Below, piece after piece: positions 1 to 64,000 of a stretch of DNA of 64,000 nt. Source of the stretch: a virus. Within the stretch, counting starts at the first letter, position 1; every line of letters starts with the position of its first letter. Position numbers and translations under genes: made by a program. Under the pieces are notes generated by a model that saw only the letters and a program-made list of their open reading frames with translations, did not search any database and was not told the origin of the DNA. Where the stretch lies: the IMG/VR virus record IMGVR_UViG_3300025840_000013, one strand, 5' to 3'.

Positions 1-2
1 TG

Positions 3-1829
3 TCTAGTATTCTCGACATACTAACATATAATACTTATTACAATTCATATTATATGAACATGATCGCAAACGAAAGTTTTTTAGATACTGCAAGAATTCG
101 TGAGAATGTTGTATCCAAGGCAAAGTTATTGGGTTATACTCCACGTTCTAATAAGTCTGCGACTGCATTGGTTGCAGTAACATTTAAGATTATTAGAAAG
201 AATAGACAAGAAAGAGATTATCAATATAACACATTAAGAATCGATAGACAACTTGCATTTTCTACTTCTATTGATAACGAATCTTATATTTTTGTTCCGA
301 AGGTTTCTAGGTCAATTACAAGGTCACGCTCTGCAGCAGAACCAGATGGTTCAAGGGCTCATTACTATACTATAAACGATTTAGAATTGTTTCAAGGACA
401 ACAAGTGGAAGAAAAGTTTGTTGTTGATATTAACAATCCAAACCAAAAATTTATTTTATCTAACGAAAATGTAGATACTGGCACTATTCAAGTTCTAGTA
501 CAGGCAAGTGCAGACGATGATGTTGTTTCTGAATTTAATTTAGCAACTGATACTACACAACTTTCGGATATTTCTAAAACATATTTTCTTCAAGAATCGA
601 GAGATATGAAGTATGAAATATTTTTTGGAGATGGTGTTCTTGGGGACGAAGTAGAAAATGGTAATATAATTACAGTTCGTTATATTACGACAAAGGGTGC
701 TAATGGAAATGGTATTACTGGAAGACTTACTGCAGTTGCACTGCCTAAAGGTGTAATTGTTGACACCGAAAATGTTCAGATTATTGGTGAGAGTTATGGT
801 GGTGCCGACAGAGAAGATATTGAGTCTATTAAATTTTTTGCACCAAGAACATTCGAAAGTCAAAATAGAGCAGTTACTGCCAGAGACTATAAAGCGATTG
901 TTCCACAAATTTATCCAGAGGTAGACACGATGAATGTTTGGGGTGGAGAAGATAATGACCCTCCTGCATATGGTTCTGTGTTTATGTCTATTAAACCAAA
1001 TACTGGATTGATTCTTTCCACTCAAGAAAAACAATATATTTTGAATCAGTTGAAAAGTAATTATTCAGTTCTTACTCTTTCGCCTCAAATTATCGACCCC
1101 GACTATTTAAAATTGAAGATAACTACAAATGTAAAGTATAATGATGAGTCAACCTTATTGGACGAATCGGCACTAAAAGAATCTGTAAGGCAAAATATCA
1201 TTTCTTATAATAATGAGTTTCTAAACGAATTTAATAGTTATTTTAGATATTCGCAGTTCTTGTCTACCATTGATAAAACTGATGATTCTGTTACAAATAA
1301 CATAACAGAAGTTTTGATGATTAATGAAAAAACACCAGTATATAATGGTGTTGCATCATATACATTCAATTTTAATAATGCAATACGTCCTAATAGTTTG
1401 TATTCTAATGCATTTACTATTGCTGGATTAAGTGACCCTCATTATATTGAAGATGACGGATTGGGTGGATTGAGAATATACACATTAACTCCATTATTCG
1501 CTAGAAAATATAATAATGTTTTGGGTGGAACTATTAACTATGGAACTGGTAAAGTTGTTTTGAATGATATTCAGATTACAGGCATTGTTGGCTCAACCGT
1601 TTTAGGTTTGGTTGCAGAACCAGAATCTAATGATATATTTCCTGTTCGTAATCAAATTATCTTTATTGATTATGACGAACTTGATATTGTAATGATGCCT
1701 GATACAGATGAATTTAATGAGAACTACGATATCTCTTCACAGAGAGTTGTTGTCACTAGATCACTTAGAACAACATATAATACATCACAGGCAAGTATTA
1801 CAAATGTAATATCTGATACTACAACATAA
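3..1829 (+). CDS. gp6: T4-like baseplate wedge subunit gp6 (5'-truncated by the window)
   Basis: The frame is open from position 3 (SSILDILTYNTYYNSYYMNMIANESFLDTA), so the ATG at 54 is internal. gp6 motifs: NESFLDTA..RENVVS.AK.LGY.PRS, YEIFFGDGVLG, ESIKFFAPRTFESQNRAVTARDY, VWGGEDNDPPAYGSVF.SIKP, GTINY.TG.V. Confidence 0.95.
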   Translation, partial: SSILDILTYNTYYNSYYMNMIANESFLDTARIRENVVSKAKLLGYTPRSNKSATALVAVTFKIIRKNRQERDYQYNTLRIDRQLAFSTSIDNESYIFVPKVSRSITRSRSAAEPDGSRAHYYTINDLELFQGQQVEEKFVVDINNPNQKFILSNENVDTGTIQVLVQASADDDVVSEFNLATDTTQLSDISKTYFLQESRDMKYEIFFGDGVLGDEVENGNIITVRYITTKGANGNGITGRLTAVALPKGVIVDTENVQIIGESYGGADREDIESIKFFAPRTFESQNRAVTARDYKAIVPQIYPEVDTMNVWGGEDNDPPAYGSVFMSIKPNTGLILSTQEKQYILNQLKSNYSVLTLSPQIIDPDYLKLKITTNVKYNDESTLLDESALKESVRQNIISYNNEFLNEFNSYFRYSQFLSTIDKTDDSVTNNITEVLMINEKTPVYNGVASYTFNFNNAIRPNSLYSNAFTIAGLSDPHYIEDDGLGGLRIYTLTPLFARKYNNVLGGTINYGTGKVVLNDIQITGIVGSTVLGLVAEPESNDIFPVRNQIIFIDYDELDIVMMPDTDEFNENYDISSQRVVVTRSLRTTYNTSQASITNVISDTTT

Positions 1830-1848
1830 CAAGCAGAAGTTAAATTAA

Positions 1849-4800
1849 ATGGATAGAACTAATTTACAAAATATTGCATCTAGGATAAGAGAACAACTTC
1901 CTACTTATTTAAACAGTAGTGAATATGATAACTTTGTTCGTTTTTTAGAACTGTATTATGAATGGTTGGCACTAGATGACAATGTTAGTAATGTCACTGG
2001 AAAAATTACTTCACTTACAGACTTAGACGAAACTTTTGATGTTTTTGTTCAAGAGTTTAAGTCTGAACTTGCTGGCGCATGGCCAACCATTACCAAGATT
2101 AAGACAAATACTCAAATTGCAACTGAAATTTTGCAAGAATTAAACAATGGCGATGATGCAGAAACATCTATAGATACTACTGCTGACCAAGAATTTTTTA
2201 CTGACGGTGTTTCTGCAAAATATGTAATGGATTATTTTAATCCCTTTTATTATTTCTCAGATCAAGATGTAGACACAAAAGTTACTAAGATACGAGTCTT
2301 TATAAATGATGTCAATTTTGCTGGAAGAGTTGGGGAATCTTTAAGTGATGTTGTAGATAATTTAACACCCCCAAATGATGACCCAACAGGAAGCACTGGT
2401 GATTGGGTTGAATTAATTGAGGGAGTTGATTATAGACTTTTAGAAAACTCTATTATTTTTCAAGATGAAAATAACGATCCGATTGTTCATGATAATCGTG
2501 ATATTATAAAAATAAGATTTTATTTGAGAACTTTTATAAGTCCTACTGCAGACGTAGATACTGAATCTGCAATCCAAAAATTAGTAGAAGAAAGTGGAAA
2601 AGAAAAAACCAGATATACTAATGAAAGAAACTTTTTAAAGTTAATTAATAAGTTCTATAAACAAAAGGGCAGCGAAAGTTCCTATAAATTTTTGTTTAGG
2701 GCACTGTTTAATGAAGATATAGAAATATATTACCCAAAAGAAAACTTGTTAAAACCAAGTTCTAATACTTGGCAAACACTAACAAGTCTTAGGACTGTTC
2801 CGTATGAAGGCCCAATTAAGATCAATCAACCACTGTTCATTGAAGGTGAGTCTAGTGGTGCCTCAGCAAATATTGAATATTTCAATGATTATACTTTAGG
2901 TGATTATAAAGTTCGTGAATATGTAATTAGTTCTATCAATGGTGAGTTTTCTAGTAAAGAAACTGTAAAAATAAAACAAATAGATTCATCCATTTATGAA
3001 GAAAGTTTATATGAATGTGTCGTAGGATTTGAAATAGAAAATCCTGGCGAAGATATGCCACGAAATTTGACACTGCAAAATAATTTATCTTCAAATGGTA
3101 GTGGTTATGGTTTTGCTGCAAAAATCGCACACACTTCTTTCGGCCCAGTTGAAAATATCAAAATTGTTAATAATGGAGATCAGTATATTACTGGCGAAAC
3201 AATTGAGTTTCAAAATGGCAACACATTGGGTTCATATGCTATTGGTCAAATTAGTTCTATTCAATCCGTTAAAAATAATTTTAGTGTTTCATTCTTTCAA
3301 AACCCAGAAAGTTTAGAATATCCAGTCATGTCATTTGATATTGGACTTTCGGGGTTTGATTTTGGCCCTAGAGCACAAAATCCATCAGTTACGATTGAAA
3401 ACATAGATTATCTCTATGATGATGTTTTTTATCTATACGATTATGAAGACATCTATAATAGAAAAATTACACATCAGGTCCAAACGTTTTTTGCCGCCGT
3501 CAAAGATTATAAGACTGGGGAGTTAAGTTCTACTTATAGAAGTTCTATAACTCCAGTCGAAGAACCACCATTTATAATTACAAATTTAAATGAAGGTGAT
3601 CCCACAGAATATAGATTAAGAACAGACTTGGAGTTTCAAGTTACATCTGTAAATGAATTTGGTGGTATTACTGGAGTTTCAATTACAAATAACTTAGCAA
3701 GTCCAACCAATGTTTTCCCACAGATTGCGGATGTAAGAAACCAAACTGCAACCTATCATCAAGGTAGAGGTGTAGGTGCGTTGTTTGATGTTGCATATCT
3801 TGATAATGTAATAACTTCTGTCACTTTAGGGAGTCAAGAAACTTCTAAACATTATGTCCCTGGCGATTTTATTAAAATTGACGGCGAACAATTTTTTAAT
3901 GGTGTGTCGGGTGTTCATGATATCTTTATAAAAGTATTGACTGTTACAGGTGGTTCGGCATATTTAAATCTAGACGCATCTTCATATACTACAACTTCTA
4001 GAATTGGTACAGGCGCTGTGTGGGATATTGATACAGACGAACCCAGTTATCCCCAAAACCTTTCTGTTCTTTTGAGTGATGCAAATGCACAAGGAGTTTT
4101 ATCACCAACTACAAATTATATCGTTGGGGATAAGTTTACAATTTTAGGTTCTGTTGTTGGTGGTACGGATGGAGAGAATGATGTAACAATTACCGTAACA
4201 GAAGTCAACGATGAAGGACGAATCGAAGATTTTGAAGTTTTTGCAAATCCAATCACTGGACATATATCAACATTTGAAGTTTTAAATCCAACAACTCCGA
4301 TGCCAGATGGATATTCATATTACTACGCACCACAATATACCGCTTCTACTCAAAATGGCGGAACTTCTGGAACAGGTGCAATATTTAATTTCATTAGAAG
4401 AGATGGGACAACATATTATGTAACAAATCCTGCGTCAAGATTTAATGGAATTAACTATTCCGTTGGCGATTCAATTACAATAATTGGTAGTGAATTGGGG
4501 GGTGTTGATGGAATTAACGATCTAGTTTTTGATGTAATTAAGATTGACGACAATGGTGGTATATTGCAGATTGGAAATATTAGTGGAACTGCTATTAATT
4601 CATCGCCAGAAAATCTAAACAAGAATGATAATTTAGTTAGTGTTATGTCTAATGGTTATGGTGCAACCTTTGATGTTAATATTAATAACGGAGTATATAC
4701 TGTTACGCCAAATCAACCAGGCGCCAATTATCTTGTAGGACAAAATTTTAAGATTAAAGGTTATAAGTTAGCACACCAATACTTAAAAGAAGGATTTAAA

Positions 4801-7800
4801 GCAGGACTTGCAAAGGTTGGGGAACATGCATTATACACAGATTATGGATGGTTGAGAAGTGATAACATCGATCTAAAATTTGATGTCGAGTTAACCAACA
4901 AAGAACTAACAATCGACTTTTGGTATTTTAGAAAATCTATTTCTATTACAGATATAGATTCGCCCGGCGGCGTTATTTTTGCAATCAACAGTGAAGATGG
5001 TGGTACTCAACATTTAACCCTTTGGCAAAATTATGATGGTACAATTGATTTAATTGATTCTTCTGGAAATGTACTTGGTGCAAGATCAGTTCCGTTTGGA
5101 GAGTGGAATCATATAGCGGTTTATTTTTCTAACGATGGAACTTCTATCTATTTGAATGGACTATTAGAAAATACAATTCCTGGCGTCAATATGTTAAATT
5201 ATAGTACAAACTCAAATTTCTATATTGGTGCAAGACAGATTGTAGATGGAAATTCTTTAGTAATTATGAATGATTATACTCTTGGTTTCTTTGGTGCATT
5301 CAGAATGACTAAAGGACAAAGATATGTTGCTAATTATGAATCTAATATTACTTTAGAAGGAGATCCTGCAGCAGTCGAGGCGGCATTTGATGATTGGTAT
5401 AGATTTTCACATTCTGGTGCATCATCATACCAAGCAATCCCCAGCGACTTGTCTGCATGGATTTATAACTCTAGTACAAATAGTATTGAATGTACCGCAA
5501 ACACAGGTAGTTTTACTGGTTTTATTGGCTCAACTCCTGCAACAAACTTAGAATTTGAATCCGTCATGTCAAGTACTTCATCAGATGATGATACACTTGC
5601 GCTTATAGTTGGATTTGTGACTAATGGATTACAACCTACAGACGCTGGATATAAAGAATATACTTTAAGTGCGGTCAGAAATATGGGCGGAACTACTCCT
5701 AATGTTGGTTGGGGAATAGTATATAATTATCTACAAGATGATCAGATTGTTCTTCAAACATCTAATGTACCGTTTATTTCTGGTGGATGGAGTGCAAATG
5801 GTGCTACAAAAGTAAAAGTAATAAAAAATGGTGCCAGTGTATATGCAACTACTTCCCAGAATGGGTCAACTTCTTTAGATTCTTCAACTACACTTTATGT
5901 TGATTTGAGTACAAACCCAGTCTTAAATAAATTTGAAGGTGCAATTCAGTGGGGTTTTGGCGCACACAGTCAAGATGCTGCGAACTTCTCATTGTTAGAT
6001 GCATCGGGTTCTTCTACTGGTGTTTTAGTAGAAGATAAGGGAACCCAGAACCCTGTTTCTGGTAATGGAATAAGTCCAGAACATGTCAATCCTATTCCCT
6101 TTAAACAAGATATTAGACAGTCATCAAGATATCTAGAAAGAGTTGACGCCGTTGGAGGCGAAACAGTTATTGAATTATTCTATGACAGTAATTCTGCAGT
6201 GAGAATATTCAAAGTTACAGATAGTATTATCACTCCAGAAAACATTCCAGATGCATTCCCAACAAATCCTATAGAACGGTTGGTATGGGAATGGGCGGAT
6301 AATTATTATATCTGGATTGATGGTGCATGGAAAAACTATGTTGAACTTGACCCATCAGAGTATAATGCAACAACAGGTACTGCGATAACCTTTACTAATC
6401 CGTTAGTTGCTGGTGATATTATAATGATTAGATATTATGGTGCTTTGTCGGACAAGCTTGAATATGTGATATTCAATAGTGAATCTTTAGTAGAACCAAA
6501 TAAAATCAGATTGAGAAGGTGGGTAGATAATCCTCAAACTCTTGATGACACTATGGCGCAATATCAATTGCCTGATGCCCATACACTGACTGTTGGATGG
6601 GAAGAAATTCCAAAGTCTGGTATTGAGACTACTAGACTTATTACAGGTGGTGAGGGTTACATTAGATATCCATATGGAAATGTTGCGAGGGAAACATTGT
6701 CGTATACTTCTACTGGTAGAAGTGGAGTTTTGCGAGGACTTGGAAAAGATATTGGTAAAATTAATAGACTAGAAATATACGCAAATCCATTTAGAGAAGA
6801 TTTTGACGGATTTGGAGTTGGATATGATACTCCACCAGAAATTGACTTGAGTAATTATGGTAATGGACAGGCATCTATTAAAGTACTAACTGGGCCTCTA
6901 TGTGTTCGTGATGGTGTTTATGTCAACCAACAAGGATTTATTTCAGATGATAATCGTATTCATGATGGTTATCTGTGGCAGGATTATTCTTATGTTGTAA
7001 AAGTAAACAGATATATTGATGAGTGGAGAAGAATCGTTAAGAAGATTATTCACCCCGCTGGTTTGATGATGTTTGGAGAATTTACTACTCTAACTAAGGC
7101 CTCTGTAAGAAAAGGACTTGGGGTTGCATATCGTGAACTCATGTTCGAAATTATTAAAAATGTTAATTTGAGAATGCGTAATATGGATGGTAGTGGAAGT
7201 TGGACATATGCTACTGCCCAACAAACTGATATCAACGATTTGAATTCTCATGGTTATTATTTTGTGTATGATAATCGTCAACTTAGTATTGACAGTGAAA
7301 TTGATGGCCTTTATCAAGGTGTAGGAACTGGAGAAATATCTGATGATACAGTTGGTGCAGCAACGGTAGATAGTGGGTCTGGTAGATATGCATTATTAGA
7401 TGAAAATGGAAATAATGCTTTGCGCTGGGAAGATGTAAAGAAAATCGCAATTAACTACAAAGATGCATATGGAAAAGATTATGGACACTATTGGTCGTCT
7501 AAAATACTTGGTAATACATTTACAATATATGATACATCTGATGAGAGTATGACTAATGATGAATGGATAAATGTAAGGCCTTGGGCAAAGTATGTTGTAG
7601 AGAGTGTAGAACTAGATCCTGATTATCTTGACAGAATTGCAGTTTTTGATGTGAAGATTATTCAGTCTTATAGAGAACTTCCTTCTACTGCTCCTCAGAA
7701 TAGAGTTGAGTTTAGATGGGACAACATTTGGCGTGGGAATGTAAACAGACAACCAAACTATTGGGTTGGTGCTATTGCAGATGGTGCAAATCCAAGAGAT

Positions 7801-8514
7801 GAAAAAATGGTGATAAATATAACAGGTAAGTATATGTTCTACAAAAACTATACTGGTGACCTGCCGACATTACACACCACATACAGGTCACTAGAAAGGT
7901 TTAAGTTTTACTTTACTTCCAGATTCCCTTGGGAAAGGTTGAGACCATTACTGTTTAGTCCTCAGAGAGAAATGGATAATTCTCCATATCTGATAAAACG
8001 ACCAATTGTAAATGGAAATGGATTGACTCATATTCCCGCAAAGGCAGAAGGCCTTGGGATTTGGTATCACTTACCAGTGGATGCAACAGATAATGATTGG
8101 ATTGCAAATACAGACGGAACAGATCATAATTGGAGAAATACTGTAATTGAAGATGTTGTAAAACTTGCAGATAACAAATATCGTGCGGTTTTAGATTCGT
8201 TTATTAATATTACACCTGTATTCTTGATAATGAGTGAGGAAGAACCAGATGTCCCGACTAGAAAAAGACTGGGGCCTACAAATTTAACAATTGAGAGAAT
8301 AAAATTTAATGATAGATTACAATCAGGACTTGATTATAATGTAGATAGAGTTGACTATGACGAAAATTTATTAGACTTGAATACTTTTATAAAGTATCAA
8401 GCAGAACACATTCATGATAAGTCAAATGTCGCACCAGAATCATCTATTGTACTGTATAATACGAATCCAACAACAATTGAAGAATTAAATCAACAGATTG
8501 TTCTGAAAGACTAA
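1849..8514 (+). CDS. gp7: baseplate wedge initiator gp7-like protein, 2221 aa, with inserted repeat, LamG and lectin-like domains
   Basis: Lies between gp6 and gp8. N-terminal FVRFLELYYEWL and FYKQKGSESSYKFLFRALFNEDIEIYYP; C-terminal IHDGYLWQDYSYVVK...W..IVKKIIHPAGLMMFGE, typical of cyanophage-type gp7. Four G.GA.F.V...NY.VGD.I.I.G repeats (~3765-4760) and a LamG-like segment (TIDFW, WNHIAV, IYLNG, FYIGA; ~4900-5330). Confidence 0.88.
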   Translation: MDRTNLQNIASRIREQLPTYLNSSEYDNFVRFLELYYEWLALDDNVSNVTGKITSLTDLDETFDVFVQEFKSELAGAWPTITKIKTNTQIATEILQELNNGDDAETSIDTTADQEFFTDGVSAKYVMDYFNPFYYFSDQDVDTKVTKIRVFINDVNFAGRVGESLSDVVDNLTPPNDDPTGSTGDWVELIEGVDYRLLENSIIFQDENNDPIVHDNRDIIKIRFYLRTFISPTADVDTESAIQKLVEESGKEKTRYTNERNFLKLINKFYKQKGSESSYKFLFRALFNEDIEIYYPKENLLKPSSNTWQTLTSLRTVPYEGPIKINQPLFIEGESSGASANIEYFNDYTLGDYKVREYVISSINGEFSSKETVKIKQIDSSIYEESLYECVVGFEIENPGEDMPRNLTLQNNLSSNGSGYGFAAKIAHTSFGPVENIKIVNNGDQYITGETIEFQNGNTLGSYAIGQISSIQSVKNNFSVSFFQNPESLEYPVMSFDIGLSGFDFGPRAQNPSVTIENIDYLYDDVFYLYDYEDIYNRKITHQVQTFFAAVKDYKTGELSSTYRSSITPVEEPPFIITNLNEGDPTEYRLRTDLEFQVTSVNEFGGITGVSITNNLASPTNVFPQIADVRNQTATYHQGRGVGALFDVAYLDNVITSVTLGSQETSKHYVPGDFIKIDGEQFFNGVSGVHDIFIKVLTVTGGSAYLNLDASSYTTTSRIGTGAVWDIDTDEPSYPQNLSVLLSDANAQGVLSPTTNYIVGDKFTILGSVVGGTDGENDVTITVTEVNDEGRIEDFEVFANPITGHISTFEVLNPTTPMPDGYSYYYAPQYTASTQNGGTSGTGAIFNFIRRDGTTYYVTNPASRFNGINYSVGDSITIIGSELGGVDGINDLVFDVIKIDDNGGILQIGNISGTAINSSPENLNKNDNLVSVMSNGYGATFDVNINNGVYTVTPNQPGANYLVGQNFKIKGYKLAHQYLKEGFKAGLAKVGEHALYTDYGWLRSDNIDLKFDVELTNKELTIDFWYFRKSISITDIDSPGGVIFAINSEDGGTQHLTLWQNYDGTIDLIDSSGNVLGARSVPFGEWNHIAVYFSNDGTSIYLNGLLENTIPGVNMLNYSTNSNFYIGARQIVDGNSLVIMNDYTLGFFGAFRMTKGQRYVANYESNITLEGDPAAVEAAFDDWYRFSHSGASSYQAIPSDLSAWIYNSSTNSIECTANTGSFTGFIGSTPATNLEFESVMSSTSSDDDTLALIVGFVTNGLQPTDAGYKEYTLSAVRNMGGTTPNVGWGIVYNYLQDDQIVLQTSNVPFISGGWSANGATKVKVIKNGASVYATTSQNGSTSLDSSTTLYVDLSTNPVLNKFEGAIQWGFGAHSQDAANFSLLDASGSSTGVLVEDKGTQNPVSGNGISPEHVNPIPFKQDIRQSSRYLERVDAVGGETVIELFYDSNSAVRIFKVTDSIITPENIPDAFPTNPIERLVWEWADNYYIWIDGAWKNYVELDPSEYNATTGTAITFTNPLVAGDIIMIRYYGALSDKLEYVIFNSESLVEPNKIRLRRWVDNPQTLDDTMAQYQLPDAHTLTVGWEEIPKSGIETTRLITGGEGYIRYPYGNVARETLSYTSTGRSGVLRGLGKDIGKINRLEIYANPFREDFDGFGVGYDTPPEIDLSNYGNGQASIKVLTGPLCVRDGVYVNQQGFISDDNRIHDGYLWQDYSYVVKVNRYIDEWRRIVKKIIHPAGLMMFGEFTTLTKASVRKGLGVAYRELMFEIIKNVNLRMRNMDGSGSWTYATAQQTDINDLNSHGYYFVYDNRQLSIDSEIDGLYQGVGTGEISDDTVGAATVDSGSGRYALLDENGNNALRWEDVKKIAINYKDAYGKDYGHYWSSKILGNTFTIYDTSDESMTNDEWINVRPWAKYVVESVELDPDYLDRIAVFDVKIIQSYRELPSTAPQNRVEFRWDNIWRGNVNRQPNYWVGAIADGANPRDEKMVINITGKYMFYKNYTGDLPTLHTTYRSLERFKFYFTSRFPWERLRPLLFSPQREMDNSPYLIKRPIVNGNGLTHIPAKAEGLGIWYHLPVDATDNDWIANTDGTDHNWRNTVIEDVVKLADNKYRAVLDSFINITPVFLIMSEEEPDVPTRKRLGPTNLTIERIKFNDRLQSGLDYNVDRVDYDENLLDLNTFIKYQAEHIHDKSNVAPESSIVLYNTNPTTIEELNQQIVLKD

Positions 8515-8523
8515 AAAATAAAT

Positions 8524-8531
8524 TATAAATA
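8524..8531 (+). promoter_or_regulatory. T4-type late promoter (gp55 sigma)
   Basis: Exact TATAAATA in the intergenic gap, 35 nt upstream of the gp8 ATG. Confidence 0.85.
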
Positions 8532-8565
8532 GTATTAAAATTCATGACACTAAAAAGGTAAAAAA

Positions 8566-10260
8566 ATGGCAGCGATTATTACAAACAAATTAAGAATTTT
8601 CAATGCAATGGAATTCTTGCAATCAATTAACAGATCCGCACCTAATTGGAAACCTAACAATACCTATGCAGAAGGTGATGTTGTGGTCAACAACCAGAAC
8701 TCATTTATTGCACTAGGAAATATTAGTGGTTCTTCCACAAGTGGTGTTTCTGCTGGTGATGGGGATGGCCCAGCACCAGATACTCTCCAAGATGGTACTG
8801 TACAGTGGGCCCATCAAGGACAATCGGTTTACAATATGCTTTATATGGCAATTGGTAAACAAACTCCTTGGTTAAATGATTCAAACCCACCGACACCAGA
8901 AGATTCAATTGGTTACTCATATAGATTTAAGTACGATACAATTGCACTTAAGAAAGTCAATTACAGTGATATGACTCTTGCAATTCCAAGAATCAACTGG
9001 ACTTCTGGTAGAGTATATACTATGTACGAACATGATAACCCAGAAGAAATTATTCCAAATGGATATGTGATTGTTGCATCTGGAAATCAATTTAATGTTT
9101 ATAAGTGTATTAATAACCAAAAATATGATGCTGCTGCCCAAACAGTGACTACAGTTGCTTCAACAGTCCAACCATCAACTACTGGAACAGAAATTGAAGA
9201 GACTGTAGATGGTTATAAGTGGAAGTTTATGTATGCAATCGATCTTCAAGATTCTCTTAAATTCTTGACAAAAGATTATATTCCAGTTAAAAATCTTCTA
9301 GAAGATCCAGTTGCACCTGGCACCGCCGCTCAGGTACAGTGGGACATCAAACAAGCCGCATCTCAACCAAATCCTGGCCAAATTGAACATGTAAAAATTA
9401 TGCCAAACGAAGAGGGTGGTGCGATTGGTGGAGGATTGGGTTATCATCCAAACATTCAACAAACAGCCTCTGTTACACTAACTGGTAATCAAGTTACCAT
9501 CGCCGGTGTTGACGGTGCGACAGATTATACTGGTTATGATTTAGTAGACCTTGGAAATCAGGAACAGTTTAGAATTACAAACTGGAGTCTTTCTGGTACA
9601 ACTGCAACTGCAAATGTAAACGGTTCTTTTACTGGTGGTGCTGGTAGAGATATTCTTATTGCGCCCGGCGTTAATATTTCTGGTAATGGTTCTTCTTTCA
9701 GTGCATATGGACTTGTCGTAGACCAAAGAATTGAAAAAATTGTTATCACCAGTACTGGTGCAAATTGGTCTGCTGTAGACAACGCAACCGTTGATGTTAA
9801 TAATGTTCCAGCATACAATTTCGATGGAACATTGAATGTAAATGCATGTAAAGTAAAACCAATTGTTTCCCCAGAAAATGGACATGGATTTAATCCTGTA
9901 GAAGAATTGGGTGGTTATTATGTAATGACTGCAATAAAACTTGAATATGACGAACAGTCTACAAGAGAAAATTCTTTGGGGAGTTTGGAAACTAAGATTA
10001 TGTTTCCTGTCGAAAATTCTGAAGCACAGTTTAGACAGATTGCTATTGTCGCTGATCCCGATGCACAGACTCAGGGTGGGTCGACTCCTGCAAACGAAGA
10101 GTCATATAGAGGCCCACAGCACCCAGATTTTGGTTCTGCAGATGAAGAAACATTTGATATCGTAACTGGTACAGGTAAAGTTCTCTACATTGAAAACCGA
10201 CAGCCCGTTTCTAGAGCCATTGATCAAATTGAAGATATTAAAGTAGTATTTGAATTCTAA
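8566..10260 (+). CDS. gp8: baseplate wedge subunit gp8
   Basis: MAAIITNKLRIFNA, PRINWTSG..Y.MY, VYKCINN, DGYKWKFMY, KFLTKDYIPV, GHGFNPVEELGG, FRQIAIV.DP, GKVLYIENRQPVSRAIDQIEDIKVVFEF are all gp8 hallmarks. Confidence 0.95.
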   Translation: MAAIITNKLRIFNAMEFLQSINRSAPNWKPNNTYAEGDVVVNNQNSFIALGNISGSSTSGVSAGDGDGPAPDTLQDGTVQWAHQGQSVYNMLYMAIGKQTPWLNDSNPPTPEDSIGYSYRFKYDTIALKKVNYSDMTLAIPRINWTSGRVYTMYEHDNPEEIIPNGYVIVASGNQFNVYKCINNQKYDAAAQTVTTVASTVQPSTTGTEIEETVDGYKWKFMYAIDLQDSLKFLTKDYIPVKNLLEDPVAPGTAAQVQWDIKQAASQPNPGQIEHVKIMPNEEGGAIGGGLGYHPNIQQTASVTLTGNQVTIAGVDGATDYTGYDLVDLGNQEQFRITNWSLSGTTATANVNGSFTGGAGRDILIAPGVNISGNGSSFSAYGLVVDQRIEKIVITSTGANWSAVDNATVDVNNVPAYNFDGTLNVNACKVKPIVSPENGHGFNPVEELGGYYVMTAIKLEYDEQSTRENSLGSLETKIMFPVENSEAQFRQIAIVADPDAQTQGGSTPANEESYRGPQHPDFGSADEETFDIVTGTGKVLYIENRQPVSRAIDQIEDIKVVFEF

Positions 10261-10294
10261 TTAAAATAAAAAACCAGTTGAGAGAAGAAGACAC

Positions 10295-13200
10295 ATGGCA
10301 ATAAATTTAAACGTCACTCCCTATCACGATGACTATGATATTGATAAAGGGTACTTGAGGGTATTGTATAAGCCTGGAAATTCTGTACAGGCAAGAGAAT
10401 TAACGCAACAACAAACAATCTTACAACAACAAATTGCAAACATGGGAGATCACTTCTTTAAAGAAGGTTCTATGGTTATCCCTGGCAGTTCTGCTGTAGA
10501 TGTTGCTGTTCCTTATATCAAAGTGACTCTTGCTGAAGGACTTACCACTGCTGCAGAATTTGTCGGCAAAGTAATTCAAGGTAATAAGACAGGGATCAGG
10601 GCGATTGTCATTTCTTATGCTGATGCTGTTGATTTAAATCAAGATGCACAGATTGATGATAATGATGAACCAACAACACTGTTTGTAAAATATCTTGATG
10701 GTGTTGCTGGAGGCCAAAGAGTAGTAGATGGTGTTACACTTGAAATTGATGATGAAAATGGAATCGATTTTGTTGTTAATGGAAATACTGTAAATTTAAA
10801 AGAGGGTGATACTTCATCCTTCGTAGAGGGAGAGGTTCTAACTGCATCAAATGATGATGGTTTAAATTTAATCGCAACAGTTGCACTTAGTTCCGACCAT
10901 GCAGATCCTTTAGGTAAGGGTTCTCTTGCATTTGTTGAAGAAGGAATTTATTACACTCAGGGGTTTATGGTCAAAAACCAATCACAAAGTGTAATTCTAG
11001 ACAAATATGATGACACTCCTAGTTATAAAATTGGATTTGAAATACAAGAAACGGTTGTAAGTGCAAACGAAGATCCATCTCTTTTTGATAACGCACAGGG
11101 AACAACAAATTACAACGCCCCTGGCGCCGATAGATATCGAATCAATCTCGTATGGAGTAAAAGAACATTAGATACTCCAACAACAGATAACTTTATAGAA
11201 ATTATTACCGTTCAAGACGGTATTATTAAAACACATGTTAGAAATACAGAATATTCAGTAATTACCGATGTACTTGCAAGAAGAACTTATGATGAGTCTG
11301 GTGATTATACGGTTCGCCCATTCAATTTAGACATTAGAGAGTATTTCAAAGAAAATGGAAATGGTGGTGTATACACCATGAAAAATTTTGAATTTGATAC
11401 CGAAGTGGCAGCAAAAGATTTCGCACTAAAGAATTTTACAGATGAAGATGGAATGGTCGATCAAAATGGAAACGGACTTGCTCATACAGTAAGTGCATTA
11501 GAACTTATAAAATTTTCTGATCAAAATTTGGATTCGACTGGATTAAAATATTACCCAGGCTCAAGTCATCAATTTTTAGTTGATGCAGTAAGAAATTATC
11601 TTGCACTTGGAGTTGAGAGTGGAAAGGCCTATGTTAGAGGTTATGAAATTACCAAAACGGCCACTACATACATTCCTTATAAAAGGTCGAGAGAAAATTA
11701 TCAAGTAAACAATCATTATATTCCTGTCGATCTGGGCCCATACATCTACATTACAGATGCAAAAGGACTTCCACTGATAGATGAAGAAGTTAAACTTGTT
11801 AATATGAACATTTCTCCAGTAATTAATGAAGATTACACAATTGTAACATCGAATTTAGATGATGCTGATACTGCATATTTCCAACCAGTACAATATGACG
11901 AAGATTTGACATTTTTTGCTGGTGGCGGCACTAACTTGGGCGCAAATGCATATGGTATTGATGTAATTGCAAATGCAAAAGTTAAGGCGATAGAATATTT
12001 TACAGATTCCGATGATGATTCAATTGATGACAACTACGGAACTTCTACTTTTAGGCCTTCAAATACATCCGTTGAAACTGGAATATGGAAAGTTTTTCTA
12101 TATGACATCGAATATGAAATTAATCCAAGAACAAATGTTCCTTATACTATGTTGGATGCAAGGTCTATTGTTTCAAATGAAGAAGTTGTTCCAACAACAT
12201 TAGGTGGTTCAATTTATAGATTTGGCGCTAACGTATTAACACTGATGTCATTGTCGGATGTGCAGGGACAGTTTACACTAAAATCTCTCATCTATGATAG
12301 ATATGATAGAGATGTAAGAGCAATTAACTATTATTATAACTCTGCAGATCAGTTCCTATTGGTAAAAAATCTTAATTCTGGAAATGGATTGTCTACAGAA
12401 TCGGGAGTATTGCCTAGTGCAACCTTTGTTACAAATGAACTTATTAACGAGGCGATTGCCAGTGGTTCTGCTGGGACAGATACTACATCTTTTGATGGTA
12501 ATGCATCTGCTGATATGACAGGAACTCAGGCAAGGATTACTGGTAAATTTGCACTTTTGTCAGATGGTGGTGCAAGTATTGTTGATACTGGTAAAAGATT
12601 TTTGCAAACTGTTAGATTTGTTGATGATGAAAGTGGAAGAGAAACAGTAGATACTCAATACGATGTACTGAAAGTATTTGAAGATCAAACAGTTACAGCC
12701 AATGGACAGCTTGTTTTAACCGCAACAGATGATAACTCATTCTTTATTTCAACTCAAAGTTTATATTTGGCATTTGATAGGGCAGATTTGAATTCTTCTG
12801 TAGGTGAAATTGGTAGAATTACAAGTATTTCATTTTCTTCTGATAGAAGAACTGCCACTCTTAATGTCACAAATTTGCCCGCAGGAACAACTGGGGTAAC
12901 TGTATACGCACCAATCAAAAAGACTTCTTCCAGAGAAAAAATTAAAACTTTGAGAGAAAATCAGTTACATTTGCCTTACACCTTAGTGGATGCAATTGGA
13001 CAAACAATTGGACAAACTGACTATGATAATGTAAACGATGCAAATAACGATACATCTCTAAGTTATGATGTAGATTTATTAGGATCAAATTCTAGTGTTG
13101 CAACAGGAGTTGTGAATTCTTCAATTCCTACTGGCGCAAATAATGATCTTATTCTTAGTGTGTCTAATTTTCAATTACCACATTCAGATGTATATGAAAT

Positions 13201-16200
13201 CAAAAAAATATATGACACTTGTAATGTAAACAATACTTCTTATAGAATTTCAATTGAATCAAATGACAGAAAATTCCTACATGAAATGACAGAGGCAGAT
13301 TTTGAATTTGCACTGAAAGCCTATACTTTTTATGAAACGACTGGCGCCTCTCCATTTTCTGTTGATTTAGATCATACTGTATATCCAACTCTTGTTAGTA
13401 TTCAACCGCAACTGACTGTTGATGGTACAGTAAATCCATTTAAGGAAGAAATCGAAGAATTATGGTTGAGTAATGTTGGTATCGAAACTCCTGCAGAAGT
13501 TCCTGTTAAAATTAATGATATTACTGATAGATATACTTTATTTTCTGGACAAAGACATTCTATCATTCAATTGGGCGAATTAGAACTAAAGGCTGGTACA
13601 TTACCATGTGGCGGCCGCCCCATTATTATTTACTCTTATTTTGAACACGGCACAGGCGATTATGCATCCGTAGACTCATATGTTAATATCCCATATCATA
13701 AAATCCCAATTTTTGAGGGTGTTAGATTACACAGTACATTAGACTTTAGACCTGCTGCAACTTATCAACAACTGTCTGGGTATCCATATGGTAAGGGTGT
13801 TGTTTCTGGAATTTCTGATTATCCAATCGATGCGAGTGCAATCAGTGCAGATATGCGTATCTATTTTGGTAGAGCGGATAAACTTTACATGGATAAGTTT
13901 GGAAACATTAATGTGAAGTATGGTGCTCCTTCTGAAACTCCTGTTTTCCCAACAGATCCAGAAGATGGAATGGTATTATACACATTAGAAACACTACCAT
14001 ATACTGGTGTTCCTAAAGATGTTAGTGCGAAAATGATTGACAATAGAAGATATACCATGAGAGATATTGGTAAACTTGATAAGAGAATTACTAATTTAGA
14101 ATATTATACTTCTTTAAATCTTTTAGAAAAAGAAACTAAAGACTTGTTGGTTACGGACGAAAATGGACTTGATAGATTTAAGAATGGATTTGTAGTTGAA
14201 AACTTTACTGGTTTTGGAACTGCAAACGTTTATGATTCTGATTTTAACGCTTCTATGGATACAGGAAAGGGTGAGTTGCGTCCGTTTTTTACTACCTCAA
14301 ACATTCCAATGCATTTAGATTTTGTAAACTCTGAGGGATTTGAAGTTTCGGGTAGATGGGCGTCACTTCCATATACGAGTCAGTTATTAATCGAACAAAG
14401 AAAATCTTCAAAAACTGTAAATGTAAACCCATTTGCAATTTTTAGTTTTAAGGGTTCTATGGTACTTGTACCTTCTACGGACAACTGGCATGACGATCCA
14501 AAGTATTTGGATACAATTACAATTAATGAACGAGGAAACACAGATAATTTTGAAGAACTTGCACAGAGGTCAGGAATTCTTGGAACCGTTTGGGGCTCTT
14601 GGGAAACGACATGGACTGGTGCAACTAATCAGGCAACAAATACAAGTTCTCGTACCGAATCTAGTGGAAACAATGACCGCACAGTAACAACTACAACTAA
14701 TACTTGGAATGATACAGGAACAAGAACAAGAACAGGTGTTACAACATCACTTAACGAAAGTTGGACTCCAGTTACTACAGATAAACTGGTCAGTACTGAA
14801 CAAATTCCATTTATTCGTACTAGAGATGTATATTTTAAAGCCACTGGGATGAAACCAAATACAAAGTTGTTTGCATTCTTTGACAATACACCAGTTAGTG
14901 ATTATGTTACTCCGATAAAAACATTAAATATTACAAATGTTCCGCCGGCAACAGCGCAATATATTAAAAACAATAGAAATATATTTGCAGATCAATATGG
15001 TGAATTGAAATTGCGTGGACAATCTACTGCACATGAAATCTTTGTTGCAGATATTGATTATTTGGATGCAACTTCTCTAAAACTTTATGTATTGGATAAT
15101 GTGCCTGGCAAAAGTAATAGTTCTTTCAGTTTAGGAGAGGTTCTATTCTTAGTTGAACGAGATGGGAAATCTCATAACATTGGAAGCTTCCCAAATGAAG
15201 GTATTGTTGGTGGTTCTGCTTTAAGATCAGACTCAGCTGGTACTGTTTACGGTAACTTTTCAATTCCAAATAACAACCAAACTCCAAATGATGATGATTT
15301 GAAATTCAGAACTGGAGAAAGGGTGTTTAAGTTATGCGATCAACCAAACGGAAATCTAGATGATTCCGATACGGATACGAATGCAACATATACTGCAAGA
15401 GGAATCATTGAAACTAGACAAAAAACAACCGTAAATACAAGAACAGTTGAAATTGTTGATACAGTAACCAGTTCGACAGAAGATGTTGTTTCAGAATTAC
15501 GTTCAAGTAGTAATTCTAGTTTTGGTCAATGGAGACAAGTTCGTGGATGGGGTGACCCACTTGCACAATCATTTTTGGTTGATGTAGAGGGCGGCGCCTT
15601 CATTACAAGTGCGGAGATTTTCTTCTCTGCAAAAGACGAAGTTGTTCCAGTGACTCTGCAAATAAGAAATATGGTTAATGGATATCCTGGCCAATATATA
15701 CTTGGTGAAAAGATGTTAGATCCAAGACAAGATTTAATTCAACTTTCGGATGATGGTTCTTTAGAAACAATATTTACCTTTGATGAACCAGTATATTTGG
15801 AAGAGGCAACAGAATACTGCCTTGTATTAATTGCAAATACGCAAGGATATAGAGTTCATGTTGCAACATTAGGACAAGAGGCACTTGATGGATCTGGAAT
15901 TATTTCTGAACAACCTTATGCTGGTGTTTTCTTTAAATCTCAAAATGCTTCTACATGGACTGCAGAACAAAAAGAAGATTTAAAATTCACACTTTCTAGA
16001 GCAAAATTTGATATTAATAAAGATAGTAGTCTATATTTCACAAATTCCGAAATAGATGTTGGAATGTCCGATATTAATGTTATGGAGAGAATATTTGATG
16101 ATAACGCAATGTTTGTTCATAAAGATAGTTCTCTTATTACATTTACTGTAAATGATAGTTCTGGATGTGTCCCAACAAGTTTCTGGCAACCAAACGGATA

Positions 16201-17230
16201 TAATTATGTTACTCTTAAAAATTTCCATGGGACTTACGACCAATATAGCGCTGCAGATTTAAATGGTTCGCATTTGGTTGTTGCAACAACTCATAATTCG
16301 TTTACTATCGATATGAGAGGTTTTTTCTATCCAGAAGGAGTGCAGTCAGCAAGAATTGCCCATGGTGGAACCATTCCATCAGTTGACTCTATATTTACTC
16401 CTGCATCAAATACATTTTCGCAGTTTAGACAAAAGAAACCAGCTAGTTGGTGTACTAATATTAAATATGATTTAATGAAACCTAACATTACATCTGTTGA
16501 ACTAGCTGGTACTGGTATTTCGATGAAATTTAAAGCATTGACAGGTACATCGCAGGATTCGACAGAGGCGCCAGGGGTTAAAGACTTAAGTTTCAGAGGA
16601 ATTACACCAAATCAAAACTATGCATTTAATAGACCAATGATGGTTGCAGACAATTATAATGAGACTGTTTTTGATACATCTACGAATTCCCTTGACAAAA
16701 AGTCATTGATCTGGAAGGTAGACTTAGTTTCTAATAAGGACAATCTGAGTCCTATTATCGACTTAGAAAGAATTGCTGCCGTATTGGTATCTAATGTAAC
16801 AAATAGTGCTGAAAATGTTCCTAGTGGAGTTAGAGGACATGTCAATACTGGATTTGTTGATGAAACGAGTCCACACGGTGGTTCAGCTGCAACTAAGTAT
16901 ATGACAAGAGAAATTAAATTAGATCAGTCATCAACATCACTAAAAATTATAGGTTCAGTTTATCGCCCAGATGTAACAGATGTAGATTTTTACTATAAGA
17001 TTAAAACATCACCAGATCAGAATTTTGAAAAACTTAATTATGTATTACTTGACCGTCCTGCCGTTTATGATAAGGCATCTAGAGATGTTTCAGATTATAA
17101 AGAATTTGATTACGAAGTAAGAAATTTACCAGAATTTAATTCTGTAGCAATCAAAATTGTTCTTAAGAGTAAAAACTCTAGTGTTGTACCAAAAGTCAGA
17201 GACTTTAGAGTTATTGCATTGGCAACTTAA
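10295..17230 (+). CDS. large virion structural protein, VrlC-like / DUF4815 family, 2311 aa
   Basis: NLNVTPYHDDYD...RVLYKPG.SVQARELTQ.QTILQ.QI, NYNAPGADRY, LARRTYDESGDY.V.PF, GKAYVRGYE, NRRYTMRDIGKL.KRI.NLEYYTSL.LLE, VNPFA, DPLAQSF, FKSQNASTWT, IKIVL.S.NSSVVP.VRDFR.IALAT. Sits after gp8 as in marine T4-like phages. Confidence 0.9.
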   Translation: MAINLNVTPYHDDYDIDKGYLRVLYKPGNSVQARELTQQQTILQQQIANMGDHFFKEGSMVIPGSSAVDVAVPYIKVTLAEGLTTAAEFVGKVIQGNKTGIRAIVISYADAVDLNQDAQIDDNDEPTTLFVKYLDGVAGGQRVVDGVTLEIDDENGIDFVVNGNTVNLKEGDTSSFVEGEVLTASNDDGLNLIATVALSSDHADPLGKGSLAFVEEGIYYTQGFMVKNQSQSVILDKYDDTPSYKIGFEIQETVVSANEDPSLFDNAQGTTNYNAPGADRYRINLVWSKRTLDTPTTDNFIEIITVQDGIIKTHVRNTEYSVITDVLARRTYDESGDYTVRPFNLDIREYFKENGNGGVYTMKNFEFDTEVAAKDFALKNFTDEDGMVDQNGNGLAHTVSALELIKFSDQNLDSTGLKYYPGSSHQFLVDAVRNYLALGVESGKAYVRGYEITKTATTYIPYKRSRENYQVNNHYIPVDLGPYIYITDAKGLPLIDEEVKLVNMNISPVINEDYTIVTSNLDDADTAYFQPVQYDEDLTFFAGGGTNLGANAYGIDVIANAKVKAIEYFTDSDDDSIDDNYGTSTFRPSNTSVETGIWKVFLYDIEYEINPRTNVPYTMLDARSIVSNEEVVPTTLGGSIYRFGANVLTLMSLSDVQGQFTLKSLIYDRYDRDVRAINYYYNSADQFLLVKNLNSGNGLSTESGVLPSATFVTNELINEAIASGSAGTDTTSFDGNASADMTGTQARITGKFALLSDGGASIVDTGKRFLQTVRFVDDESGRETVDTQYDVLKVFEDQTVTANGQLVLTATDDNSFFISTQSLYLAFDRADLNSSVGEIGRITSISFSSDRRTATLNVTNLPAGTTGVTVYAPIKKTSSREKIKTLRENQLHLPYTLVDAIGQTIGQTDYDNVNDANNDTSLSYDVDLLGSNSSVATGVVNSSIPTGANNDLILSVSNFQLPHSDVYEIKKIYDTCNVNNTSYRISIESNDRKFLHEMTEADFEFALKAYTFYETTGASPFSVDLDHTVYPTLVSIQPQLTVDGTVNPFKEEIEELWLSNVGIETPAEVPVKINDITDRYTLFSGQRHSIIQLGELELKAGTLPCGGRPIIIYSYFEHGTGDYASVDSYVNIPYHKIPIFEGVRLHSTLDFRPAATYQQLSGYPYGKGVVSGISDYPIDASAISADMRIYFGRADKLYMDKFGNINVKYGAPSETPVFPTDPEDGMVLYTLETLPYTGVPKDVSAKMIDNRRYTMRDIGKLDKRITNLEYYTSLNLLEKETKDLLVTDENGLDRFKNGFVVENFTGFGTANVYDSDFNASMDTGKGELRPFFTTSNIPMHLDFVNSEGFEVSGRWASLPYTSQLLIEQRKSSKTVNVNPFAIFSFKGSMVLVPSTDNWHDDPKYLDTITINERGNTDNFEELAQRSGILGTVWGSWETTWTGATNQATNTSSRTESSGNNDRTVTTTTNTWNDTGTRTRTGVTTSLNESWTPVTTDKLVSTEQIPFIRTRDVYFKATGMKPNTKLFAFFDNTPVSDYVTPIKTLNITNVPPATAQYIKNNRNIFADQYGELKLRGQSTAHEIFVADIDYLDATSLKLYVLDNVPGKSNSSFSLGEVLFLVERDGKSHNIGSFPNEGIVGGSALRSDSAGTVYGNFSIPNNNQTPNDDDLKFRTGERVFKLCDQPNGNLDDSDTDTNATYTARGIIETRQKTTVNTRTVEIVDTVTSSTEDVVSELRSSSNSSFGQWRQVRGWGDPLAQSFLVDVEGGAFITSAEIFFSAKDEVVPVTLQIRNMVNGYPGQYILGEKMLDPRQDLIQLSDDGSLETIFTFDEPVYLEEATEYCLVLIANTQGYRVHVATLGQEALDGSGIISEQPYAGVFFKSQNASTWTAEQKEDLKFTLSRAKFDINKDSSLYFTNSEIDVGMSDINVMERIFDDNAMFVHKDSSLITFTVNDSSGCVPTSFWQPNGYNYVTLKNFHGTYDQYSAADLNGSHLVVATTHNSFTIDMRGFFYPEGVQSARIAHGGTIPSVDSIFTPASNTFSQFRQKKPASWCTNIKYDLMKPNITSVELAGTGISMKFKALTGTSQDSTEAPGVKDLSFRGITPNQNYAFNRPMMVADNYNETVFDTSTNSLDKKSLIWKVDLVSNKDNLSPIIDLERIAAVLVSNVTNSAENVPSGVRGHVNTGFVDETSPHGGSAATKYMTREIKLDQSSTSLKIIGSVYRPDVTDVDFYYKIKTSPDQNFEKLNYVLLDRPAVYDKASRDVSDYKEFDYEVRNLPEFNSVAIKIVLKSKNSSVVPKVRDFRVIALAT

Positions 17231-17242
17231 TTGGAGAATATA

Positions 17243-17443
17243 ATGAGACTAAAAGTTAAGGGTAATAAAGATCTTGTCAGAGATACGAACTCACAGGCGA
17301 TAATAAATACTGATAACAATGGTTATAATAATTTTATCAGAAGGTCTAATGCACTTAGAAGGCGTGACGATGAAATAAAAGATTTACAACAAGAAATGAA
17401 TGAAATAAAAAACACACTAAACTTAATATTGGAGAAACTTTAA
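17243..17443 (+). CDS. small conserved T4-like cyanophage-type protein (66 aa, C-terminal coiled coil)
   Basis: KVKGNKDLVRDTNSQAIINTD...EIK..LNLILEKL, the small gene usually following VrlC. GGAG at 17233-17236 favours ATG 17243 over the TTG at 17231. Confidence 0.75.
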   Translation: MRLKVKGNKDLVRDTNSQAIINTDNNGYNNFIRRSNALRRRDDEIKDLQQEMNEIKNTLNLILEKL

Positions 17444-18643
17444 ATGGCCGTAGAATATCCATCCCTTGTAGATGTGTTGACAACAGACACCTTTGAAGAG
17501 TGGAGAGTCAAAACTAATAATTTCAAAGCTTATGCCGAGGCAGCGGCTGCAAATATTGGTAATCTCGCATTCTTAGAAACTGATGCACAGTCTACAATCG
17601 TTGACGCAATCAACGAAGTAAACACTCATACAGATATCAATACTAGAAATATTGGTAACATGTCTACTCTTGACCCAGAAAATCGTGGGTGGAGAAGAGA
17701 TAATCTTGTAGACACAATTAATGCAGAAAATCAATGGTCTGTAGAATACACAGACGATGAGGTAGAAAAAGAAAGAAATGCACGAATTGCAGCAGACAAT
17801 GCCCTACAGGCAGAATTAGATGTAACTCAGAATGCTGCCGGATTAAACGCTGACGGAACATATTCATTAATTTCTACGGCAACATATGTTCCTGCTGCGA
17901 CTAGTCTTAGACAGGGAATTAGTCTTTTAGATACCACTTTGAAAACTAAATCTGATTTGTTAGATAGATTAAATATTACAGTTGGTGGTGGTGCTCTTAC
18001 TGGACAGTTTGATTATGATGGTTTGGGTGTTAATTATCTTTCTACAGACAGTGATAATAATGCAGTAGTAAAGACAAATCTTGTTGAATTAGATACTGCA
18101 GTAAAAGTTAATGAGGACGATATCACTTCATTAGAATCTAAAACAACTAGATTGGAAAATGTACAAAACTTCTTGAAACACTCAGTGGGTACAAACAATG
18201 ATGGTGTATACGATGCAGTATTATCAAATAATTATGCAGACTACGGTACTGTAAAAGAAAACATAAACATTCTTGATTCCACATTGAAATTGGTTAATGA
18301 TGAAGTTTTTGGAAGTCTTAAAGATAGAGTTGACAATATTGTAACTGATTTAGAAACCAAAGAAGATAAGTTAATTGTAAGAGGGCCTGGCGCTACTGAT
18401 GCAGACCCACTTGGTAACTTGAATAGTGGTGTCGGTGATACTACTTCAATTGTTAATGCCATTAATGCACTATATCAACAGGTTCTTCCATTAATTACCG
18501 ACCACAACGCTGGTGGATATGTTAAGAAAACTGGCGATACAATGTCTGGAACACTAACAATCGAAGGTGCAGATCTCAAAGTTACTGGAAATCAGTCGCT
18601 GAAAATTGAATGTAGTGGTGATATTATTGCATTCCAAGTTTAA
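17444..18643 (+). CDS. coiled-coil fibre protein (fibritin/whisker-like), 399 aa
   Basis: N-terminal TDTFEEWRVKTN motif of T4-like fibres; IGNL..L.T....IV.AINE repeats; G.N.DG.Y...LD..LK repeats; C-terminal YVKKTGDTMSGTL...SGDIIAF. Confidence 0.7.
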   Translation: MAVEYPSLVDVLTTDTFEEWRVKTNNFKAYAEAAAANIGNLAFLETDAQSTIVDAINEVNTHTDINTRNIGNMSTLDPENRGWRRDNLVDTINAENQWSVEYTDDEVEKERNARIAADNALQAELDVTQNAAGLNADGTYSLISTATYVPAATSLRQGISLLDTTLKTKSDLLDRLNITVGGGALTGQFDYDGLGVNYLSTDSDNNAVVKTNLVELDTAVKVNEDDITSLESKTTRLENVQNFLKHSVGTNNDGVYDAVLSNNYADYGTVKENINILDSTLKLVNDEVFGSLKDRVDNIVTDLETKEDKLIVRGPGATDADPLGNLNSGVGDTTSIVNAINALYQQVLPLITDHNAGGYVKKTGDTMSGTLTIEGADLKVTGNQSLKIECSGDIIAFQV

Positions 18644-18671
18644 TTAATTAGTAAGAGAAGAGAATTCTAAC

Positions 18672-21600
18672 ATGGCAATACCAGCAGACGGCAGACTGAA
18701 AATGACGCACATTGTTGCGGAGTTTAAACCAGTAAATAACTCCGCACCCCATTCTCTGTCTGAATATTATAGAGGTGGTGGTAATGTTCCAGATAGATTT
18801 AATAATAGAAATATTCCTGTTGGGCCCAGAGGGCGTACAATAAAATATTCTGATTTCCGTGGAACATCTGATGCAACACTTCCTTATAATATTTTAATTC
18901 CTACCATATGTGTTGAAGACGCATGGAAATATATGCGCCTTAGAGATGGAACATTTATGACTAGGTGGGATCAGATTAATGATAATAATACCGTCTATTT
19001 CACAAGAAATGAAGAACTTGGTTCTGTAAGAATTGATACTCCACAAGATTGGGAATATGTTAAGTTAACTATTCCTGCAATGAGTTTCAAGATGGGAACT
19101 GAAGAAGGATTTGAGCAAGTTGGGTATGAACAACACTGGTCTAACAAAGTAGACAATCAACAAGTCTTTGAGGCTGGTGATTGGAAAATTAGAATTCCAA
19201 AAGGATACAGAAGACTTAGAATTTTAGCAACTGGTGCCGGTGGTTCTGGTTCTTCACAATATATTCCTGGCCAACCTACTGTAGAAGATTATGTTCGTGA
19301 AGGATTGGTAGGTACGGAAGACCAAGGATTTGCTGGCGAAGACACAACTATTACAATGCCAAATAATCAGAAGATTAAAATTTTTGGTGGTATTGGTGGT
19401 AAACTTTCAAATGCAACAGGAGAGTCTACAACAATTCGTGGCGAGACTACTGATACACTTCAAACAGAGACTGGAACAGTAACACTTGCAAGTGGTTTTT
19501 CAGAAACTGATTATGCCGAAGGTAAGTACAATGGTTCATATATTTTAGAAACTAATGACTCAAACTACCAATTTTATTGGCAAAACCAACTTCTTGCAAC
19601 ATCAAATGATATTTCAGAAGATGTTAGAGATAGTTCTGGTTGGTTGTATACTTCAACTTCTGAAGTTATTGATGAAGATCCTCAAGGTACATTAAAGTGG
19701 TATAAGGTATCTAGAGTTAAAAGTTTAGAAGTCTCTGCAGAAGTTACGGATAGAATATACAATAGTATGTTGGAAAGAAACGCTAATGCAACAGAGAAAT
19801 CTAGACATGTAAACTCAGATACTGTGGTGGATGTCATTCGTTATATACAGGGAAGAACTGGATTTGTTGATGTTATCGCTGCAAACCCAGACTTTGGGCC
19901 CAACACATTTTCAACTACAGATGGATTTAAATATTTACTTGCTCAAGCAAGTAGTTTGTCTACAAGTACAACAACGAATATTCCAAATTATTCTGGCACC
20001 GATACTGGTACTATTAATACCAGTGGTAATCTCTATCAACACAAAGTTTATGCAGAAAATGGTACAACTGCCAATAATAATCAAACAACAACTACAACTA
20101 TATCAAATGTGGCAGATAATTTACTTTTGACTTTTGAACATCTTGGCGATACCACTTTTGCATACAATGCGAATTTTCTTTTCCCAATTAGAAATGTCCG
20201 AGGCACAATCTCTAATGGATTTCCTGCACTGGGAGAATATGTATTTACAGATATCGATGGCCAGAATTACTACAGAGGCGAAATAATTGGTGTAAGTGAT
20301 GGCTTCATCGATACCACAAGGGTTGGTTTTGACGAAGACTTCACCGAGGGCCAATCAGGTTTTGCCGAGATAACGTATTCTGCTTGGACTGCATCTACAC
20401 AAACCACTGAAGTAACATCTACTACCGCAAATACTCCTATTGCAGCAAATTCTGCCGCAACAAATTCTGAGTTTGTTGTTTCAAGTAGTGGTAATTTTTA
20501 TTATGAATATAATGCATACTTACAAAATACTACGCAGAGTGTTCGCCCAGAATTAGAAATTTATGTGAACGGTGTTCGTCAAGTTAATTATACTGGATCA
20601 AGTGCTCCCACTCTAACAGGAAATCAAGGAGAAATTAGACTTGCTTCTGGTAGATTGAATATTACAAATCCAGACTCTACAGTTAAAGTTGTTACTGATT
20701 TAAAAACGGTGACTACATCTGCAATTCTACCAGAAATTGATGGTGGTGGGTTTAGTACTATTGCACGAAGTGGAACGCACGATTTACCACTTGGTGCAAC
20801 TGGCCAACCCGCTGGTAAGGGTATCTTTATTTGGGGTCATAATTTTTTTGCATCTCAGAAATTATACACCGATGTGAATGGAAATGTCAGTGTTGTTCAC
20901 CAATCTTCTTCAGACCCCGAATATTGGTTCTTTATGACAACAGAAGAAGATGCAGGGCAATTTTATACTCCAGCATCTTATGGTACAGAACGAATATTTG
21001 TTGGAGTTCACAACGCTGGAAAATCAGTATATGTTTGGGGTAAAAACTATTTTAGATCATATACCTTTAGTGTTGATAATGATGGTTACTTTTCTTTCAT
21101 ACATCCATCGTCAAGTGACAGAGAACAATGGTACTATGCGATTGGTAAAAGAGGTGCGAATTTTACAACCCCAGCTGAATCTGGAACTTATACATTAGAA
21201 CTTGATGCCACTTATGCAGGAATGGAAGTTATAGTTTGGTCTAAAAACTTCTGGGGTATAAACGGACGCTTAACGCCTACTTCTACTAGTCCTGCTCCAA
21301 GACATCTTGTTTTTGACTCTGAGGGTAAGGTTGAATTGTCCCATTGGTCATCTTCAGATGATGAACAGTGGTACTGGTGTGTTACGGATGGTGGCACTAC
21401 ATCACAACCAGCTGGAGTTGGTGGTGTTTCAATGAATAGTTTCACACTAGAAACTTCACTGGACACAGATACAATCGATAAAATTTATCAAAAATATGTT
21501 GGAAGAAACTCTAATGTAATTGACAGAGACCTTTTCCGTCAACAAAATTATACAGTATTCCAAGGAATCAATTATGTTGTTGGTACTGCCGAATACGCCG

Positions 21601-24356
21601 CACAATTTGGATCTACAGTTACGGAACCACCTGTCGTAATACCTGGCCAGGGAACTATACCCACAAAGAGTCAACTGATTAGTGTTACTGGTGGGGTTGC
21701 GACAAATAGAACTTACGCACTATCTACTTTACCAATAAACTCTTTGAAATACACAAGAGATAATTTACAAAGTACTCCATTGTCGTATTATGCAGACCTT
21801 CCATCAAGTGGTGCAAATATTGTAAGTGCATTGGTTGAAAAATTCCCAATTAATACTTACTGGTTCGAATCATCAGGATTAGGAGAATTGCATTTCTTTA
21901 ATAATGATGGTGGAGACGGCGGTTCTTCGTGGCATGGTTCTGGTACAAGAGTTGCACCTGAGTTTCCAACAAATGGAAGTCCATCAGAACCAAATCCAGT
22001 ATATGGATCTGGTGGTGCAGCTGGCCAACATGGTATGAGATATTATAGTAGTACATCGAAAAGTGCTACTATTGGTGGACAGGCAGCTGCAAGTGGATTC
22101 TTTGGTGACTTTATGGTATCGCCCGGCGATATTGTTGATATTAAAGTCGGTAGAGGTGGACAATCAAATCAGACCTCATACTTAGATTTGGTGCCTGGCA
22201 GTCAAACTCAAGAAAGTACATATGAATCTAACTCAGGAGATGGTGGAGATGGTGTAGTTGTCGTATTTGGTTCTAAAGGAAACGATTATACAAAAATATC
22301 AAAGCCTGGCATTGCATTGATTGACGATAGAGGACAAGTTGTTATGTACTCTGTTGCGAATGTATTTTGTGAAGGAAATCAAGAGTTAACTGGTTCAATT
22401 TCTTCAAAAGAAATACTTTTATTCGGACAAGGAAAACAGTATTACTTGGTGCATACTTTCCAATTGCAGAAAAACGGAACACAAAAATACCGTGTATATT
22501 TATGTCAAAATGGAGAACATTACGCAAAAGTAGAAAGAAGTGGCACTGCGCCTGGCCCATTCTTTAGTCCCAGTCCACCAGCTGGATATCTTCCATCCGT
22601 ACAAATAACTACAGATCCAGTACAGGCGCCAGATGAATATGTTGTCACTGGTGCAAAGAGAAGTGACATTGATAATGATATTCAAAGTCCAGACCCATGG
22701 CCGATTAGAAAATGTACGGTTACATTTGAAACTACTCGACAAGCTAGTTATGAAAACACAATGACATTTACTAATATTGGTAGTGGTGGTATTGGCCCGT
22801 CATCAATCGTATTTGGCCCTAATGCTAGTACACAGACATTTACATTGAGTGAAGATGATGTCTATGTTTTACGTTCCTCTGGATTGCAAAGTAACAGAGC
22901 ATCATCAATGACAACAAGAATCATCGATGATGGAAGGTCACACCAAAACACAACTGGTGGTTCAACTTCTGACGGACGGCCGACAGGTGTTCTTAGAAAT
23001 AAACAATTTCCAGATTATTTACATTCTGGTAACTGTGATGAAACCCCTACAGGTGGTACATCTGTTTTTGCCGTGCTAAAACAGGAAGGTCAACCCACTA
23101 TGTATTATATTAAATGGGGAACAGATGTGATTAAAGGTGATGGTGTTAGTTTTGGAACTGTTGCCAAAGCTGATAATACTCTTTCTTCATATGGATTTGT
23201 TCCCGCTGTCGAAAATAACCCCTACAGTAACTATTCATGGGATATAAATTGGGAAGGATCGTGGTCTTTTGACAACGACAGTTCAAATACAGAAAGTATA
23301 GATTATAATGGATGGCGCTATCATAGGGATCCAAGCAATCTCATTGCCGCTTGTACTAAGACTGCTGGGGGTAATACAATAACATATCAAATATGGGGAA
23401 TATTCAGAAAAGAACTGCCGGGCGGAGAATCGACAACTGAAAACAACAATAACAGTTGGACTACACTTGAAATGGATGACGGTGTTGATAATGACTTCAC
23501 TGACTTAAGAGTTACACCTTCGCCAATGGGTAACTTTTATGTAGAGGGTGGATTAACTCACTTTAATTGTTTCTTCTTGGGTGATGGAACTGGAACTGGA
23601 ACAACTTGGACACGCCCACCGCCTGCAGACACGGGCGGTAACAATGATAATAGTGGCGGCCCTTCTGGACCAAGCACTGCACCTGTAACAGTAGTTACAG
23701 ATGGGGATGGGGATCCAGTTGTTGATAGCAATGGGGATCCAGTAACTTCTGGTGGCGGTGGTAATGATGATAATCATAATGAACCAACATTTATGTCTCA
23801 CTATGAACCATCAACTGGAACTGTAACATATTTTGATAGTCCTATGACACATAATGAAATTCAATCCCTAAGGGCGGATCAACCAGATGGTGTATTCTCT
23901 ACTGGAACTGGAGCGCCTGGGGCAATGATTGGCCCAACTAGAGATGACAACATTAGTGATTCTGGTGGTAGTGGTACTTCTGGACAGTCTGATAAGATTG
24001 TTTGTACGGAGATGTATAGACAGACACAACTAGATGATTGGAAAACTGCAATGAAGATTTGGGGATTGCACACAAAGACTCATTTGACTCAGTATCACCA
24101 AAGAGGGTATCATTTCTTATTCATGCCTTGGGTTAAAGGAATGAGAAAGAGTGATACCTTAACTAAGTCTGGTGGATGGTTGGCACAAAGAAGAACGCAA
24201 CACTTAAAGTATATTTTAAGTAGAGATGGTTATGCAGGACACTTAGGTATTGGTAAAAAAGAGAAAGACGATATTGTGGGAAGAATTTGGTGTACTGTGT
24301 GGCATCCAATTACTTTTGTAACTGGAAAAATTCTTTCAATATTTAGAGATAAATAG
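18672..24356 (+). CDS. mosaic fibre-tip adhesin-like protein, 1894 aa
   Basis: N-terminal IVAEF...PHSLSEYYRGG..VP....IP....I.YSDFRG module, seen on genes that follow phage fibre genes. Split glycine-rich domain, internal repeats, C-terminal KIVCTEMY...GYH..F.PWV domain. Confidence 0.65.
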   Translation: MAIPADGRLKMTHIVAEFKPVNNSAPHSLSEYYRGGGNVPDRFNNRNIPVGPRGRTIKYSDFRGTSDATLPYNILIPTICVEDAWKYMRLRDGTFMTRWDQINDNNTVYFTRNEELGSVRIDTPQDWEYVKLTIPAMSFKMGTEEGFEQVGYEQHWSNKVDNQQVFEAGDWKIRIPKGYRRLRILATGAGGSGSSQYIPGQPTVEDYVREGLVGTEDQGFAGEDTTITMPNNQKIKIFGGIGGKLSNATGESTTIRGETTDTLQTETGTVTLASGFSETDYAEGKYNGSYILETNDSNYQFYWQNQLLATSNDISEDVRDSSGWLYTSTSEVIDEDPQGTLKWYKVSRVKSLEVSAEVTDRIYNSMLERNANATEKSRHVNSDTVVDVIRYIQGRTGFVDVIAANPDFGPNTFSTTDGFKYLLAQASSLSTSTTTNIPNYSGTDTGTINTSGNLYQHKVYAENGTTANNNQTTTTTISNVADNLLLTFEHLGDTTFAYNANFLFPIRNVRGTISNGFPALGEYVFTDIDGQNYYRGEIIGVSDGFIDTTRVGFDEDFTEGQSGFAEITYSAWTASTQTTEVTSTTANTPIAANSAATNSEFVVSSSGNFYYEYNAYLQNTTQSVRPELEIYVNGVRQVNYTGSSAPTLTGNQGEIRLASGRLNITNPDSTVKVVTDLKTVTTSAILPEIDGGGFSTIARSGTHDLPLGATGQPAGKGIFIWGHNFFASQKLYTDVNGNVSVVHQSSSDPEYWFFMTTEEDAGQFYTPASYGTERIFVGVHNAGKSVYVWGKNYFRSYTFSVDNDGYFSFIHPSSSDREQWYYAIGKRGANFTTPAESGTYTLELDATYAGMEVIVWSKNFWGINGRLTPTSTSPAPRHLVFDSEGKVELSHWSSSDDEQWYWCVTDGGTTSQPAGVGGVSMNSFTLETSLDTDTIDKIYQKYVGRNSNVIDRDLFRQQNYTVFQGINYVVGTAEYAAQFGSTVTEPPVVIPGQGTIPTKSQLISVTGGVATNRTYALSTLPINSLKYTRDNLQSTPLSYYADLPSSGANIVSALVEKFPINTYWFESSGLGELHFFNNDGGDGGSSWHGSGTRVAPEFPTNGSPSEPNPVYGSGGAAGQHGMRYYSSTSKSATIGGQAAASGFFGDFMVSPGDIVDIKVGRGGQSNQTSYLDLVPGSQTQESTYESNSGDGGDGVVVVFGSKGNDYTKISKPGIALIDDRGQVVMYSVANVFCEGNQELTGSISSKEILLFGQGKQYYLVHTFQLQKNGTQKYRVYLCQNGEHYAKVERSGTAPGPFFSPSPPAGYLPSVQITTDPVQAPDEYVVTGAKRSDIDNDIQSPDPWPIRKCTVTFETTRQASYENTMTFTNIGSGGIGPSSIVFGPNASTQTFTLSEDDVYVLRSSGLQSNRASSMTTRIIDDGRSHQNTTGGSTSDGRPTGVLRNKQFPDYLHSGNCDETPTGGTSVFAVLKQEGQPTMYYIKWGTDVIKGDGVSFGTVAKADNTLSSYGFVPAVENNPYSNYSWDINWEGSWSFDNDSSNTESIDYNGWRYHRDPSNLIAACTKTAGGNTITYQIWGIFRKELPGGESTTENNNNSWTTLEMDDGVDNDFTDLRVTPSPMGNFYVEGGLTHFNCFFLGDGTGTGTTWTRPPPADTGGNNDNSGGPSGPSTAPVTVVTDGDGDPVVDSNGDPVTSGGGGNDDNHNEPTFMSHYEPSTGTVTYFDSPMTHNEIQSLRADQPDGVFSTGTGAPGAMIGPTRDDNISDSGGSGTSGQSDKIVCTEMYRQTQLDDWKTAMKIWGLHTKTHLTQYHQRGYHFLFMPWVKGMRKSDTLTKSGGWLAQRRTQHLKYILSRDGYAGHLGIGKKEKDDIVGRIWCTVWHPITFVTGKILSIFRDK
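24348..24355 (+). promoter_or_regulatory. probable late promoter variant (GATAAATA)
   Basis: 7/8 match overlapping the upstream stop codon, 30 nt before ATG 24385. Confidence 0.5.
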
Positions 24357-24384
24357 TTGATAAAGTAATGAGAGAAAAAAATTA

Positions 24385-26433
24385 ATGGCACAGAGAAATA
24401 TAGACCCAAACTACTTTCCTAATTTTGGAATATCTCGTCAAAGAAATTCATTTACTTCTGTAATTGGTAATGGTGGCGTAAACAGTAATGATGGTAGTAT
24501 CAGTGGCGGATTTATGGGCGTTCTTGCTGAAGATTTGGCAAGAGAATGGCCATTATTTGCTGGTGAACCAATCGCTGGAAATGAATTAATTGATGAGACT
24601 CAAACTCTAGTTACAACTCAAATAACAAAACAGTTCTTTAGTCAGATATCACTAAACCGCCCAACTTCTGCAAATGGTGGGGGTAGTGGTGTATATGCTG
24701 GGGTTGCAAACTTCAGTGAGGTTGGTGATGGAACCAATCCAGAGCAACATGTTATGATTTTTCAGACCACAAATCAAATTCTGCCTAAGTCTGGTGCAGT
24801 TGCGAGAGGTATTGATCAAAATTATAGAATAAGATTTGAATTCGACCTTAGACCACGTTTGTTTGGTGCCGGTGTTGGTACGAGTGGTGATAAAGAATTT
24901 AATAGTGAATTGTATCAACTAAATCTTAGAATGGCATCGCAGGGAAGGCCAAAATATCAAGAAGGAAATACTGTACTAGAGGCAGAGTATCAGCCACAAT
25001 ATCATCCAGGCTACAGTTATAATGGGATTTTAAATAGTGGTTGGGAAACTACAGTCGGTATTCCAAATCCTATGTATGGATGGTTTAAGGTAAATGTAGG
25101 AACGTCTAATCAAATTAGTACAGATGGTACTATTTCAAGTCCACAACTTACGACTGATGGATTGATTACATTAGAAAATGGTTCAACTGTTGATACTTCT
25201 ATTATAAGAATGCCAGGTGAAATGGTAGACTTGCATTTTGATGATGTAACTATTACTGCAGATGTTGCAAATACAGGGCCATATTTTGTCTTTGGACAAA
25301 ACACAGATACTGGTAACTATGGTATTAATCAAGGATATTATTATCCAGTATACTTAGATAAGGCTGCAGCAGATCAGGCAGATATTGACGCTGGTGGAAC
25401 AGGTTCTTCTACAGTTCATACTTTTACAGAGTATCCACTTGCAACCTTCTACATTCCAGATACAGGTTCTTCATTTAATCAGGCAGGCGCACCTTCTGGA
25501 ACGGATTATAAGAAATATGTTAATAACAGGTCGATTAGATTTAGAAATAAAAGAAAGGGTTATGGTTGGTTTAAAAGATTTCCAAAAATGAATGCAGAAT
25601 TGCAAGGAACCTATCCGTTCTCATATAGGCTTACTATGACAGAAAAGGGTATTGTTCTTTACATGTATGATGATGCTGCTGCAGATCAGGCAGACGATTA
25701 TTCATGGTTCTGTATACAAAGAACATCAAGCAATGAGTCGGGACTTCCAAGAACAGACGAAGCGTCAAAATTCCCTGTTCATTGTATGTATTCTTGTTCT
25801 AGAGAAAGTTTTTATTCTTCTGATGCTGGAATTTACTTTTCCAATCAAGCAGCAAACCTACAGACTGCAGAAGATTTGGTAGACACAGTATTCGATGAAG
25901 CAGGAAATATATACAATTTATCAAATATGGACAATTCAAAAACATTCTATATATTAAGTCCATACGATAGAGAAGACTATCTTGCCGATGAATGGCAGGC
26001 AAAAAATATTTGGAGATTTGTTGTAAGAGAATTTGATGTATTAAAACCAACTGATGTGCATAAATTTGCAACAAAACATCAGACAGATAGTAATGCAGTT
26101 ATTAATCCATTAGAACAATTGGCCATTACAGATGAAAATAGATTTATCATTACCTTTCCAACTGGACTAACAACACAGAGATATATGTATCCTAAAGAAG
26201 AGATGGATATGATTTGTTTTTCATCTGCAGAAGTAGTAGCAGAATCCAGTAATGTACCAATGACAACATACCTATACAATGGTACTAATGTAGACCAAAG
26301 AAGATACCAAGGAATGCGTTCAACTATGGCATTTGGAAATGGAATGAGATTACTAGTCTTAGTAAATGGACAATATATTTTTAATAGTGATATCAATCTT
26401 GACACATATGACCCTGTGGGAACACCTGCATAA
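24385..26433 (+). CDS. virion structural protein, scaffold-family paralogue P1 (682 aa)
   Basis: Shares ordered blocks with P2-P4: S.QRN, YRIRF, KVNV.T..Q, PGE, WF, YP.SYRLT.T..G, DQ.DDY.WF.IQR, PVHC.YS, RFVVRE.DVLKP.D.H, DS.AVINP.EQL.IT, FP....QR..Y, E.D.IC, GNGMR. Confidence 0.8.
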   Translation: MAQRNIDPNYFPNFGISRQRNSFTSVIGNGGVNSNDGSISGGFMGVLAEDLAREWPLFAGEPIAGNELIDETQTLVTTQITKQFFSQISLNRPTSANGGGSGVYAGVANFSEVGDGTNPEQHVMIFQTTNQILPKSGAVARGIDQNYRIRFEFDLRPRLFGAGVGTSGDKEFNSELYQLNLRMASQGRPKYQEGNTVLEAEYQPQYHPGYSYNGILNSGWETTVGIPNPMYGWFKVNVGTSNQISTDGTISSPQLTTDGLITLENGSTVDTSIIRMPGEMVDLHFDDVTITADVANTGPYFVFGQNTDTGNYGINQGYYYPVYLDKAAADQADIDAGGTGSSTVHTFTEYPLATFYIPDTGSSFNQAGAPSGTDYKKYVNNRSIRFRNKRKGYGWFKRFPKMNAELQGTYPFSYRLTMTEKGIVLYMYDDAAADQADDYSWFCIQRTSSNESGLPRTDEASKFPVHCMYSCSRESFYSSDAGIYFSNQAANLQTAEDLVDTVFDEAGNIYNLSNMDNSKTFYILSPYDREDYLADEWQAKNIWRFVVREFDVLKPTDVHKFATKHQTDSNAVINPLEQLAITDENRFIITFPTGLTTQRYMYPKEEMDMICFSSAEVVAESSNVPMTTYLYNGTNVDQRRYQGMRSTMAFGNGMRLLVLVNGQYIFNSDINLDTYDPVGTPA

Positions 26434-26475
26434 TGAATATAGTTTGAGAATTTAGTAAAACAACAAAAAAATTTT

Positions 26476-26483
26476 TATAAATA
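26476..26483 (+). promoter_or_regulatory. T4-type late promoter
   Basis: Exact TATAAATA upstream of an AGGAG RBS and ATG 26510. Confidence 0.85.
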
Positions 26484-26509
26484 TAAAGAAAAATACAAAG
26501 GAGATATGA

Positions 26510-29500
26510 ATGTCTATTGCCAGTGGATATAGCATACAAAGAAATGACATTATCGATGTCCCTCACCGCAGTCAAGTTGAAACACACAATGCACTGAGTG
26601 GGTCTAATATTTATTTTTTAAGATCAAGACCTGATGTTTCTGATAAGGATTGGGAATGGGATATTAGAATTGGAGAAACACGTTTTTACCTTAACAGAGG
26701 TTTAGGTAATAACTCTATGGTGTCTGGGGTAACTGCAACTGATGCAGAATTATATAAAGATAGAGTTTATGTAGAGGGTAGTACTTCTGCAGGACAAGGT
26801 TCGATTAGATACGATTCGGCGTTGGGAGAGTTTGGTGGAATTGTTTTTGCAGAAGAGGTTAGACCTATTTCTGGTGAAATAATTGAAATCAAGTATATCG
26901 AACATGTTACACATTTCACAGGAAGTGATGGTGGACTTTTATTCCAACTGGCACACGATTTAACAGTTCATCCATTTGAATTCCCAGAAATCTTTAATTT
27001 AAATTTAAGTAGAGATGTAACTTTTGATACTGATGCAGATGGTACTCCTGGCAATGAAATTACCAGCGATTTTACCACAAGTGAAATCCTTAATGAAATT
27101 GACACAGGAACTGGAAATCTTACTGCGTATCAACAGGTATTACCAGTTCAGTATAACAGAGATTATTCCGAAGATGGTACGCCAGCAGATCAATTAGTTG
27201 CTGGTAAACTTTGGAAAGTTGTGAGAGAACATAAAGTAGTTACAGAATTAAACTTAGGTTCGGGTGGTGCAACACCGTTTGCAAGTATTGACCCTTCTGA
27301 TTCAAATACATGGCCAAGTATCATCGGAGATTTCCCACTTACAATTTCTGATCTTGGTTCTGGTGAATTTAGAGTTTCTTTGAATGGAAGAGTTTTACCG
27401 TCTGAAGATTGGATTGCGACTTCTAATAATGTTTCAAGGTCAACTCTATTTAAATTTAAAAGAACAGAGGTAATGCCTTGGGTCTCAGACCTAAGTCAAT
27501 GCGTGTTTACTATATCTTACCATTGGGGTAAGACAATTGATGTTCCGTATGGTGCATTAGTGGGGCCTGGCGGACTGGGCCCCCAGCAAGAGACACTTTC
27601 TGGTGGTGCAAATGATTATTCATGGCCAAAAAACAATGCAGTTGATACTGATTACTGGGCGTACTCAAAGGCAACAACATCAGATGGACAACCAACAGGT
27701 ACTGCAGTAAATGGTTTCGTTGCATTTTTCTACGACCAAACAACTGATACTCCAAATATTGCAGCTGCGATTACTGCATCTGGACAGAAAGACGAGTTGG
27801 CAACCACAGAGGAAGGCACATCTTGGATGCTTACATTCCAAGAAAATGATAACTTCCAAAGACCATTCGATTTGATTTATCCTACTCCAGTTAGTAACGA
27901 TAAAGAAGATGTTAAAGATGCATTGAGAAGAATTACAAATGGATTCTTAGTTGAGTCCAACAAAGGTGTCGATTTATTATCAGACACTAACTTGAGTTTT
28001 GCATCAAGTCTTTCTCCTTCTGCCGTAAGAAAACCACAGAAGTGGAGAATGAGATTTGAGTGGAACGATGATGAAAGATATTTAAAAGTAAATGTTGCAA
28101 CTTCTTATCAGCTGAAAGATGATTTTACTATTTCACAACCACAAGGCCGTGACGGGATTAAGAATCCTGTTTACAGAGAGCCCGGCGAGTTGTGTGATGT
28201 GTATAGTTCACCAATGATTGGTAGAGGTGCAATCTTACAAATGAGTAAAGCCAAATCACAGTGGTTTAGAAAAACTCAAATAGAAGATTCGCTTTCAACC
28301 TCATATCCAATGTCTTATAGACTTACAGTTACAAATCATGGTTTGGGACTTTTCTTATTTGACCATGCATCAGTGGATCAAGACGATGATTACGCATGGT
28401 TAGTAGTACAAAGACATGTTGACCAAACAACTGGACAACCAGAGTTTGCTGAAAAGTCTCCAGTACACTGTGTATATTCGCCATGCAAACGTCCTGTAGA
28501 TGTTGCAAGTCTAACTCCATATTTTGCATCTCAAGATTTGGATGATTTAAGTAAACCTGGCCCAATCCAAAACTCACTTGGACAAGTTTTCAGATCAGAA
28601 GCGCCGACTATCTTTGTTAACAGAGATCTTGCGTTATTTAATGGAATTGTTAATGCAATCGACTTTAATCCAATTGGATATGCAACAGGCGGAACCACCA
28701 CAAACACATTAGGACAATTATACTATAACGATATTAGAAGTGACCTTACGAGAGGATTTACTGGAACAGGATATGCAGAAAATCAGAATCTTTGGTCATT
28801 AACTGCTCATAGGTTGCAAATTGATAGAGACATAACAGTTTCTACTGCATTTGCTTCTAGTGGAGTTAGAAATGTAGAAGTCTTGACGCCAGGGAAGTTT
28901 ATCGCACAAGAAATTACAGATGCAGAAGGAAATATTACACGAAAAGGTGGTAGAATCGTTGCGTTTAATAAAGAAACTGGTAGATTAATTATCGCTGGAC
29001 ATGTTGGACTAACCTTCGCACGCCCACCAGCTGCCGAAGGCGCTGACCCTGATGCACCACCATCACCATTGGTACTAAAAGAAGGAACTTCTGGATCGGG
29101 TGATGTATCGATTGATTTCACTGCTGAAACTACTGGTGACTTCGTTGCAATTCCACTAGATGGGCCTACAGGAAATACATTCCAAGAAGAATTTCAACAT
29201 GCTGTTTTTGACCTTCAAATTCAAGGTTTTAACTCTCTTCCAAGAAGGAAGGATGTTGCATTTACAACTGGTGCATCACCATCGCCATCGGCGGTTGAAC
29301 AGATTAAAACATTTACAGTAACTCCTGCAGTTCCGCCTGCGACAGATCCAACAACAACAACTACAATTGATGGACTGGAACATTATGATCGTTCTGGAGA
29401 GATCCTCACTTCTTCGACTGCAGTACCGGCGCAATATGTCATGGGTTCTAATGCAGGAGTGAGTTTGTCGGAAAATGTTGCATTCCCACAAAACCTTTTA

Positions 29501-30793
29501 GAAAGAATGTCAACATTTAAGTACGCATCACGTTCTGGTGATGGAGTACCCACATCTGATACTTCTGTTGGACTTGTTGATTATAAATCTGCAGATTCTG
29601 CATTACTAGATATTCTATACAGTGCTCCAGTTGCAAACATGGACAAAATTTTTGAGTCTATGGTTATTGCATTGGACGATGTAGAAATTATTAGAGATAA
29701 GAGTGCATATATTTTATCTTATGACGAATGGGTTAGTCATGGTGATCCTAATACAGTACAGAGATTTGTGGAGTCTTTAGACGCCGCTGGGGTTACAACA
29801 ATTGGTTCAGATTTTAGAGTTCCTTCTATAGATGGAACTACTATTAGATGGGACAATGTTGATGTCGCAACCAAAACATTGACAGTTGGTGACACAAACC
29901 CATCTACTGGAAGAAATTTCTTTTACGCACACGCCGGCGCAAGTTCTGCGAACCAACCAACTTATGCATTAGTGGCAGCCAATCATGCGGTTCAGTCATC
30001 TGTAAGAGAAAATCTTTTGAACAAAATGCCTGGAGACCCAGTGTGGACTGACCAAAGTTCTTTGAAAAATGAATACATGTATGATTTCTTCAATCAGACG
30101 CTCTATTTTAAGGTTTCTCCAAGAGCGGGCGCAGAATTGACAATATCTATTATTAACTATGTTACTTCAAATCCTGCTCAGGGTGCATATATTATTACTG
30201 TTCCAGAGGATAGAGATTTCCCAGAAAGAAATATGAATGAAGTGAAAACAATCAATAGATTTGTTGTTAGAGAACAAGATGTATTAAAACCATGGGATTT
30301 CCATGTTTCTGCAACAATGCACGAAATCGATTCTCATGCTGTTATCAATCCGATGGAACAACTTTCTATTACACAAGATAGAAATTTTGTTTTCTCGTTC
30401 CCAACTCAGATAACAACTCAAAGATTCTATTATCCACAAAGTGAACTTGATATTATTTGTATTTCTTCTGCAGATTTCTCGACACAATCGGGTCATGTAG
30501 AAATAAACAAATATGATGATTCGGATGGAGTAAATGAAGAGTTTAGAGGTGGTTCTTTTGTTCCTGCCTCAATTTCTTCAACTTCTCCTGCTGAAGTTAC
30601 AAGATATGCAGGACATGAAGGCCCTGATGGGGTTAAGTATATTTGGAGAAAAAATGCCAGAAAGTATGAAGGTATGTCTGCAACATTACCAAATGGAAAT
30701 GGTATGAGAGTGTTTATGCAAGTTACTGGTTCTAGTATTAGATACAGTGATGTAACGCCTGGTACTGCGCCTGGGTCGACACTAGGAAGTTAA
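26510..30793 (+). CDS. virion structural protein, scaffold-family paralogue P2 (1427 aa)
   Basis: GYSIQRN, GLLFQLAHDL.VHP, RKPQKWRMRF, GRDG, REPGEL, YPMSYRLTVTNHG, DQDDDYAWLVVQRH, PVHCVYSP, RFVVREQDVLKPWD, GNGMRVF. Confidence 0.8.
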   Translation: MSIASGYSIQRNDIIDVPHRSQVETHNALSGSNIYFLRSRPDVSDKDWEWDIRIGETRFYLNRGLGNNSMVSGVTATDAELYKDRVYVEGSTSAGQGSIRYDSALGEFGGIVFAEEVRPISGEIIEIKYIEHVTHFTGSDGGLLFQLAHDLTVHPFEFPEIFNLNLSRDVTFDTDADGTPGNEITSDFTTSEILNEIDTGTGNLTAYQQVLPVQYNRDYSEDGTPADQLVAGKLWKVVREHKVVTELNLGSGGATPFASIDPSDSNTWPSIIGDFPLTISDLGSGEFRVSLNGRVLPSEDWIATSNNVSRSTLFKFKRTEVMPWVSDLSQCVFTISYHWGKTIDVPYGALVGPGGLGPQQETLSGGANDYSWPKNNAVDTDYWAYSKATTSDGQPTGTAVNGFVAFFYDQTTDTPNIAAAITASGQKDELATTEEGTSWMLTFQENDNFQRPFDLIYPTPVSNDKEDVKDALRRITNGFLVESNKGVDLLSDTNLSFASSLSPSAVRKPQKWRMRFEWNDDERYLKVNVATSYQLKDDFTISQPQGRDGIKNPVYREPGELCDVYSSPMIGRGAILQMSKAKSQWFRKTQIEDSLSTSYPMSYRLTVTNHGLGLFLFDHASVDQDDDYAWLVVQRHVDQTTGQPEFAEKSPVHCVYSPCKRPVDVASLTPYFASQDLDDLSKPGPIQNSLGQVFRSEAPTIFVNRDLALFNGIVNAIDFNPIGYATGGTTTNTLGQLYYNDIRSDLTRGFTGTGYAENQNLWSLTAHRLQIDRDITVSTAFASSGVRNVEVLTPGKFIAQEITDAEGNITRKGGRIVAFNKETGRLIIAGHVGLTFARPPAAEGADPDAPPSPLVLKEGTSGSGDVSIDFTAETTGDFVAIPLDGPTGNTFQEEFQHAVFDLQIQGFNSLPRRKDVAFTTGASPSPSAVEQIKTFTVTPAVPPATDPTTTTTIDGLEHYDRSGEILTSSTAVPAQYVMGSNAGVSLSENVAFPQNLLERMSTFKYASRSGDGVPTSDTSVGLVDYKSADSALLDILYSAPVANMDKIFESMVIALDDVEIIRDKSAYILSYDEWVSHGDPNTVQRFVESLDAAGVTTIGSDFRVPSIDGTTIRWDNVDVATKTLTVGDTNPSTGRNFFYAHAGASSANQPTYALVAANHAVQSSVRENLLNKMPGDPVWTDQSSLKNEYMYDFFNQTLYFKVSPRAGAELTISIINYVTSNPAQGAYIITVPEDRDFPERNMNEVKTINRFVVREQDVLKPWDFHVSATMHEIDSHAVINPMEQLSITQDRNFVFSFPTQITTQRFYYPQSELDIICISSADFSTQSGHVEINKYDDSDGVNEEFRGGSFVPASISSTSPAEVTRYAGHEGPDGVKYIWRKNARKYEGMSATLPNGNGMRVFMQVTGSSIRYSDVTPGTAPGSTLGS

Positions 30794-30822
30794 AATAAAA
30801 TAAAATAATTACATAAACTGGG

Positions 30823-30856
30823 TATAAATACTTGAAACACTTTAAAGTTATAAATA
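30823..30856 (+). promoter_or_regulatory. tandem T4-type late promoters
   Basis: Two exact TATAAATA (30823-30830 and 30849-30856) followed by an AAGGAG RBS before ATG 30888. Confidence 0.85.
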
Positions 30857-30887
30857 TAAGAAAAAACATTCAAAGGAGAATTATTAG

Positions 30888-33800
30888 ATGACTACTGCAT
30901 TATCGACAGAGTTCCTTTCTGGTGGATTTTCTATTCAAAGAAACGAAATGGTATCTATGCAACAGCAGAAATACGCACAGAAGTTCGAATTTTTGAATAG
31001 TTTCAATCAGACATATACAAGGCTTTCAAAACCGGCCCAACACGAATTTGACAGAATCGCACCATATGCACTCTCTTCACAGAGAAGAGTATTTGTTGGT
31101 GGTACTGTTACAACTGTTACACGCCCATTAAAACAAACATATAGAAACGGAAATCTTCCTTCTGTTCTTGGTTCAATTCAATTAGATGCAAACGGTGCAA
31201 TTCAATCTATCAATGTTCTTGATGGTGGTTTTGGTTATGCACCAAATACAACTTTTAATGTAAATATTAGAGGTGGTGAACCAACAAGTGGAACATTAAC
31301 TCCTGCAGTTGTAACTGCAACTTCTGATAATTCTGGTAGAATTGTTTCGGTTGATATTGTTTCTTCTGGTAACAATTACGATGCAGCTGCTGCACAAACT
31401 TTAAGTGCAAAAATTGATGAAAGTCCAGATGAAGGACAGTTTTATGTTTCGTTCTTTGAAGGTATTGGCGCACTTACTTCCGTAAACATCACTAGTGGAC
31501 AAACAGGACATAGGCCAGGCGTCTATTATGTTGCAACAACAACTACAGATTCTGTTGCTGGTAGTGGTGCAAAATTCCAAGTATATGTTGATGCTGGTGG
31601 CACAGTAACAAAAGTCGTTCCATTGGAGTTCGGTGAAACTTATGTAATTGCTGACACAATCACTATTCCAAACAGCGAACTTGGAAATGATGGTGGAAGT
31701 GATTTGGTAATCACTGTAGAAGCAGTAACAACATCAACCCAACTTGCATTCGATTACGGAACAGTAACTTGGAGAAGTGAATCTTTCCAAGTTGGTGATA
31801 CAGTTCTTTTAGAGTACTTTATTGATACTGACAAAGATCCTTCTGCAAGTGATGGCTTCTTAAGAACTCTTGCAAAAGATTTATGTTTACACCCATATGG
31901 TAACTACTATAGTTCTGCGTTTTCTAGTGTTCCACAAAGATCAGCGTCCATTGTAATTAAGGGCGGTGCAGTAGATGGCGCATCTGTAGAACTTTATGAC
32001 GATGCTGGTGTACGGTTCGGTGTTACTGACGAAAGTGGTTTTACCGCTGCAGACGATGGAAAAAGAATTGTCGAAGTAAATGGTTCGGGTGTTGCAATTC
32101 TTAGAGTTACAGGTGATGGACATACATTAAATCCATATGTCGCAACTCTTGAAATGACAAGTACGAATAATGAAGAAAGTAATCCATTTTCATATGAAGA
32201 TGCAACAGACGGTGAACCAATTACTGGTATGGTTGCAGGAGATAAATCATATGCAACAGGAAAATGGAGACTCGCAATTCCTGTATCTGATTTTGAAGCA
32301 CAACCCTACAACATAATTTATCCATTTGTGGATACAGATAGTAACACACCAATTCCAATTGGAAATGATGGACAACAAAATCACAGAAATGTAATGGCTG
32401 CAATTAAAAGAATTGGTGATATGTTTGTTGTTGAATCGGAAAAAGGTACAGACTTACTTTCATCCAAGAAAGAAATTAATAGTGCTACAGATGCGATTCC
32501 AACTTCAGTTTCATTGACTCAGCCAGTTAAAGATGCTCGTAAACCACAGAAGTGGAGAATGCGTTTCTTCTATGACACTAGAGATGAATATCTTTATGTA
32601 AATGTTGCTACTGCATTGCAAATTAAAGATAACGGAGACCTTTCAAAAGGACAAGGTCGTGACGGTATCAAACAGGCAGTTTACAGACAGCCTGGAGAAC
32701 TTAGTGAAATTTACTATAACTTCTCAAACGATAGTAACAAGGCGAAATCTGGATTCTTCCGCAGACAAGGTAAAACTACAGATGATACAGAACCAACATA
32801 TCCAATCGCATTCCGTTTGACTTGTACTGACCACGGTACTGGACTTTTCGTATTCGATCAGGCCTCCGTTGACCAAGATGACGATTATGCATGGTTTGTT
32901 ATTCAAAGACATGTTAACAACATTTCTGGTAAAATTGAATTCGAAGATGGTAAGTCTCCAGTTCACTGCTTGTATTCTCCATCTTCTAGACCAGAAGAAA
33001 CATCAGATTTTAATATCGGTTTCTTTGCAGAGGTTAGTGAAGAGTTGAATACAACTACTGGTGCAACAACAGTCACATCTAAGTCATTGGATGAATTGGA
33101 AATCTTTGATGTAAACGGTAGAAAACTGAAGCCGGGACTTCCAGTGAATGTAACAATTCCTACTGACTCAAGACCTGTTGCATTGATCCCAGAAGCATAC
33201 GGTAGAGGACTTTCATATCTGAACACTTCTTCTACTGCAAACGTTCCACTTGCCGACCATGGTGCGTTAGGAACAGATTCCGCAACTGGATTTACAGTTG
33301 TTAACGACTACTATAAATTCCCAGAGATTACTGCTGCGAACCTCCAGGCTGGCCCGACTGATCGTGGATTGGGTACTGCAGAACTTGCAGTTATTCAAAG
33401 TAATCTGAGTCTGCCGCCTTTTGATAGAGATGCATTTGCATTAAACTTTGGTGCTGCATATGGTAGTTCATTTGTACCAGTAGGTGACTATATTACTGGT
33501 TTTGAAAATGGTACTGGTTCCGGCTCGAGATATGATGTCGTAGACACTAATGGGGCCCCATCTTCTTGGACATTAATTAATGACCAAGATGGTAAAGGTT
33601 TGAAAAACTATTCCGTTGCAAGAACACAAATGCAAGGCCCTGCTCAGTTAGGTTTGCGTACATACAGAGTTCGTCACAGAAGTTCTGATGGTGTTGACAC
33701 CTTCTTGGATTATGAAACTGACTTCCAGTTTGTAAGTAAAACTGAAGTTGCGCCTGCGACTGATGCAAACGGACAGGCAAGAGAACTTCCAATCAGTTCA

Positions 33801-35603
33801 ACGGTTGCAATCTTTACACCAACATCTGTTGCTGCTAAGAATCTTGTTGCAAAGAGAAGACGCAGAATTCTTTTCGTTGACAACTTAGATATTGGTGCAA
33901 CAACTGGGACAGGTTCGAATCCTCTTCTTGGTACTCAAGGACAATTTGCTGGTGCATTGGGTGGTATTACTGACTTAACATTAGTTCCTGTTACTGGTTC
34001 TTCATTTGGTGGAAATGCAGTTGGACACAAACTTGCACTTGATTCTGCTGGTGCTGCTGTCCAAACGGCTGCGACTGGTGGTATTGGACAAGACTTCATT
34101 GTATTAGATGGAACTGGTTCTACTGGTGATGTAAAGGTTGGAGATGAACTTACAACCGCAACTGCACAAACTGCAGGATTTGGATTTAGAGTTCTTTCTA
34201 TAATCGACTCCTTCCCAGAAAATGACCAATTCATCTATGAATATGCATGGGAAGGTGCTGGATTTAACAATGAGTATACCAACTTCTTTGGTAGATATGG
34301 TACTGCATCTAACCCACTCTTTGAGGTTAACAGACTTAAAGTGTTTGTTGATGGACAAGAGGCAGATGCTGCGGTTCAAGGACAGAATTATCAATTCGAT
34401 TCTTCTGGTAATATTGAATTTGGTACGACTGGTGGTTCTACAGAATACTTTGGTGTTCAAAAACCAATGTATGCATATTCATTAACTACGGACAAAGTTA
34501 AATTTAACGAACCTCTAGAGTTTGCCACAGTTGTTAAGATTTCATATGAAAACTATAATGATGTGGAAGAAAGAGATACTGGTAGATCAACTTACTTGAT
34601 TAAACTTCCAGAAGACAGAGATATTCCTGCAATCTGGAACGATATTCATAAAGTTGCAAAAGGTATCTACAGATTTATTGTTCGTGAAAACGATGTGTTT
34701 AAACCATGGGATTATCATGTCTCTGCTGTTACACCACAGGTTGACAGTCCTGCATGTATTAACCCTGTTGAACAGTTATCGATTACACAGGATAAAACTG
34801 TTATCTTTAACTTCCCAACACCACTTGCATCACAAAGATTTATCTATAGTGACGCAGAAGCAGACTTGATCTGTATCGCTGGTGCGGATAGTTCTACTCA
34901 AGGTGGTATCATTAAGACATCTGCAACTAAATATGACCTTGACGGACAACATGCTAGTACATTAAGTCCACAAGGTGGTACTGCATCTACATCTTCTAAT
35001 ACTGATCCACTTAACTTCAGAAGAGAGTATTTCTGGCACAATGTGAAACAGTCAGATGGAACAACTGATGCATTTGACACAACAGAAAACTCAACACATA
35101 GAACTTATGTGGGTATGATGTCTACTAAACCATTTGGTAATGGTATGAGAATCTTCATCTTAACAAGAGGTGGCCCAATCAGACCATCATATAGTGACTA
35201 TACACCAAGAGATGTAAGAGGAATTTCAGATAACTTCCCAACAGGTGCTGTTAACGGTGCTATTGAAACTCTTGGAGGAGTAGACTATACATTCGATGAT
35301 GGTGAACGCTCAGGTAATTTAGTTACTGCCGATGATGCAGTAATTAATGTCGGTACATCCACAATTTCTGGTGCGACTGTCACTAGTATCTCTTCTGATA
35401 TTTTAGTAGGTGCTACTTCTTCGGTAACTACAACAGAGGGCGATACAGTTACACTCACAGTAACTGAGGTTTCTTCTAGTGCCGGTTCCATTACTGTCAG
35501 AAGTAGTGGTTCTACTGTAGGAACGCTTGCTGTAGGAACATTCGCATTCACTAAGAATGTTGGTTCTTCTTGGAACGGGAATTATGTAAACTTTGGTTCA
35601 TAA
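30888..35603 (+). CDS. virion structural protein, scaffold-family paralogue P3 (1571 aa)
   Basis: GFSIQRN, GFLRTLAKDL.LHP, RKPQKWRMRF, GRDG, RQPGEL, YPIAFRLTCTDHG, DQDDDYAWFVIQRH, PVHCLYSP, RFIVRENDVFKPWD, GNGMRIF, plus a ~150-aa C-terminal extension. Confidence 0.8.
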   Translation: MTTALSTEFLSGGFSIQRNEMVSMQQQKYAQKFEFLNSFNQTYTRLSKPAQHEFDRIAPYALSSQRRVFVGGTVTTVTRPLKQTYRNGNLPSVLGSIQLDANGAIQSINVLDGGFGYAPNTTFNVNIRGGEPTSGTLTPAVVTATSDNSGRIVSVDIVSSGNNYDAAAAQTLSAKIDESPDEGQFYVSFFEGIGALTSVNITSGQTGHRPGVYYVATTTTDSVAGSGAKFQVYVDAGGTVTKVVPLEFGETYVIADTITIPNSELGNDGGSDLVITVEAVTTSTQLAFDYGTVTWRSESFQVGDTVLLEYFIDTDKDPSASDGFLRTLAKDLCLHPYGNYYSSAFSSVPQRSASIVIKGGAVDGASVELYDDAGVRFGVTDESGFTAADDGKRIVEVNGSGVAILRVTGDGHTLNPYVATLEMTSTNNEESNPFSYEDATDGEPITGMVAGDKSYATGKWRLAIPVSDFEAQPYNIIYPFVDTDSNTPIPIGNDGQQNHRNVMAAIKRIGDMFVVESEKGTDLLSSKKEINSATDAIPTSVSLTQPVKDARKPQKWRMRFFYDTRDEYLYVNVATALQIKDNGDLSKGQGRDGIKQAVYRQPGELSEIYYNFSNDSNKAKSGFFRRQGKTTDDTEPTYPIAFRLTCTDHGTGLFVFDQASVDQDDDYAWFVIQRHVNNISGKIEFEDGKSPVHCLYSPSSRPEETSDFNIGFFAEVSEELNTTTGATTVTSKSLDELEIFDVNGRKLKPGLPVNVTIPTDSRPVALIPEAYGRGLSYLNTSSTANVPLADHGALGTDSATGFTVVNDYYKFPEITAANLQAGPTDRGLGTAELAVIQSNLSLPPFDRDAFALNFGAAYGSSFVPVGDYITGFENGTGSGSRYDVVDTNGAPSSWTLINDQDGKGLKNYSVARTQMQGPAQLGLRTYRVRHRSSDGVDTFLDYETDFQFVSKTEVAPATDANGQARELPISSTVAIFTPTSVAAKNLVAKRRRRILFVDNLDIGATTGTGSNPLLGTQGQFAGALGGITDLTLVPVTGSSFGGNAVGHKLALDSAGAAVQTAATGGIGQDFIVLDGTGSTGDVKVGDELTTATAQTAGFGFRVLSIIDSFPENDQFIYEYAWEGAGFNNEYTNFFGRYGTASNPLFEVNRLKVFVDGQEADAAVQGQNYQFDSSGNIEFGTTGGSTEYFGVQKPMYAYSLTTDKVKFNEPLEFATVVKISYENYNDVEERDTGRSTYLIKLPEDRDIPAIWNDIHKVAKGIYRFIVRENDVFKPWDYHVSAVTPQVDSPACINPVEQLSITQDKTVIFNFPTPLASQRFIYSDAEADLICIAGADSSTQGGIIKTSATKYDLDGQHASTLSPQGGTASTSSNTDPLNFRREYFWHNVKQSDGTTDAFDTTENSTHRTYVGMMSTKPFGNGMRIFILTRGGPIRPSYSDYTPRDVRGISDNFPTGAVNGAIETLGGVDYTFDDGERSGNLVTADDAVINVGTSTISGATVTSISSDILVGATSSVTTTEGDTVTLTVTEVSSSAGSITVRSSGSTVGTLAVGTFAFTKNVGSSWNGNYVNFGS

Positions 35604-35626
35604 TTTCTAAAGATTGATAAAATTAT

Positions 35627-35634
35627 CATAAATA
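35627..35634 (+). promoter_or_regulatory. probable late promoter variant (CATAAATA)
   Basis: 7/8 match immediately 5' of the terminator hairpin and 44 nt before ATG 35678. Confidence 0.55.
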
Positions 35635-35635
35635 T

Positions 35636-35664
35636 AGGGGAGACATAAAGTCTCCCCTTTTTTT
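35636..35664 (+). terminator. rho-independent terminator
   Basis: AGGGGAGAC-ATAAA-GTCTCCCCT perfect 9-bp stem running into a 7-T tract, after the P3 stop codon. Confidence 0.9.
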
Positions 35665-35677
35665 ATACCAAAGAAAA

Positions 35678-38600
35678 ATGTCTGTAGAAAATATATTTTT
35701 ATTTAACGATGTAATAAAAGTCAAGGTTGGAATTGATTCTCCAGTTGGAATCAATGGCCCATCTGATGGCCAAGTTGTTGAACAAAATGGACTTACATAC
35801 ACTTATAATGCAACAACAACTTCTTGGGATATTACCGTATTATCAAACATAGTATTTGTTTCTGGTCTTGCATCTTCTATAACACTGTCATTTTCTGCTG
35901 GAGATATTCTTGTCAATGGCACTAGTCAAGGTACAAGTACAACAATATCTAATAACGATGTAGTACAATTATCTTTAGAAAATCCAACCCTAAATCAATC
36001 CAACACATACAGTATTGTTGCAGATGGCACAACAATAGATTATATTGTCGAATTAAACGATCCAGAGGTTGCGAACTTTGACTCAGATAGGTCAACTTCC
36101 TCGACCAATGATGATCTTGAAAAGATTGATACGACATCTCCTACATTAACAGATTCTGATACAACTGTATTTCAAAGTATTATAAACCAATTAAATGCTG
36201 GTGATGTAGATTTTGAAAGTGTAAAAGAAGAACTGTCTACACTCATTCAAGAAAATTTTTCAGAGGCATATCAGGAAGCTCTTGGTGATTTGCAAGTTTT
36301 ACTTGCTCAAGAATTTGAAGAATTTAGAGATACAATTTTAACTTCTGAAACTGATATTGTAGAAACAACAGTCCAAGAGAGTGCGGAGATTACAGAGGTT
36401 ATTACCGCAAAGGATGCGGAGATTGATAGTGTTTTAGAAACACAAGAATCTCAAGATTATACGCAAGAATTGGTTCAAGAAACTTTAGAGACTTCAGAAC
36501 AAGAAACATTTGTAGAAGATGAGGTTGTAGAAACTTCTGAACAAGAACTACTTGCCGTTACTGATTCTCCAGAAACTTCAGAACAAGAAACATTTGTAGA
36601 AGATGAGGTTGTAGAAACTTCTGAACAAGAAACATTTGTAGAAGATGAAGTTTCAGAGACTTCTGAACAAGAACTACTTGCCGTTACTGATTCTCCAGAA
36701 ACTTCTGAACAAGAAACATTTGTAGAAGATGAGGTTGTAGAAACTTCTGAACAAGAACTACTTGCCGTTACTGATTCTCCAGAAACTTCTGAACAAGAAA
36801 CATTTGTAGAAGATGAAGTTTTAGAGACTTCTGAACAAGAACTACTTGCCGTTACTGATTCTCCAGAAACTTCAGAACAAGAACTACTTGCCGTTACTGA
36901 TTCTCCAGAAACTTCAGAACAAGAAACATTTGTAGAAGATGAGGTTGTAGAAACATCTACACCAGATACATTTGTAGAAGATGAGATTGTAGAAACTTCA
37001 GAACAAGAACTACTTGCCGTTACTGATTCTCCAGAAACTTCAGAACAAGAACTACTTGCCGTTACTGATTCTCCAGAAACTTCAGAACAAGAAACATTTG
37101 TAGAAGATGAGGTTGTAGAAACTTCTGAACAAGAGTTGTTGGCAGTAACAGACTCTCCAGATACATCTACACCAGATACATTTGCAGAAGATGAGGTTGT
37201 AGAAACTTCTGAACAAGAACTACTTGCCGTTACTGATTCTCCAGAAACATCTACACCAGATACATTTTCAGATACTATTCAACAGGCTCTTTTAGAACAG
37301 GTTAGAGAAGAATTAACAGATAACGAAGAATTAAAACTATCAGATCTTTTTTCTGACCTAGAAAATATTTTAACAAATCAATTAGAATCTTTTGCCGAAG
37401 AAATAACTCCAGATTTTCTAATTCAAGTATTATCGGAATTAAGTGATTCCGAAGAATTAAAAACTGCAGACATTCAAAACTTAGAAGATATTCAAAGTCT
37501 TTTAACTCCAGATATTTTATTAGATTTAGAAAATATTCAATTAGAAAATATAACCCAAGAATTGGTCAGAGAAAGTCTTTCAACAGTACTACAAGAATTT
37601 TTGGAAGAAACTTTAACTGAAACATTTATTTTACCAGAAACTGATGAAACAATTGAAACGTTATCAACACTAGATCAGGCAAAAGATGAAACCGTTGATG
37701 TAATAGAAACTTCTACATTAGATAGTTCAGAAGAACAAGATGTAGTAGAAGAAGTTACTGCAGATATTGATACCACAGTAGAAACAACGGAAGGTGTTGA
37801 GCAAGAAAGAACAGAAGAGTCTCCAGAAGAACAACAACTGGAAGAAAAGTTGGATGCTGCTAGTGAAACAGTAGATTCGCAGGACACCACTTCAGACGAA
37901 CAAATTTCAACTGGAAGTGATGGAGAAGTTGTCGAAGAAGATAGTGCAGATTCAACAACTTCTGATACAAGTGTCGATGATGAGGTTACAGAAACTTCAG
38001 TAGATGATGCCACAGTAGACGATAGTACAGACGCTACTGAGTCTCCAGATGCAACTATAGATGATGCCACGGACACTACAGAGTCTCCAGATGCAACTGT
38101 AGATGATGCCACGGACACTACAGAGTCTCCAGACGCTACAGTAGATGACGATACAGATGCTACAGAGTCTCCAGACGCTACAGTAGATGATGCCACGGAC
38201 ACTACAGAGTCTCCAGACGCTACAGTAGATGACGATACAGATGCTACAGAGTCTCCAGACGCTACAGTAGATGACGATACAGATGCTACACCTTCACCAT
38301 CTTTAGATGAGGAAGACGAATCTTCAGAAACTGTGTCTGATGGAAATGTGGTTTCTGATTCTGAACTTGAAGGTGGAACTGATACCGAAACTCCAGAAGA
38401 TGCAACCGAAGATACTACAACTCCTAGTGAGGTGCCAGAAGAAGATCCTAGCACAACAGAAACGCCAGATTCTGAGGTCGAAGATGAAGTTCAGCCAGTT
38501 TCAGATGATGCGAGTGATGTTACTGACGAACAGAATATAATCGAAACCGAAACAGATATACCAGTTGACGAATCTGGAGATACCGAATCCGATTCTGATA

Positions 38601-40837
38601 CATCAGTAGATCAACAAATAGAAGTTAGTACAGATACTGATACACCAGTTGACGAATCTGGAGATACCGAATCCGATTCTGATACATCAGTAGATCAACA
38701 AATAGAAGTTAGTACAGATACTGATACACCAGTTGACGAATCTGGAGATACCGAATCCGATTCTGATACATCAGTAGATCAGCAAGAAACTAATAATGTT
38801 GGTGATGATGGAGTGGATGATGATAGTGACGCAACTTCTAGTGCAGATGAAACCTCTAATGATGACTCGACAACTTCCGTTATTGATGGTGCTGAATCTG
38901 AAGATGACTCAACAACTTCTGCTACCGATGATACTGAATCTGAAGATGATGAAACAACAACAGCAGTAGATACTGAGACTTCAGAAGATGACTCAACAAC
39001 TTCTGTTACTGATGACACTGAATCTGAAGATGACTCAACAACTTCTGTTACTGATGACACTGAATCTGAAGATGACTCAACAACTTCTGCTACCGATGAT
39101 AATCAAACCACTGATGAGTTAAATGAACCAGTAATTGATTCGGAAGAACCAAATGATGAAAATGACGGCATCGAAGTTGATGTTGATAATAGAGAAGATT
39201 CAAACCAACCACCTGTCTCAGACATAGATGAAACAACAGATGACACAACTTCAACTGAAACAGAAACGGATGAAACAACAGATGACACAACTTCAACAGA
39301 ATCCTCTGTAGATGAAACGGAAGATGACACAACTTCAACAGAATCCTCTGTAGATGAAACGGAAGATGACACAACTTCAACAGAATCCTCTGTAGATGAA
39401 ACGGAAGATGAAACTGATACTACTGAAGATGGAACAGATGTAACTACAGATGAATCTGGCCAACCAACCTCAGAAGATGATACAGTTGACGATCAGACAG
39501 ATACTACTGAAGATGGTACAGACGAAACTACAGATCAACCAAGTGACCCTAAAGGCGAAGATGATACAGTTAGTGACGAAACAGATACTACCGAAGATGG
39601 TACAGATGTAACTACAGATCAACCAAGTGACCCTAAAGGCGAAGATGATACAGTTAGTGACGAAACAGATACTACCGAAGATGGTACAGATGTAACTACA
39701 GATGAATCTGGAGACCCGACAAGTGAAGATGATGCTGTAGAAGATAGTGATGCTGGTGTTGGCGGAGAACAAGATACAGTAGATGATATATCTGATACAT
39801 CTACATCAGATGATGAAACGGTTGGTGATGATACCGACACCACAGAATCTTCTGGTGACGATACTGTTGATGATACAGATGCTACAGAATCTTCTGGTGA
39901 CGATTCTATTGATGATACGGACTCAGTTCCATCTACGGATGAAGATGGTGAAGATGATACGGACTCAGTTCCATCTACCGATGAAGCGGGTGAAGATGAT
40001 ACAACACCACCAGTTACGGATGGAAATGATACAGACAATGAAGAGATTCCTACTGGCTCAGATGATGAAGTTCCAGAAGATCAGCCTGGAGTTCCGTCAG
40101 GAGATGAAGATGATTTCGAAACAGACCCATCTATACGAGTTTCTGATGGAGAAGAGCAGACTGATACTGATGGTGCAGACGAAACATTAGATGATGCACA
40201 AGAAGATGACACAACACCAGTAGTAGATGATGAAGAAACTACAGAAGATGTTTCAGAACCACCCACTACAGATACTGATGAAACAGAAGATGTTTCAGAA
40301 CCGCCTGTTACTGACGAAGATGATACAGAAGATGTTTCTGAACCACCAGTAACAGATACAGATGATACAGAAGATGTTTCTGAACCACCAGTAACAGATA
40401 CAGATGATACAGAAGATGTTTCTGAACCACCAGTAACAGATACAGATGATACAGAAGATGTTTCTGAACCACCAGTTATTCCAGATGAAGAAACTGATGA
40501 TGATGGAAAACCACCAGTTATTCCAGATGAAGAAACTGATGATGATGGAAAACCACCAGTTATTCCAGATGAAGAAACTGATGATGATTCACAACCACCA
40601 GTTATTCCAGATGAAGAGCCTGACGATGATCAACCAGTTCCGCCTACAAACGATGAAGAGATTGATGAAGACGCACCAAGTAATCCACCCAGTCAGGATG
40701 ATGGAACAAGGGAACTTGGTACAATCGTAATGAGAGATGGTGAGATAAAATTATATGTCTTAACGCCTGTCTTATCAGCAAATAAATATATTGGCCCATT
40801 TGTTGATAGAGAATTGGGCAACAGATTTTTTAGTTGA
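35678..40837 (+). CDS. giant acidic (D/E/T/S-rich) tandem-repeat protein, 1719 aa
   Basis: Long uninterrupted ORF in a late-gene context. About 1400 aa almost free of K/R and aromatic residues, built of 14-aa units. N-terminal GPSDGQ...NG.TYTYN...W module shared with fibre proteins. Confidence 0.8.
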   Translation: MSVENIFLFNDVIKVKVGIDSPVGINGPSDGQVVEQNGLTYTYNATTTSWDITVLSNIVFVSGLASSITLSFSAGDILVNGTSQGTSTTISNNDVVQLSLENPTLNQSNTYSIVADGTTIDYIVELNDPEVANFDSDRSTSSTNDDLEKIDTTSPTLTDSDTTVFQSIINQLNAGDVDFESVKEELSTLIQENFSEAYQEALGDLQVLLAQEFEEFRDTILTSETDIVETTVQESAEITEVITAKDAEIDSVLETQESQDYTQELVQETLETSEQETFVEDEVVETSEQELLAVTDSPETSEQETFVEDEVVETSEQETFVEDEVSETSEQELLAVTDSPETSEQETFVEDEVVETSEQELLAVTDSPETSEQETFVEDEVLETSEQELLAVTDSPETSEQELLAVTDSPETSEQETFVEDEVVETSTPDTFVEDEIVETSEQELLAVTDSPETSEQELLAVTDSPETSEQETFVEDEVVETSEQELLAVTDSPDTSTPDTFAEDEVVETSEQELLAVTDSPETSTPDTFSDTIQQALLEQVREELTDNEELKLSDLFSDLENILTNQLESFAEEITPDFLIQVLSELSDSEELKTADIQNLEDIQSLLTPDILLDLENIQLENITQELVRESLSTVLQEFLEETLTETFILPETDETIETLSTLDQAKDETVDVIETSTLDSSEEQDVVEEVTADIDTTVETTEGVEQERTEESPEEQQLEEKLDAASETVDSQDTTSDEQISTGSDGEVVEEDSADSTTSDTSVDDEVTETSVDDATVDDSTDATESPDATIDDATDTTESPDATVDDATDTTESPDATVDDDTDATESPDATVDDATDTTESPDATVDDDTDATESPDATVDDDTDATPSPSLDEEDESSETVSDGNVVSDSELEGGTDTETPEDATEDTTTPSEVPEEDPSTTETPDSEVEDEVQPVSDDASDVTDEQNIIETETDIPVDESGDTESDSDTSVDQQIEVSTDTDTPVDESGDTESDSDTSVDQQIEVSTDTDTPVDESGDTESDSDTSVDQQETNNVGDDGVDDDSDATSSADETSNDDSTTSVIDGAESEDDSTTSATDDTESEDDETTTAVDTETSEDDSTTSVTDDTESEDDSTTSVTDDTESEDDSTTSATDDNQTTDELNEPVIDSEEPNDENDGIEVDVDNREDSNQPPVSDIDETTDDTTSTETETDETTDDTTSTESSVDETEDDTTSTESSVDETEDDTTSTESSVDETEDETDTTEDGTDVTTDESGQPTSEDDTVDDQTDTTEDGTDETTDQPSDPKGEDDTVSDETDTTEDGTDVTTDQPSDPKGEDDTVSDETDTTEDGTDVTTDESGDPTSEDDAVEDSDAGVGGEQDTVDDISDTSTSDDETVGDDTDTTESSGDDTVDDTDATESSGDDSIDDTDSVPSTDEDGEDDTDSVPSTDEAGEDDTTPPVTDGNDTDNEEIPTGSDDEVPEDQPGVPSGDEDDFETDPSIRVSDGEEQTDTDGADETLDDAQEDDTTPVVDDEETTEDVSEPPTTDTDETEDVSEPPVTDEDDTEDVSEPPVTDTDDTEDVSEPPVTDTDDTEDVSEPPVTDTDDTEDVSEPPVIPDEETDDDGKPPVIPDEETDDDGKPPVIPDEETDDDSQPPVIPDEEPDDDQPVPPTNDEEIDEDAPSNPPSQDDGTRELGTIVMRDGEIKLYVLTPVLSANKYIGPFVDRELGNRFFS
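36488..37267 (+). repeat. 42-bp (14-aa) tandem array of interleaved unit types
   Basis: A=ETSEQETFVEDEVV, B=ETSEQELLAVTDSP, C=(E/D)TSTPDTF.EDE.V, in the order ABAABABABBACBBABCB(C); near-identical DNA units. Confidence 0.95.
37995..40640 (+). repeat. successive 42-bp and 84-bp tandem repeat blocks
   Basis: TESPDATVDDATDT, TPVDESGDTESDSDTSVDQQIEVSTDTD (84 bp; starts 38561, 38645, 38729), TESEDDSTTSVTDD, DETEDDTTSTESSV, DETDTTEDGTDVTTDQPSDPKGEDDTVS, TEDVSEPPVTDTDD, PPVIPDEETDDDGK. Confidence 0.95.
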
Positions 40838-40850
40838 TGGATAGTTAAGA

Positions 40851-43800
40851 ATGCCACAGTTTCAAACCGCTAATGGACAAAAGATACAGGTTGCAACTAA
40901 AATAGTTTCAAATATTATAGTTGAAACTATTGATCCACCACAAGTCGAATATGTAAATTACTTTACTCCAGACATCGATCCTAGAAATAATGCAATTGAT
41001 CTAGAAAGAATAAAAACTTATCAGGGAAAGACATATGAAGTTAGGCGTTCTGATTTAGTATGGAACTATGGACTAGAACTTGATGAGATTGGTTATGCAA
41101 ACTATTTCTATACAAATGGAATAAATTTAGCACAAAGATATTATGACAACTTAGTTCAAACAAGTGTTCATAGAGGTGGTATTGGAGAATATAATCCAAA
41201 CTTTTATATTGAAGTAGAAAGTATTGGATTGGACGCTGCCAATGTCACCGCAAATTCCAGTGAATATCGATCTCAAAGGATTGATTATTACAATCCAATC
41301 ACAAAACAAATTGATAAAAAACTCTATCATACAAGTCGAGGAGTTAGAGTTACAAAATTAATCAAGAATGGTAGTTTTTGGACATTTGTTGATAGTATTC
41401 AATATGACACTTTTGATAGTACAGAGTCTCTTAGTACATTTTTGGTGGCAGGACAAGACGCAGTTGTTGGTGAGGTATATGAACTTGTAGGGACATACGA
41501 TATAAATGACCCTGATACTTTTGCTGCATTAGATTCTATGGGATTTATCGCAGGATCAGTTGAGTCTCCAACAATTTCCACCAGAGCCACATTACAAAAT
41601 TTACCACCAGAAAATTTTACAGTTACTTTTAGAGAAGTTAGAACTATAGGATATTTCAATGCAATAAATCTAAGAAATTTTATTTCTACTTTTTCTGATG
41701 GTGATATGATTATCATAAACACTTTCGATGAACCTAGTGCCAATAAGTCTGTATGGACAGGGGAATTGAGTAATAATTTTATTACAAGTTTTGCAGATAT
41801 CGCATGGGACTATAGAAGTGCATATTTGTATATTGGCACAAAAAACGGAGAAAAAATAGACGAACAATATGCTGAAGACACGAATGCAAAATTATACACT
41901 ACGATAAACTCTGAGTTGTTATTTGGTACTGTTACGGCAACAACATATACATCAACTTACGATGAGTTTAATCAAGGTGTATTTAAAAACAAATATAATG
42001 TAAACAAAAGATATATTCCACAAATTAGTTCTACCTTAGATGAACAACAGGATGGGGTATATGTTGTATTAGATGGTTATAATAGAAAAACTGCAACCGT
42101 CCCATTTAAATACTGGCATCCAAGACATCCTTCGCAGAGAATGAATACCCTTGAAGATGTATTTCATTTTTCAGTAAGTGTTAAAGACATAGATTTTAGT
42201 TTATTTGAAGAACATTTAAGAGTATCTGTTTATCACTCAAAAGAAAACCACGAAGATGTGTTGGAAGATTTAACCAATTTTTATTCTAAAAATACATCAT
42301 CTTTAATTGATGAAATAGACTTTGATTTGAGTGGACAAGTAGATAAAGAATGGGTACATCTGAGTATTGATTTGCTTTCTCTCAATTTTCCATCATATGA
42401 TGGCATAGTCTGGTTTGAGATTGAAAGAATTCCTAGATTATTTGATAACCCATTTACCGATGGTTTCCGAGCGGATCAAATATTTAATTCTTGGTATAGA
42501 TTTTCTCATTTAGGTGATGAGGCAGTATATCCATTTGACCCACAAGATGAATTAGAAACTGCATATGTATATGATATTGTCGATAATAAAATAGTTTCTA
42601 CTCAAAATTTCAGAGGTTATACTGGATTTGTTTCTTTTGAATCTTATGAAAATTATAATTTAGAAGTTAGGGTAAAGAGTGGAGAGTTTGATAATGATGC
42701 AGTTGGTTTAGTTATTGGTTTTGTATTTGAAGATGGAAAAGAATACACGTTAAGTGTATTACGAGCTCTTGGACAACACTTTAGAGGTAAGTCTTGGCTT
42801 GCAATTGCAAACTGTAATCAGGCAAGTAGCACTCTTGGTGAACCTTGGGAATGGTTGGGTTTACGTCCTGATGAAGTTATTGATTATGAATATGAATTTG
42901 ATAAAGATATCAATCCTTTCTATCACGAAATATGGGATGGAACTCCTACTGCACCAAAACCAGAAGTTCCTGCTGAATTTTTGGATGCAGAGGTGGAATC
43001 ACAGGGCGCTCAGTGGAATATGTTTCCTAATGGAACAAAAATAAGAATTGAAAAACGTGCAAATATCGTAAAACTTTATACAAGTCAATTTGATGATCCA
43101 GAGACTATTGATCCATCTACAGAAATTGAAATTGATTTGACATCAGACCCAGAACTAGAAAAGTTTATTTATTCTAGAATTGGTATCAGCAACTTTTCTG
43201 CAGCAAATGCATCTTGGGAAGATGTTATATTTGAACCATTAATCGATGTGGAGTCAGAGACTACTTCTGAAGATTATCCAACATCTAGAAACGGTTTCAT
43301 TGCAGTGGGTGGAATGGGAACTGAAAGAACTTACATGTCAGAAGAGTTGTCGGGCCCAGTTCCAAATCCTTACTTTATTGAAATAATCGATTCAACTAGA
43401 TTTGTTGTTGATAGACAAGAATTAGAATCAGTTGCAAAGTTCGATTTAAGAACGTTTGAACTATCTGTTGGAATGGACGGATATAATCAAGATGTTGTTG
43501 AATTGATGCGTCCAGATTTATATGGTTCGACAATTTTAGATTATAACAATATTAATATGATATTGCAATCAAAAACTATTCACTTTGACTATTCTCCATT
43601 TACTGGTGGGAAGTCACTGGATATTTCTAAAATATGGGAAATGGACTTTATTGATAGAAGACCAAGTACGCCGATATTTGAACAAACTCTAGGTGGACTA
43701 AAAGTAAAACAAGATTTAATAACAAAGATTTGGGAAGTAAATCTTGCAGGAATAACTTATAACTTTGGAGATTTGCCAAGAGCTGAATATACTATAATAA

Positions 43801-46163
43801 GAGATAATCTTAATTTATTGGGTGAATTACCAAGGGCAGAATTTACTACATCTAACACACAAGATTTGATATTAGATACTAATACTGGTTTATATTATTT
43901 TAAACCTAGTGATGAGGCATCTGATATAACAAAATCTTTATATTTTGGAAAACCAAAAGATATTAATATTCCTATTAATCATTACTTTGCAAAATATAAA
44001 GATTCTGCATTTAAATACAATCAACAGATTAAAGAGGTGATGGATGTTGTAATTCCACCAAATGATTATTTTATAAAATCTAAAGATATTGTTTTAGATA
44101 ATACTTTATTTAAAGAGACTGTTAAAATATTTGAATTTGATTATCCTAAGTCCGTTTTCTTTGATAGGGCAAAAGATATTCAGTTTAATGTTGCACCTTT
44201 CTATACAGAAACTTTAGATAAGACATATATTAATAAATTATTCTTTATTGATTTAGATGAATGGAATACTAGTTTAAACTTTAGTCCTTTCCAATATAAT
44301 ATGGACGATGTTTCTTATATAATTGAACAAAACTATTTACTTGCAAAAGATACTGGTATTGATCCTAAAAATAGTTTTAAATTTAAAATGCTTGAAGAAA
44401 TATTCAAACCAAAATTTATTGTAAGTAATCAACCGACATATGAATTTATTTTTGATTCTTTTGTTGGAGTTTCTTCTAATCTTTGGGACGCTACAAAATT
44501 CCAACCTACTTATTATGAAAAGGTTGAGAGTGGCCACCCTAGAAGTGATGGTTCTGATGCATATGGACATGAGCCTACTACCGTAGAAGTTCCTAAAAGT
44601 CGATATAAGGAAGGGGCCTTCTTAGGGTTTATAAAGGAAAATAGTGTTGGTAAAAACCACGGTTCTGGTGCATTTCATGTGGATCAAGAATACAGTGAAA
44701 CGCAGATTCTTGGTGATGTTGGTAGTGGGGGGAAATTCTTATTTGAGTTCTCTGAAGTAGACTGGGATTTAGACAAGAATGGTTCATTTGAAAGTGGATG
44801 GGGATTGGCCCGAGCAGCCAAAAAACAATATAACTTTACATATGAAATAATTAAAAACGATAAAACTGGTAGACTACCAGATTGTCTAGAATTGGATGGG
44901 AATATTATTAAAGGCAGACTCAGTGAAACTGATATGTTTGTGAGAAAAAACGCATTTGAAACTTGGATGAAAAGTCAGGGTCAAGAAATAGATGGTGCGT
45001 GGATTTCGCACGCTGATAATATAGACTATGATTATTCTGATTTCCAATTAACCAATCCTAGAATATTTACTTTGCAGATGACTGGTACAAACACTACTAG
45101 AGGAGAATTAGATGTAATACATTCCGGCGGCGAAAGATATTCTTTTGGTGAAGTTATTGTGCAAGGTGATACCACTCTTGTAATTGACAGTGTTGGTTCT
45201 GATTATACAACTGAAGTTTTAAGGGATACTGGTGTTGAAACTGTAACGGTAACACGATATGAATATAGAGAACTGAAAGGTGAAATTGATATAACTTCAA
45301 ATGAAACTACTCAAACTTCTGTTTTTGTTCCTAGTACTCAAACGGCATCTATTGAAATTGCAAAATTACAAGAAGACTTAGTTTTTGCAACTGGAAACAC
45401 TGCAACTCTTATACAAGAAAGAATCGATGAATTGCAGGATATTATAGATGGAAATGTCGCAAGCGAAGGTTATTTTGCAATTACAGACGAATCGCCAATC
45501 ACAAATTTTAAATATGTCGAAAGTGAAGAAACATCCCTGCAAGCAATCGTACATGATTTTATTGTCGATAACAGTGGTGGATTGATAAAAAATATAGAAA
45601 TAGTTATGCCAATCTGGAATAACTTTACATATGATAAAGATTTATTCTTGCACAAATCTGATAAAATACAGACTCCAGATAATCAAGATAGGTTGAAGTG
45701 GATTGAAGAACAAAGAAATAAGGGAAATTTCACATATGACCCTAGTAGAAACAATACTGCACTTGATAACGCATGGATACAGTCAATAAATAATTATAAT
45801 AATGGTATTATCACTTATGATGATTATGTATGGAAGAAAAATTTCATAATTAATTCTAGAAGTTTTATGTCAGAAGAGAAGAGAGAAGAATATATAGAAT
45901 ATATTGACAGTTTTGTTAAACTCGAATTTGGAACAACGGATAAGTATAATGTAAACCAGGCCAAACTATCACAAGTTTCTATCGAATATTTTAATACAAA
46001 TTATCCATATGTAGAGTCTGAAAATAATCAATTTACATATTTGGAAAATATTGAACCATTTGTACTTAATTGTGAATTTGAGGTTTCAGAAGAAATATTC
46101 TATGACTTTGATCAGGATGCAAAAGTAATTAGAGGATATCCAGTATATGCCAGCTGTAACTAG
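40851..46163 (+). CDS. large mosaic virion protein with ILEI-like and lectin (ConA/TSP_C-like) domains, 1770 aa
   Basis: RGV...YDTF...INTFDEP...YRSAYLYIG.K (ILEI/PANDER-like); FNSWYRFSH...DNDAVGLVIGF...KEYTLS domain paralogous to one in gp7; G.LP..L.L.G..I.G Ig-like motif near 44870. Confidence 0.6.
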   Translation: MPQFQTANGQKIQVATKIVSNIIVETIDPPQVEYVNYFTPDIDPRNNAIDLERIKTYQGKTYEVRRSDLVWNYGLELDEIGYANYFYTNGINLAQRYYDNLVQTSVHRGGIGEYNPNFYIEVESIGLDAANVTANSSEYRSQRIDYYNPITKQIDKKLYHTSRGVRVTKLIKNGSFWTFVDSIQYDTFDSTESLSTFLVAGQDAVVGEVYELVGTYDINDPDTFAALDSMGFIAGSVESPTISTRATLQNLPPENFTVTFREVRTIGYFNAINLRNFISTFSDGDMIIINTFDEPSANKSVWTGELSNNFITSFADIAWDYRSAYLYIGTKNGEKIDEQYAEDTNAKLYTTINSELLFGTVTATTYTSTYDEFNQGVFKNKYNVNKRYIPQISSTLDEQQDGVYVVLDGYNRKTATVPFKYWHPRHPSQRMNTLEDVFHFSVSVKDIDFSLFEEHLRVSVYHSKENHEDVLEDLTNFYSKNTSSLIDEIDFDLSGQVDKEWVHLSIDLLSLNFPSYDGIVWFEIERIPRLFDNPFTDGFRADQIFNSWYRFSHLGDEAVYPFDPQDELETAYVYDIVDNKIVSTQNFRGYTGFVSFESYENYNLEVRVKSGEFDNDAVGLVIGFVFEDGKEYTLSVLRALGQHFRGKSWLAIANCNQASSTLGEPWEWLGLRPDEVIDYEYEFDKDINPFYHEIWDGTPTAPKPEVPAEFLDAEVESQGAQWNMFPNGTKIRIEKRANIVKLYTSQFDDPETIDPSTEIEIDLTSDPELEKFIYSRIGISNFSAANASWEDVIFEPLIDVESETTSEDYPTSRNGFIAVGGMGTERTYMSEELSGPVPNPYFIEIIDSTRFVVDRQELESVAKFDLRTFELSVGMDGYNQDVVELMRPDLYGSTILDYNNINMILQSKTIHFDYSPFTGGKSLDISKIWEMDFIDRRPSTPIFEQTLGGLKVKQDLITKIWEVNLAGITYNFGDLPRAEYTIIRDNLNLLGELPRAEFTTSNTQDLILDTNTGLYYFKPSDEASDITKSLYFGKPKDINIPINHYFAKYKDSAFKYNQQIKEVMDVVIPPNDYFIKSKDIVLDNTLFKETVKIFEFDYPKSVFFDRAKDIQFNVAPFYTETLDKTYINKLFFIDLDEWNTSLNFSPFQYNMDDVSYIIEQNYLLAKDTGIDPKNSFKFKMLEEIFKPKFIVSNQPTYEFIFDSFVGVSSNLWDATKFQPTYYEKVESGHPRSDGSDAYGHEPTTVEVPKSRYKEGAFLGFIKENSVGKNHGSGAFHVDQEYSETQILGDVGSGGKFLFEFSEVDWDLDKNGSFESGWGLARAAKKQYNFTYEIIKNDKTGRLPDCLELDGNIIKGRLSETDMFVRKNAFETWMKSQGQEIDGAWISHADNIDYDYSDFQLTNPRIFTLQMTGTNTTRGELDVIHSGGERYSFGEVIVQGDTTLVIDSVGSDYTTEVLRDTGVETVTVTRYEYRELKGEIDITSNETTQTSVFVPSTQTASIEIAKLQEDLVFATGNTATLIQERIDELQDIIDGNVASEGYFAITDESPITNFKYVESEETSLQAIVHDFIVDNSGGLIKNIEIVMPIWNNFTYDKDLFLHKSDKIQTPDNQDRLKWIEEQRNKGNFTYDPSRNNTALDNAWIQSINNYNNGIITYDDYVWKKNFIINSRSFMSEEKREEYIEYIDSFVKLEFGTTDKYNVNQAKLSQVSIEYFNTNYPYVESENNQFTYLENIEPFVLNCEFEVSEEIFYDFDQDAKVIRGYPVYASCN

Positions 46164-46437
46164 AAAGGGCGACACCTGTACAGGACACGGTTGTTTTCCA
46201 CCAAGAGCGAGTGTCCAAGGAAGTGGAAATGTGTTTGTAAATAGTATTCCAGTTCATCGACAAAGTGATGGATGGGCGACTCATTGTTGCCCGCCGCCCA
46301 CATGTCATGGTTCTGTTCTTTCATCTGGTTCTAGTACAGTTTTTGCGAATGGATTACAGGTCGGTAGAATAGGAGATCCAGTCGCATGTGGTTCTTCCGT
46401 TGCCGTTGGTAGTGGAAATGTTTTTGCTGGTGGATGA
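46147..46437 (+). CDS. gp5.4: PAAR-repeat spike tip protein (T4 gp5.4 homologue)
   Basis: MPAVTRKGD.CTGH.CFPP....GS.NVFVN.IPVHR..D....H......H......GSSTVFANG...GRIGD.VACGS.VA.GS.NVFAG. Overlaps the upstream gene by 17 nt. Confidence 0.95.
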   Translation: MPAVTRKGDTCTGHGCFPPRASVQGSGNVFVNSIPVHRQSDGWATHCCPPPTCHGSVLSSGSSTVFANGLQVGRIGDPVACGSSVAVGSGNVFAGG

Positions 46438-46445
46438 TATAAATA
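46438..46445 (+). promoter_or_regulatory. T4-type late promoter
   Basis: Exact TATAAATA directly after the PAAR stop; GGAG RBS then TTG start at 46475. Confidence 0.85.
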
Positions 46446-46474
46446 ATGTATAAAAGATAAGACGGAGTTTTTCA

Positions 46475-47407
46475 TTGGCAATTGCATATCCTATTAAGGC
46501 ACTCGTACAACAGTCTGGTGATGTTGTTCTTGGAGAATTTTTAGAATCCGACTATATTGGTATTCTAGATGGTGGCACTGGCGCAGGGGGAAGTAGAGAA
46601 AGTAATAGTCTTCCTGCAACAGCAACAGATGAAGAATTACTTGATGCAATCAGACAACAAATGCGAGATAATTTTGAACTCGCACGATATGAAACATATT
46701 CTTCTATAATCGCAATTCAACAAGAAGTTCCAGATGCTGGTAGAATAGCAATGGATAGTACTTCTGGAAGATTGTTTTATGGTACAGGAGAAGCTTGGTT
46801 TGAAGTAGGACAGGCACTTTTAGTTCAAGATAATATCACTGGTGGACTTGAGTTTGGCGGAGATATTATTGTTATATACAACCCAGACACGAGTACTACA
46901 TCAGTAACGGTAGATTTTACACCACTTAGAAACCAAATAAACGCAATTATAGGCGGCTCTGGACTAAATACGGATGGTACTTATACTCCAAATGCAAACA
47001 CCAATTTTATTTCTGGTGCAACTAGTCTAAATAATGCTGATGTATTGTTGGACACTGCTCTGCAAAACGAAATTAATAGGGCAACTGGTGTAGAATCTTC
47101 TATTATATCACAAATAACAGGGGTTACTAACGACCTTGCAAATTTTGCATATGAAGGACACACTGCAGCACAGGTATCTGGTGCTGGAAAGGTTGGTATT
47201 GTTTATGATACCACCAGTGGAAAATACGAACCAACTAGTGATTTTGGAGTTGGTGGATTTATCAAGTTTACTATGGAAGACGGTAGTAGGGATGATATTC
47301 CATTGACCACAACTTTCCATGGTAATCAAATAGTAAATGGCGTAGTTGAATTTTTTACAGCAAACGGCACCCAAGACGATATAGATTTGGTCGTAAACGG
47401 TGTATAA
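46475..47407 (+). CDS. short fibre/adaptor protein, 310 aa (TTG start)
   Basis: N-terminus paralogous to that of the 3277-aa fibre (PI...V..SGD...L.EF......G...GGTGA); contains a GLNTDGTY...ATSL....LLDT.L repeat shared with 17444..18643. Confidence 0.65.
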   Translation: MAIAYPIKALVQQSGDVVLGEFLESDYIGILDGGTGAGGSRESNSLPATATDEELLDAIRQQMRDNFELARYETYSSIIAIQQEVPDAGRIAMDSTSGRLFYGTGEAWFEVGQALLVQDNITGGLEFGGDIIVIYNPDTSTTSVTVDFTPLRNQINAIIGGSGLNTDGTYTPNANTNFISGATSLNNADVLLDTALQNEINRATGVESSIISQITGVTNDLANFAYEGHTAAQVSGAGKVGIVYDTTSGKYEPTSDFGVGGFIKFTMEDGSRDDIPLTTTFHGNQIVNGVVEFFTANGTQDDIDLVVNGV

Positions 47408-47416
47408 ATTCTTTTT

Positions 47417-47424
47417 TATAAATA
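47417..47424 (+). promoter_or_regulatory. T4-type late promoter
   Basis: Exact TATAAATA (near match TATAAATT at 47403-47410) upstream of AGGAG and ATG 47469. Confidence 0.85.
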
Positions 47425-47468
47425 ATAAGAAATAAATAATTGCAATTTAAAATAATAGGAGTTTATTA

Positions 47469-50400
47469 ATGTCTAAGTCTATCCAAAAAAATGAAATCAT
47501 TCACATGGACGGATACTACAGAGATCCAAAGCGTGATGATTTTATTCCACTTATACAACAAGTAACAGAACAATTCTTAGAAAATGGATTTGATGATGTC
47601 GGGCCACAAATCACAAAGATTTCGATCAGAGATTCAGAATTAACAAAATATATTGATGAATTTATCGTGTGGAATTATGATTCTGGCGCAACATCGTCAA
47701 CAGAAGGTGCATATGGAATTGACGATCCTACGTCACCAACTGCTGGTCAGACATTCACTCCATTTTATTTAGATGGGGAAGCTTCAGTAGCGAGAAGAAA
47801 AGAAATTGATGATGTTTATGACAATAAAGATTGGCACGATTTGTTATCAGAAAACTTTCCATCTTCAACAGCTGCCAGTACAGCAGGTCTCACTACAGAT
47901 AAAATATTGGGCCCAAATGCGGAATTATTTGCATATTTAAACCCACATCCAAATAGAAGGGGCGGCGGCGCAAATAGTTCTTGGGCAACTACAGTTACTA
48001 TTGATGCCGATAGTGACCCAGCTGGTTCAACTACCGTAACCACCTATAATGCAGCTCAATTGTCTGTTGGTATGGAATTGAGATCAAATAATGGTGTTGC
48101 ACTTTCGGCGCCATATCCAACAATTACTTCAATTAATATCAATGTTGTTACTCTTTCAGACCCCATTATTAGTGTGAGTGGACAGAATTTGGTATTTGGT
48201 ACTGGCGATCCAAGACCTGCAACTCTGTTGAATGGACATTTTTTTAAAGAAGCTCCATCTCCTGTAAAACTGGAACAGACAGATCAATCAGGATATATCG
48301 GACTTCCAAATATTTCTAGGACAGTTTATCAAAACGAATACAATAAAATTAAAAGATGTCTGACAAATACAGCGAGAGATGTTAAATTTTTACCAGACAT
48401 TGAATCTGGAATTAATACACAGGCAAAACTTCGTCAATATAGAGAAGAGGTAACATCACAGGGTGATGTTTTTCACCATTTCTGGATTTCTAACTATAGA
48501 GATGAATTTTTCTTTCCTGCAGGAACACTAGAACCAAGGAGATATCGTGGAGAATTGATTGTAGGATATCTTCACACATTTAATGGTAATAATCTACAAA
48601 GAGGTGATAGTTATAAGTTTACTTTTGCGGTTACAAACCTTGCACCAAATTCGACTATCGAATATGAAATTGATGTACCTGTTGGTTTAGATAACAGTAT
48701 TGTTGGATATACGCAAGATATTTATGATGTATTAGTAAAAACTGCACTATGCGATCCAAAGGGTGGGCCTTTCCTTGCGTCAATTAATCAGGACGATAGA
48801 GAAGGGGTAATTCAATTCGAATCTAGAGAAGTTGGTTTCTACCTTGCTGTATCTGTGGAAAGAACGGAACGCCCTCAGGCAACTCTAGTAAACTCTTTAA
48901 CTCAATTTACTGTTCCTATTACTACTGCAACATCTACTATTACAGATGGAACAACCACACTTGCAGCGGAACCTGTTTTCCCGAATGGATATTACCATCA
49001 AGTACAACTAAGAGGATTTGATGGTTGTAATATTGGGGACACCACCGTAATTACAATTTCTGGATTGGTTGATGAAACAAAAGTCGCTGCAGGAGTATAC
49101 GACACCGCAAATGCAACTTTAGATGATATTGTTCTTGAATTTAAGGCGTTGGAAAATTTAAACTCCGCACAAATGACATCCCAGATTGTAAGCAAATTGC
49201 GTCAAATCGGTTATATCAACACCTATATGACAGTTAAATCTTCTGGTTCTTCAATTATATTAGAATATAATAAAAATTCATCTGCATATTTTGCATTCGG
49301 CGGAAAAGGTAGATCTTCTGGGTTATCTTTAGCAGACTCTACTCATTTTGCCAACACAACAATTGGAGAAGTCACAGTGACTGACTATCCTGTTAATGGT
49401 GTCACTGTTGCAGATGCTACCGCACTACCAACTGCATTTACAGTTTCTGGTACATATACTCTTGCAACACTTTTAACTGCAACAGATACTGGTAGAACTT
49501 CTAGTGGTGATGCGGATGTTGATGGTGATCCAATGGAGTTTGAACTTTCACAAACACAATCTCCACAAATATCTGATGTATCAAAAGTTAGAATGCAATT
49601 TCCACTTGCAAGAGACTTTGGTACTTTTGCAAATCCAATAAATGGAAATTGGAAGGTTCAGATTGGTGCTGATGCAAAGGATACTTCATATTTTGTTTCA
49701 TATCAACAAAATATTTTGCATACAGATGGTTCTAGACCAGTCGGGCCACAAGTTTCCTTTGATTTAGATCAAAGAACTAGACACCCAAATAGTACACACC
49801 CTGGCCTTTCTTTGTCTAAAACAAGTTTTAAAGAGTTCAACACATATACTCATGAAATAGAAATTGATAGTTTTGAGTACATCACAGATCACTCAATGGG
49901 CCCAATTGTTTTACAGACAAAAGGTGCAAATTCTTTATCTGGAAATAATGGAGACCAACCATGGAGAATTCGTTTTGATATTTCTAGAGGATATGAAGTT
50001 AGAGAAACTTCTCCATATATCAATGATGCAGTTCTTCAAGTAAGAGGAGATGTTGATGCTTCAAATAGTTTTGAATATTTTAAATGTCATGTCGCAACTG
50101 AATTCCAGTTGAAATCAGACGGTGATGTTTCTCAGATTGAAGGAAGAGATGGTACTAAAGAAGCAAAAATGAGAGAACCAGGCTTCTTGGGTGCATTGCG
50201 TCCTCAGTTTACTGGATATCTAGAGAGTGCATCCCACTTAATTAGTCCTTTTGTGAATAGAGAACAATTAAGAAATTCTGTTGTAACTGATTTTAATCCA
50301 ACTGCTGGTTTGGTAGGTAGAAAACATTTTGATATTACAGGTACAATAATTACGGGGTTATATACGCCCTTTGTAGACCCTGCTGGGTATACTATCACAA

Positions 50401-51362
50401 AAAATAACGGACAAGTTGTCACAGAAGGAATATTAAATGATAATGAATACAGATATGAGGAAAGATTTTTGGTAGGTTCTTCTACAGAACTGACATATGA
50501 TACTCCATATAACTCTGGTTCTCTAAGACTTCAAAAAGGATGGTTTAGAAGAACTGGAAAATCACATCCAGATGTTGCTGTATCTTATCCAATGTCATTT
50601 ACTGCAACATTTGCAGATCACGGTATTTCGATGATGGTTAGAGACCAAGCATCATCAGATCAAGCAGACGATCACGCATGGTTTGTTGTTCAAAGACACG
50701 TTGATTCTATTACTGGTGAGGCTGACTATTCATCAGAACATCAACCGATCCATTGTGTTTATGCAACTTCCGAACCACCAACATTGTTCTCTGATTTAGT
50801 TCCATACTTTACTTCTAAAACAACAAAGAGAGAAGAGTCTATTGCATATACTGGTTTGTACGATGTCGCTGGTAATTACTTGTTTAATTTCACAATCGAT
50901 GAAATGCAAAACCAAGAGTTGCTTGCACTGGATATGGACACCCAATCAAGATTTAGACGCTTTGTTGTTCGTGAAAAGGATGTTTTGAAACCATGGGATA
51001 GACATGTTTTTGCTGGTATTAATGAAACAGATTCTCATGCCGTCCTTAATCCATTAGAACAATTGTCTCTTAATGATAAAGGACAGTTAGTCATTCAATT
51101 CCCTAACAGACTTGGATCTCAACGATTCTTGTACACAGGTAAAGAACTTGATTTGATTTCTTTCTGTGCTGCTGGTGCGGTGGGTCAAGATACTCTTATC
51201 TCTAGTGATAGATTTAGTACTGCTGGAACGACAGATAAGAAGAGACTGTATAGAGGATTAATGTCATCCGAAGCTTACGGCAATGGTATGAGATTATTAA
51301 TGCTAGTTGCTGGAAATGGTATCGAAAATACCGATGCAGATACAACTCTACTTACCTCTTAA
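47469..51362 (+). CDS. virion structural protein, scaffold-family paralogue P4 (1297 aa)
   Basis: SIQKN, FLENGF, QPWRIRF, HVATEFQL, GRDG, REPG, GWFRR, YPMSF...DHG, DQADDHAWFVVQRH, PIHCVY, RFVVREKDVLKPWD, DSHAVLNPLEQL, GNGMRLL. Confidence 0.8.
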   Translation: MSKSIQKNEIIHMDGYYRDPKRDDFIPLIQQVTEQFLENGFDDVGPQITKISIRDSELTKYIDEFIVWNYDSGATSSTEGAYGIDDPTSPTAGQTFTPFYLDGEASVARRKEIDDVYDNKDWHDLLSENFPSSTAASTAGLTTDKILGPNAELFAYLNPHPNRRGGGANSSWATTVTIDADSDPAGSTTVTTYNAAQLSVGMELRSNNGVALSAPYPTITSININVVTLSDPIISVSGQNLVFGTGDPRPATLLNGHFFKEAPSPVKLEQTDQSGYIGLPNISRTVYQNEYNKIKRCLTNTARDVKFLPDIESGINTQAKLRQYREEVTSQGDVFHHFWISNYRDEFFFPAGTLEPRRYRGELIVGYLHTFNGNNLQRGDSYKFTFAVTNLAPNSTIEYEIDVPVGLDNSIVGYTQDIYDVLVKTALCDPKGGPFLASINQDDREGVIQFESREVGFYLAVSVERTERPQATLVNSLTQFTVPITTATSTITDGTTTLAAEPVFPNGYYHQVQLRGFDGCNIGDTTVITISGLVDETKVAAGVYDTANATLDDIVLEFKALENLNSAQMTSQIVSKLRQIGYINTYMTVKSSGSSIILEYNKNSSAYFAFGGKGRSSGLSLADSTHFANTTIGEVTVTDYPVNGVTVADATALPTAFTVSGTYTLATLLTATDTGRTSSGDADVDGDPMEFELSQTQSPQISDVSKVRMQFPLARDFGTFANPINGNWKVQIGADAKDTSYFVSYQQNILHTDGSRPVGPQVSFDLDQRTRHPNSTHPGLSLSKTSFKEFNTYTHEIEIDSFEYITDHSMGPIVLQTKGANSLSGNNGDQPWRIRFDISRGYEVRETSPYINDAVLQVRGDVDASNSFEYFKCHVATEFQLKSDGDVSQIEGRDGTKEAKMREPGFLGALRPQFTGYLESASHLISPFVNREQLRNSVVTDFNPTAGLVGRKHFDITGTIITGLYTPFVDPAGYTITKNNGQVVTEGILNDNEYRYEERFLVGSSTELTYDTPYNSGSLRLQKGWFRRTGKSHPDVAVSYPMSFTATFADHGISMMVRDQASSDQADDHAWFVVQRHVDSITGEADYSSEHQPIHCVYATSEPPTLFSDLVPYFTSKTTKREESIAYTGLYDVAGNYLFNFTIDEMQNQELLALDMDTQSRFRRFVVREKDVLKPWDRHVFAGINETDSHAVLNPLEQLSLNDKGQLVIQFPNRLGSQRFLYTGKELDLISFCAAGAVGQDTLISSDRFSTAGTTDKKRLYRGLMSSEAYGNGMRLLMLVAGNGIENTDADTTLLTS

Positions 51363-51378
51363 TTGAAAGTTTAAGGTT

Positions 51379-51410
51379 TCGGTCATACTGAGTATGGCCG
51401 ATCCTAAATA
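51379..51410 (+). promoter_or_regulatory. intergenic hairpin followed by late-promoter variant CCTAAATA
   Basis: TCGGTCATAC-TGA-GTATGGCCGA 10-bp stem (one G-U pair) with no U-tract; CCTAAATA at 51403-51410; GAGG RBS before ATG 51430. Confidence 0.5.
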
Positions 51411-51429
51411 GTAAGAAAAGAGGAATTTA

Positions 51430-54400
51430 ATGACTAACGCTATCCCAATAAGAGTAGTCGTAGATGGTTCTGGTGATACAACAGGTTTAAGTGAATTTCG
51501 AACAAATGAAACGGTAGGTCTGGATCACGGTGGAACTGGTGCAACTAATGCGGCAGATGCTAGAACAAACCTTGGACTTGCAGATATTGCCGCATCAGGA
51601 AGTTGGGCAGATTTATTAAACAAACCAAATACTGACGATATTCCAGAGGGCACAACCAATCTATATTTCACTGATGAAAGAGTGGATGATAGAGTTGCGG
51701 CTCTTATTGTCGATGGCGTTGGTATTCAGAAAAATTATGATGATGCTGGAAATCTTCTAAACATCGAAATAAACTTCAGTGAATTTGATACTGATGATAT
51801 CATTGAAGGTTCAGTTAACACATTCCTTGCAAATAGATCAACTTCTGATATTCCAGAAGGAATAAATCTTTATTTTACAGACGAAAGAGTAGACGATAGA
51901 GTTGCTGCTCTTTTTGTTGATGGAAAAGGAATTCAAAAGGCATATGACGATGCCGGAAATCTTCTAAACATTGCAATTGACTTTTCAGAATTTGATACTG
52001 ATGATATTGTCGAAGGCACTGTTAATACTTTCTTATCAAATAGAACAACAGATGATATAAACGAAGGAACTGCAAATCTTTACTATACAGATGAAAGAGT
52101 AGATGATCGAGTTGCAAATCTTTTTGTTGATGGTAAAGGATTAACTAAAAATTATGATGATGCTGGTAATCTTTTAAATGTAGAAATTGATTTTAGTGAA
52201 TTCGACTCTGATGATATTGTCGAAGGCGCAGTCAATACATTCCTTGCAAATAGAACAACTGATAATATTCCAGAAGGTTCAACAAATCTTTATTTTACAG
52301 AAACTAGATCAAGAAATTCCATTAGTGCAACTGGAAGTATTAATTACGATCCAGCTACAGGTGTAATAAGTTATACCCAAGGCGATACTGATACAATCGT
52401 AGAAGGTGCCACAAATCTCTACTATACAGATGAGAGAGTCGATGACAGAGTTGCAAATTTAATTTTAGATGGGCAGGGAATTACAAAAAGTTATGATGAT
52501 GCTGGGAATCTTCTAAACATTGCGATAGATTTTACTGAATTTGATTCTGATGATATCATTGAAGGTGCTGTAAATACTTTCTTGGCCTCTAGAACCACTG
52601 ACAATATTCCAGAGGGTTCAACAAATCTTTATTACACAGAAGCAAGATTTGATGCAAGACTGGCAACAAAATCTACAACTGATCTTGCGGAAGGTACAAA
52701 CTTATATTTCACAGAAGAAAGAGTAGATGATAGAGTTGCCGCATTAATTCAAGCAGGAGAAGATATTTCTGTTGTATATGATGATGTTGCAAATACTCTA
52801 ACGATTGCACTAGCATCTAGTATCGATGGAATTAATCTATCAAACAACACCACAGATGATCTTTCTGAAGGTTCTACAAATCTTTACTATACAGATTCAA
52901 GAGTAAATATTGCATTTGATACTAGACTTGCAACAAAATCCACTACAGACCTTTCTGAAGGAACAAACCTTTACTACACGGATGCTAGAGTCGATTCAAA
53001 CTTTGCAGCGAAAACAACAACCGATTTAACCGAAGGTACAAATCTTTACTATACAGAAGCAAGATTTGATACAAGACTGGCAACAAAATCTACAACCGAT
53101 TTAACCGAAGGTACAAATCTTTACTATACGGATACTAGAGTTGCAACATATCTTAATAATAATGGTTACACTACCACATCTGCTGTTGCAGCACAGATCG
53201 CATCCGTTTCATCCGATTTAGATGATGAGATTTACGATAGAGAACAGGCGGATTTAAATCTACAAAGTCAGATCGACAATTTAGTACTTAATGACTTGAC
53301 AGATGTGAATGCAAGTTCTCCCACTTCTGGTGATGCACTTGTATGGAATGGAACATCTTGGGTTCCACAAGCTCCGTTTAGTCAGACAGATTTTGACTCT
53401 GCATTTGCAGCGAAAACAACAACAGATTTAACCGAAGGTACAAATCTTTACTATACTGATACAAGAGTTCGTTCTCATGTCGAAGGACAAGATTTAGACC
53501 TTGGTTCAAATAAAATTCTCTTTTCTAATGTTTACTCTGCATTAGGAGACTTACCAAATGCATCTTCTTACCATGGTATGTTTGCACATGTACACGGAAC
53601 TGGCAAAGCGTACTATGCCCATAATGGACAGTGGGTTGAATTAGCTAATGATGGGGATCTTCCAACAAGTACAGATGACCTTCCAGAAGGTTCTACAAAT
53701 CTGTATTATACAGATACTAGAGTAAGAAGTGCAATCAGTGCAACAACAGGTGTCGCTGGATATGTATCTTCTACTGGTGTTTTCTCAATACCATCCTCAA
53801 CAGATCATATATCTGAAGGTACAAATTTATACTATACAGATGCCAGATTTGATGCAAGACTTGCTACAAAATCCACAACTAATCTTTCCGAAGGAACAAA
53901 TCTTTACTATACAGAAGCAAGATTTGATGCAAGACTTGCTACAAAATCTACAACCGATTTAACCGAAGGTACAAATCTTTACTATACTGATGCTAGAGTT
54001 GATGCAAATATTGCATCAAAAACAACTGATGACGTTGCGGAAGGCTCTACAAATCTTTACTATACCGATTCAAGAGTTGCAACTTATATAAGTGGTAATA
54101 GAACATATGGAAACATCACAACCACTGGTTATATTGCAGGCCCATCAACATTAACTATTGACCCTGCAGGGGTAGGAGACAATACAGGAAAGGTTGTAAT
54201 TGCTGGTGACCTACAGGTCGATGGCACCACAACAACCATCAACTCCACTACAGTAGAAGTTGGCGATTTAAATATTGTGTTGGGAAGTGGAGCAACAAAT
54301 GCAGCTGCTGCCAATGGTGGTGGAATTACGATTGATTTAGGAACAGATGGTTCTGCATCCTTTACTTATAACTCTACTACTGATGAATTTTTATCAAACA

Positions 54401-57400
54401 AAGATATTAATGCAAATATAACTGGACAAGTTTCAGATATCAGTAATCACACTACTACCGACCTTGCGGAAGGAACTAATCTTTATTATACTCAATCAAG
54501 ATTCGATACTGCGTTTGGTGTTAAGTCAACGACTGATTTAACTGAGGGTACAAATCTTTATTATACTCAATCAAGATTCGATACTGCGTTTGGTGTTAAG
54601 TCAACGACTGATTTAACTGAGGGTACAAATCTTTACTACACAGATGCCAGAGTTGACTCAAATTTTGCAACCAAGACTACAACAGATTTAACTGAAGGTA
54701 CAAATCTCTATTATACTCAAGCAAGATTTGATACTGCGTTTGCAACAAAAGATACAGATGATTTAACCGAAGGTTCTACAAATCTGTACTATACGGATGC
54801 TAGAGTAAATACTTGGGCGACTGCAAACCTTGCAAATGTTGCCTTCTCTGGTTCATATGCGGATTTATCAAATACCCCTACAGATTTATCTGATTTCACT
54901 GATACGACTGGACTTTTAGATGTCGCAGCAATTACTGTAGGTGATGCTGCTCCATCAAATCCAAATGATGGTGATTTGTGGTTTGATTCTACAGAATTAA
55001 AAACATTCATTTATTATAACGATGGAACTTCCTCACAGTGGGTTGAGGCGGCAGGAGATGGTGGTGCATCTGTACAATCTTCTAGTACTGCTCCTAGCAG
55101 TCCTTCAGACGGCGACCTTTGGTTTAACGATAATAACCTTAAACTGTACATATATTACAATGACGGTTCCTCAGCACAATGGGTCGAGGCGTCAGGGGGT
55201 ATTGCACAGGATACGGATGCAATCCCAGAAGGTAATAATAACCTTTACTACACTGATACAAGATTTGATACAAGATTCGCAACAAAAGACACAGACGATT
55301 TAATAGAAGGTTCTACAAATCTTTATTACACAGATGCTAGAGTTGATGCAAGAATTACTGCTTCTGCATTGGGTTCTACTGATGATTTGCCAGAAGGTTC
55401 TACAAATCTTTACTACACAGATGCAAGAGTTCAATCGGTTAGTATAAATGAAGTTGTAGAAGATACAACTCCCACATTAGGCGGCAACTTAAATTCTGGT
55501 GGATTTAATATTACTAATATTAGTGCAGATGGTTATAGTCTGCCAGTTGCAGATGGTACAAATCGCCAAGTTATTATGACAGATGGTAGCGGTACGTTAT
55601 CGTTTGAAAATTTAGACACAATTCATACTGAAGTAACAAACCAAACTGGGTCAACTATTCTTAAAGGCACACCTGTTTATCAAACAGGAACAAGTGGCAA
55701 TGCAATGACAATTGCACCAGCTGATGCAAGTAGTTCAGCTACAATGCCAGCGGTTGGTGTTTTAGAACAAGATTTAGCATCAGGTGCTACAGGATTCGTC
55801 ATTCATATGGGTCGAATCTCTGGAGTTGACACAAGTGCATTTAATGAAGGCGACATAATTTATGTTGCAGTCGGTGGTGGTTACACAAATACCCCTCCAG
55901 TTGGTGAAAGTAATCTATTACAAAACTTAGGCCGTGTCACAAAAGTTCATGCATCCAACGGCGGCGGCGTTATTATGGGTGCAGGACGTACAAATGCTGT
56001 ACCTAACTTAAACAGTGGAAACATTTTCATCGGTAATGCAAGTAACCAAGCAACTACTGCATCATTAAATACCTCTGTACAAAATTATCTATCGAATCTT
56101 TCTGGTAGTATCGTTCCAGATACAAATGTTACTTATGATTTGGGTAGCAATACAAATAGGTTCAAAGACATTTATTTGAGTGGAAGTTCTATCTATCTTG
56201 GAACTTTACAATTATCTGACAATAATGGGGCCCTTGAGGTAACTGCAAGTGGTAGTACAGAAGCATTTGCAACAGAAACTTATGTTGACACTGCAGTTGC
56301 AAACTTAGTAGATTCTTCCCCAACTACATTAGATACACTAAACGAACTTGCAGCTGCCTTGGGAGATGATCCAAACTTTAGTACTACAATTACTAATTTG
56401 ATTGGAACAAAACTTGCAACAGCAGATTTTAATACAACTGCTGATAGTTGGTTAACTGGTAAGACAACCACCGATTTAACTGAGGGAACAAACCTTTATT
56501 ATACAGATGTAAGAGTTGATGCAAGAATTGCACTTCAAACAGGTGCAAATCTTTCACTTGCAAATAAAACTACGGATGATTTGTCTGAAGGTTCTGCAAA
56601 CCTTTATTATACAGATGCCAGAGTTGAAACATATCTGGAATCGAATGCAACTGCAGACAGAATACAGTTAAGAACAAATAATTCGTATTTCGGTGTTGGA
56701 ACTGCTGCTGGTTCTGCTGGCATGGCAATTAAAAATAATAGTGGTCAACCATTCTTCTATGGACAAAAATATCTACCGGCAAATAATGGACAGACTGACC
56801 TAGAACTAGAAGCGAATGCTGGTGGTAAAATCAATGTAAATGCATTTAGAATTTATAATGTTGGAACGCCAACTGACCCATCTGATGCGGCCACAAAATC
56901 TTATGTCGATTCTGCAATTGCAACAAAAGATCAATTATCAGAATTGTCTGGAACTACCGATGACATTTCCGAAGGTTCTACAAATCTCTACTACACAGAT
57001 GCAAGAGTAGATGCTAGAATTACTGCATCTAATCCATATGATTCTTCTGATTTTGATGCTAACTTTTCTGGCAAGTCTACAACCGATTTAACCGAAGGTA
57101 CAAATCTTTACTATACAGATGCTAGAGTTGACGCAAGAATTACTGCATCTAATCCATATGATTCTTCTGATTTTGATGCTAACTTTTCTGGCAAGTCTAC
57201 AACCGATTTAACCGAAGGTACAAATCTTTACTATACAGATGCTAGGGCGGATGCGAGAGTTGCTAATGCAAATATTGGAGTATTGAATGATGTAAATACA
57301 ACTGGAATTGCGACTGGAGATTTCCTTCTGTATGATGGTAATGAATTTCTACCAGTCGATTTTGCAACTGAAGTAAACACATATGCCGATACTCGTATTA

Positions 57401-60400
57401 ATACTGCAAGTATTCAAGACTTATCGGATGTAGATGCAGTTGATACACCAGCAAGTGGAGATGTTTTATTATATGATGCTGGAAATAGTAATTTTGGATT
57501 TATTAATCTTGGTAATGAAATTAATTCATATTTTGACACACGGTTTGCAACAAAAGACACAGACGATTTAACGGAAGGTACTACCAATCTTTACTATACT
57601 GATGCAAGAGTTGCCTCTTATTTGTCTGGTACAGGATATGCTACAACTTCATATGTTGCAGCACAAATTGCAAGTATTTCTTCAGATTTAGATGATGAAG
57701 TATATGACAGAGAACAGGCAGATTTAAATTTACAAAGTCAAATAGATTCACTGACAACAAATATTGGTACTTTAGTTCTTGACGATCTTAGTGATGTAGA
57801 TACGACTACAACTGCACCAACTAATGGACAAACTCTCATATTCAATGGTACAACTTTTGTGCCAGGCACTATTTCGGGTTATACAAGTACAGATTTTGAT
57901 ACGGACTTTGGAACGAAATCCACAACTGACCTTTCTGAAGGTACAAATCTTTACTATACTGATGCTAGAGTTAGAACTCACATCCAAGGCGCCGACCTTG
58001 ATATGGGTTCGAATAAGATCTTATTTTCTAATGTTTATGCAAATACTGGTGATTTGCCAAGTGCTTCATCTTACCATGGTATGTTTGCACATGTACACGG
58101 TACAGGAAAGGCATATTATGCCCATAATGGACAGTGGGTAGAACTTGCAAATGTATCTGAACTACCAACTAATACTGATGATGTTTCAGAAGGTTCTACA
58201 AATCTTTATTATACAGATGCCAGATTTGATGCAAGACTTGCTACAAAATCTACAACTGATGTTGTAGAAGGAACAAATCTTTACTATACAGATGCAAGAG
58301 TTGATGCTAGAATTACTGCATCTAATCCATATGATTCTTCTGACTTTGATACGGACTTTGGAACGAAATCCACAACTGACCTTTCTGAAGGTACAAATCT
58401 TTACTATACAGACGCAAGAGTTCAATCATATTTAACCGCACAAGGAATTGCGGCAGAAACACTGACTTCACTTGGAATTGCAGGAAATGTTCTGACATAT
58501 ACAGATGAAGATGGTAATACAACAAATATTGATTTATCTCTCTACTTGGATGATACAAATCTTGCAAGATTAGTAAGTGGTACATTAAATGGAACTACTG
58601 GTATTGCAACATTCACTAGAGATGATGCAACAACATTTACTATTGATTTTAGTCCTCTATTTGATGATACAAATCTTTCAAGAATTAATAGTGCAACATT
58701 TACAAATGGAACATTAACTCTTACTAGAGATGATGCATCCACCGCTGCAACTATAAGTCTGGATGGAAGATATCTTCAAGATCTATCTGGTCTAACTACA
58801 GATAATCTTTCGGAAGGTTCTACAAATCTTTATTATACTCAGACAAGATTTAATTCTGCATTTGCTGGCAAAACAACTACAGATTTAACTGAAGGTACAA
58901 ATCTATATTACACGGATACTAGATTTGATACAAGACTTGCTACAAAATCTACAACTGATTTAACTGAAGGTACAAATCTATATTACACTGATGCAAGAGT
59001 TGATGCAAGAATCGCAGCTGCGAATATTGTTTCTGGTTCTTCTATTGATGACCTTTCTGATGTAGATACTTCAACCACAACACCAACGGATGGGCAGGCA
59101 CTCGTTTGGGATAATACAAATAGTAAGTGGGTGCCTGGCGCATCCGCTGGTTCTTCTATTGATGTTTCTGACATTGCACCCTCAAGTCCATCAGATGGAG
59201 ACTTGTGGTTTGATTCTTCAGAATTAAAAACTTACATTTATTATAACGATGGAACTTCTTCTCAGTGGGTAGAAGCTGCAGGAAATGTTGCATCTAATGT
59301 ACATCTTTCAGATGCAGCTCCAAGTTCTCCATCTGAGGGCGACTTGTGGTTTAATAGTAGCAATCTTAGACTTTATGTTTACTATAATGATGGAAATTCT
59401 TCCCAGTGGATTGAAGCTTCTGGTTCTGTAAATTCTACAGGACAAACTTCTCTTGATGACTTAACGGATGTAGATATAACCACAACTGCACCTACAAATG
59501 GTCAAACTCTTATATTTAATGGTACAAATTTTGTGCCCGGCACTATTTCTGGTTATGCAACATCAGACTTCAACACAGATTTTGCAACTAAAGATACAGA
59601 TGATTTGACTGAAGGTTCAGTAAATCTTTATTATACAGACACCAGAGTTCAAACAAAACTTGGTAATGTTTCTGGACATATTATTCCCGACACAGATGTA
59701 ACATATGACTTGGGTAGTTCAACTCACAAATTTAGAGATTTGTATCTAAGTGGAAATAGTATTACTCTTGGTGGTATTGTTCTCACTGAACATTCTGGTG
59801 CTCTTCAAGTACATACAACTGGTGGCGGGTCTGCACAACCATTTGCAACTGTTTCATATGTAGATACTGAACTTGCAAACTTGGTGAGTTCTGCACCAAC
59901 AACATTAGATACTCTTAATGAACTTGCTGCGGCTCTTGGTGATGATCCAAACTTTGCAACTACAATTACCAACTTGATTGGAACTAAACTTGCAATTACT
60001 GATTTTAATACAACTGCCGATTCTTGGTTAACGACAAAATCTACAACTGACCTTTCTGAAGGAACAAATCTTTACTATACAGACGCAAGAGTTCGTTCAC
60101 ATGTTGAAGGACAAGATTTAGATTTAGGAACTAATAAGGTTCTGTTCTCTAATATGTATGCAACTATTGGAGATTTACCTTCAGCTGCATCTTACCATGG
60201 AATGTTTGCACATGTCCATGCAACTGGTAAGGCATATTATGCCCATGGTGGTTCATGGATTGAGCTTGCAAATGTATCAGAAGTATTTGATGGAACTTGG
60301 GCATCTCTCACTGGAACCCCAACAACAATCGCTGGTTATGGTATTACAGATGCATTTGACGGAGACTATAATAGTTTAACAAATAAACCATCCGTACCGT

Positions 60401-61263
60401 CTGCGTTAGACGATTTGACGGATGTAGATTTAACAACAACATCACCCACAGATGGACAGGCACTTATTTGGGATAGCGCAAACTCTGTTTGGAAGCCGGG
60501 TAATGTTGCTTCTGGCGGTGGAGGTGGAGCTTCCGTTTCTGTATCCGACACCGCACCTTCTTCTCCTTCTGTTGGTGATCTTTGGTTCAATTCTGCGAAC
60601 ACAAAGATGTATGTGTACTTCAATGATGGAACATCGTCACAGTGGATTCAATCAAACCCATCAGGTGCGACTTCACCAATTATTTCGTCCGATACTGCAC
60701 CTACAAATCCTGTTGTAAACAGTCTTTGGTTTGACTCATCAGACGATTCATTATATTTCCGTTATGATGATGGTTCATCAGAACAGTGGGTCAATCTTAT
60801 TGGCGCCTCCGGCGGAGGCGCCTCAGTAACAGTATCTGATACTGCACCAACATCACCAAACGCTGGTGATATGTGGTTTGATAGTCAGTATGCTACTCTT
60901 CTTATTTATTACAATGATGGCACTAATTCTCAGTGGGTCAGTGTTTCTGGAGAAAATAATTCAACATCTACACCACAATGGCAAGAACAATCTGCAGATT
61001 ATACTGCAAGTGCTGGTGATAAACTGTTTGTTGACTGTAGTTCTAGTGCGGTTACTGTAACACTTCCATCCTCACCATCACAGGGAGATGAAGTTAGAAT
61101 AATTGATGCGACAGGTAATGCATCTATAAATAATATAACCATAAATAGGAGTGGAAGCAATATTCAAGGTGCTGCAGATAATCTAATAATAACAACGGAT
61201 AGGGCCGCATTTGGGTTGGTTTATTATAACGCAACTCAAGGTTGGTTACTAATGGAGAGATAA
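51430..61263 (+). CDS. giant repeat-rich tail-fibre-like protein, 3277 aa
   Basis: About 40 T.DL.EG(S)TNLYYT..R repeats; 7 AP..P...(D)LWF....Y.Y.DG.S.QW modules; 3 YHGMFAHVH modules; 2 PTTLDTLNELAAALGDDPNF fibre motifs; GGTGAT.AADARTNLGL; C-terminal TVTLP.SP..GD.V.IID..G......I.R.G..I.G domain resembling T4 gp34 proximal-fibre repeats. Confidence 0.85.
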   Translation: MTNAIPIRVVVDGSGDTTGLSEFRTNETVGLDHGGTGATNAADARTNLGLADIAASGSWADLLNKPNTDDIPEGTTNLYFTDERVDDRVAALIVDGVGIQKNYDDAGNLLNIEINFSEFDTDDIIEGSVNTFLANRSTSDIPEGINLYFTDERVDDRVAALFVDGKGIQKAYDDAGNLLNIAIDFSEFDTDDIVEGTVNTFLSNRTTDDINEGTANLYYTDERVDDRVANLFVDGKGLTKNYDDAGNLLNVEIDFSEFDSDDIVEGAVNTFLANRTTDNIPEGSTNLYFTETRSRNSISATGSINYDPATGVISYTQGDTDTIVEGATNLYYTDERVDDRVANLILDGQGITKSYDDAGNLLNIAIDFTEFDSDDIIEGAVNTFLASRTTDNIPEGSTNLYYTEARFDARLATKSTTDLAEGTNLYFTEERVDDRVAALIQAGEDISVVYDDVANTLTIALASSIDGINLSNNTTDDLSEGSTNLYYTDSRVNIAFDTRLATKSTTDLSEGTNLYYTDARVDSNFAAKTTTDLTEGTNLYYTEARFDTRLATKSTTDLTEGTNLYYTDTRVATYLNNNGYTTTSAVAAQIASVSSDLDDEIYDREQADLNLQSQIDNLVLNDLTDVNASSPTSGDALVWNGTSWVPQAPFSQTDFDSAFAAKTTTDLTEGTNLYYTDTRVRSHVEGQDLDLGSNKILFSNVYSALGDLPNASSYHGMFAHVHGTGKAYYAHNGQWVELANDGDLPTSTDDLPEGSTNLYYTDTRVRSAISATTGVAGYVSSTGVFSIPSSTDHISEGTNLYYTDARFDARLATKSTTNLSEGTNLYYTEARFDARLATKSTTDLTEGTNLYYTDARVDANIASKTTDDVAEGSTNLYYTDSRVATYISGNRTYGNITTTGYIAGPSTLTIDPAGVGDNTGKVVIAGDLQVDGTTTTINSTTVEVGDLNIVLGSGATNAAAANGGGITIDLGTDGSASFTYNSTTDEFLSNKDINANITGQVSDISNHTTTDLAEGTNLYYTQSRFDTAFGVKSTTDLTEGTNLYYTQSRFDTAFGVKSTTDLTEGTNLYYTDARVDSNFATKTTTDLTEGTNLYYTQARFDTAFATKDTDDLTEGSTNLYYTDARVNTWATANLANVAFSGSYADLSNTPTDLSDFTDTTGLLDVAAITVGDAAPSNPNDGDLWFDSTELKTFIYYNDGTSSQWVEAAGDGGASVQSSSTAPSSPSDGDLWFNDNNLKLYIYYNDGSSAQWVEASGGIAQDTDAIPEGNNNLYYTDTRFDTRFATKDTDDLIEGSTNLYYTDARVDARITASALGSTDDLPEGSTNLYYTDARVQSVSINEVVEDTTPTLGGNLNSGGFNITNISADGYSLPVADGTNRQVIMTDGSGTLSFENLDTIHTEVTNQTGSTILKGTPVYQTGTSGNAMTIAPADASSSATMPAVGVLEQDLASGATGFVIHMGRISGVDTSAFNEGDIIYVAVGGGYTNTPPVGESNLLQNLGRVTKVHASNGGGVIMGAGRTNAVPNLNSGNIFIGNASNQATTASLNTSVQNYLSNLSGSIVPDTNVTYDLGSNTNRFKDIYLSGSSIYLGTLQLSDNNGALEVTASGSTEAFATETYVDTAVANLVDSSPTTLDTLNELAAALGDDPNFSTTITNLIGTKLATADFNTTADSWLTGKTTTDLTEGTNLYYTDVRVDARIALQTGANLSLANKTTDDLSEGSANLYYTDARVETYLESNATADRIQLRTNNSYFGVGTAAGSAGMAIKNNSGQPFFYGQKYLPANNGQTDLELEANAGGKINVNAFRIYNVGTPTDPSDAATKSYVDSAIATKDQLSELSGTTDDISEGSTNLYYTDARVDARITASNPYDSSDFDANFSGKSTTDLTEGTNLYYTDARVDARITASNPYDSSDFDANFSGKSTTDLTEGTNLYYTDARADARVANANIGVLNDVNTTGIATGDFLLYDGNEFLPVDFATEVNTYADTRINTASIQDLSDVDAVDTPASGDVLLYDAGNSNFGFINLGNEINSYFDTRFATKDTDDLTEGTTNLYYTDARVASYLSGTGYATTSYVAAQIASISSDLDDEVYDREQADLNLQSQIDSLTTNIGTLVLDDLSDVDTTTTAPTNGQTLIFNGTTFVPGTISGYTSTDFDTDFGTKSTTDLSEGTNLYYTDARVRTHIQGADLDMGSNKILFSNVYANTGDLPSASSYHGMFAHVHGTGKAYYAHNGQWVELANVSELPTNTDDVSEGSTNLYYTDARFDARLATKSTTDVVEGTNLYYTDARVDARITASNPYDSSDFDTDFGTKSTTDLSEGTNLYYTDARVQSYLTAQGIAAETLTSLGIAGNVLTYTDEDGNTTNIDLSLYLDDTNLARLVSGTLNGTTGIATFTRDDATTFTIDFSPLFDDTNLSRINSATFTNGTLTLTRDDASTAATISLDGRYLQDLSGLTTDNLSEGSTNLYYTQTRFNSAFAGKTTTDLTEGTNLYYTDTRFDTRLATKSTTDLTEGTNLYYTDARVDARIAAANIVSGSSIDDLSDVDTSTTTPTDGQALVWDNTNSKWVPGASAGSSIDVSDIAPSSPSDGDLWFDSSELKTYIYYNDGTSSQWVEAAGNVASNVHLSDAAPSSPSEGDLWFNSSNLRLYVYYNDGNSSQWIEASGSVNSTGQTSLDDLTDVDITTTAPTNGQTLIFNGTNFVPGTISGYATSDFNTDFATKDTDDLTEGSVNLYYTDTRVQTKLGNVSGHIIPDTDVTYDLGSSTHKFRDLYLSGNSITLGGIVLTEHSGALQVHTTGGGSAQPFATVSYVDTELANLVSSAPTTLDTLNELAAALGDDPNFATTITNLIGTKLAITDFNTTADSWLTTKSTTDLSEGTNLYYTDARVRSHVEGQDLDLGTNKVLFSNMYATIGDLPSAASYHGMFAHVHATGKAYYAHGGSWIELANVSEVFDGTWASLTGTPTTIAGYGITDAFDGDYNSLTNKPSVPSALDDLTDVDLTTTSPTDGQALIWDSANSVWKPGNVASGGGGGASVSVSDTAPSSPSVGDLWFNSANTKMYVYFNDGTSSQWIQSNPSGATSPIISSDTAPTNPVVNSLWFDSSDDSLYFRYDDGSSEQWVNLIGASGGGASVTVSDTAPTSPNAGDMWFDSQYATLLIYYNDGTNSQWVSVSGENNSTSTPQWQEQSADYTASAGDKLFVDCSSSAVTVTLPSSPSQGDEVRIIDATGNASINNITINRSGSNIQGAADNLIITTDRAAFGLVYYNATQGWLLMER
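57016..57245 (+). repeat. recent direct tandem duplication (~110 bp identical, 120-bp period)
   Basis: 57016-57125 is identical to 57136-57245; a related copy lies near 58300-58410. Confidence 0.9.
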
Positions 61264-61266
61264 TAA

Positions 61267-62946
61267 ATGGCTGTAAATTTTCCAGATAGTCCCTCAAATG
61301 GTGACAACTTTACCGCAAATGGAATTGTGTATATTTACAATTCTACAAAAGGTGTGTGGGCAAAACAATCTACAACCGCACCACCAGTCGTTAATGGACA
61401 TGTTTTACCAAATGCAAATGAAGTTTATGATTTAGGAAGTACAACACAAAGATTCCGTGATATTTATTTGAGTGGTAATACTATCTATTTGGGCGATACT
61501 GCCTTGTCTGTGGATGAAAATGGAGTTTTAGGGTTGCCGGCTGGAACTGTTATTGACGGCACGACAATTCCAAGTGCAGTAGAAGAATTATCTGACATCG
61601 ATGTAACAATATCAGATGAAATATTTACATTAAATGTAGATGCACCAGATGCAGGCCATGGTATGCATTGGAAGTGGACTTGGGAAGCTGGATCGGTTGC
61701 ATATAGTAGACTTAAGATAACTAATTTAATTCAATCAAATGTTCCATTATATAATCAGGGAACTTATACAATCAATAACTTTGCAGCACATGAACTTCAT
61801 GGTTCGATGACTCAAACTCATAAAATTTATCTTAAGTGGATTGAGGGCGCCGGTATAGATAATCTAGTTTCATGGGCAACAATTACAGACAGTGTGACAG
61901 GAGTTACCAATCCAAACATAAATGGTGGAAATGCAACAGAAGTACAAAGAATTGTCATAAATGTTCCATCTACAATCACACCACCAACTTTAAATGCACC
62001 AAGTGTGTCATATGATGTATCTTTTGTATCATCGGGTGCGTATACCTTTGCTGGTAGTTCTTCGGGCGATAATCCAGATATTGGCCCATTCTATCGTGGT
62101 GGTACATATACTTTTAATTTAGACGCATCACTTTCTGGACATCCATTTTATTTAACCACAGACGATGGTACTAATTATTCTGCAGGAAATTATGTCGATG
62201 AATACACTTCTGGCGTAACAGGTTCGAGAAATGAAAGTGGAACTTTGGTATTTACCGTTCCAAATGATGCACCAGATACATTATATTATCAATGCGGAAA
62301 TCACAATCCTATGAGGGGTATGATTACAATTAAAGATTTAGCAGTAGAAACAAATGTAGATGGTAATTATGTTGTATATTTCCAACACGACCAAGATGGA
62401 CATTCAACACCAGCAGAGATACGCCCAAAACGAACACTCGCAGATATTGATAATGTATGTTTAGTTTATGATGGCCCTTCTGGAAAATTTAAAGTGCAGG
62501 ACATGGGAGAATATCTAGATTCTACTTCTCAATTTCAGTCAAAGATTGCAAATTTAGTAAATACAGAAACTGCAGACAAACCAACAACCACACAAGTAAC
62601 AGACAAGATTAAAGATGAAACTGTATTTAATATTAACATGCATCAAGGTGGAGATTTACAAGTAATCACTGGCACAAAAAGGTGGTATGCTCCATTTGAT
62701 TTACAGATAGTAGGTATTTCAGCAAATCTTGGAACCGCTGCAGATAATATCGTAGGAATTGATGTAAAGAATAACGGAGTTTCTGCAAAAACTGTTTCAT
62801 TTTCTCCAAATACCACAACAACAAATATTGTTGCCCCATTTTTTACAATGAATGCTGGGGATTATTTAACAGTTGATATTACGAGTATTGGAACTAACTC
62901 CGTTGGCCAAGACCTCTATCTGCAGTTTACATATAAAAAAGTATAA
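61267..62946 (+). CDS. fibre-associated protein with cupredoxin-like (type-1 Cu ligand) domain, 559 aa
   Basis: N-terminal MAVNFPDSPSNG...NG..Y.YN....W module; YDLGS....FRDIYLSG repeat; GHPFYL...FTVP.DAPDTLYYQCGNHNPMRG; C-terminal GDYLTVDIT.IG....G.DL domain. Confidence 0.75.
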   Translation: MAVNFPDSPSNGDNFTANGIVYIYNSTKGVWAKQSTTAPPVVNGHVLPNANEVYDLGSTTQRFRDIYLSGNTIYLGDTALSVDENGVLGLPAGTVIDGTTIPSAVEELSDIDVTISDEIFTLNVDAPDAGHGMHWKWTWEAGSVAYSRLKITNLIQSNVPLYNQGTYTINNFAAHELHGSMTQTHKIYLKWIEGAGIDNLVSWATITDSVTGVTNPNINGGNATEVQRIVINVPSTITPPTLNAPSVSYDVSFVSSGAYTFAGSSSGDNPDIGPFYRGGTYTFNLDASLSGHPFYLTTDDGTNYSAGNYVDEYTSGVTGSRNESGTLVFTVPNDAPDTLYYQCGNHNPMRGMITIKDLAVETNVDGNYVVYFQHDQDGHSTPAEIRPKRTLADIDNVCLVYDGPSGKFKVQDMGEYLDSTSQFQSKIANLVNTETADKPTTTQVTDKIKDETVFNINMHQGGDLQVITGTKRWYAPFDLQIVGISANLGTAADNIVGIDVKNNGVSAKTVSFSPNTTTTNIVAPFFTMNAGDYLTVDITSIGTNSVGQDLYLQFTYKKV

Positions 62947-62949
62947 ATA
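62942..62949 (+). promoter_or_regulatory. T4-type late promoter
   Basis: Exact TATAAATA overlapping the upstream stop codon; AGGAG RBS before ATG 62977. Confidence 0.8.
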
Positions 62950-62976
62950 GAAGTAAAAACATAATAGGAGATAACA

Positions 62977-63204
62977 ATGGACTTTACAATTGATAAAGTT
63001 ACCACTGATGAGGACGGTAACGAAATCACAGTAACAGAAAACTACACAGCAAACCTTGATGGACAAAATGCAAGTGTTTCAAAAGTAGTAGATGGTGAGG
63101 CCATCAAAATTGCAGACCAACCATGGAATCCACTTGGTGACGGTTCAAGAGCATCTTGGGCGTCAGTTGACGAAGTTGTGACTTGGTTTAAAGAAAACTT
63201 TTAA
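62977..63204 (+). CDS. hypothetical protein, 75 aa
   Basis: AGGAG RBS, late promoter, same strand and codon style as neighbours. Confidence 0.75.
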   Translation: MDFTIDKVTTDEDGNEITVTENYTANLDGQNASVSKVVDGEAIKIADQPWNPLGDGSRASWASVDEVVTWFKENF

Positions 63205-63216
63205 GGAGCGGAGAAA

Positions 63217-64000
63217 ATGGCAGAGATTAAACAGGCAAGTAAAAGAAATGTGTGTTCAGTGTTAGAAGACATTAATCCAAACACAAACACCATTTATTTA
63301 GAATCAGAAGGACATAATAAATCAACCCTTGCTCCTATCTTCAATGGTTCTATGTATATGTACACGGGCCAAGCAAAAGATTCTTTGTGGGGTCAAAACA
63401 TTTATAGAAACGATGATAATGCCCACTCACAACGAAGTGGTGATGGTGCATCGACAATGGCGCTTGGTAAAGAAGTTGCGTATTGTAATCAAGAAGACAA
63501 CACAGTAGGAAACCATAGAGTAACGAATATTCCATTTTTACAATATTTAAGTATGGAAGAGTCTAGAAGAGGAACTGGTATGCAGAGAATTACTGCAGAC
63601 GATGGTACAGACCTCTATGTTTGGCAAAACCGTCCGATGTTTTATAATTGGTATCGTCAAATTTCTTGGTTAAATCCAACAAGAGAATTATATGAAGCAT
63701 CGCCATCTACTTCTTGGGGATATGACGGGCAGGGTTCGTCTAGTGAAATTATGGTGCCAACAATGGCAACTGAAGAAGAAGTAGGTACAAAATGGGTTTC
63801 TAATATCTGCCAACAGGTTAGACACGATTCTTATGTTGCAAGGCCTCACATGGGATTGGGAAGAAACTATATGCTAGACTATAGTGATACTAATGATAAT
63901 TGGAATACTACCATGAGAGCTCCGTATAGTGTTCAATATATCGGTATGTCTACTGTAGATGGTAAACCAATTTACTTGTATAATAATCAAGACAACGATC
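63217..64000 (+). CDS. hypothetical (probably structural) protein, 3'-truncated; absent from the ORF track
   Basis: AGGAG/GGAG RBS, then a frame open to the window end: MAEIKQASKRNVCSVLEDINPNTNTIYLESEGHNKSTLAPIF...YIGMSTVDGKPIYLYNNQDND. Confidence 0.8.
   Translation, partial: MAEIKQASKRNVCSVLEDINPNTNTIYLESEGHNKSTLAPIFNGSMYMYTGQAKDSLWGQNIYRNDDNAHSQRSGDGASTMALGKEVAYCNQEDNTVGNHRVTNIPFLQYLSMEESRRGTGMQRITADDGTDLYVWQNRPMFYNWYRQISWLNPTRELYEASPSTSWGYDGQGSSSEIMVPTMATEEEVGTKWVSNICQQVRHDSYVARPHMGLGRNYMLDYSDTNDNWNTTMRAPYSVQYIGMSTVDGKPIYLYNNQDND

Follow-up and report, generated by a model that had tools for sequence, protein, structure and literature searches.

A central question raised by this stretch of phage DNA is why certain short palindromes are nearly or entirely missing from it, and why others are kept only in particular sequence contexts. 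The window, i.e. the whole stretch that was analysed (64,000 nt, positions 1 to 64,000), comes from an uncultured marine T4-like phage and holds the baseplate wedge and giant fibre-like ORFs, every one of them on the plus strand. An initial annotation had proposed that codon choice carries an anti-restriction signature, and exact k-mer counts against 300 synonymous-codon shuffles, in which each protein and the codon usage of each gene are preserved, uphold it. As this annotation had stated, GGWCC occurs just twice where a few dozen copies would be expected, i.e. about 39-45 (base composition predicts 44.7, the shuffles 38.7 ± 3.6 with a minimum of 30); GGSCC is found 55 times. Each CCGG, CCWGG and CCSGG site in the window has a G before it or a C after it (24/24, 39/39 and 8/8, respectively, with a CCNGG total of 47), which for CCGG reproduces the earlier tally of about 24 sites, all gCCGG or CCGGc. 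Sites with neither flank, hereafter called unshielded, are absent, with HCCGGD at 0 versus 36.2 ± 5.0 and HCCNGGD at 0 versus 46.3 ± 4.1 in the shuffles, and so are CGCG (0 versus 24.1) and CGWCG (0 versus 29.0). The effect is seen only when CC and GG are separated by no or one nucleotide; spacers of 2-8 leave unshielded sites close to their expected number.

The annotation had left a choice between a rule of tolerance for sites that contain GGC or GCC and separate host enzymes directed against W-flanked sites. The C-flanked classes decide between them. CCCGGW, WCCGGG and CCCGGG together count 0 versus 18.6 in the window and 0 versus 62.7 in a 221-kb composite of its clade, which is a closed tiling of contigs 92-98% identical to the window, and the corresponding CCNGG classes give identical numbers. 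The tolerance rule is thereby borne out, and separate W-flanked enzymes are ruled out. Classes shielded on one side only are near expectation (32 observed versus 33 expected, and 30 versus 37.5), so a single shielded half-site suffices.

Table 1. Features of the window and examples of the site classes discussed in the text.
Feature	Position	Strand	Remark
Whole window	1..64000		Structural-gene block; HCCGGD 0, HCCNGGD 0, GGWCC 2, CGCG 0, CGWCG 0
First of 55 GGSCC sites (GGCCC)	2809..2813	+	Gly-Pro spelled GGC/GGG-CCN
Pro-Gly as CCT-GGC, shielded by the Gly codon GGC	3043..3048	+	Class of 32/44 pairs
Residual GGTCC (one of two GGWCC)	3477..3481		GGCCC in the 92%-identical relative
gp8-like baseplate wedge gene	8566..10260	+	Probe sequence; 80 related loci retrieved with it
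Left-shielded Pro-Gly, preceding codon ends in G (gCCTGGa)	10372..10377	+	Class of 12 non-GGC pairs
CCGG shielded on one side (tgCCGGat)	17837..17842		One-sided class at expectation
Residual GGACC (second GGWCC)	23667..23671		Not conserved in relative G002

The rule is visible in the spelling of those dipeptides that force such sites upon the DNA. Of 37 Gly-Pro pairs, 36 are written with GGC or GGG, the very figure given by the annotation, as compared with 16% of Gly codons elsewhere; with GGC/GGG-CCN the resulting GGNCC contains GGCC. For Pro-Gly, said earlier always to have C after or G before it, the Gly codon is GGC in 32 of 44 pairs, and the remaining 12/12 are preceded by a codon ending in G. 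At these two dipeptides it can thus be defence and counter-defence, and not translation, that set the codon choice.

The same sequence rule is present in relatives, including a cultured phage. The lineages compared were G002, from the window's own clade, G006 (51%-identical) and the cultured Methylophilales phage Melnitz, which is the closest cultured relative of the window's phage. Unshielded CCGG and CCNGG count 0 versus 159 and 0 versus 159 expected in the composite, 3 versus 90 and 0 versus 90 in G006, and 0 versus 113 and 0 versus 113 in Melnitz; overall, lineages as distant as about 30% gp8 identity still follow the rule. Purifying selection keeps it in place: the 4282 substitutions between the window and G002 have made 0-1 forbidden sites per class, compared with means of 12-20 under random placement. 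A lineage of 57% identity avoids HCCNGGD alone, and not CCGG, GGWCC or CGCG. Components of the avoidance are thus separable between lineages, which speaks for several restriction pressures rather than one, and absence of HCCNGGD in the presence of shielded CCNGG offers a simple marker that divides lineages of marine T4-like phages.

Avoidance also extends beyond these three sites. ACGT and AGCT occur at about 0.2 times the expected frequency, and the missing sites also include about 20 hexamer palindromes. GCGC follows the flank rule in the composite (observed/expected 0/24 for TGCGCA, 41/15 for TGCGCC and 21/8 for GGCGCC), where all six GC-rich hexamer palindromes that contain GGC or GCC occur at 0.9-2.8 times expectation, whereas 23 of the 26 without these triplets fall below 0.25 times; the hexamer pattern is the same in G006. 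The exemption thus covers GCGC as well as the hexamers GGCGCC, GCCGGC and NGGCCN. Rescue is seen when the C that follows the G falls within the site (GCCGG, GCCNGG, GCGCC) but not when only the G does (CGCGCC plus GGCGCG, 0/16), and this positional logic is indicative of a modification at the first C of G-C-C. The pattern has its limits: in Melnitz there is no sparing of hexamers with GGC (25/57 pooled, GCCGGC 0/6), and a G or C flank gives no rescue to CCTAGG and GCATGC (0-1 versus about 9 expected each). AGCT, which a GpC[C/T] enzyme would mark, is nonetheless avoided, so the protective motif acts as GCC and not as GCY. A shield on the GC dinucleotide, as M.CviPI would provide, was rejected, because CGCG, AGCT, GTGCAC, TGCGCA and GCATGC all contain GC and yet are purged, and so was a GCT shield, since in addition to the avoidance of AGCT there is no enrichment of G-flanked CTAG.

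The explanation that we favour, with a probability of roughly 0.6, is restriction pressure on the phage at many short palindromes, which would be met by removal combined with shielding. Sites that can be removed synonymously (GGWCC, CGCG and CGWCG, together with the majority of ACGT and AGCT and some 20 GC-rich hexamers) would have been lost, and those forced by the protein sequence, i.e. CCNGG at Pro-Gly, GGNCC at Gly-Pro and some CCGG and GCGC, would be written in such a way that they overlap GCC or GGC. The shield itself would most likely be set by the phage, which would modify the first cytosine of G-C-C after replication, with one modified half-site blocking cleavage in a hemimethylation-like manner. 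The existence of this modification, its G-C*-C motif and the enzymes that could be responsible are our inferences.

As to these enzymes, gene content for the window's clade was read from the contigs 92-98% identical to the window and not from its own genome. Cytosine-type methylase genes, as classified by their sequences, are present in rule-bearing relatives, and a cytosine-directed modification is the best candidate for the shield. To this extent the annotation's suggestion that the phage modifies GGC/GCC stands, but the types of gene that it had pointed to, a C5-methylase or dpdA, do not appear on the closed tiling of the clade. PF00145 (C5-methylase) had no match on G002, G045, G047-G055 and 38 further clade fragments in a search whose built-in control genomes matched, and a C5-methylase was rejected for this clade once the circle had been closed by contig walking. 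Nor was there a match on the clade tiles for Tet_JBP, the TET/JBP dioxygenase family (44.4 bits at 5697-6089 in Melnitz as the positive control), or on any tile for the TGT superfamily, which includes DpdA and was matched by all control genomes (queC/D/E and folE were outside the search); 7-deazaguanine was dropped for this reason. K-mer profiles were not decisive for assigning contigs with a Melnitz-type methylase to the window's clade, and such an assignment was dropped.

What the clade does carry, all outside the window, are two neighbouring methylase genes of the N4-cytosine type and a homologue of Mom. One member of the pair, p217, scores 70.6 bits with N6_N4_Mtase (PF01555, cut-off 26.7), matches phrog_67 and has FTSPPDF near its N-terminus and DPFMGSGTT near its C-terminus, the aromatic residue being displaced by one position; SPP(Y/F) is typical of N4-cytosine enzymes. 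The other, a protein of 443 aa, is a marginal match to the same family (29.0 bits versus the cut-off of 26.7), contains FTSPPYF plus VLDTSMGWGDR, a SAM-binding FxGxG motif, and finds only generic class I methyltransferases in a fold search. Its gene has more than 2300 homologues in metagenomes, and its conserved partner is also a methylase; among cultured phages no close homologue of these N4-cytosine-type methylases was found. Melnitz has a C5-methylase, assigned by annotation, by TIGR00675 (dcm, 155 bits) and by a full-length match to PDB 8YF3, and next to it a TET gene (Tet_JBP). The Mom homologue (PF25680, E 3e-48; phrog_1384), which in relatives lies upstream of the window region by about 20 kb, is the only modification gene found in both the clade and Melnitz. 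In associations drawn among related phages, which are not phylogenetically independent, the rule is followed at 80/80 loci with a Melnitz-type methylase (unshielded CCNGG 5 versus 451 expected), at 80/80 loci with the gene for the 443-aa TSPP protein (0 versus 453, with 224 shielded sites present) and at 80/80 Mom-bearing loci. Mosig, a related complete phage without these modification genes, shows no flank rule.

In Melnitz-like phages the C5-methylase with its adjacent TET, by analogy with the published GpC[C/T] enzymes, is a candidate for making the mark. That the TSPP-motif pair does so in the window's clade is a tentative assignment, to which we give somewhat less than an even chance. As lineages sharing the rule have different methylase families, either two enzymes have converged on GCC or there is some other shared shield. 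The complete scenario, in which a large group of uncultured marine T4-like phages would use the two-gene TSPP module to put N4-methylcytosine or a derivative on G-C-C, with codon choice co-evolving until each unavoidable CC(N)GG or GCGC lies beneath the mark, and Melnitz-like phages would have arrived at the same motif via C5-methylase and TET, is doubtful; it would represent a convergent 'motif shielding' that is readable directly from sequence.

Among the alternatives, the one that survives best, even if we regard it as unlikely, does without any shield: nucleases would target HCCGGD and HCCNGGD, and palindromes containing GGC would not be targeted by any enzyme the phage has met. GGWCC and CGWCG are known restriction-enzyme specificities that need no shield, the avoidance of HCCNGGD alone in the 57%-identity lineage fits one dedicated enzyme, and the six-base sites that gain nothing from their flanks fit as well. 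Moreover, a GC-directed cytosine modification is proven for phage S-B43, and yet this phage avoids GGCC, GGSCC and CCGG and has no GCC shield; it thus failed to serve as the positive control in which a GC mark leads to a GCC shield, and a GC-type mark need not lift selection. However, unrelated enzymes for CCGG, CCNGG and GCGC would all need the same odd negative flank requirement, and no characterised restriction enzyme that has H...D flanks is known to us. The sparing of 6/6 GGC/GCC hexamers alongside the purging of 23/26 others in two lineages would be left unexplained, as would the co-travel of the rule with phage cytosine-methylase genes.

The mark could also be supplied by the host, if an orphan methylase were to act on GCC/GGC in replicating phage DNA and the phage exploited the result. 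The Melnitz host H5P1 indeed also encodes a type II DNA methylase (PMC9004378), and a host enzyme would account for one motif despite different phage methylases. Nevertheless, we consider this quite improbable, because the rule reaches lineages of about 30% gp8 identity, whose hosts probably differ, and tightly tracks the phage methylase genes, the absence of both from Mosig included. Still less probable is that the forbidden sites are targets of the phage's own nuclease, e.g. for host DNA degradation. Since a genome must lack the sites of its own nuclease, this would produce absolute zeros across diverged lineages, and HCCNGGD is exactly 0 in every rule-bearing lineage (0/453, 0/159, 0/113) while the remaining avoided sites differ between lineages; but no nuclease was identified beside the methylase genes, where the 443-aa gene has a methylase as its conserved partner, and an H...D specificity or a shield would be required all the same. 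Equally improbable is that the shield comes from the Mom homologue, which would then have to act on cytosine or guanine and not on adenine. In its favour are its occurrence in both phage groups, its association with the rule at all 80 loci and its conserved MPRNSES motif that aligns with Mu Mom (8BV8, E 4e-13). Against it, the target of Mu Mom is the adenine of SAS (PMC13219725), whereas GCC/GGC contains none; in two unrelated phages whose Mom is 41% identical, all CC(N)GG, GGNCC and GGCC sites are avoided and no shield is seen; and the SAS-containing GGWCC, CGWCG, GTGCAC and CACGTG are purged here.

If site removal combined with a phage-made mark on G-C-C is the true explanation, a phage's modification motif, down to the modified base, could be read in genome sequence alone from the flanks that rescue forbidden sites. 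For cultured Melnitz it predicts DNA modified at G-C*-C, and for the unnamed methylase genes of marine phages, an abundant family, a testable prediction follows as well.

How does this compare with known systems? As in palindrome avoidance in other phage genomes, short restriction-type palindromes are brought to or near zero via synonymous codons under purifying selection. Here, however, avoidance depends on the flanks, CCGG, CCNGG and GCGC being kept at expected frequency when they overlap GCC or GGC and lost elsewhere, and where a dipeptide makes a site unavoidable the codons are chosen so that it falls in the tolerated class; in the literature searched, no earlier description of such a flank-dependent pattern was found. 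DpdA of phage CAjan reportedly places 7-deazaguanine at GA and GGC, so that GGC is common to both motifs, but the position logic seen here implicates the C and not the G pairing outside the site, and the clade tiles lack a TGT-family match. The beta-class N4-cytosine methyltransferases resemble the clade's predicted pair in the domain score of p217 and the TSPP motifs of both proteins, with the marginal family match and generic fold of the 443-aa partner as the difference. The clade relatives possess a clear member of the family of phage Mu Mom, an enzyme of adenine N6 carbamoylmethylation at SAS; as the Mu enzyme acts on adenine, it would put no mark on GCC/GGC, and the clade's Mom probably covers a different set of sites than the shield.

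With respect to cytosine, the Melnitz methylase is matched best among solved structures by SpCmoX of the marine T4-like Synechococcus phage S-B43, a GC-directed C5-carboxymethyltransferase (PDB 8YF3; PMC12783734; E 6e-76 over the full length, with SPPC kept), but in our reading of the alignment Melnitz has Leu in place of Arg350, which in SpCmoX binds the carboxymethyl group. TET-associated phage C5-methylases specific for GpC[C/T] (Burke et al. 2021, PMC8256090) differ from the situation in the window's clade, where no tile has a PF00145 or Tet_JBP match and AGCT is avoided. They do share with the proposed shield a three-base, non-palindromic cytosine motif that starts with GpC and in which the same base would be marked, and Melnitz combines this gene pair with the same sequence rule.

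Exact counting in the window bears out in full what the initial annotation had seen by eye, namely that CCGG, CCNGG and GGNCC sites are kept almost only where GGC or GCC overlaps them. With 300 within-gene synonymous-codon shuffles as the null, which preserve proteins, dipeptides and codon usage, GGWCC occurs twice against 38.7 +/- 3.6 expected, and the unshielded forms of CCGG and CCNGG, i.e. those with no G before and no C after (HCCGGD and HCCNGGD), are absent against 36.2 +/- 5.0 and 46.3 +/- 4.1; GGSCC has 55 copies. A preceding G or following C accompanies every CCGG (24/24), CCWGG (39/39) and CCSGG (8/8). The codon choices described there hold as well: Gly-Pro is written GGC/GGG-CCN in 36 of 37 pairs, and Pro-Gly uses GGC in 32 of 44, the remaining 12 all being preceded by a G-ending codon. 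The effect exists only at CC-GG spacers of 0 or 1; at spacers of 2-8, unshielded sites are about as frequent as expected.

The window (64 kb, G+C 36.6%, all genes on the plus strand) carries baseplate wedge genes of the T4 type (gp6/gp7-like, gp8, DUF4815), after which come giant structural ORFs; it has no close cultured relative, gp8 identity to cultured phages being at most 28%, and many IMG/VR fragments are 93-98% identical to it. One relative contig, G002 (128,880 bp, ~92% identical), spans the window and encodes CsgG, CsgF and FecR. By walking overlapping contigs (G045, G051/G050, G052) outward from both ends of G002 until the circle closed, we obtained a composite clade genome of ~221 kb, which exceeds the 160-195 kb implied by CheckV and carries AOX/PTOX, PhoH, ThyX, IMPDH/GMP-reductase-like and CobS-like genes. 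Many staggered BLAST matches to G002 at window positions 36480-38250 indicate an internal tandem-repeat array within a 1719-aa ORF, with spacings in multiples of ~84 bp.

Avoidance characterises the whole genome and its lineage, as seen in observed/expected counts both in G002 (HCCGGD 0/94, HCCWGGD 0/59, HCCSGGD 0/34, GGWCC 5/89, CGCG 0/140) and in the composite (HCCGGD 0/159, HCCNGGD 0/159, GGWCC 8/151, CGCG 0/237, CGWCG 1/151). The 4282 substitutions that separate the window from G002 across 58.8 kb create 0-1 forbidden sites per class, whereas the same substitutions randomly placed create 12-20; the avoidance is therefore actively maintained. It also reaches further: CGCG (0/71) and CGWCG (0/45) are missing altogether from the window, and from G002 too; ACGT and AGCT reach ~0.1-0.25 of the expected number, many hexamer palindromes do not occur, and TGCA exceeds expectation 2.6-fold. 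CGSCG and GGSCC, unlike CGWCG and GGWCC, are not depleted. The trinucleotide AGC/GCT is ~3-fold depleted in all three codon phases, in the window as in G002 (L081-L087), with AGC used in 24 of 1801 codons (1% of Ser codons), and this depletion may be tied to the modification or defence system behind the other patterns. An Ala codon comes after a codon ending in T in 855 cases and after one ending in A in 150. Among the ACGT survivors in G002, 87 of 97 stand as AACGT/ACGTT, a second flank-dependent pattern.

That a site is tolerated when it contains GGC or GCC was the general rule proposed initially, and the discriminating test favours it: in the composite, the C-flanked classes CCCGGW, WCCGGG and CCCGGG amount to 0 against 62.7 expected, their CCNGG versions likewise to 0 against 62.7, and sites shielded on one side are near expectation (GCCGGD 32/33, HCCGGC 30/37.5). 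The rule extends to GCGC, with TGCGCA at 0/24 versus TGCGCC at 41/15, GGCGCA at 17/13 and GGCGCC at 21/8. Hexamer palindromes having four or more G/C number 32; in the composite, the six with GGC/GCC inside occur at 0.9-2.8 times expectation, and 23 of the remaining 26 lie below 0.25 times (exceptions CTGCAG, CAGCTG and CCATGG). The same division is seen in G006, whose lineage is 51% identical. Rescue is seen when the C following G falls inside the site (GCCGG, GCCNGG, GCGCC) and not when only the G does (CGCGCC plus GGCGCG, 0/16), a pattern of overlaps from which we infer that the mark would sit on the first C of G-C-C. Flanks do not rescue CCTAGG or GCATGC (0-1 versus ~9 expected each), and a GCY mark is hard to square with the avoidance of AGCT. 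A plain GpC shield is ruled out by the purging of CGCG, AGCT, GTGCAC and TGCGCA, all of which contain GC.

The initial interpretation thus holds up in part. The best reading, to which we give a probability of about 0.6, is that the GGC/GCC rule reflects a cytosine-directed shield. The main rival, in which flank specificity is intrinsic to the restricting nucleases, appears considerably less probable; the shield reading would need two methylase families converging on one motif. Components of the avoidance separate between lineages; hence multiple restriction pressures are at work, of which the flank rule at CC(N)GG is the most widespread. HCCNGGD is the only class avoided in a 57%-identity lineage; G006 avoids HCCGGD (3/90) and HCCNGGD (0/90) and hardly avoids GGWCC (44/86) or CGCG (63/133); in a group at ~30% gp8 identity, CCGG, ACGT and CGCG are all nil and the few CCNGG kept are all shielded. 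The flank rule is lacking in Pelagibacter phage Mosig (HCCWGGD 41/17), which purges ACGT, CGCG, GATC and GGSCC instead. Its first 50 kb (L101, L394, L395) hold ACGT at 0/148, GATC at 8/148, CGCG at 0/36 and GGSCC at 0/12, with CCWGG in excess; this related phage thus avoids another set of sites.

Searches with PF00145, Tet_JBP and TGT gave no match on any contig tiling the clade genome, and G002 yielded no C5-methylase, N6_N4 methylase, D12 Dam or TGT gene. The cytosine methylase suggested by the initial annotation is thus absent from these tiles in its C5 form, and a shield enzyme of this clade would probably be of another type; two adjacent genes matching N6_N4_Mtase just after gp46/gp47 on clade contigs are the likelier, if tentative, candidates. 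One, p217 (70.6 bits; matches phrog_67), has FTSPPDF near its N-terminus and DPFMGSGTT near its C-terminus; the other, a 443-aa protein (29 bits), has VLDTSMGWGDR and FTSPPYF. SPP(Y/F) is a motif typical of N4-cytosine methylases. The pair remains adjacent even in lineages with inverted gene order. The 443-aa gene has >2300 unnamed marine metagenomic homologues and no close homologue among cultured phages, and an AlphaFold model of its product (pLDDT 84) matches generic class I methyltransferases only. Across 80 IMG/VR loci with this gene (735 kb, 62-100% identical), HCCNGGD stands at 0/453 with 224 shielded CCNGG present; Mosig, without the rule, has no Mom, Melnitz-type C5-methylase or 443-aa gene by tblastn and no N6_N4_Mtase match. 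These associations of rule and methylase gene are among related phages.

A Mom homologue of the clade aligns with Mu Mom and keeps its MPRNSES motif; at least 219 contigs of marine viruses carry relatives at 69-100% identity, and all 80 IMG/VR loci examined in this identity range obey the flank rule. The target of Mu Mom is adenine in SAS (PMC13219725). Since GCC contains no adenine, and since two unrelated phages whose Mom is 41% identical have removed every CC(N)GG, GGNCC and GGCC and show no shield, Mom is unlikely to be the shield. The deazaguanine option raised initially finds no support in a search limited to the TGT family, which gave no gene on the clade tiles.

Locations of residual sites and candidate modification genes
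Feature	Location	Strand	Context
Residual GGWCC	3477; 23667 (window)		both not conserved in 92%-identical relative
Mom-family gene (PF25680, E 3e-48)	L085:13945-14742	-	~20 kb upstream of window region in G002
TSPP-motif methylase gene pair	L303:2830-3483 and L303:3483-4814		clade contig G051, after gp46
Tet_JBP dioxygenase, annotated hypothetical	L182:5208-6194 (Melnitz MZ577097 gene 6)		directly after C5-methylase

The closest cultured Mom (72.6%, annotated 'DUF465') belongs to Methylophilales phage Melnitz (141.5 kb, complete), which itself obeys the rule exactly (GGWCC 0/107, HCCGGD 0/113, HCCNGGD 0/113, CGCG 1/171), with GGC-containing hexamers not spared. Its C5-methylase adjoins the DNA polymerase gene, and the TET-type gene directly behind it makes a 5hmC-type hypermodification, absent from the Melnitz paper, probable. 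The rule also holds in all 80 loci that carry a methylase of the Melnitz type (HCCNGGD 5/451). The best solved relative of this methylase is SpCmoX of phage S-B43 (8YF3, E 6e-76), a GC-directed C5-carboxymethyltransferase (PMC12783734), whose carboxymethyl-binding Arg350 is replaced by Leu in Melnitz. In S-B43, ~75% of GC sites are modified, yet GGCC (10/71), GGSCC (0/28) and CCGG (1/71) are avoided and no shield is seen; between 120 and 170 kb (L309), GGCC, GGSCC, CCGG and CCSGG are purged despite the published GC-directed cytosine hypermodification. Phage TET-associated C5-methyltransferases 'mainly recognize a GpC[C/T] consensus' (PMC8256090); the Melnitz gene pair matches this published arrangement, and GpC[C/T] is the very base and context to which the avoidance pattern points here from sequence alone.
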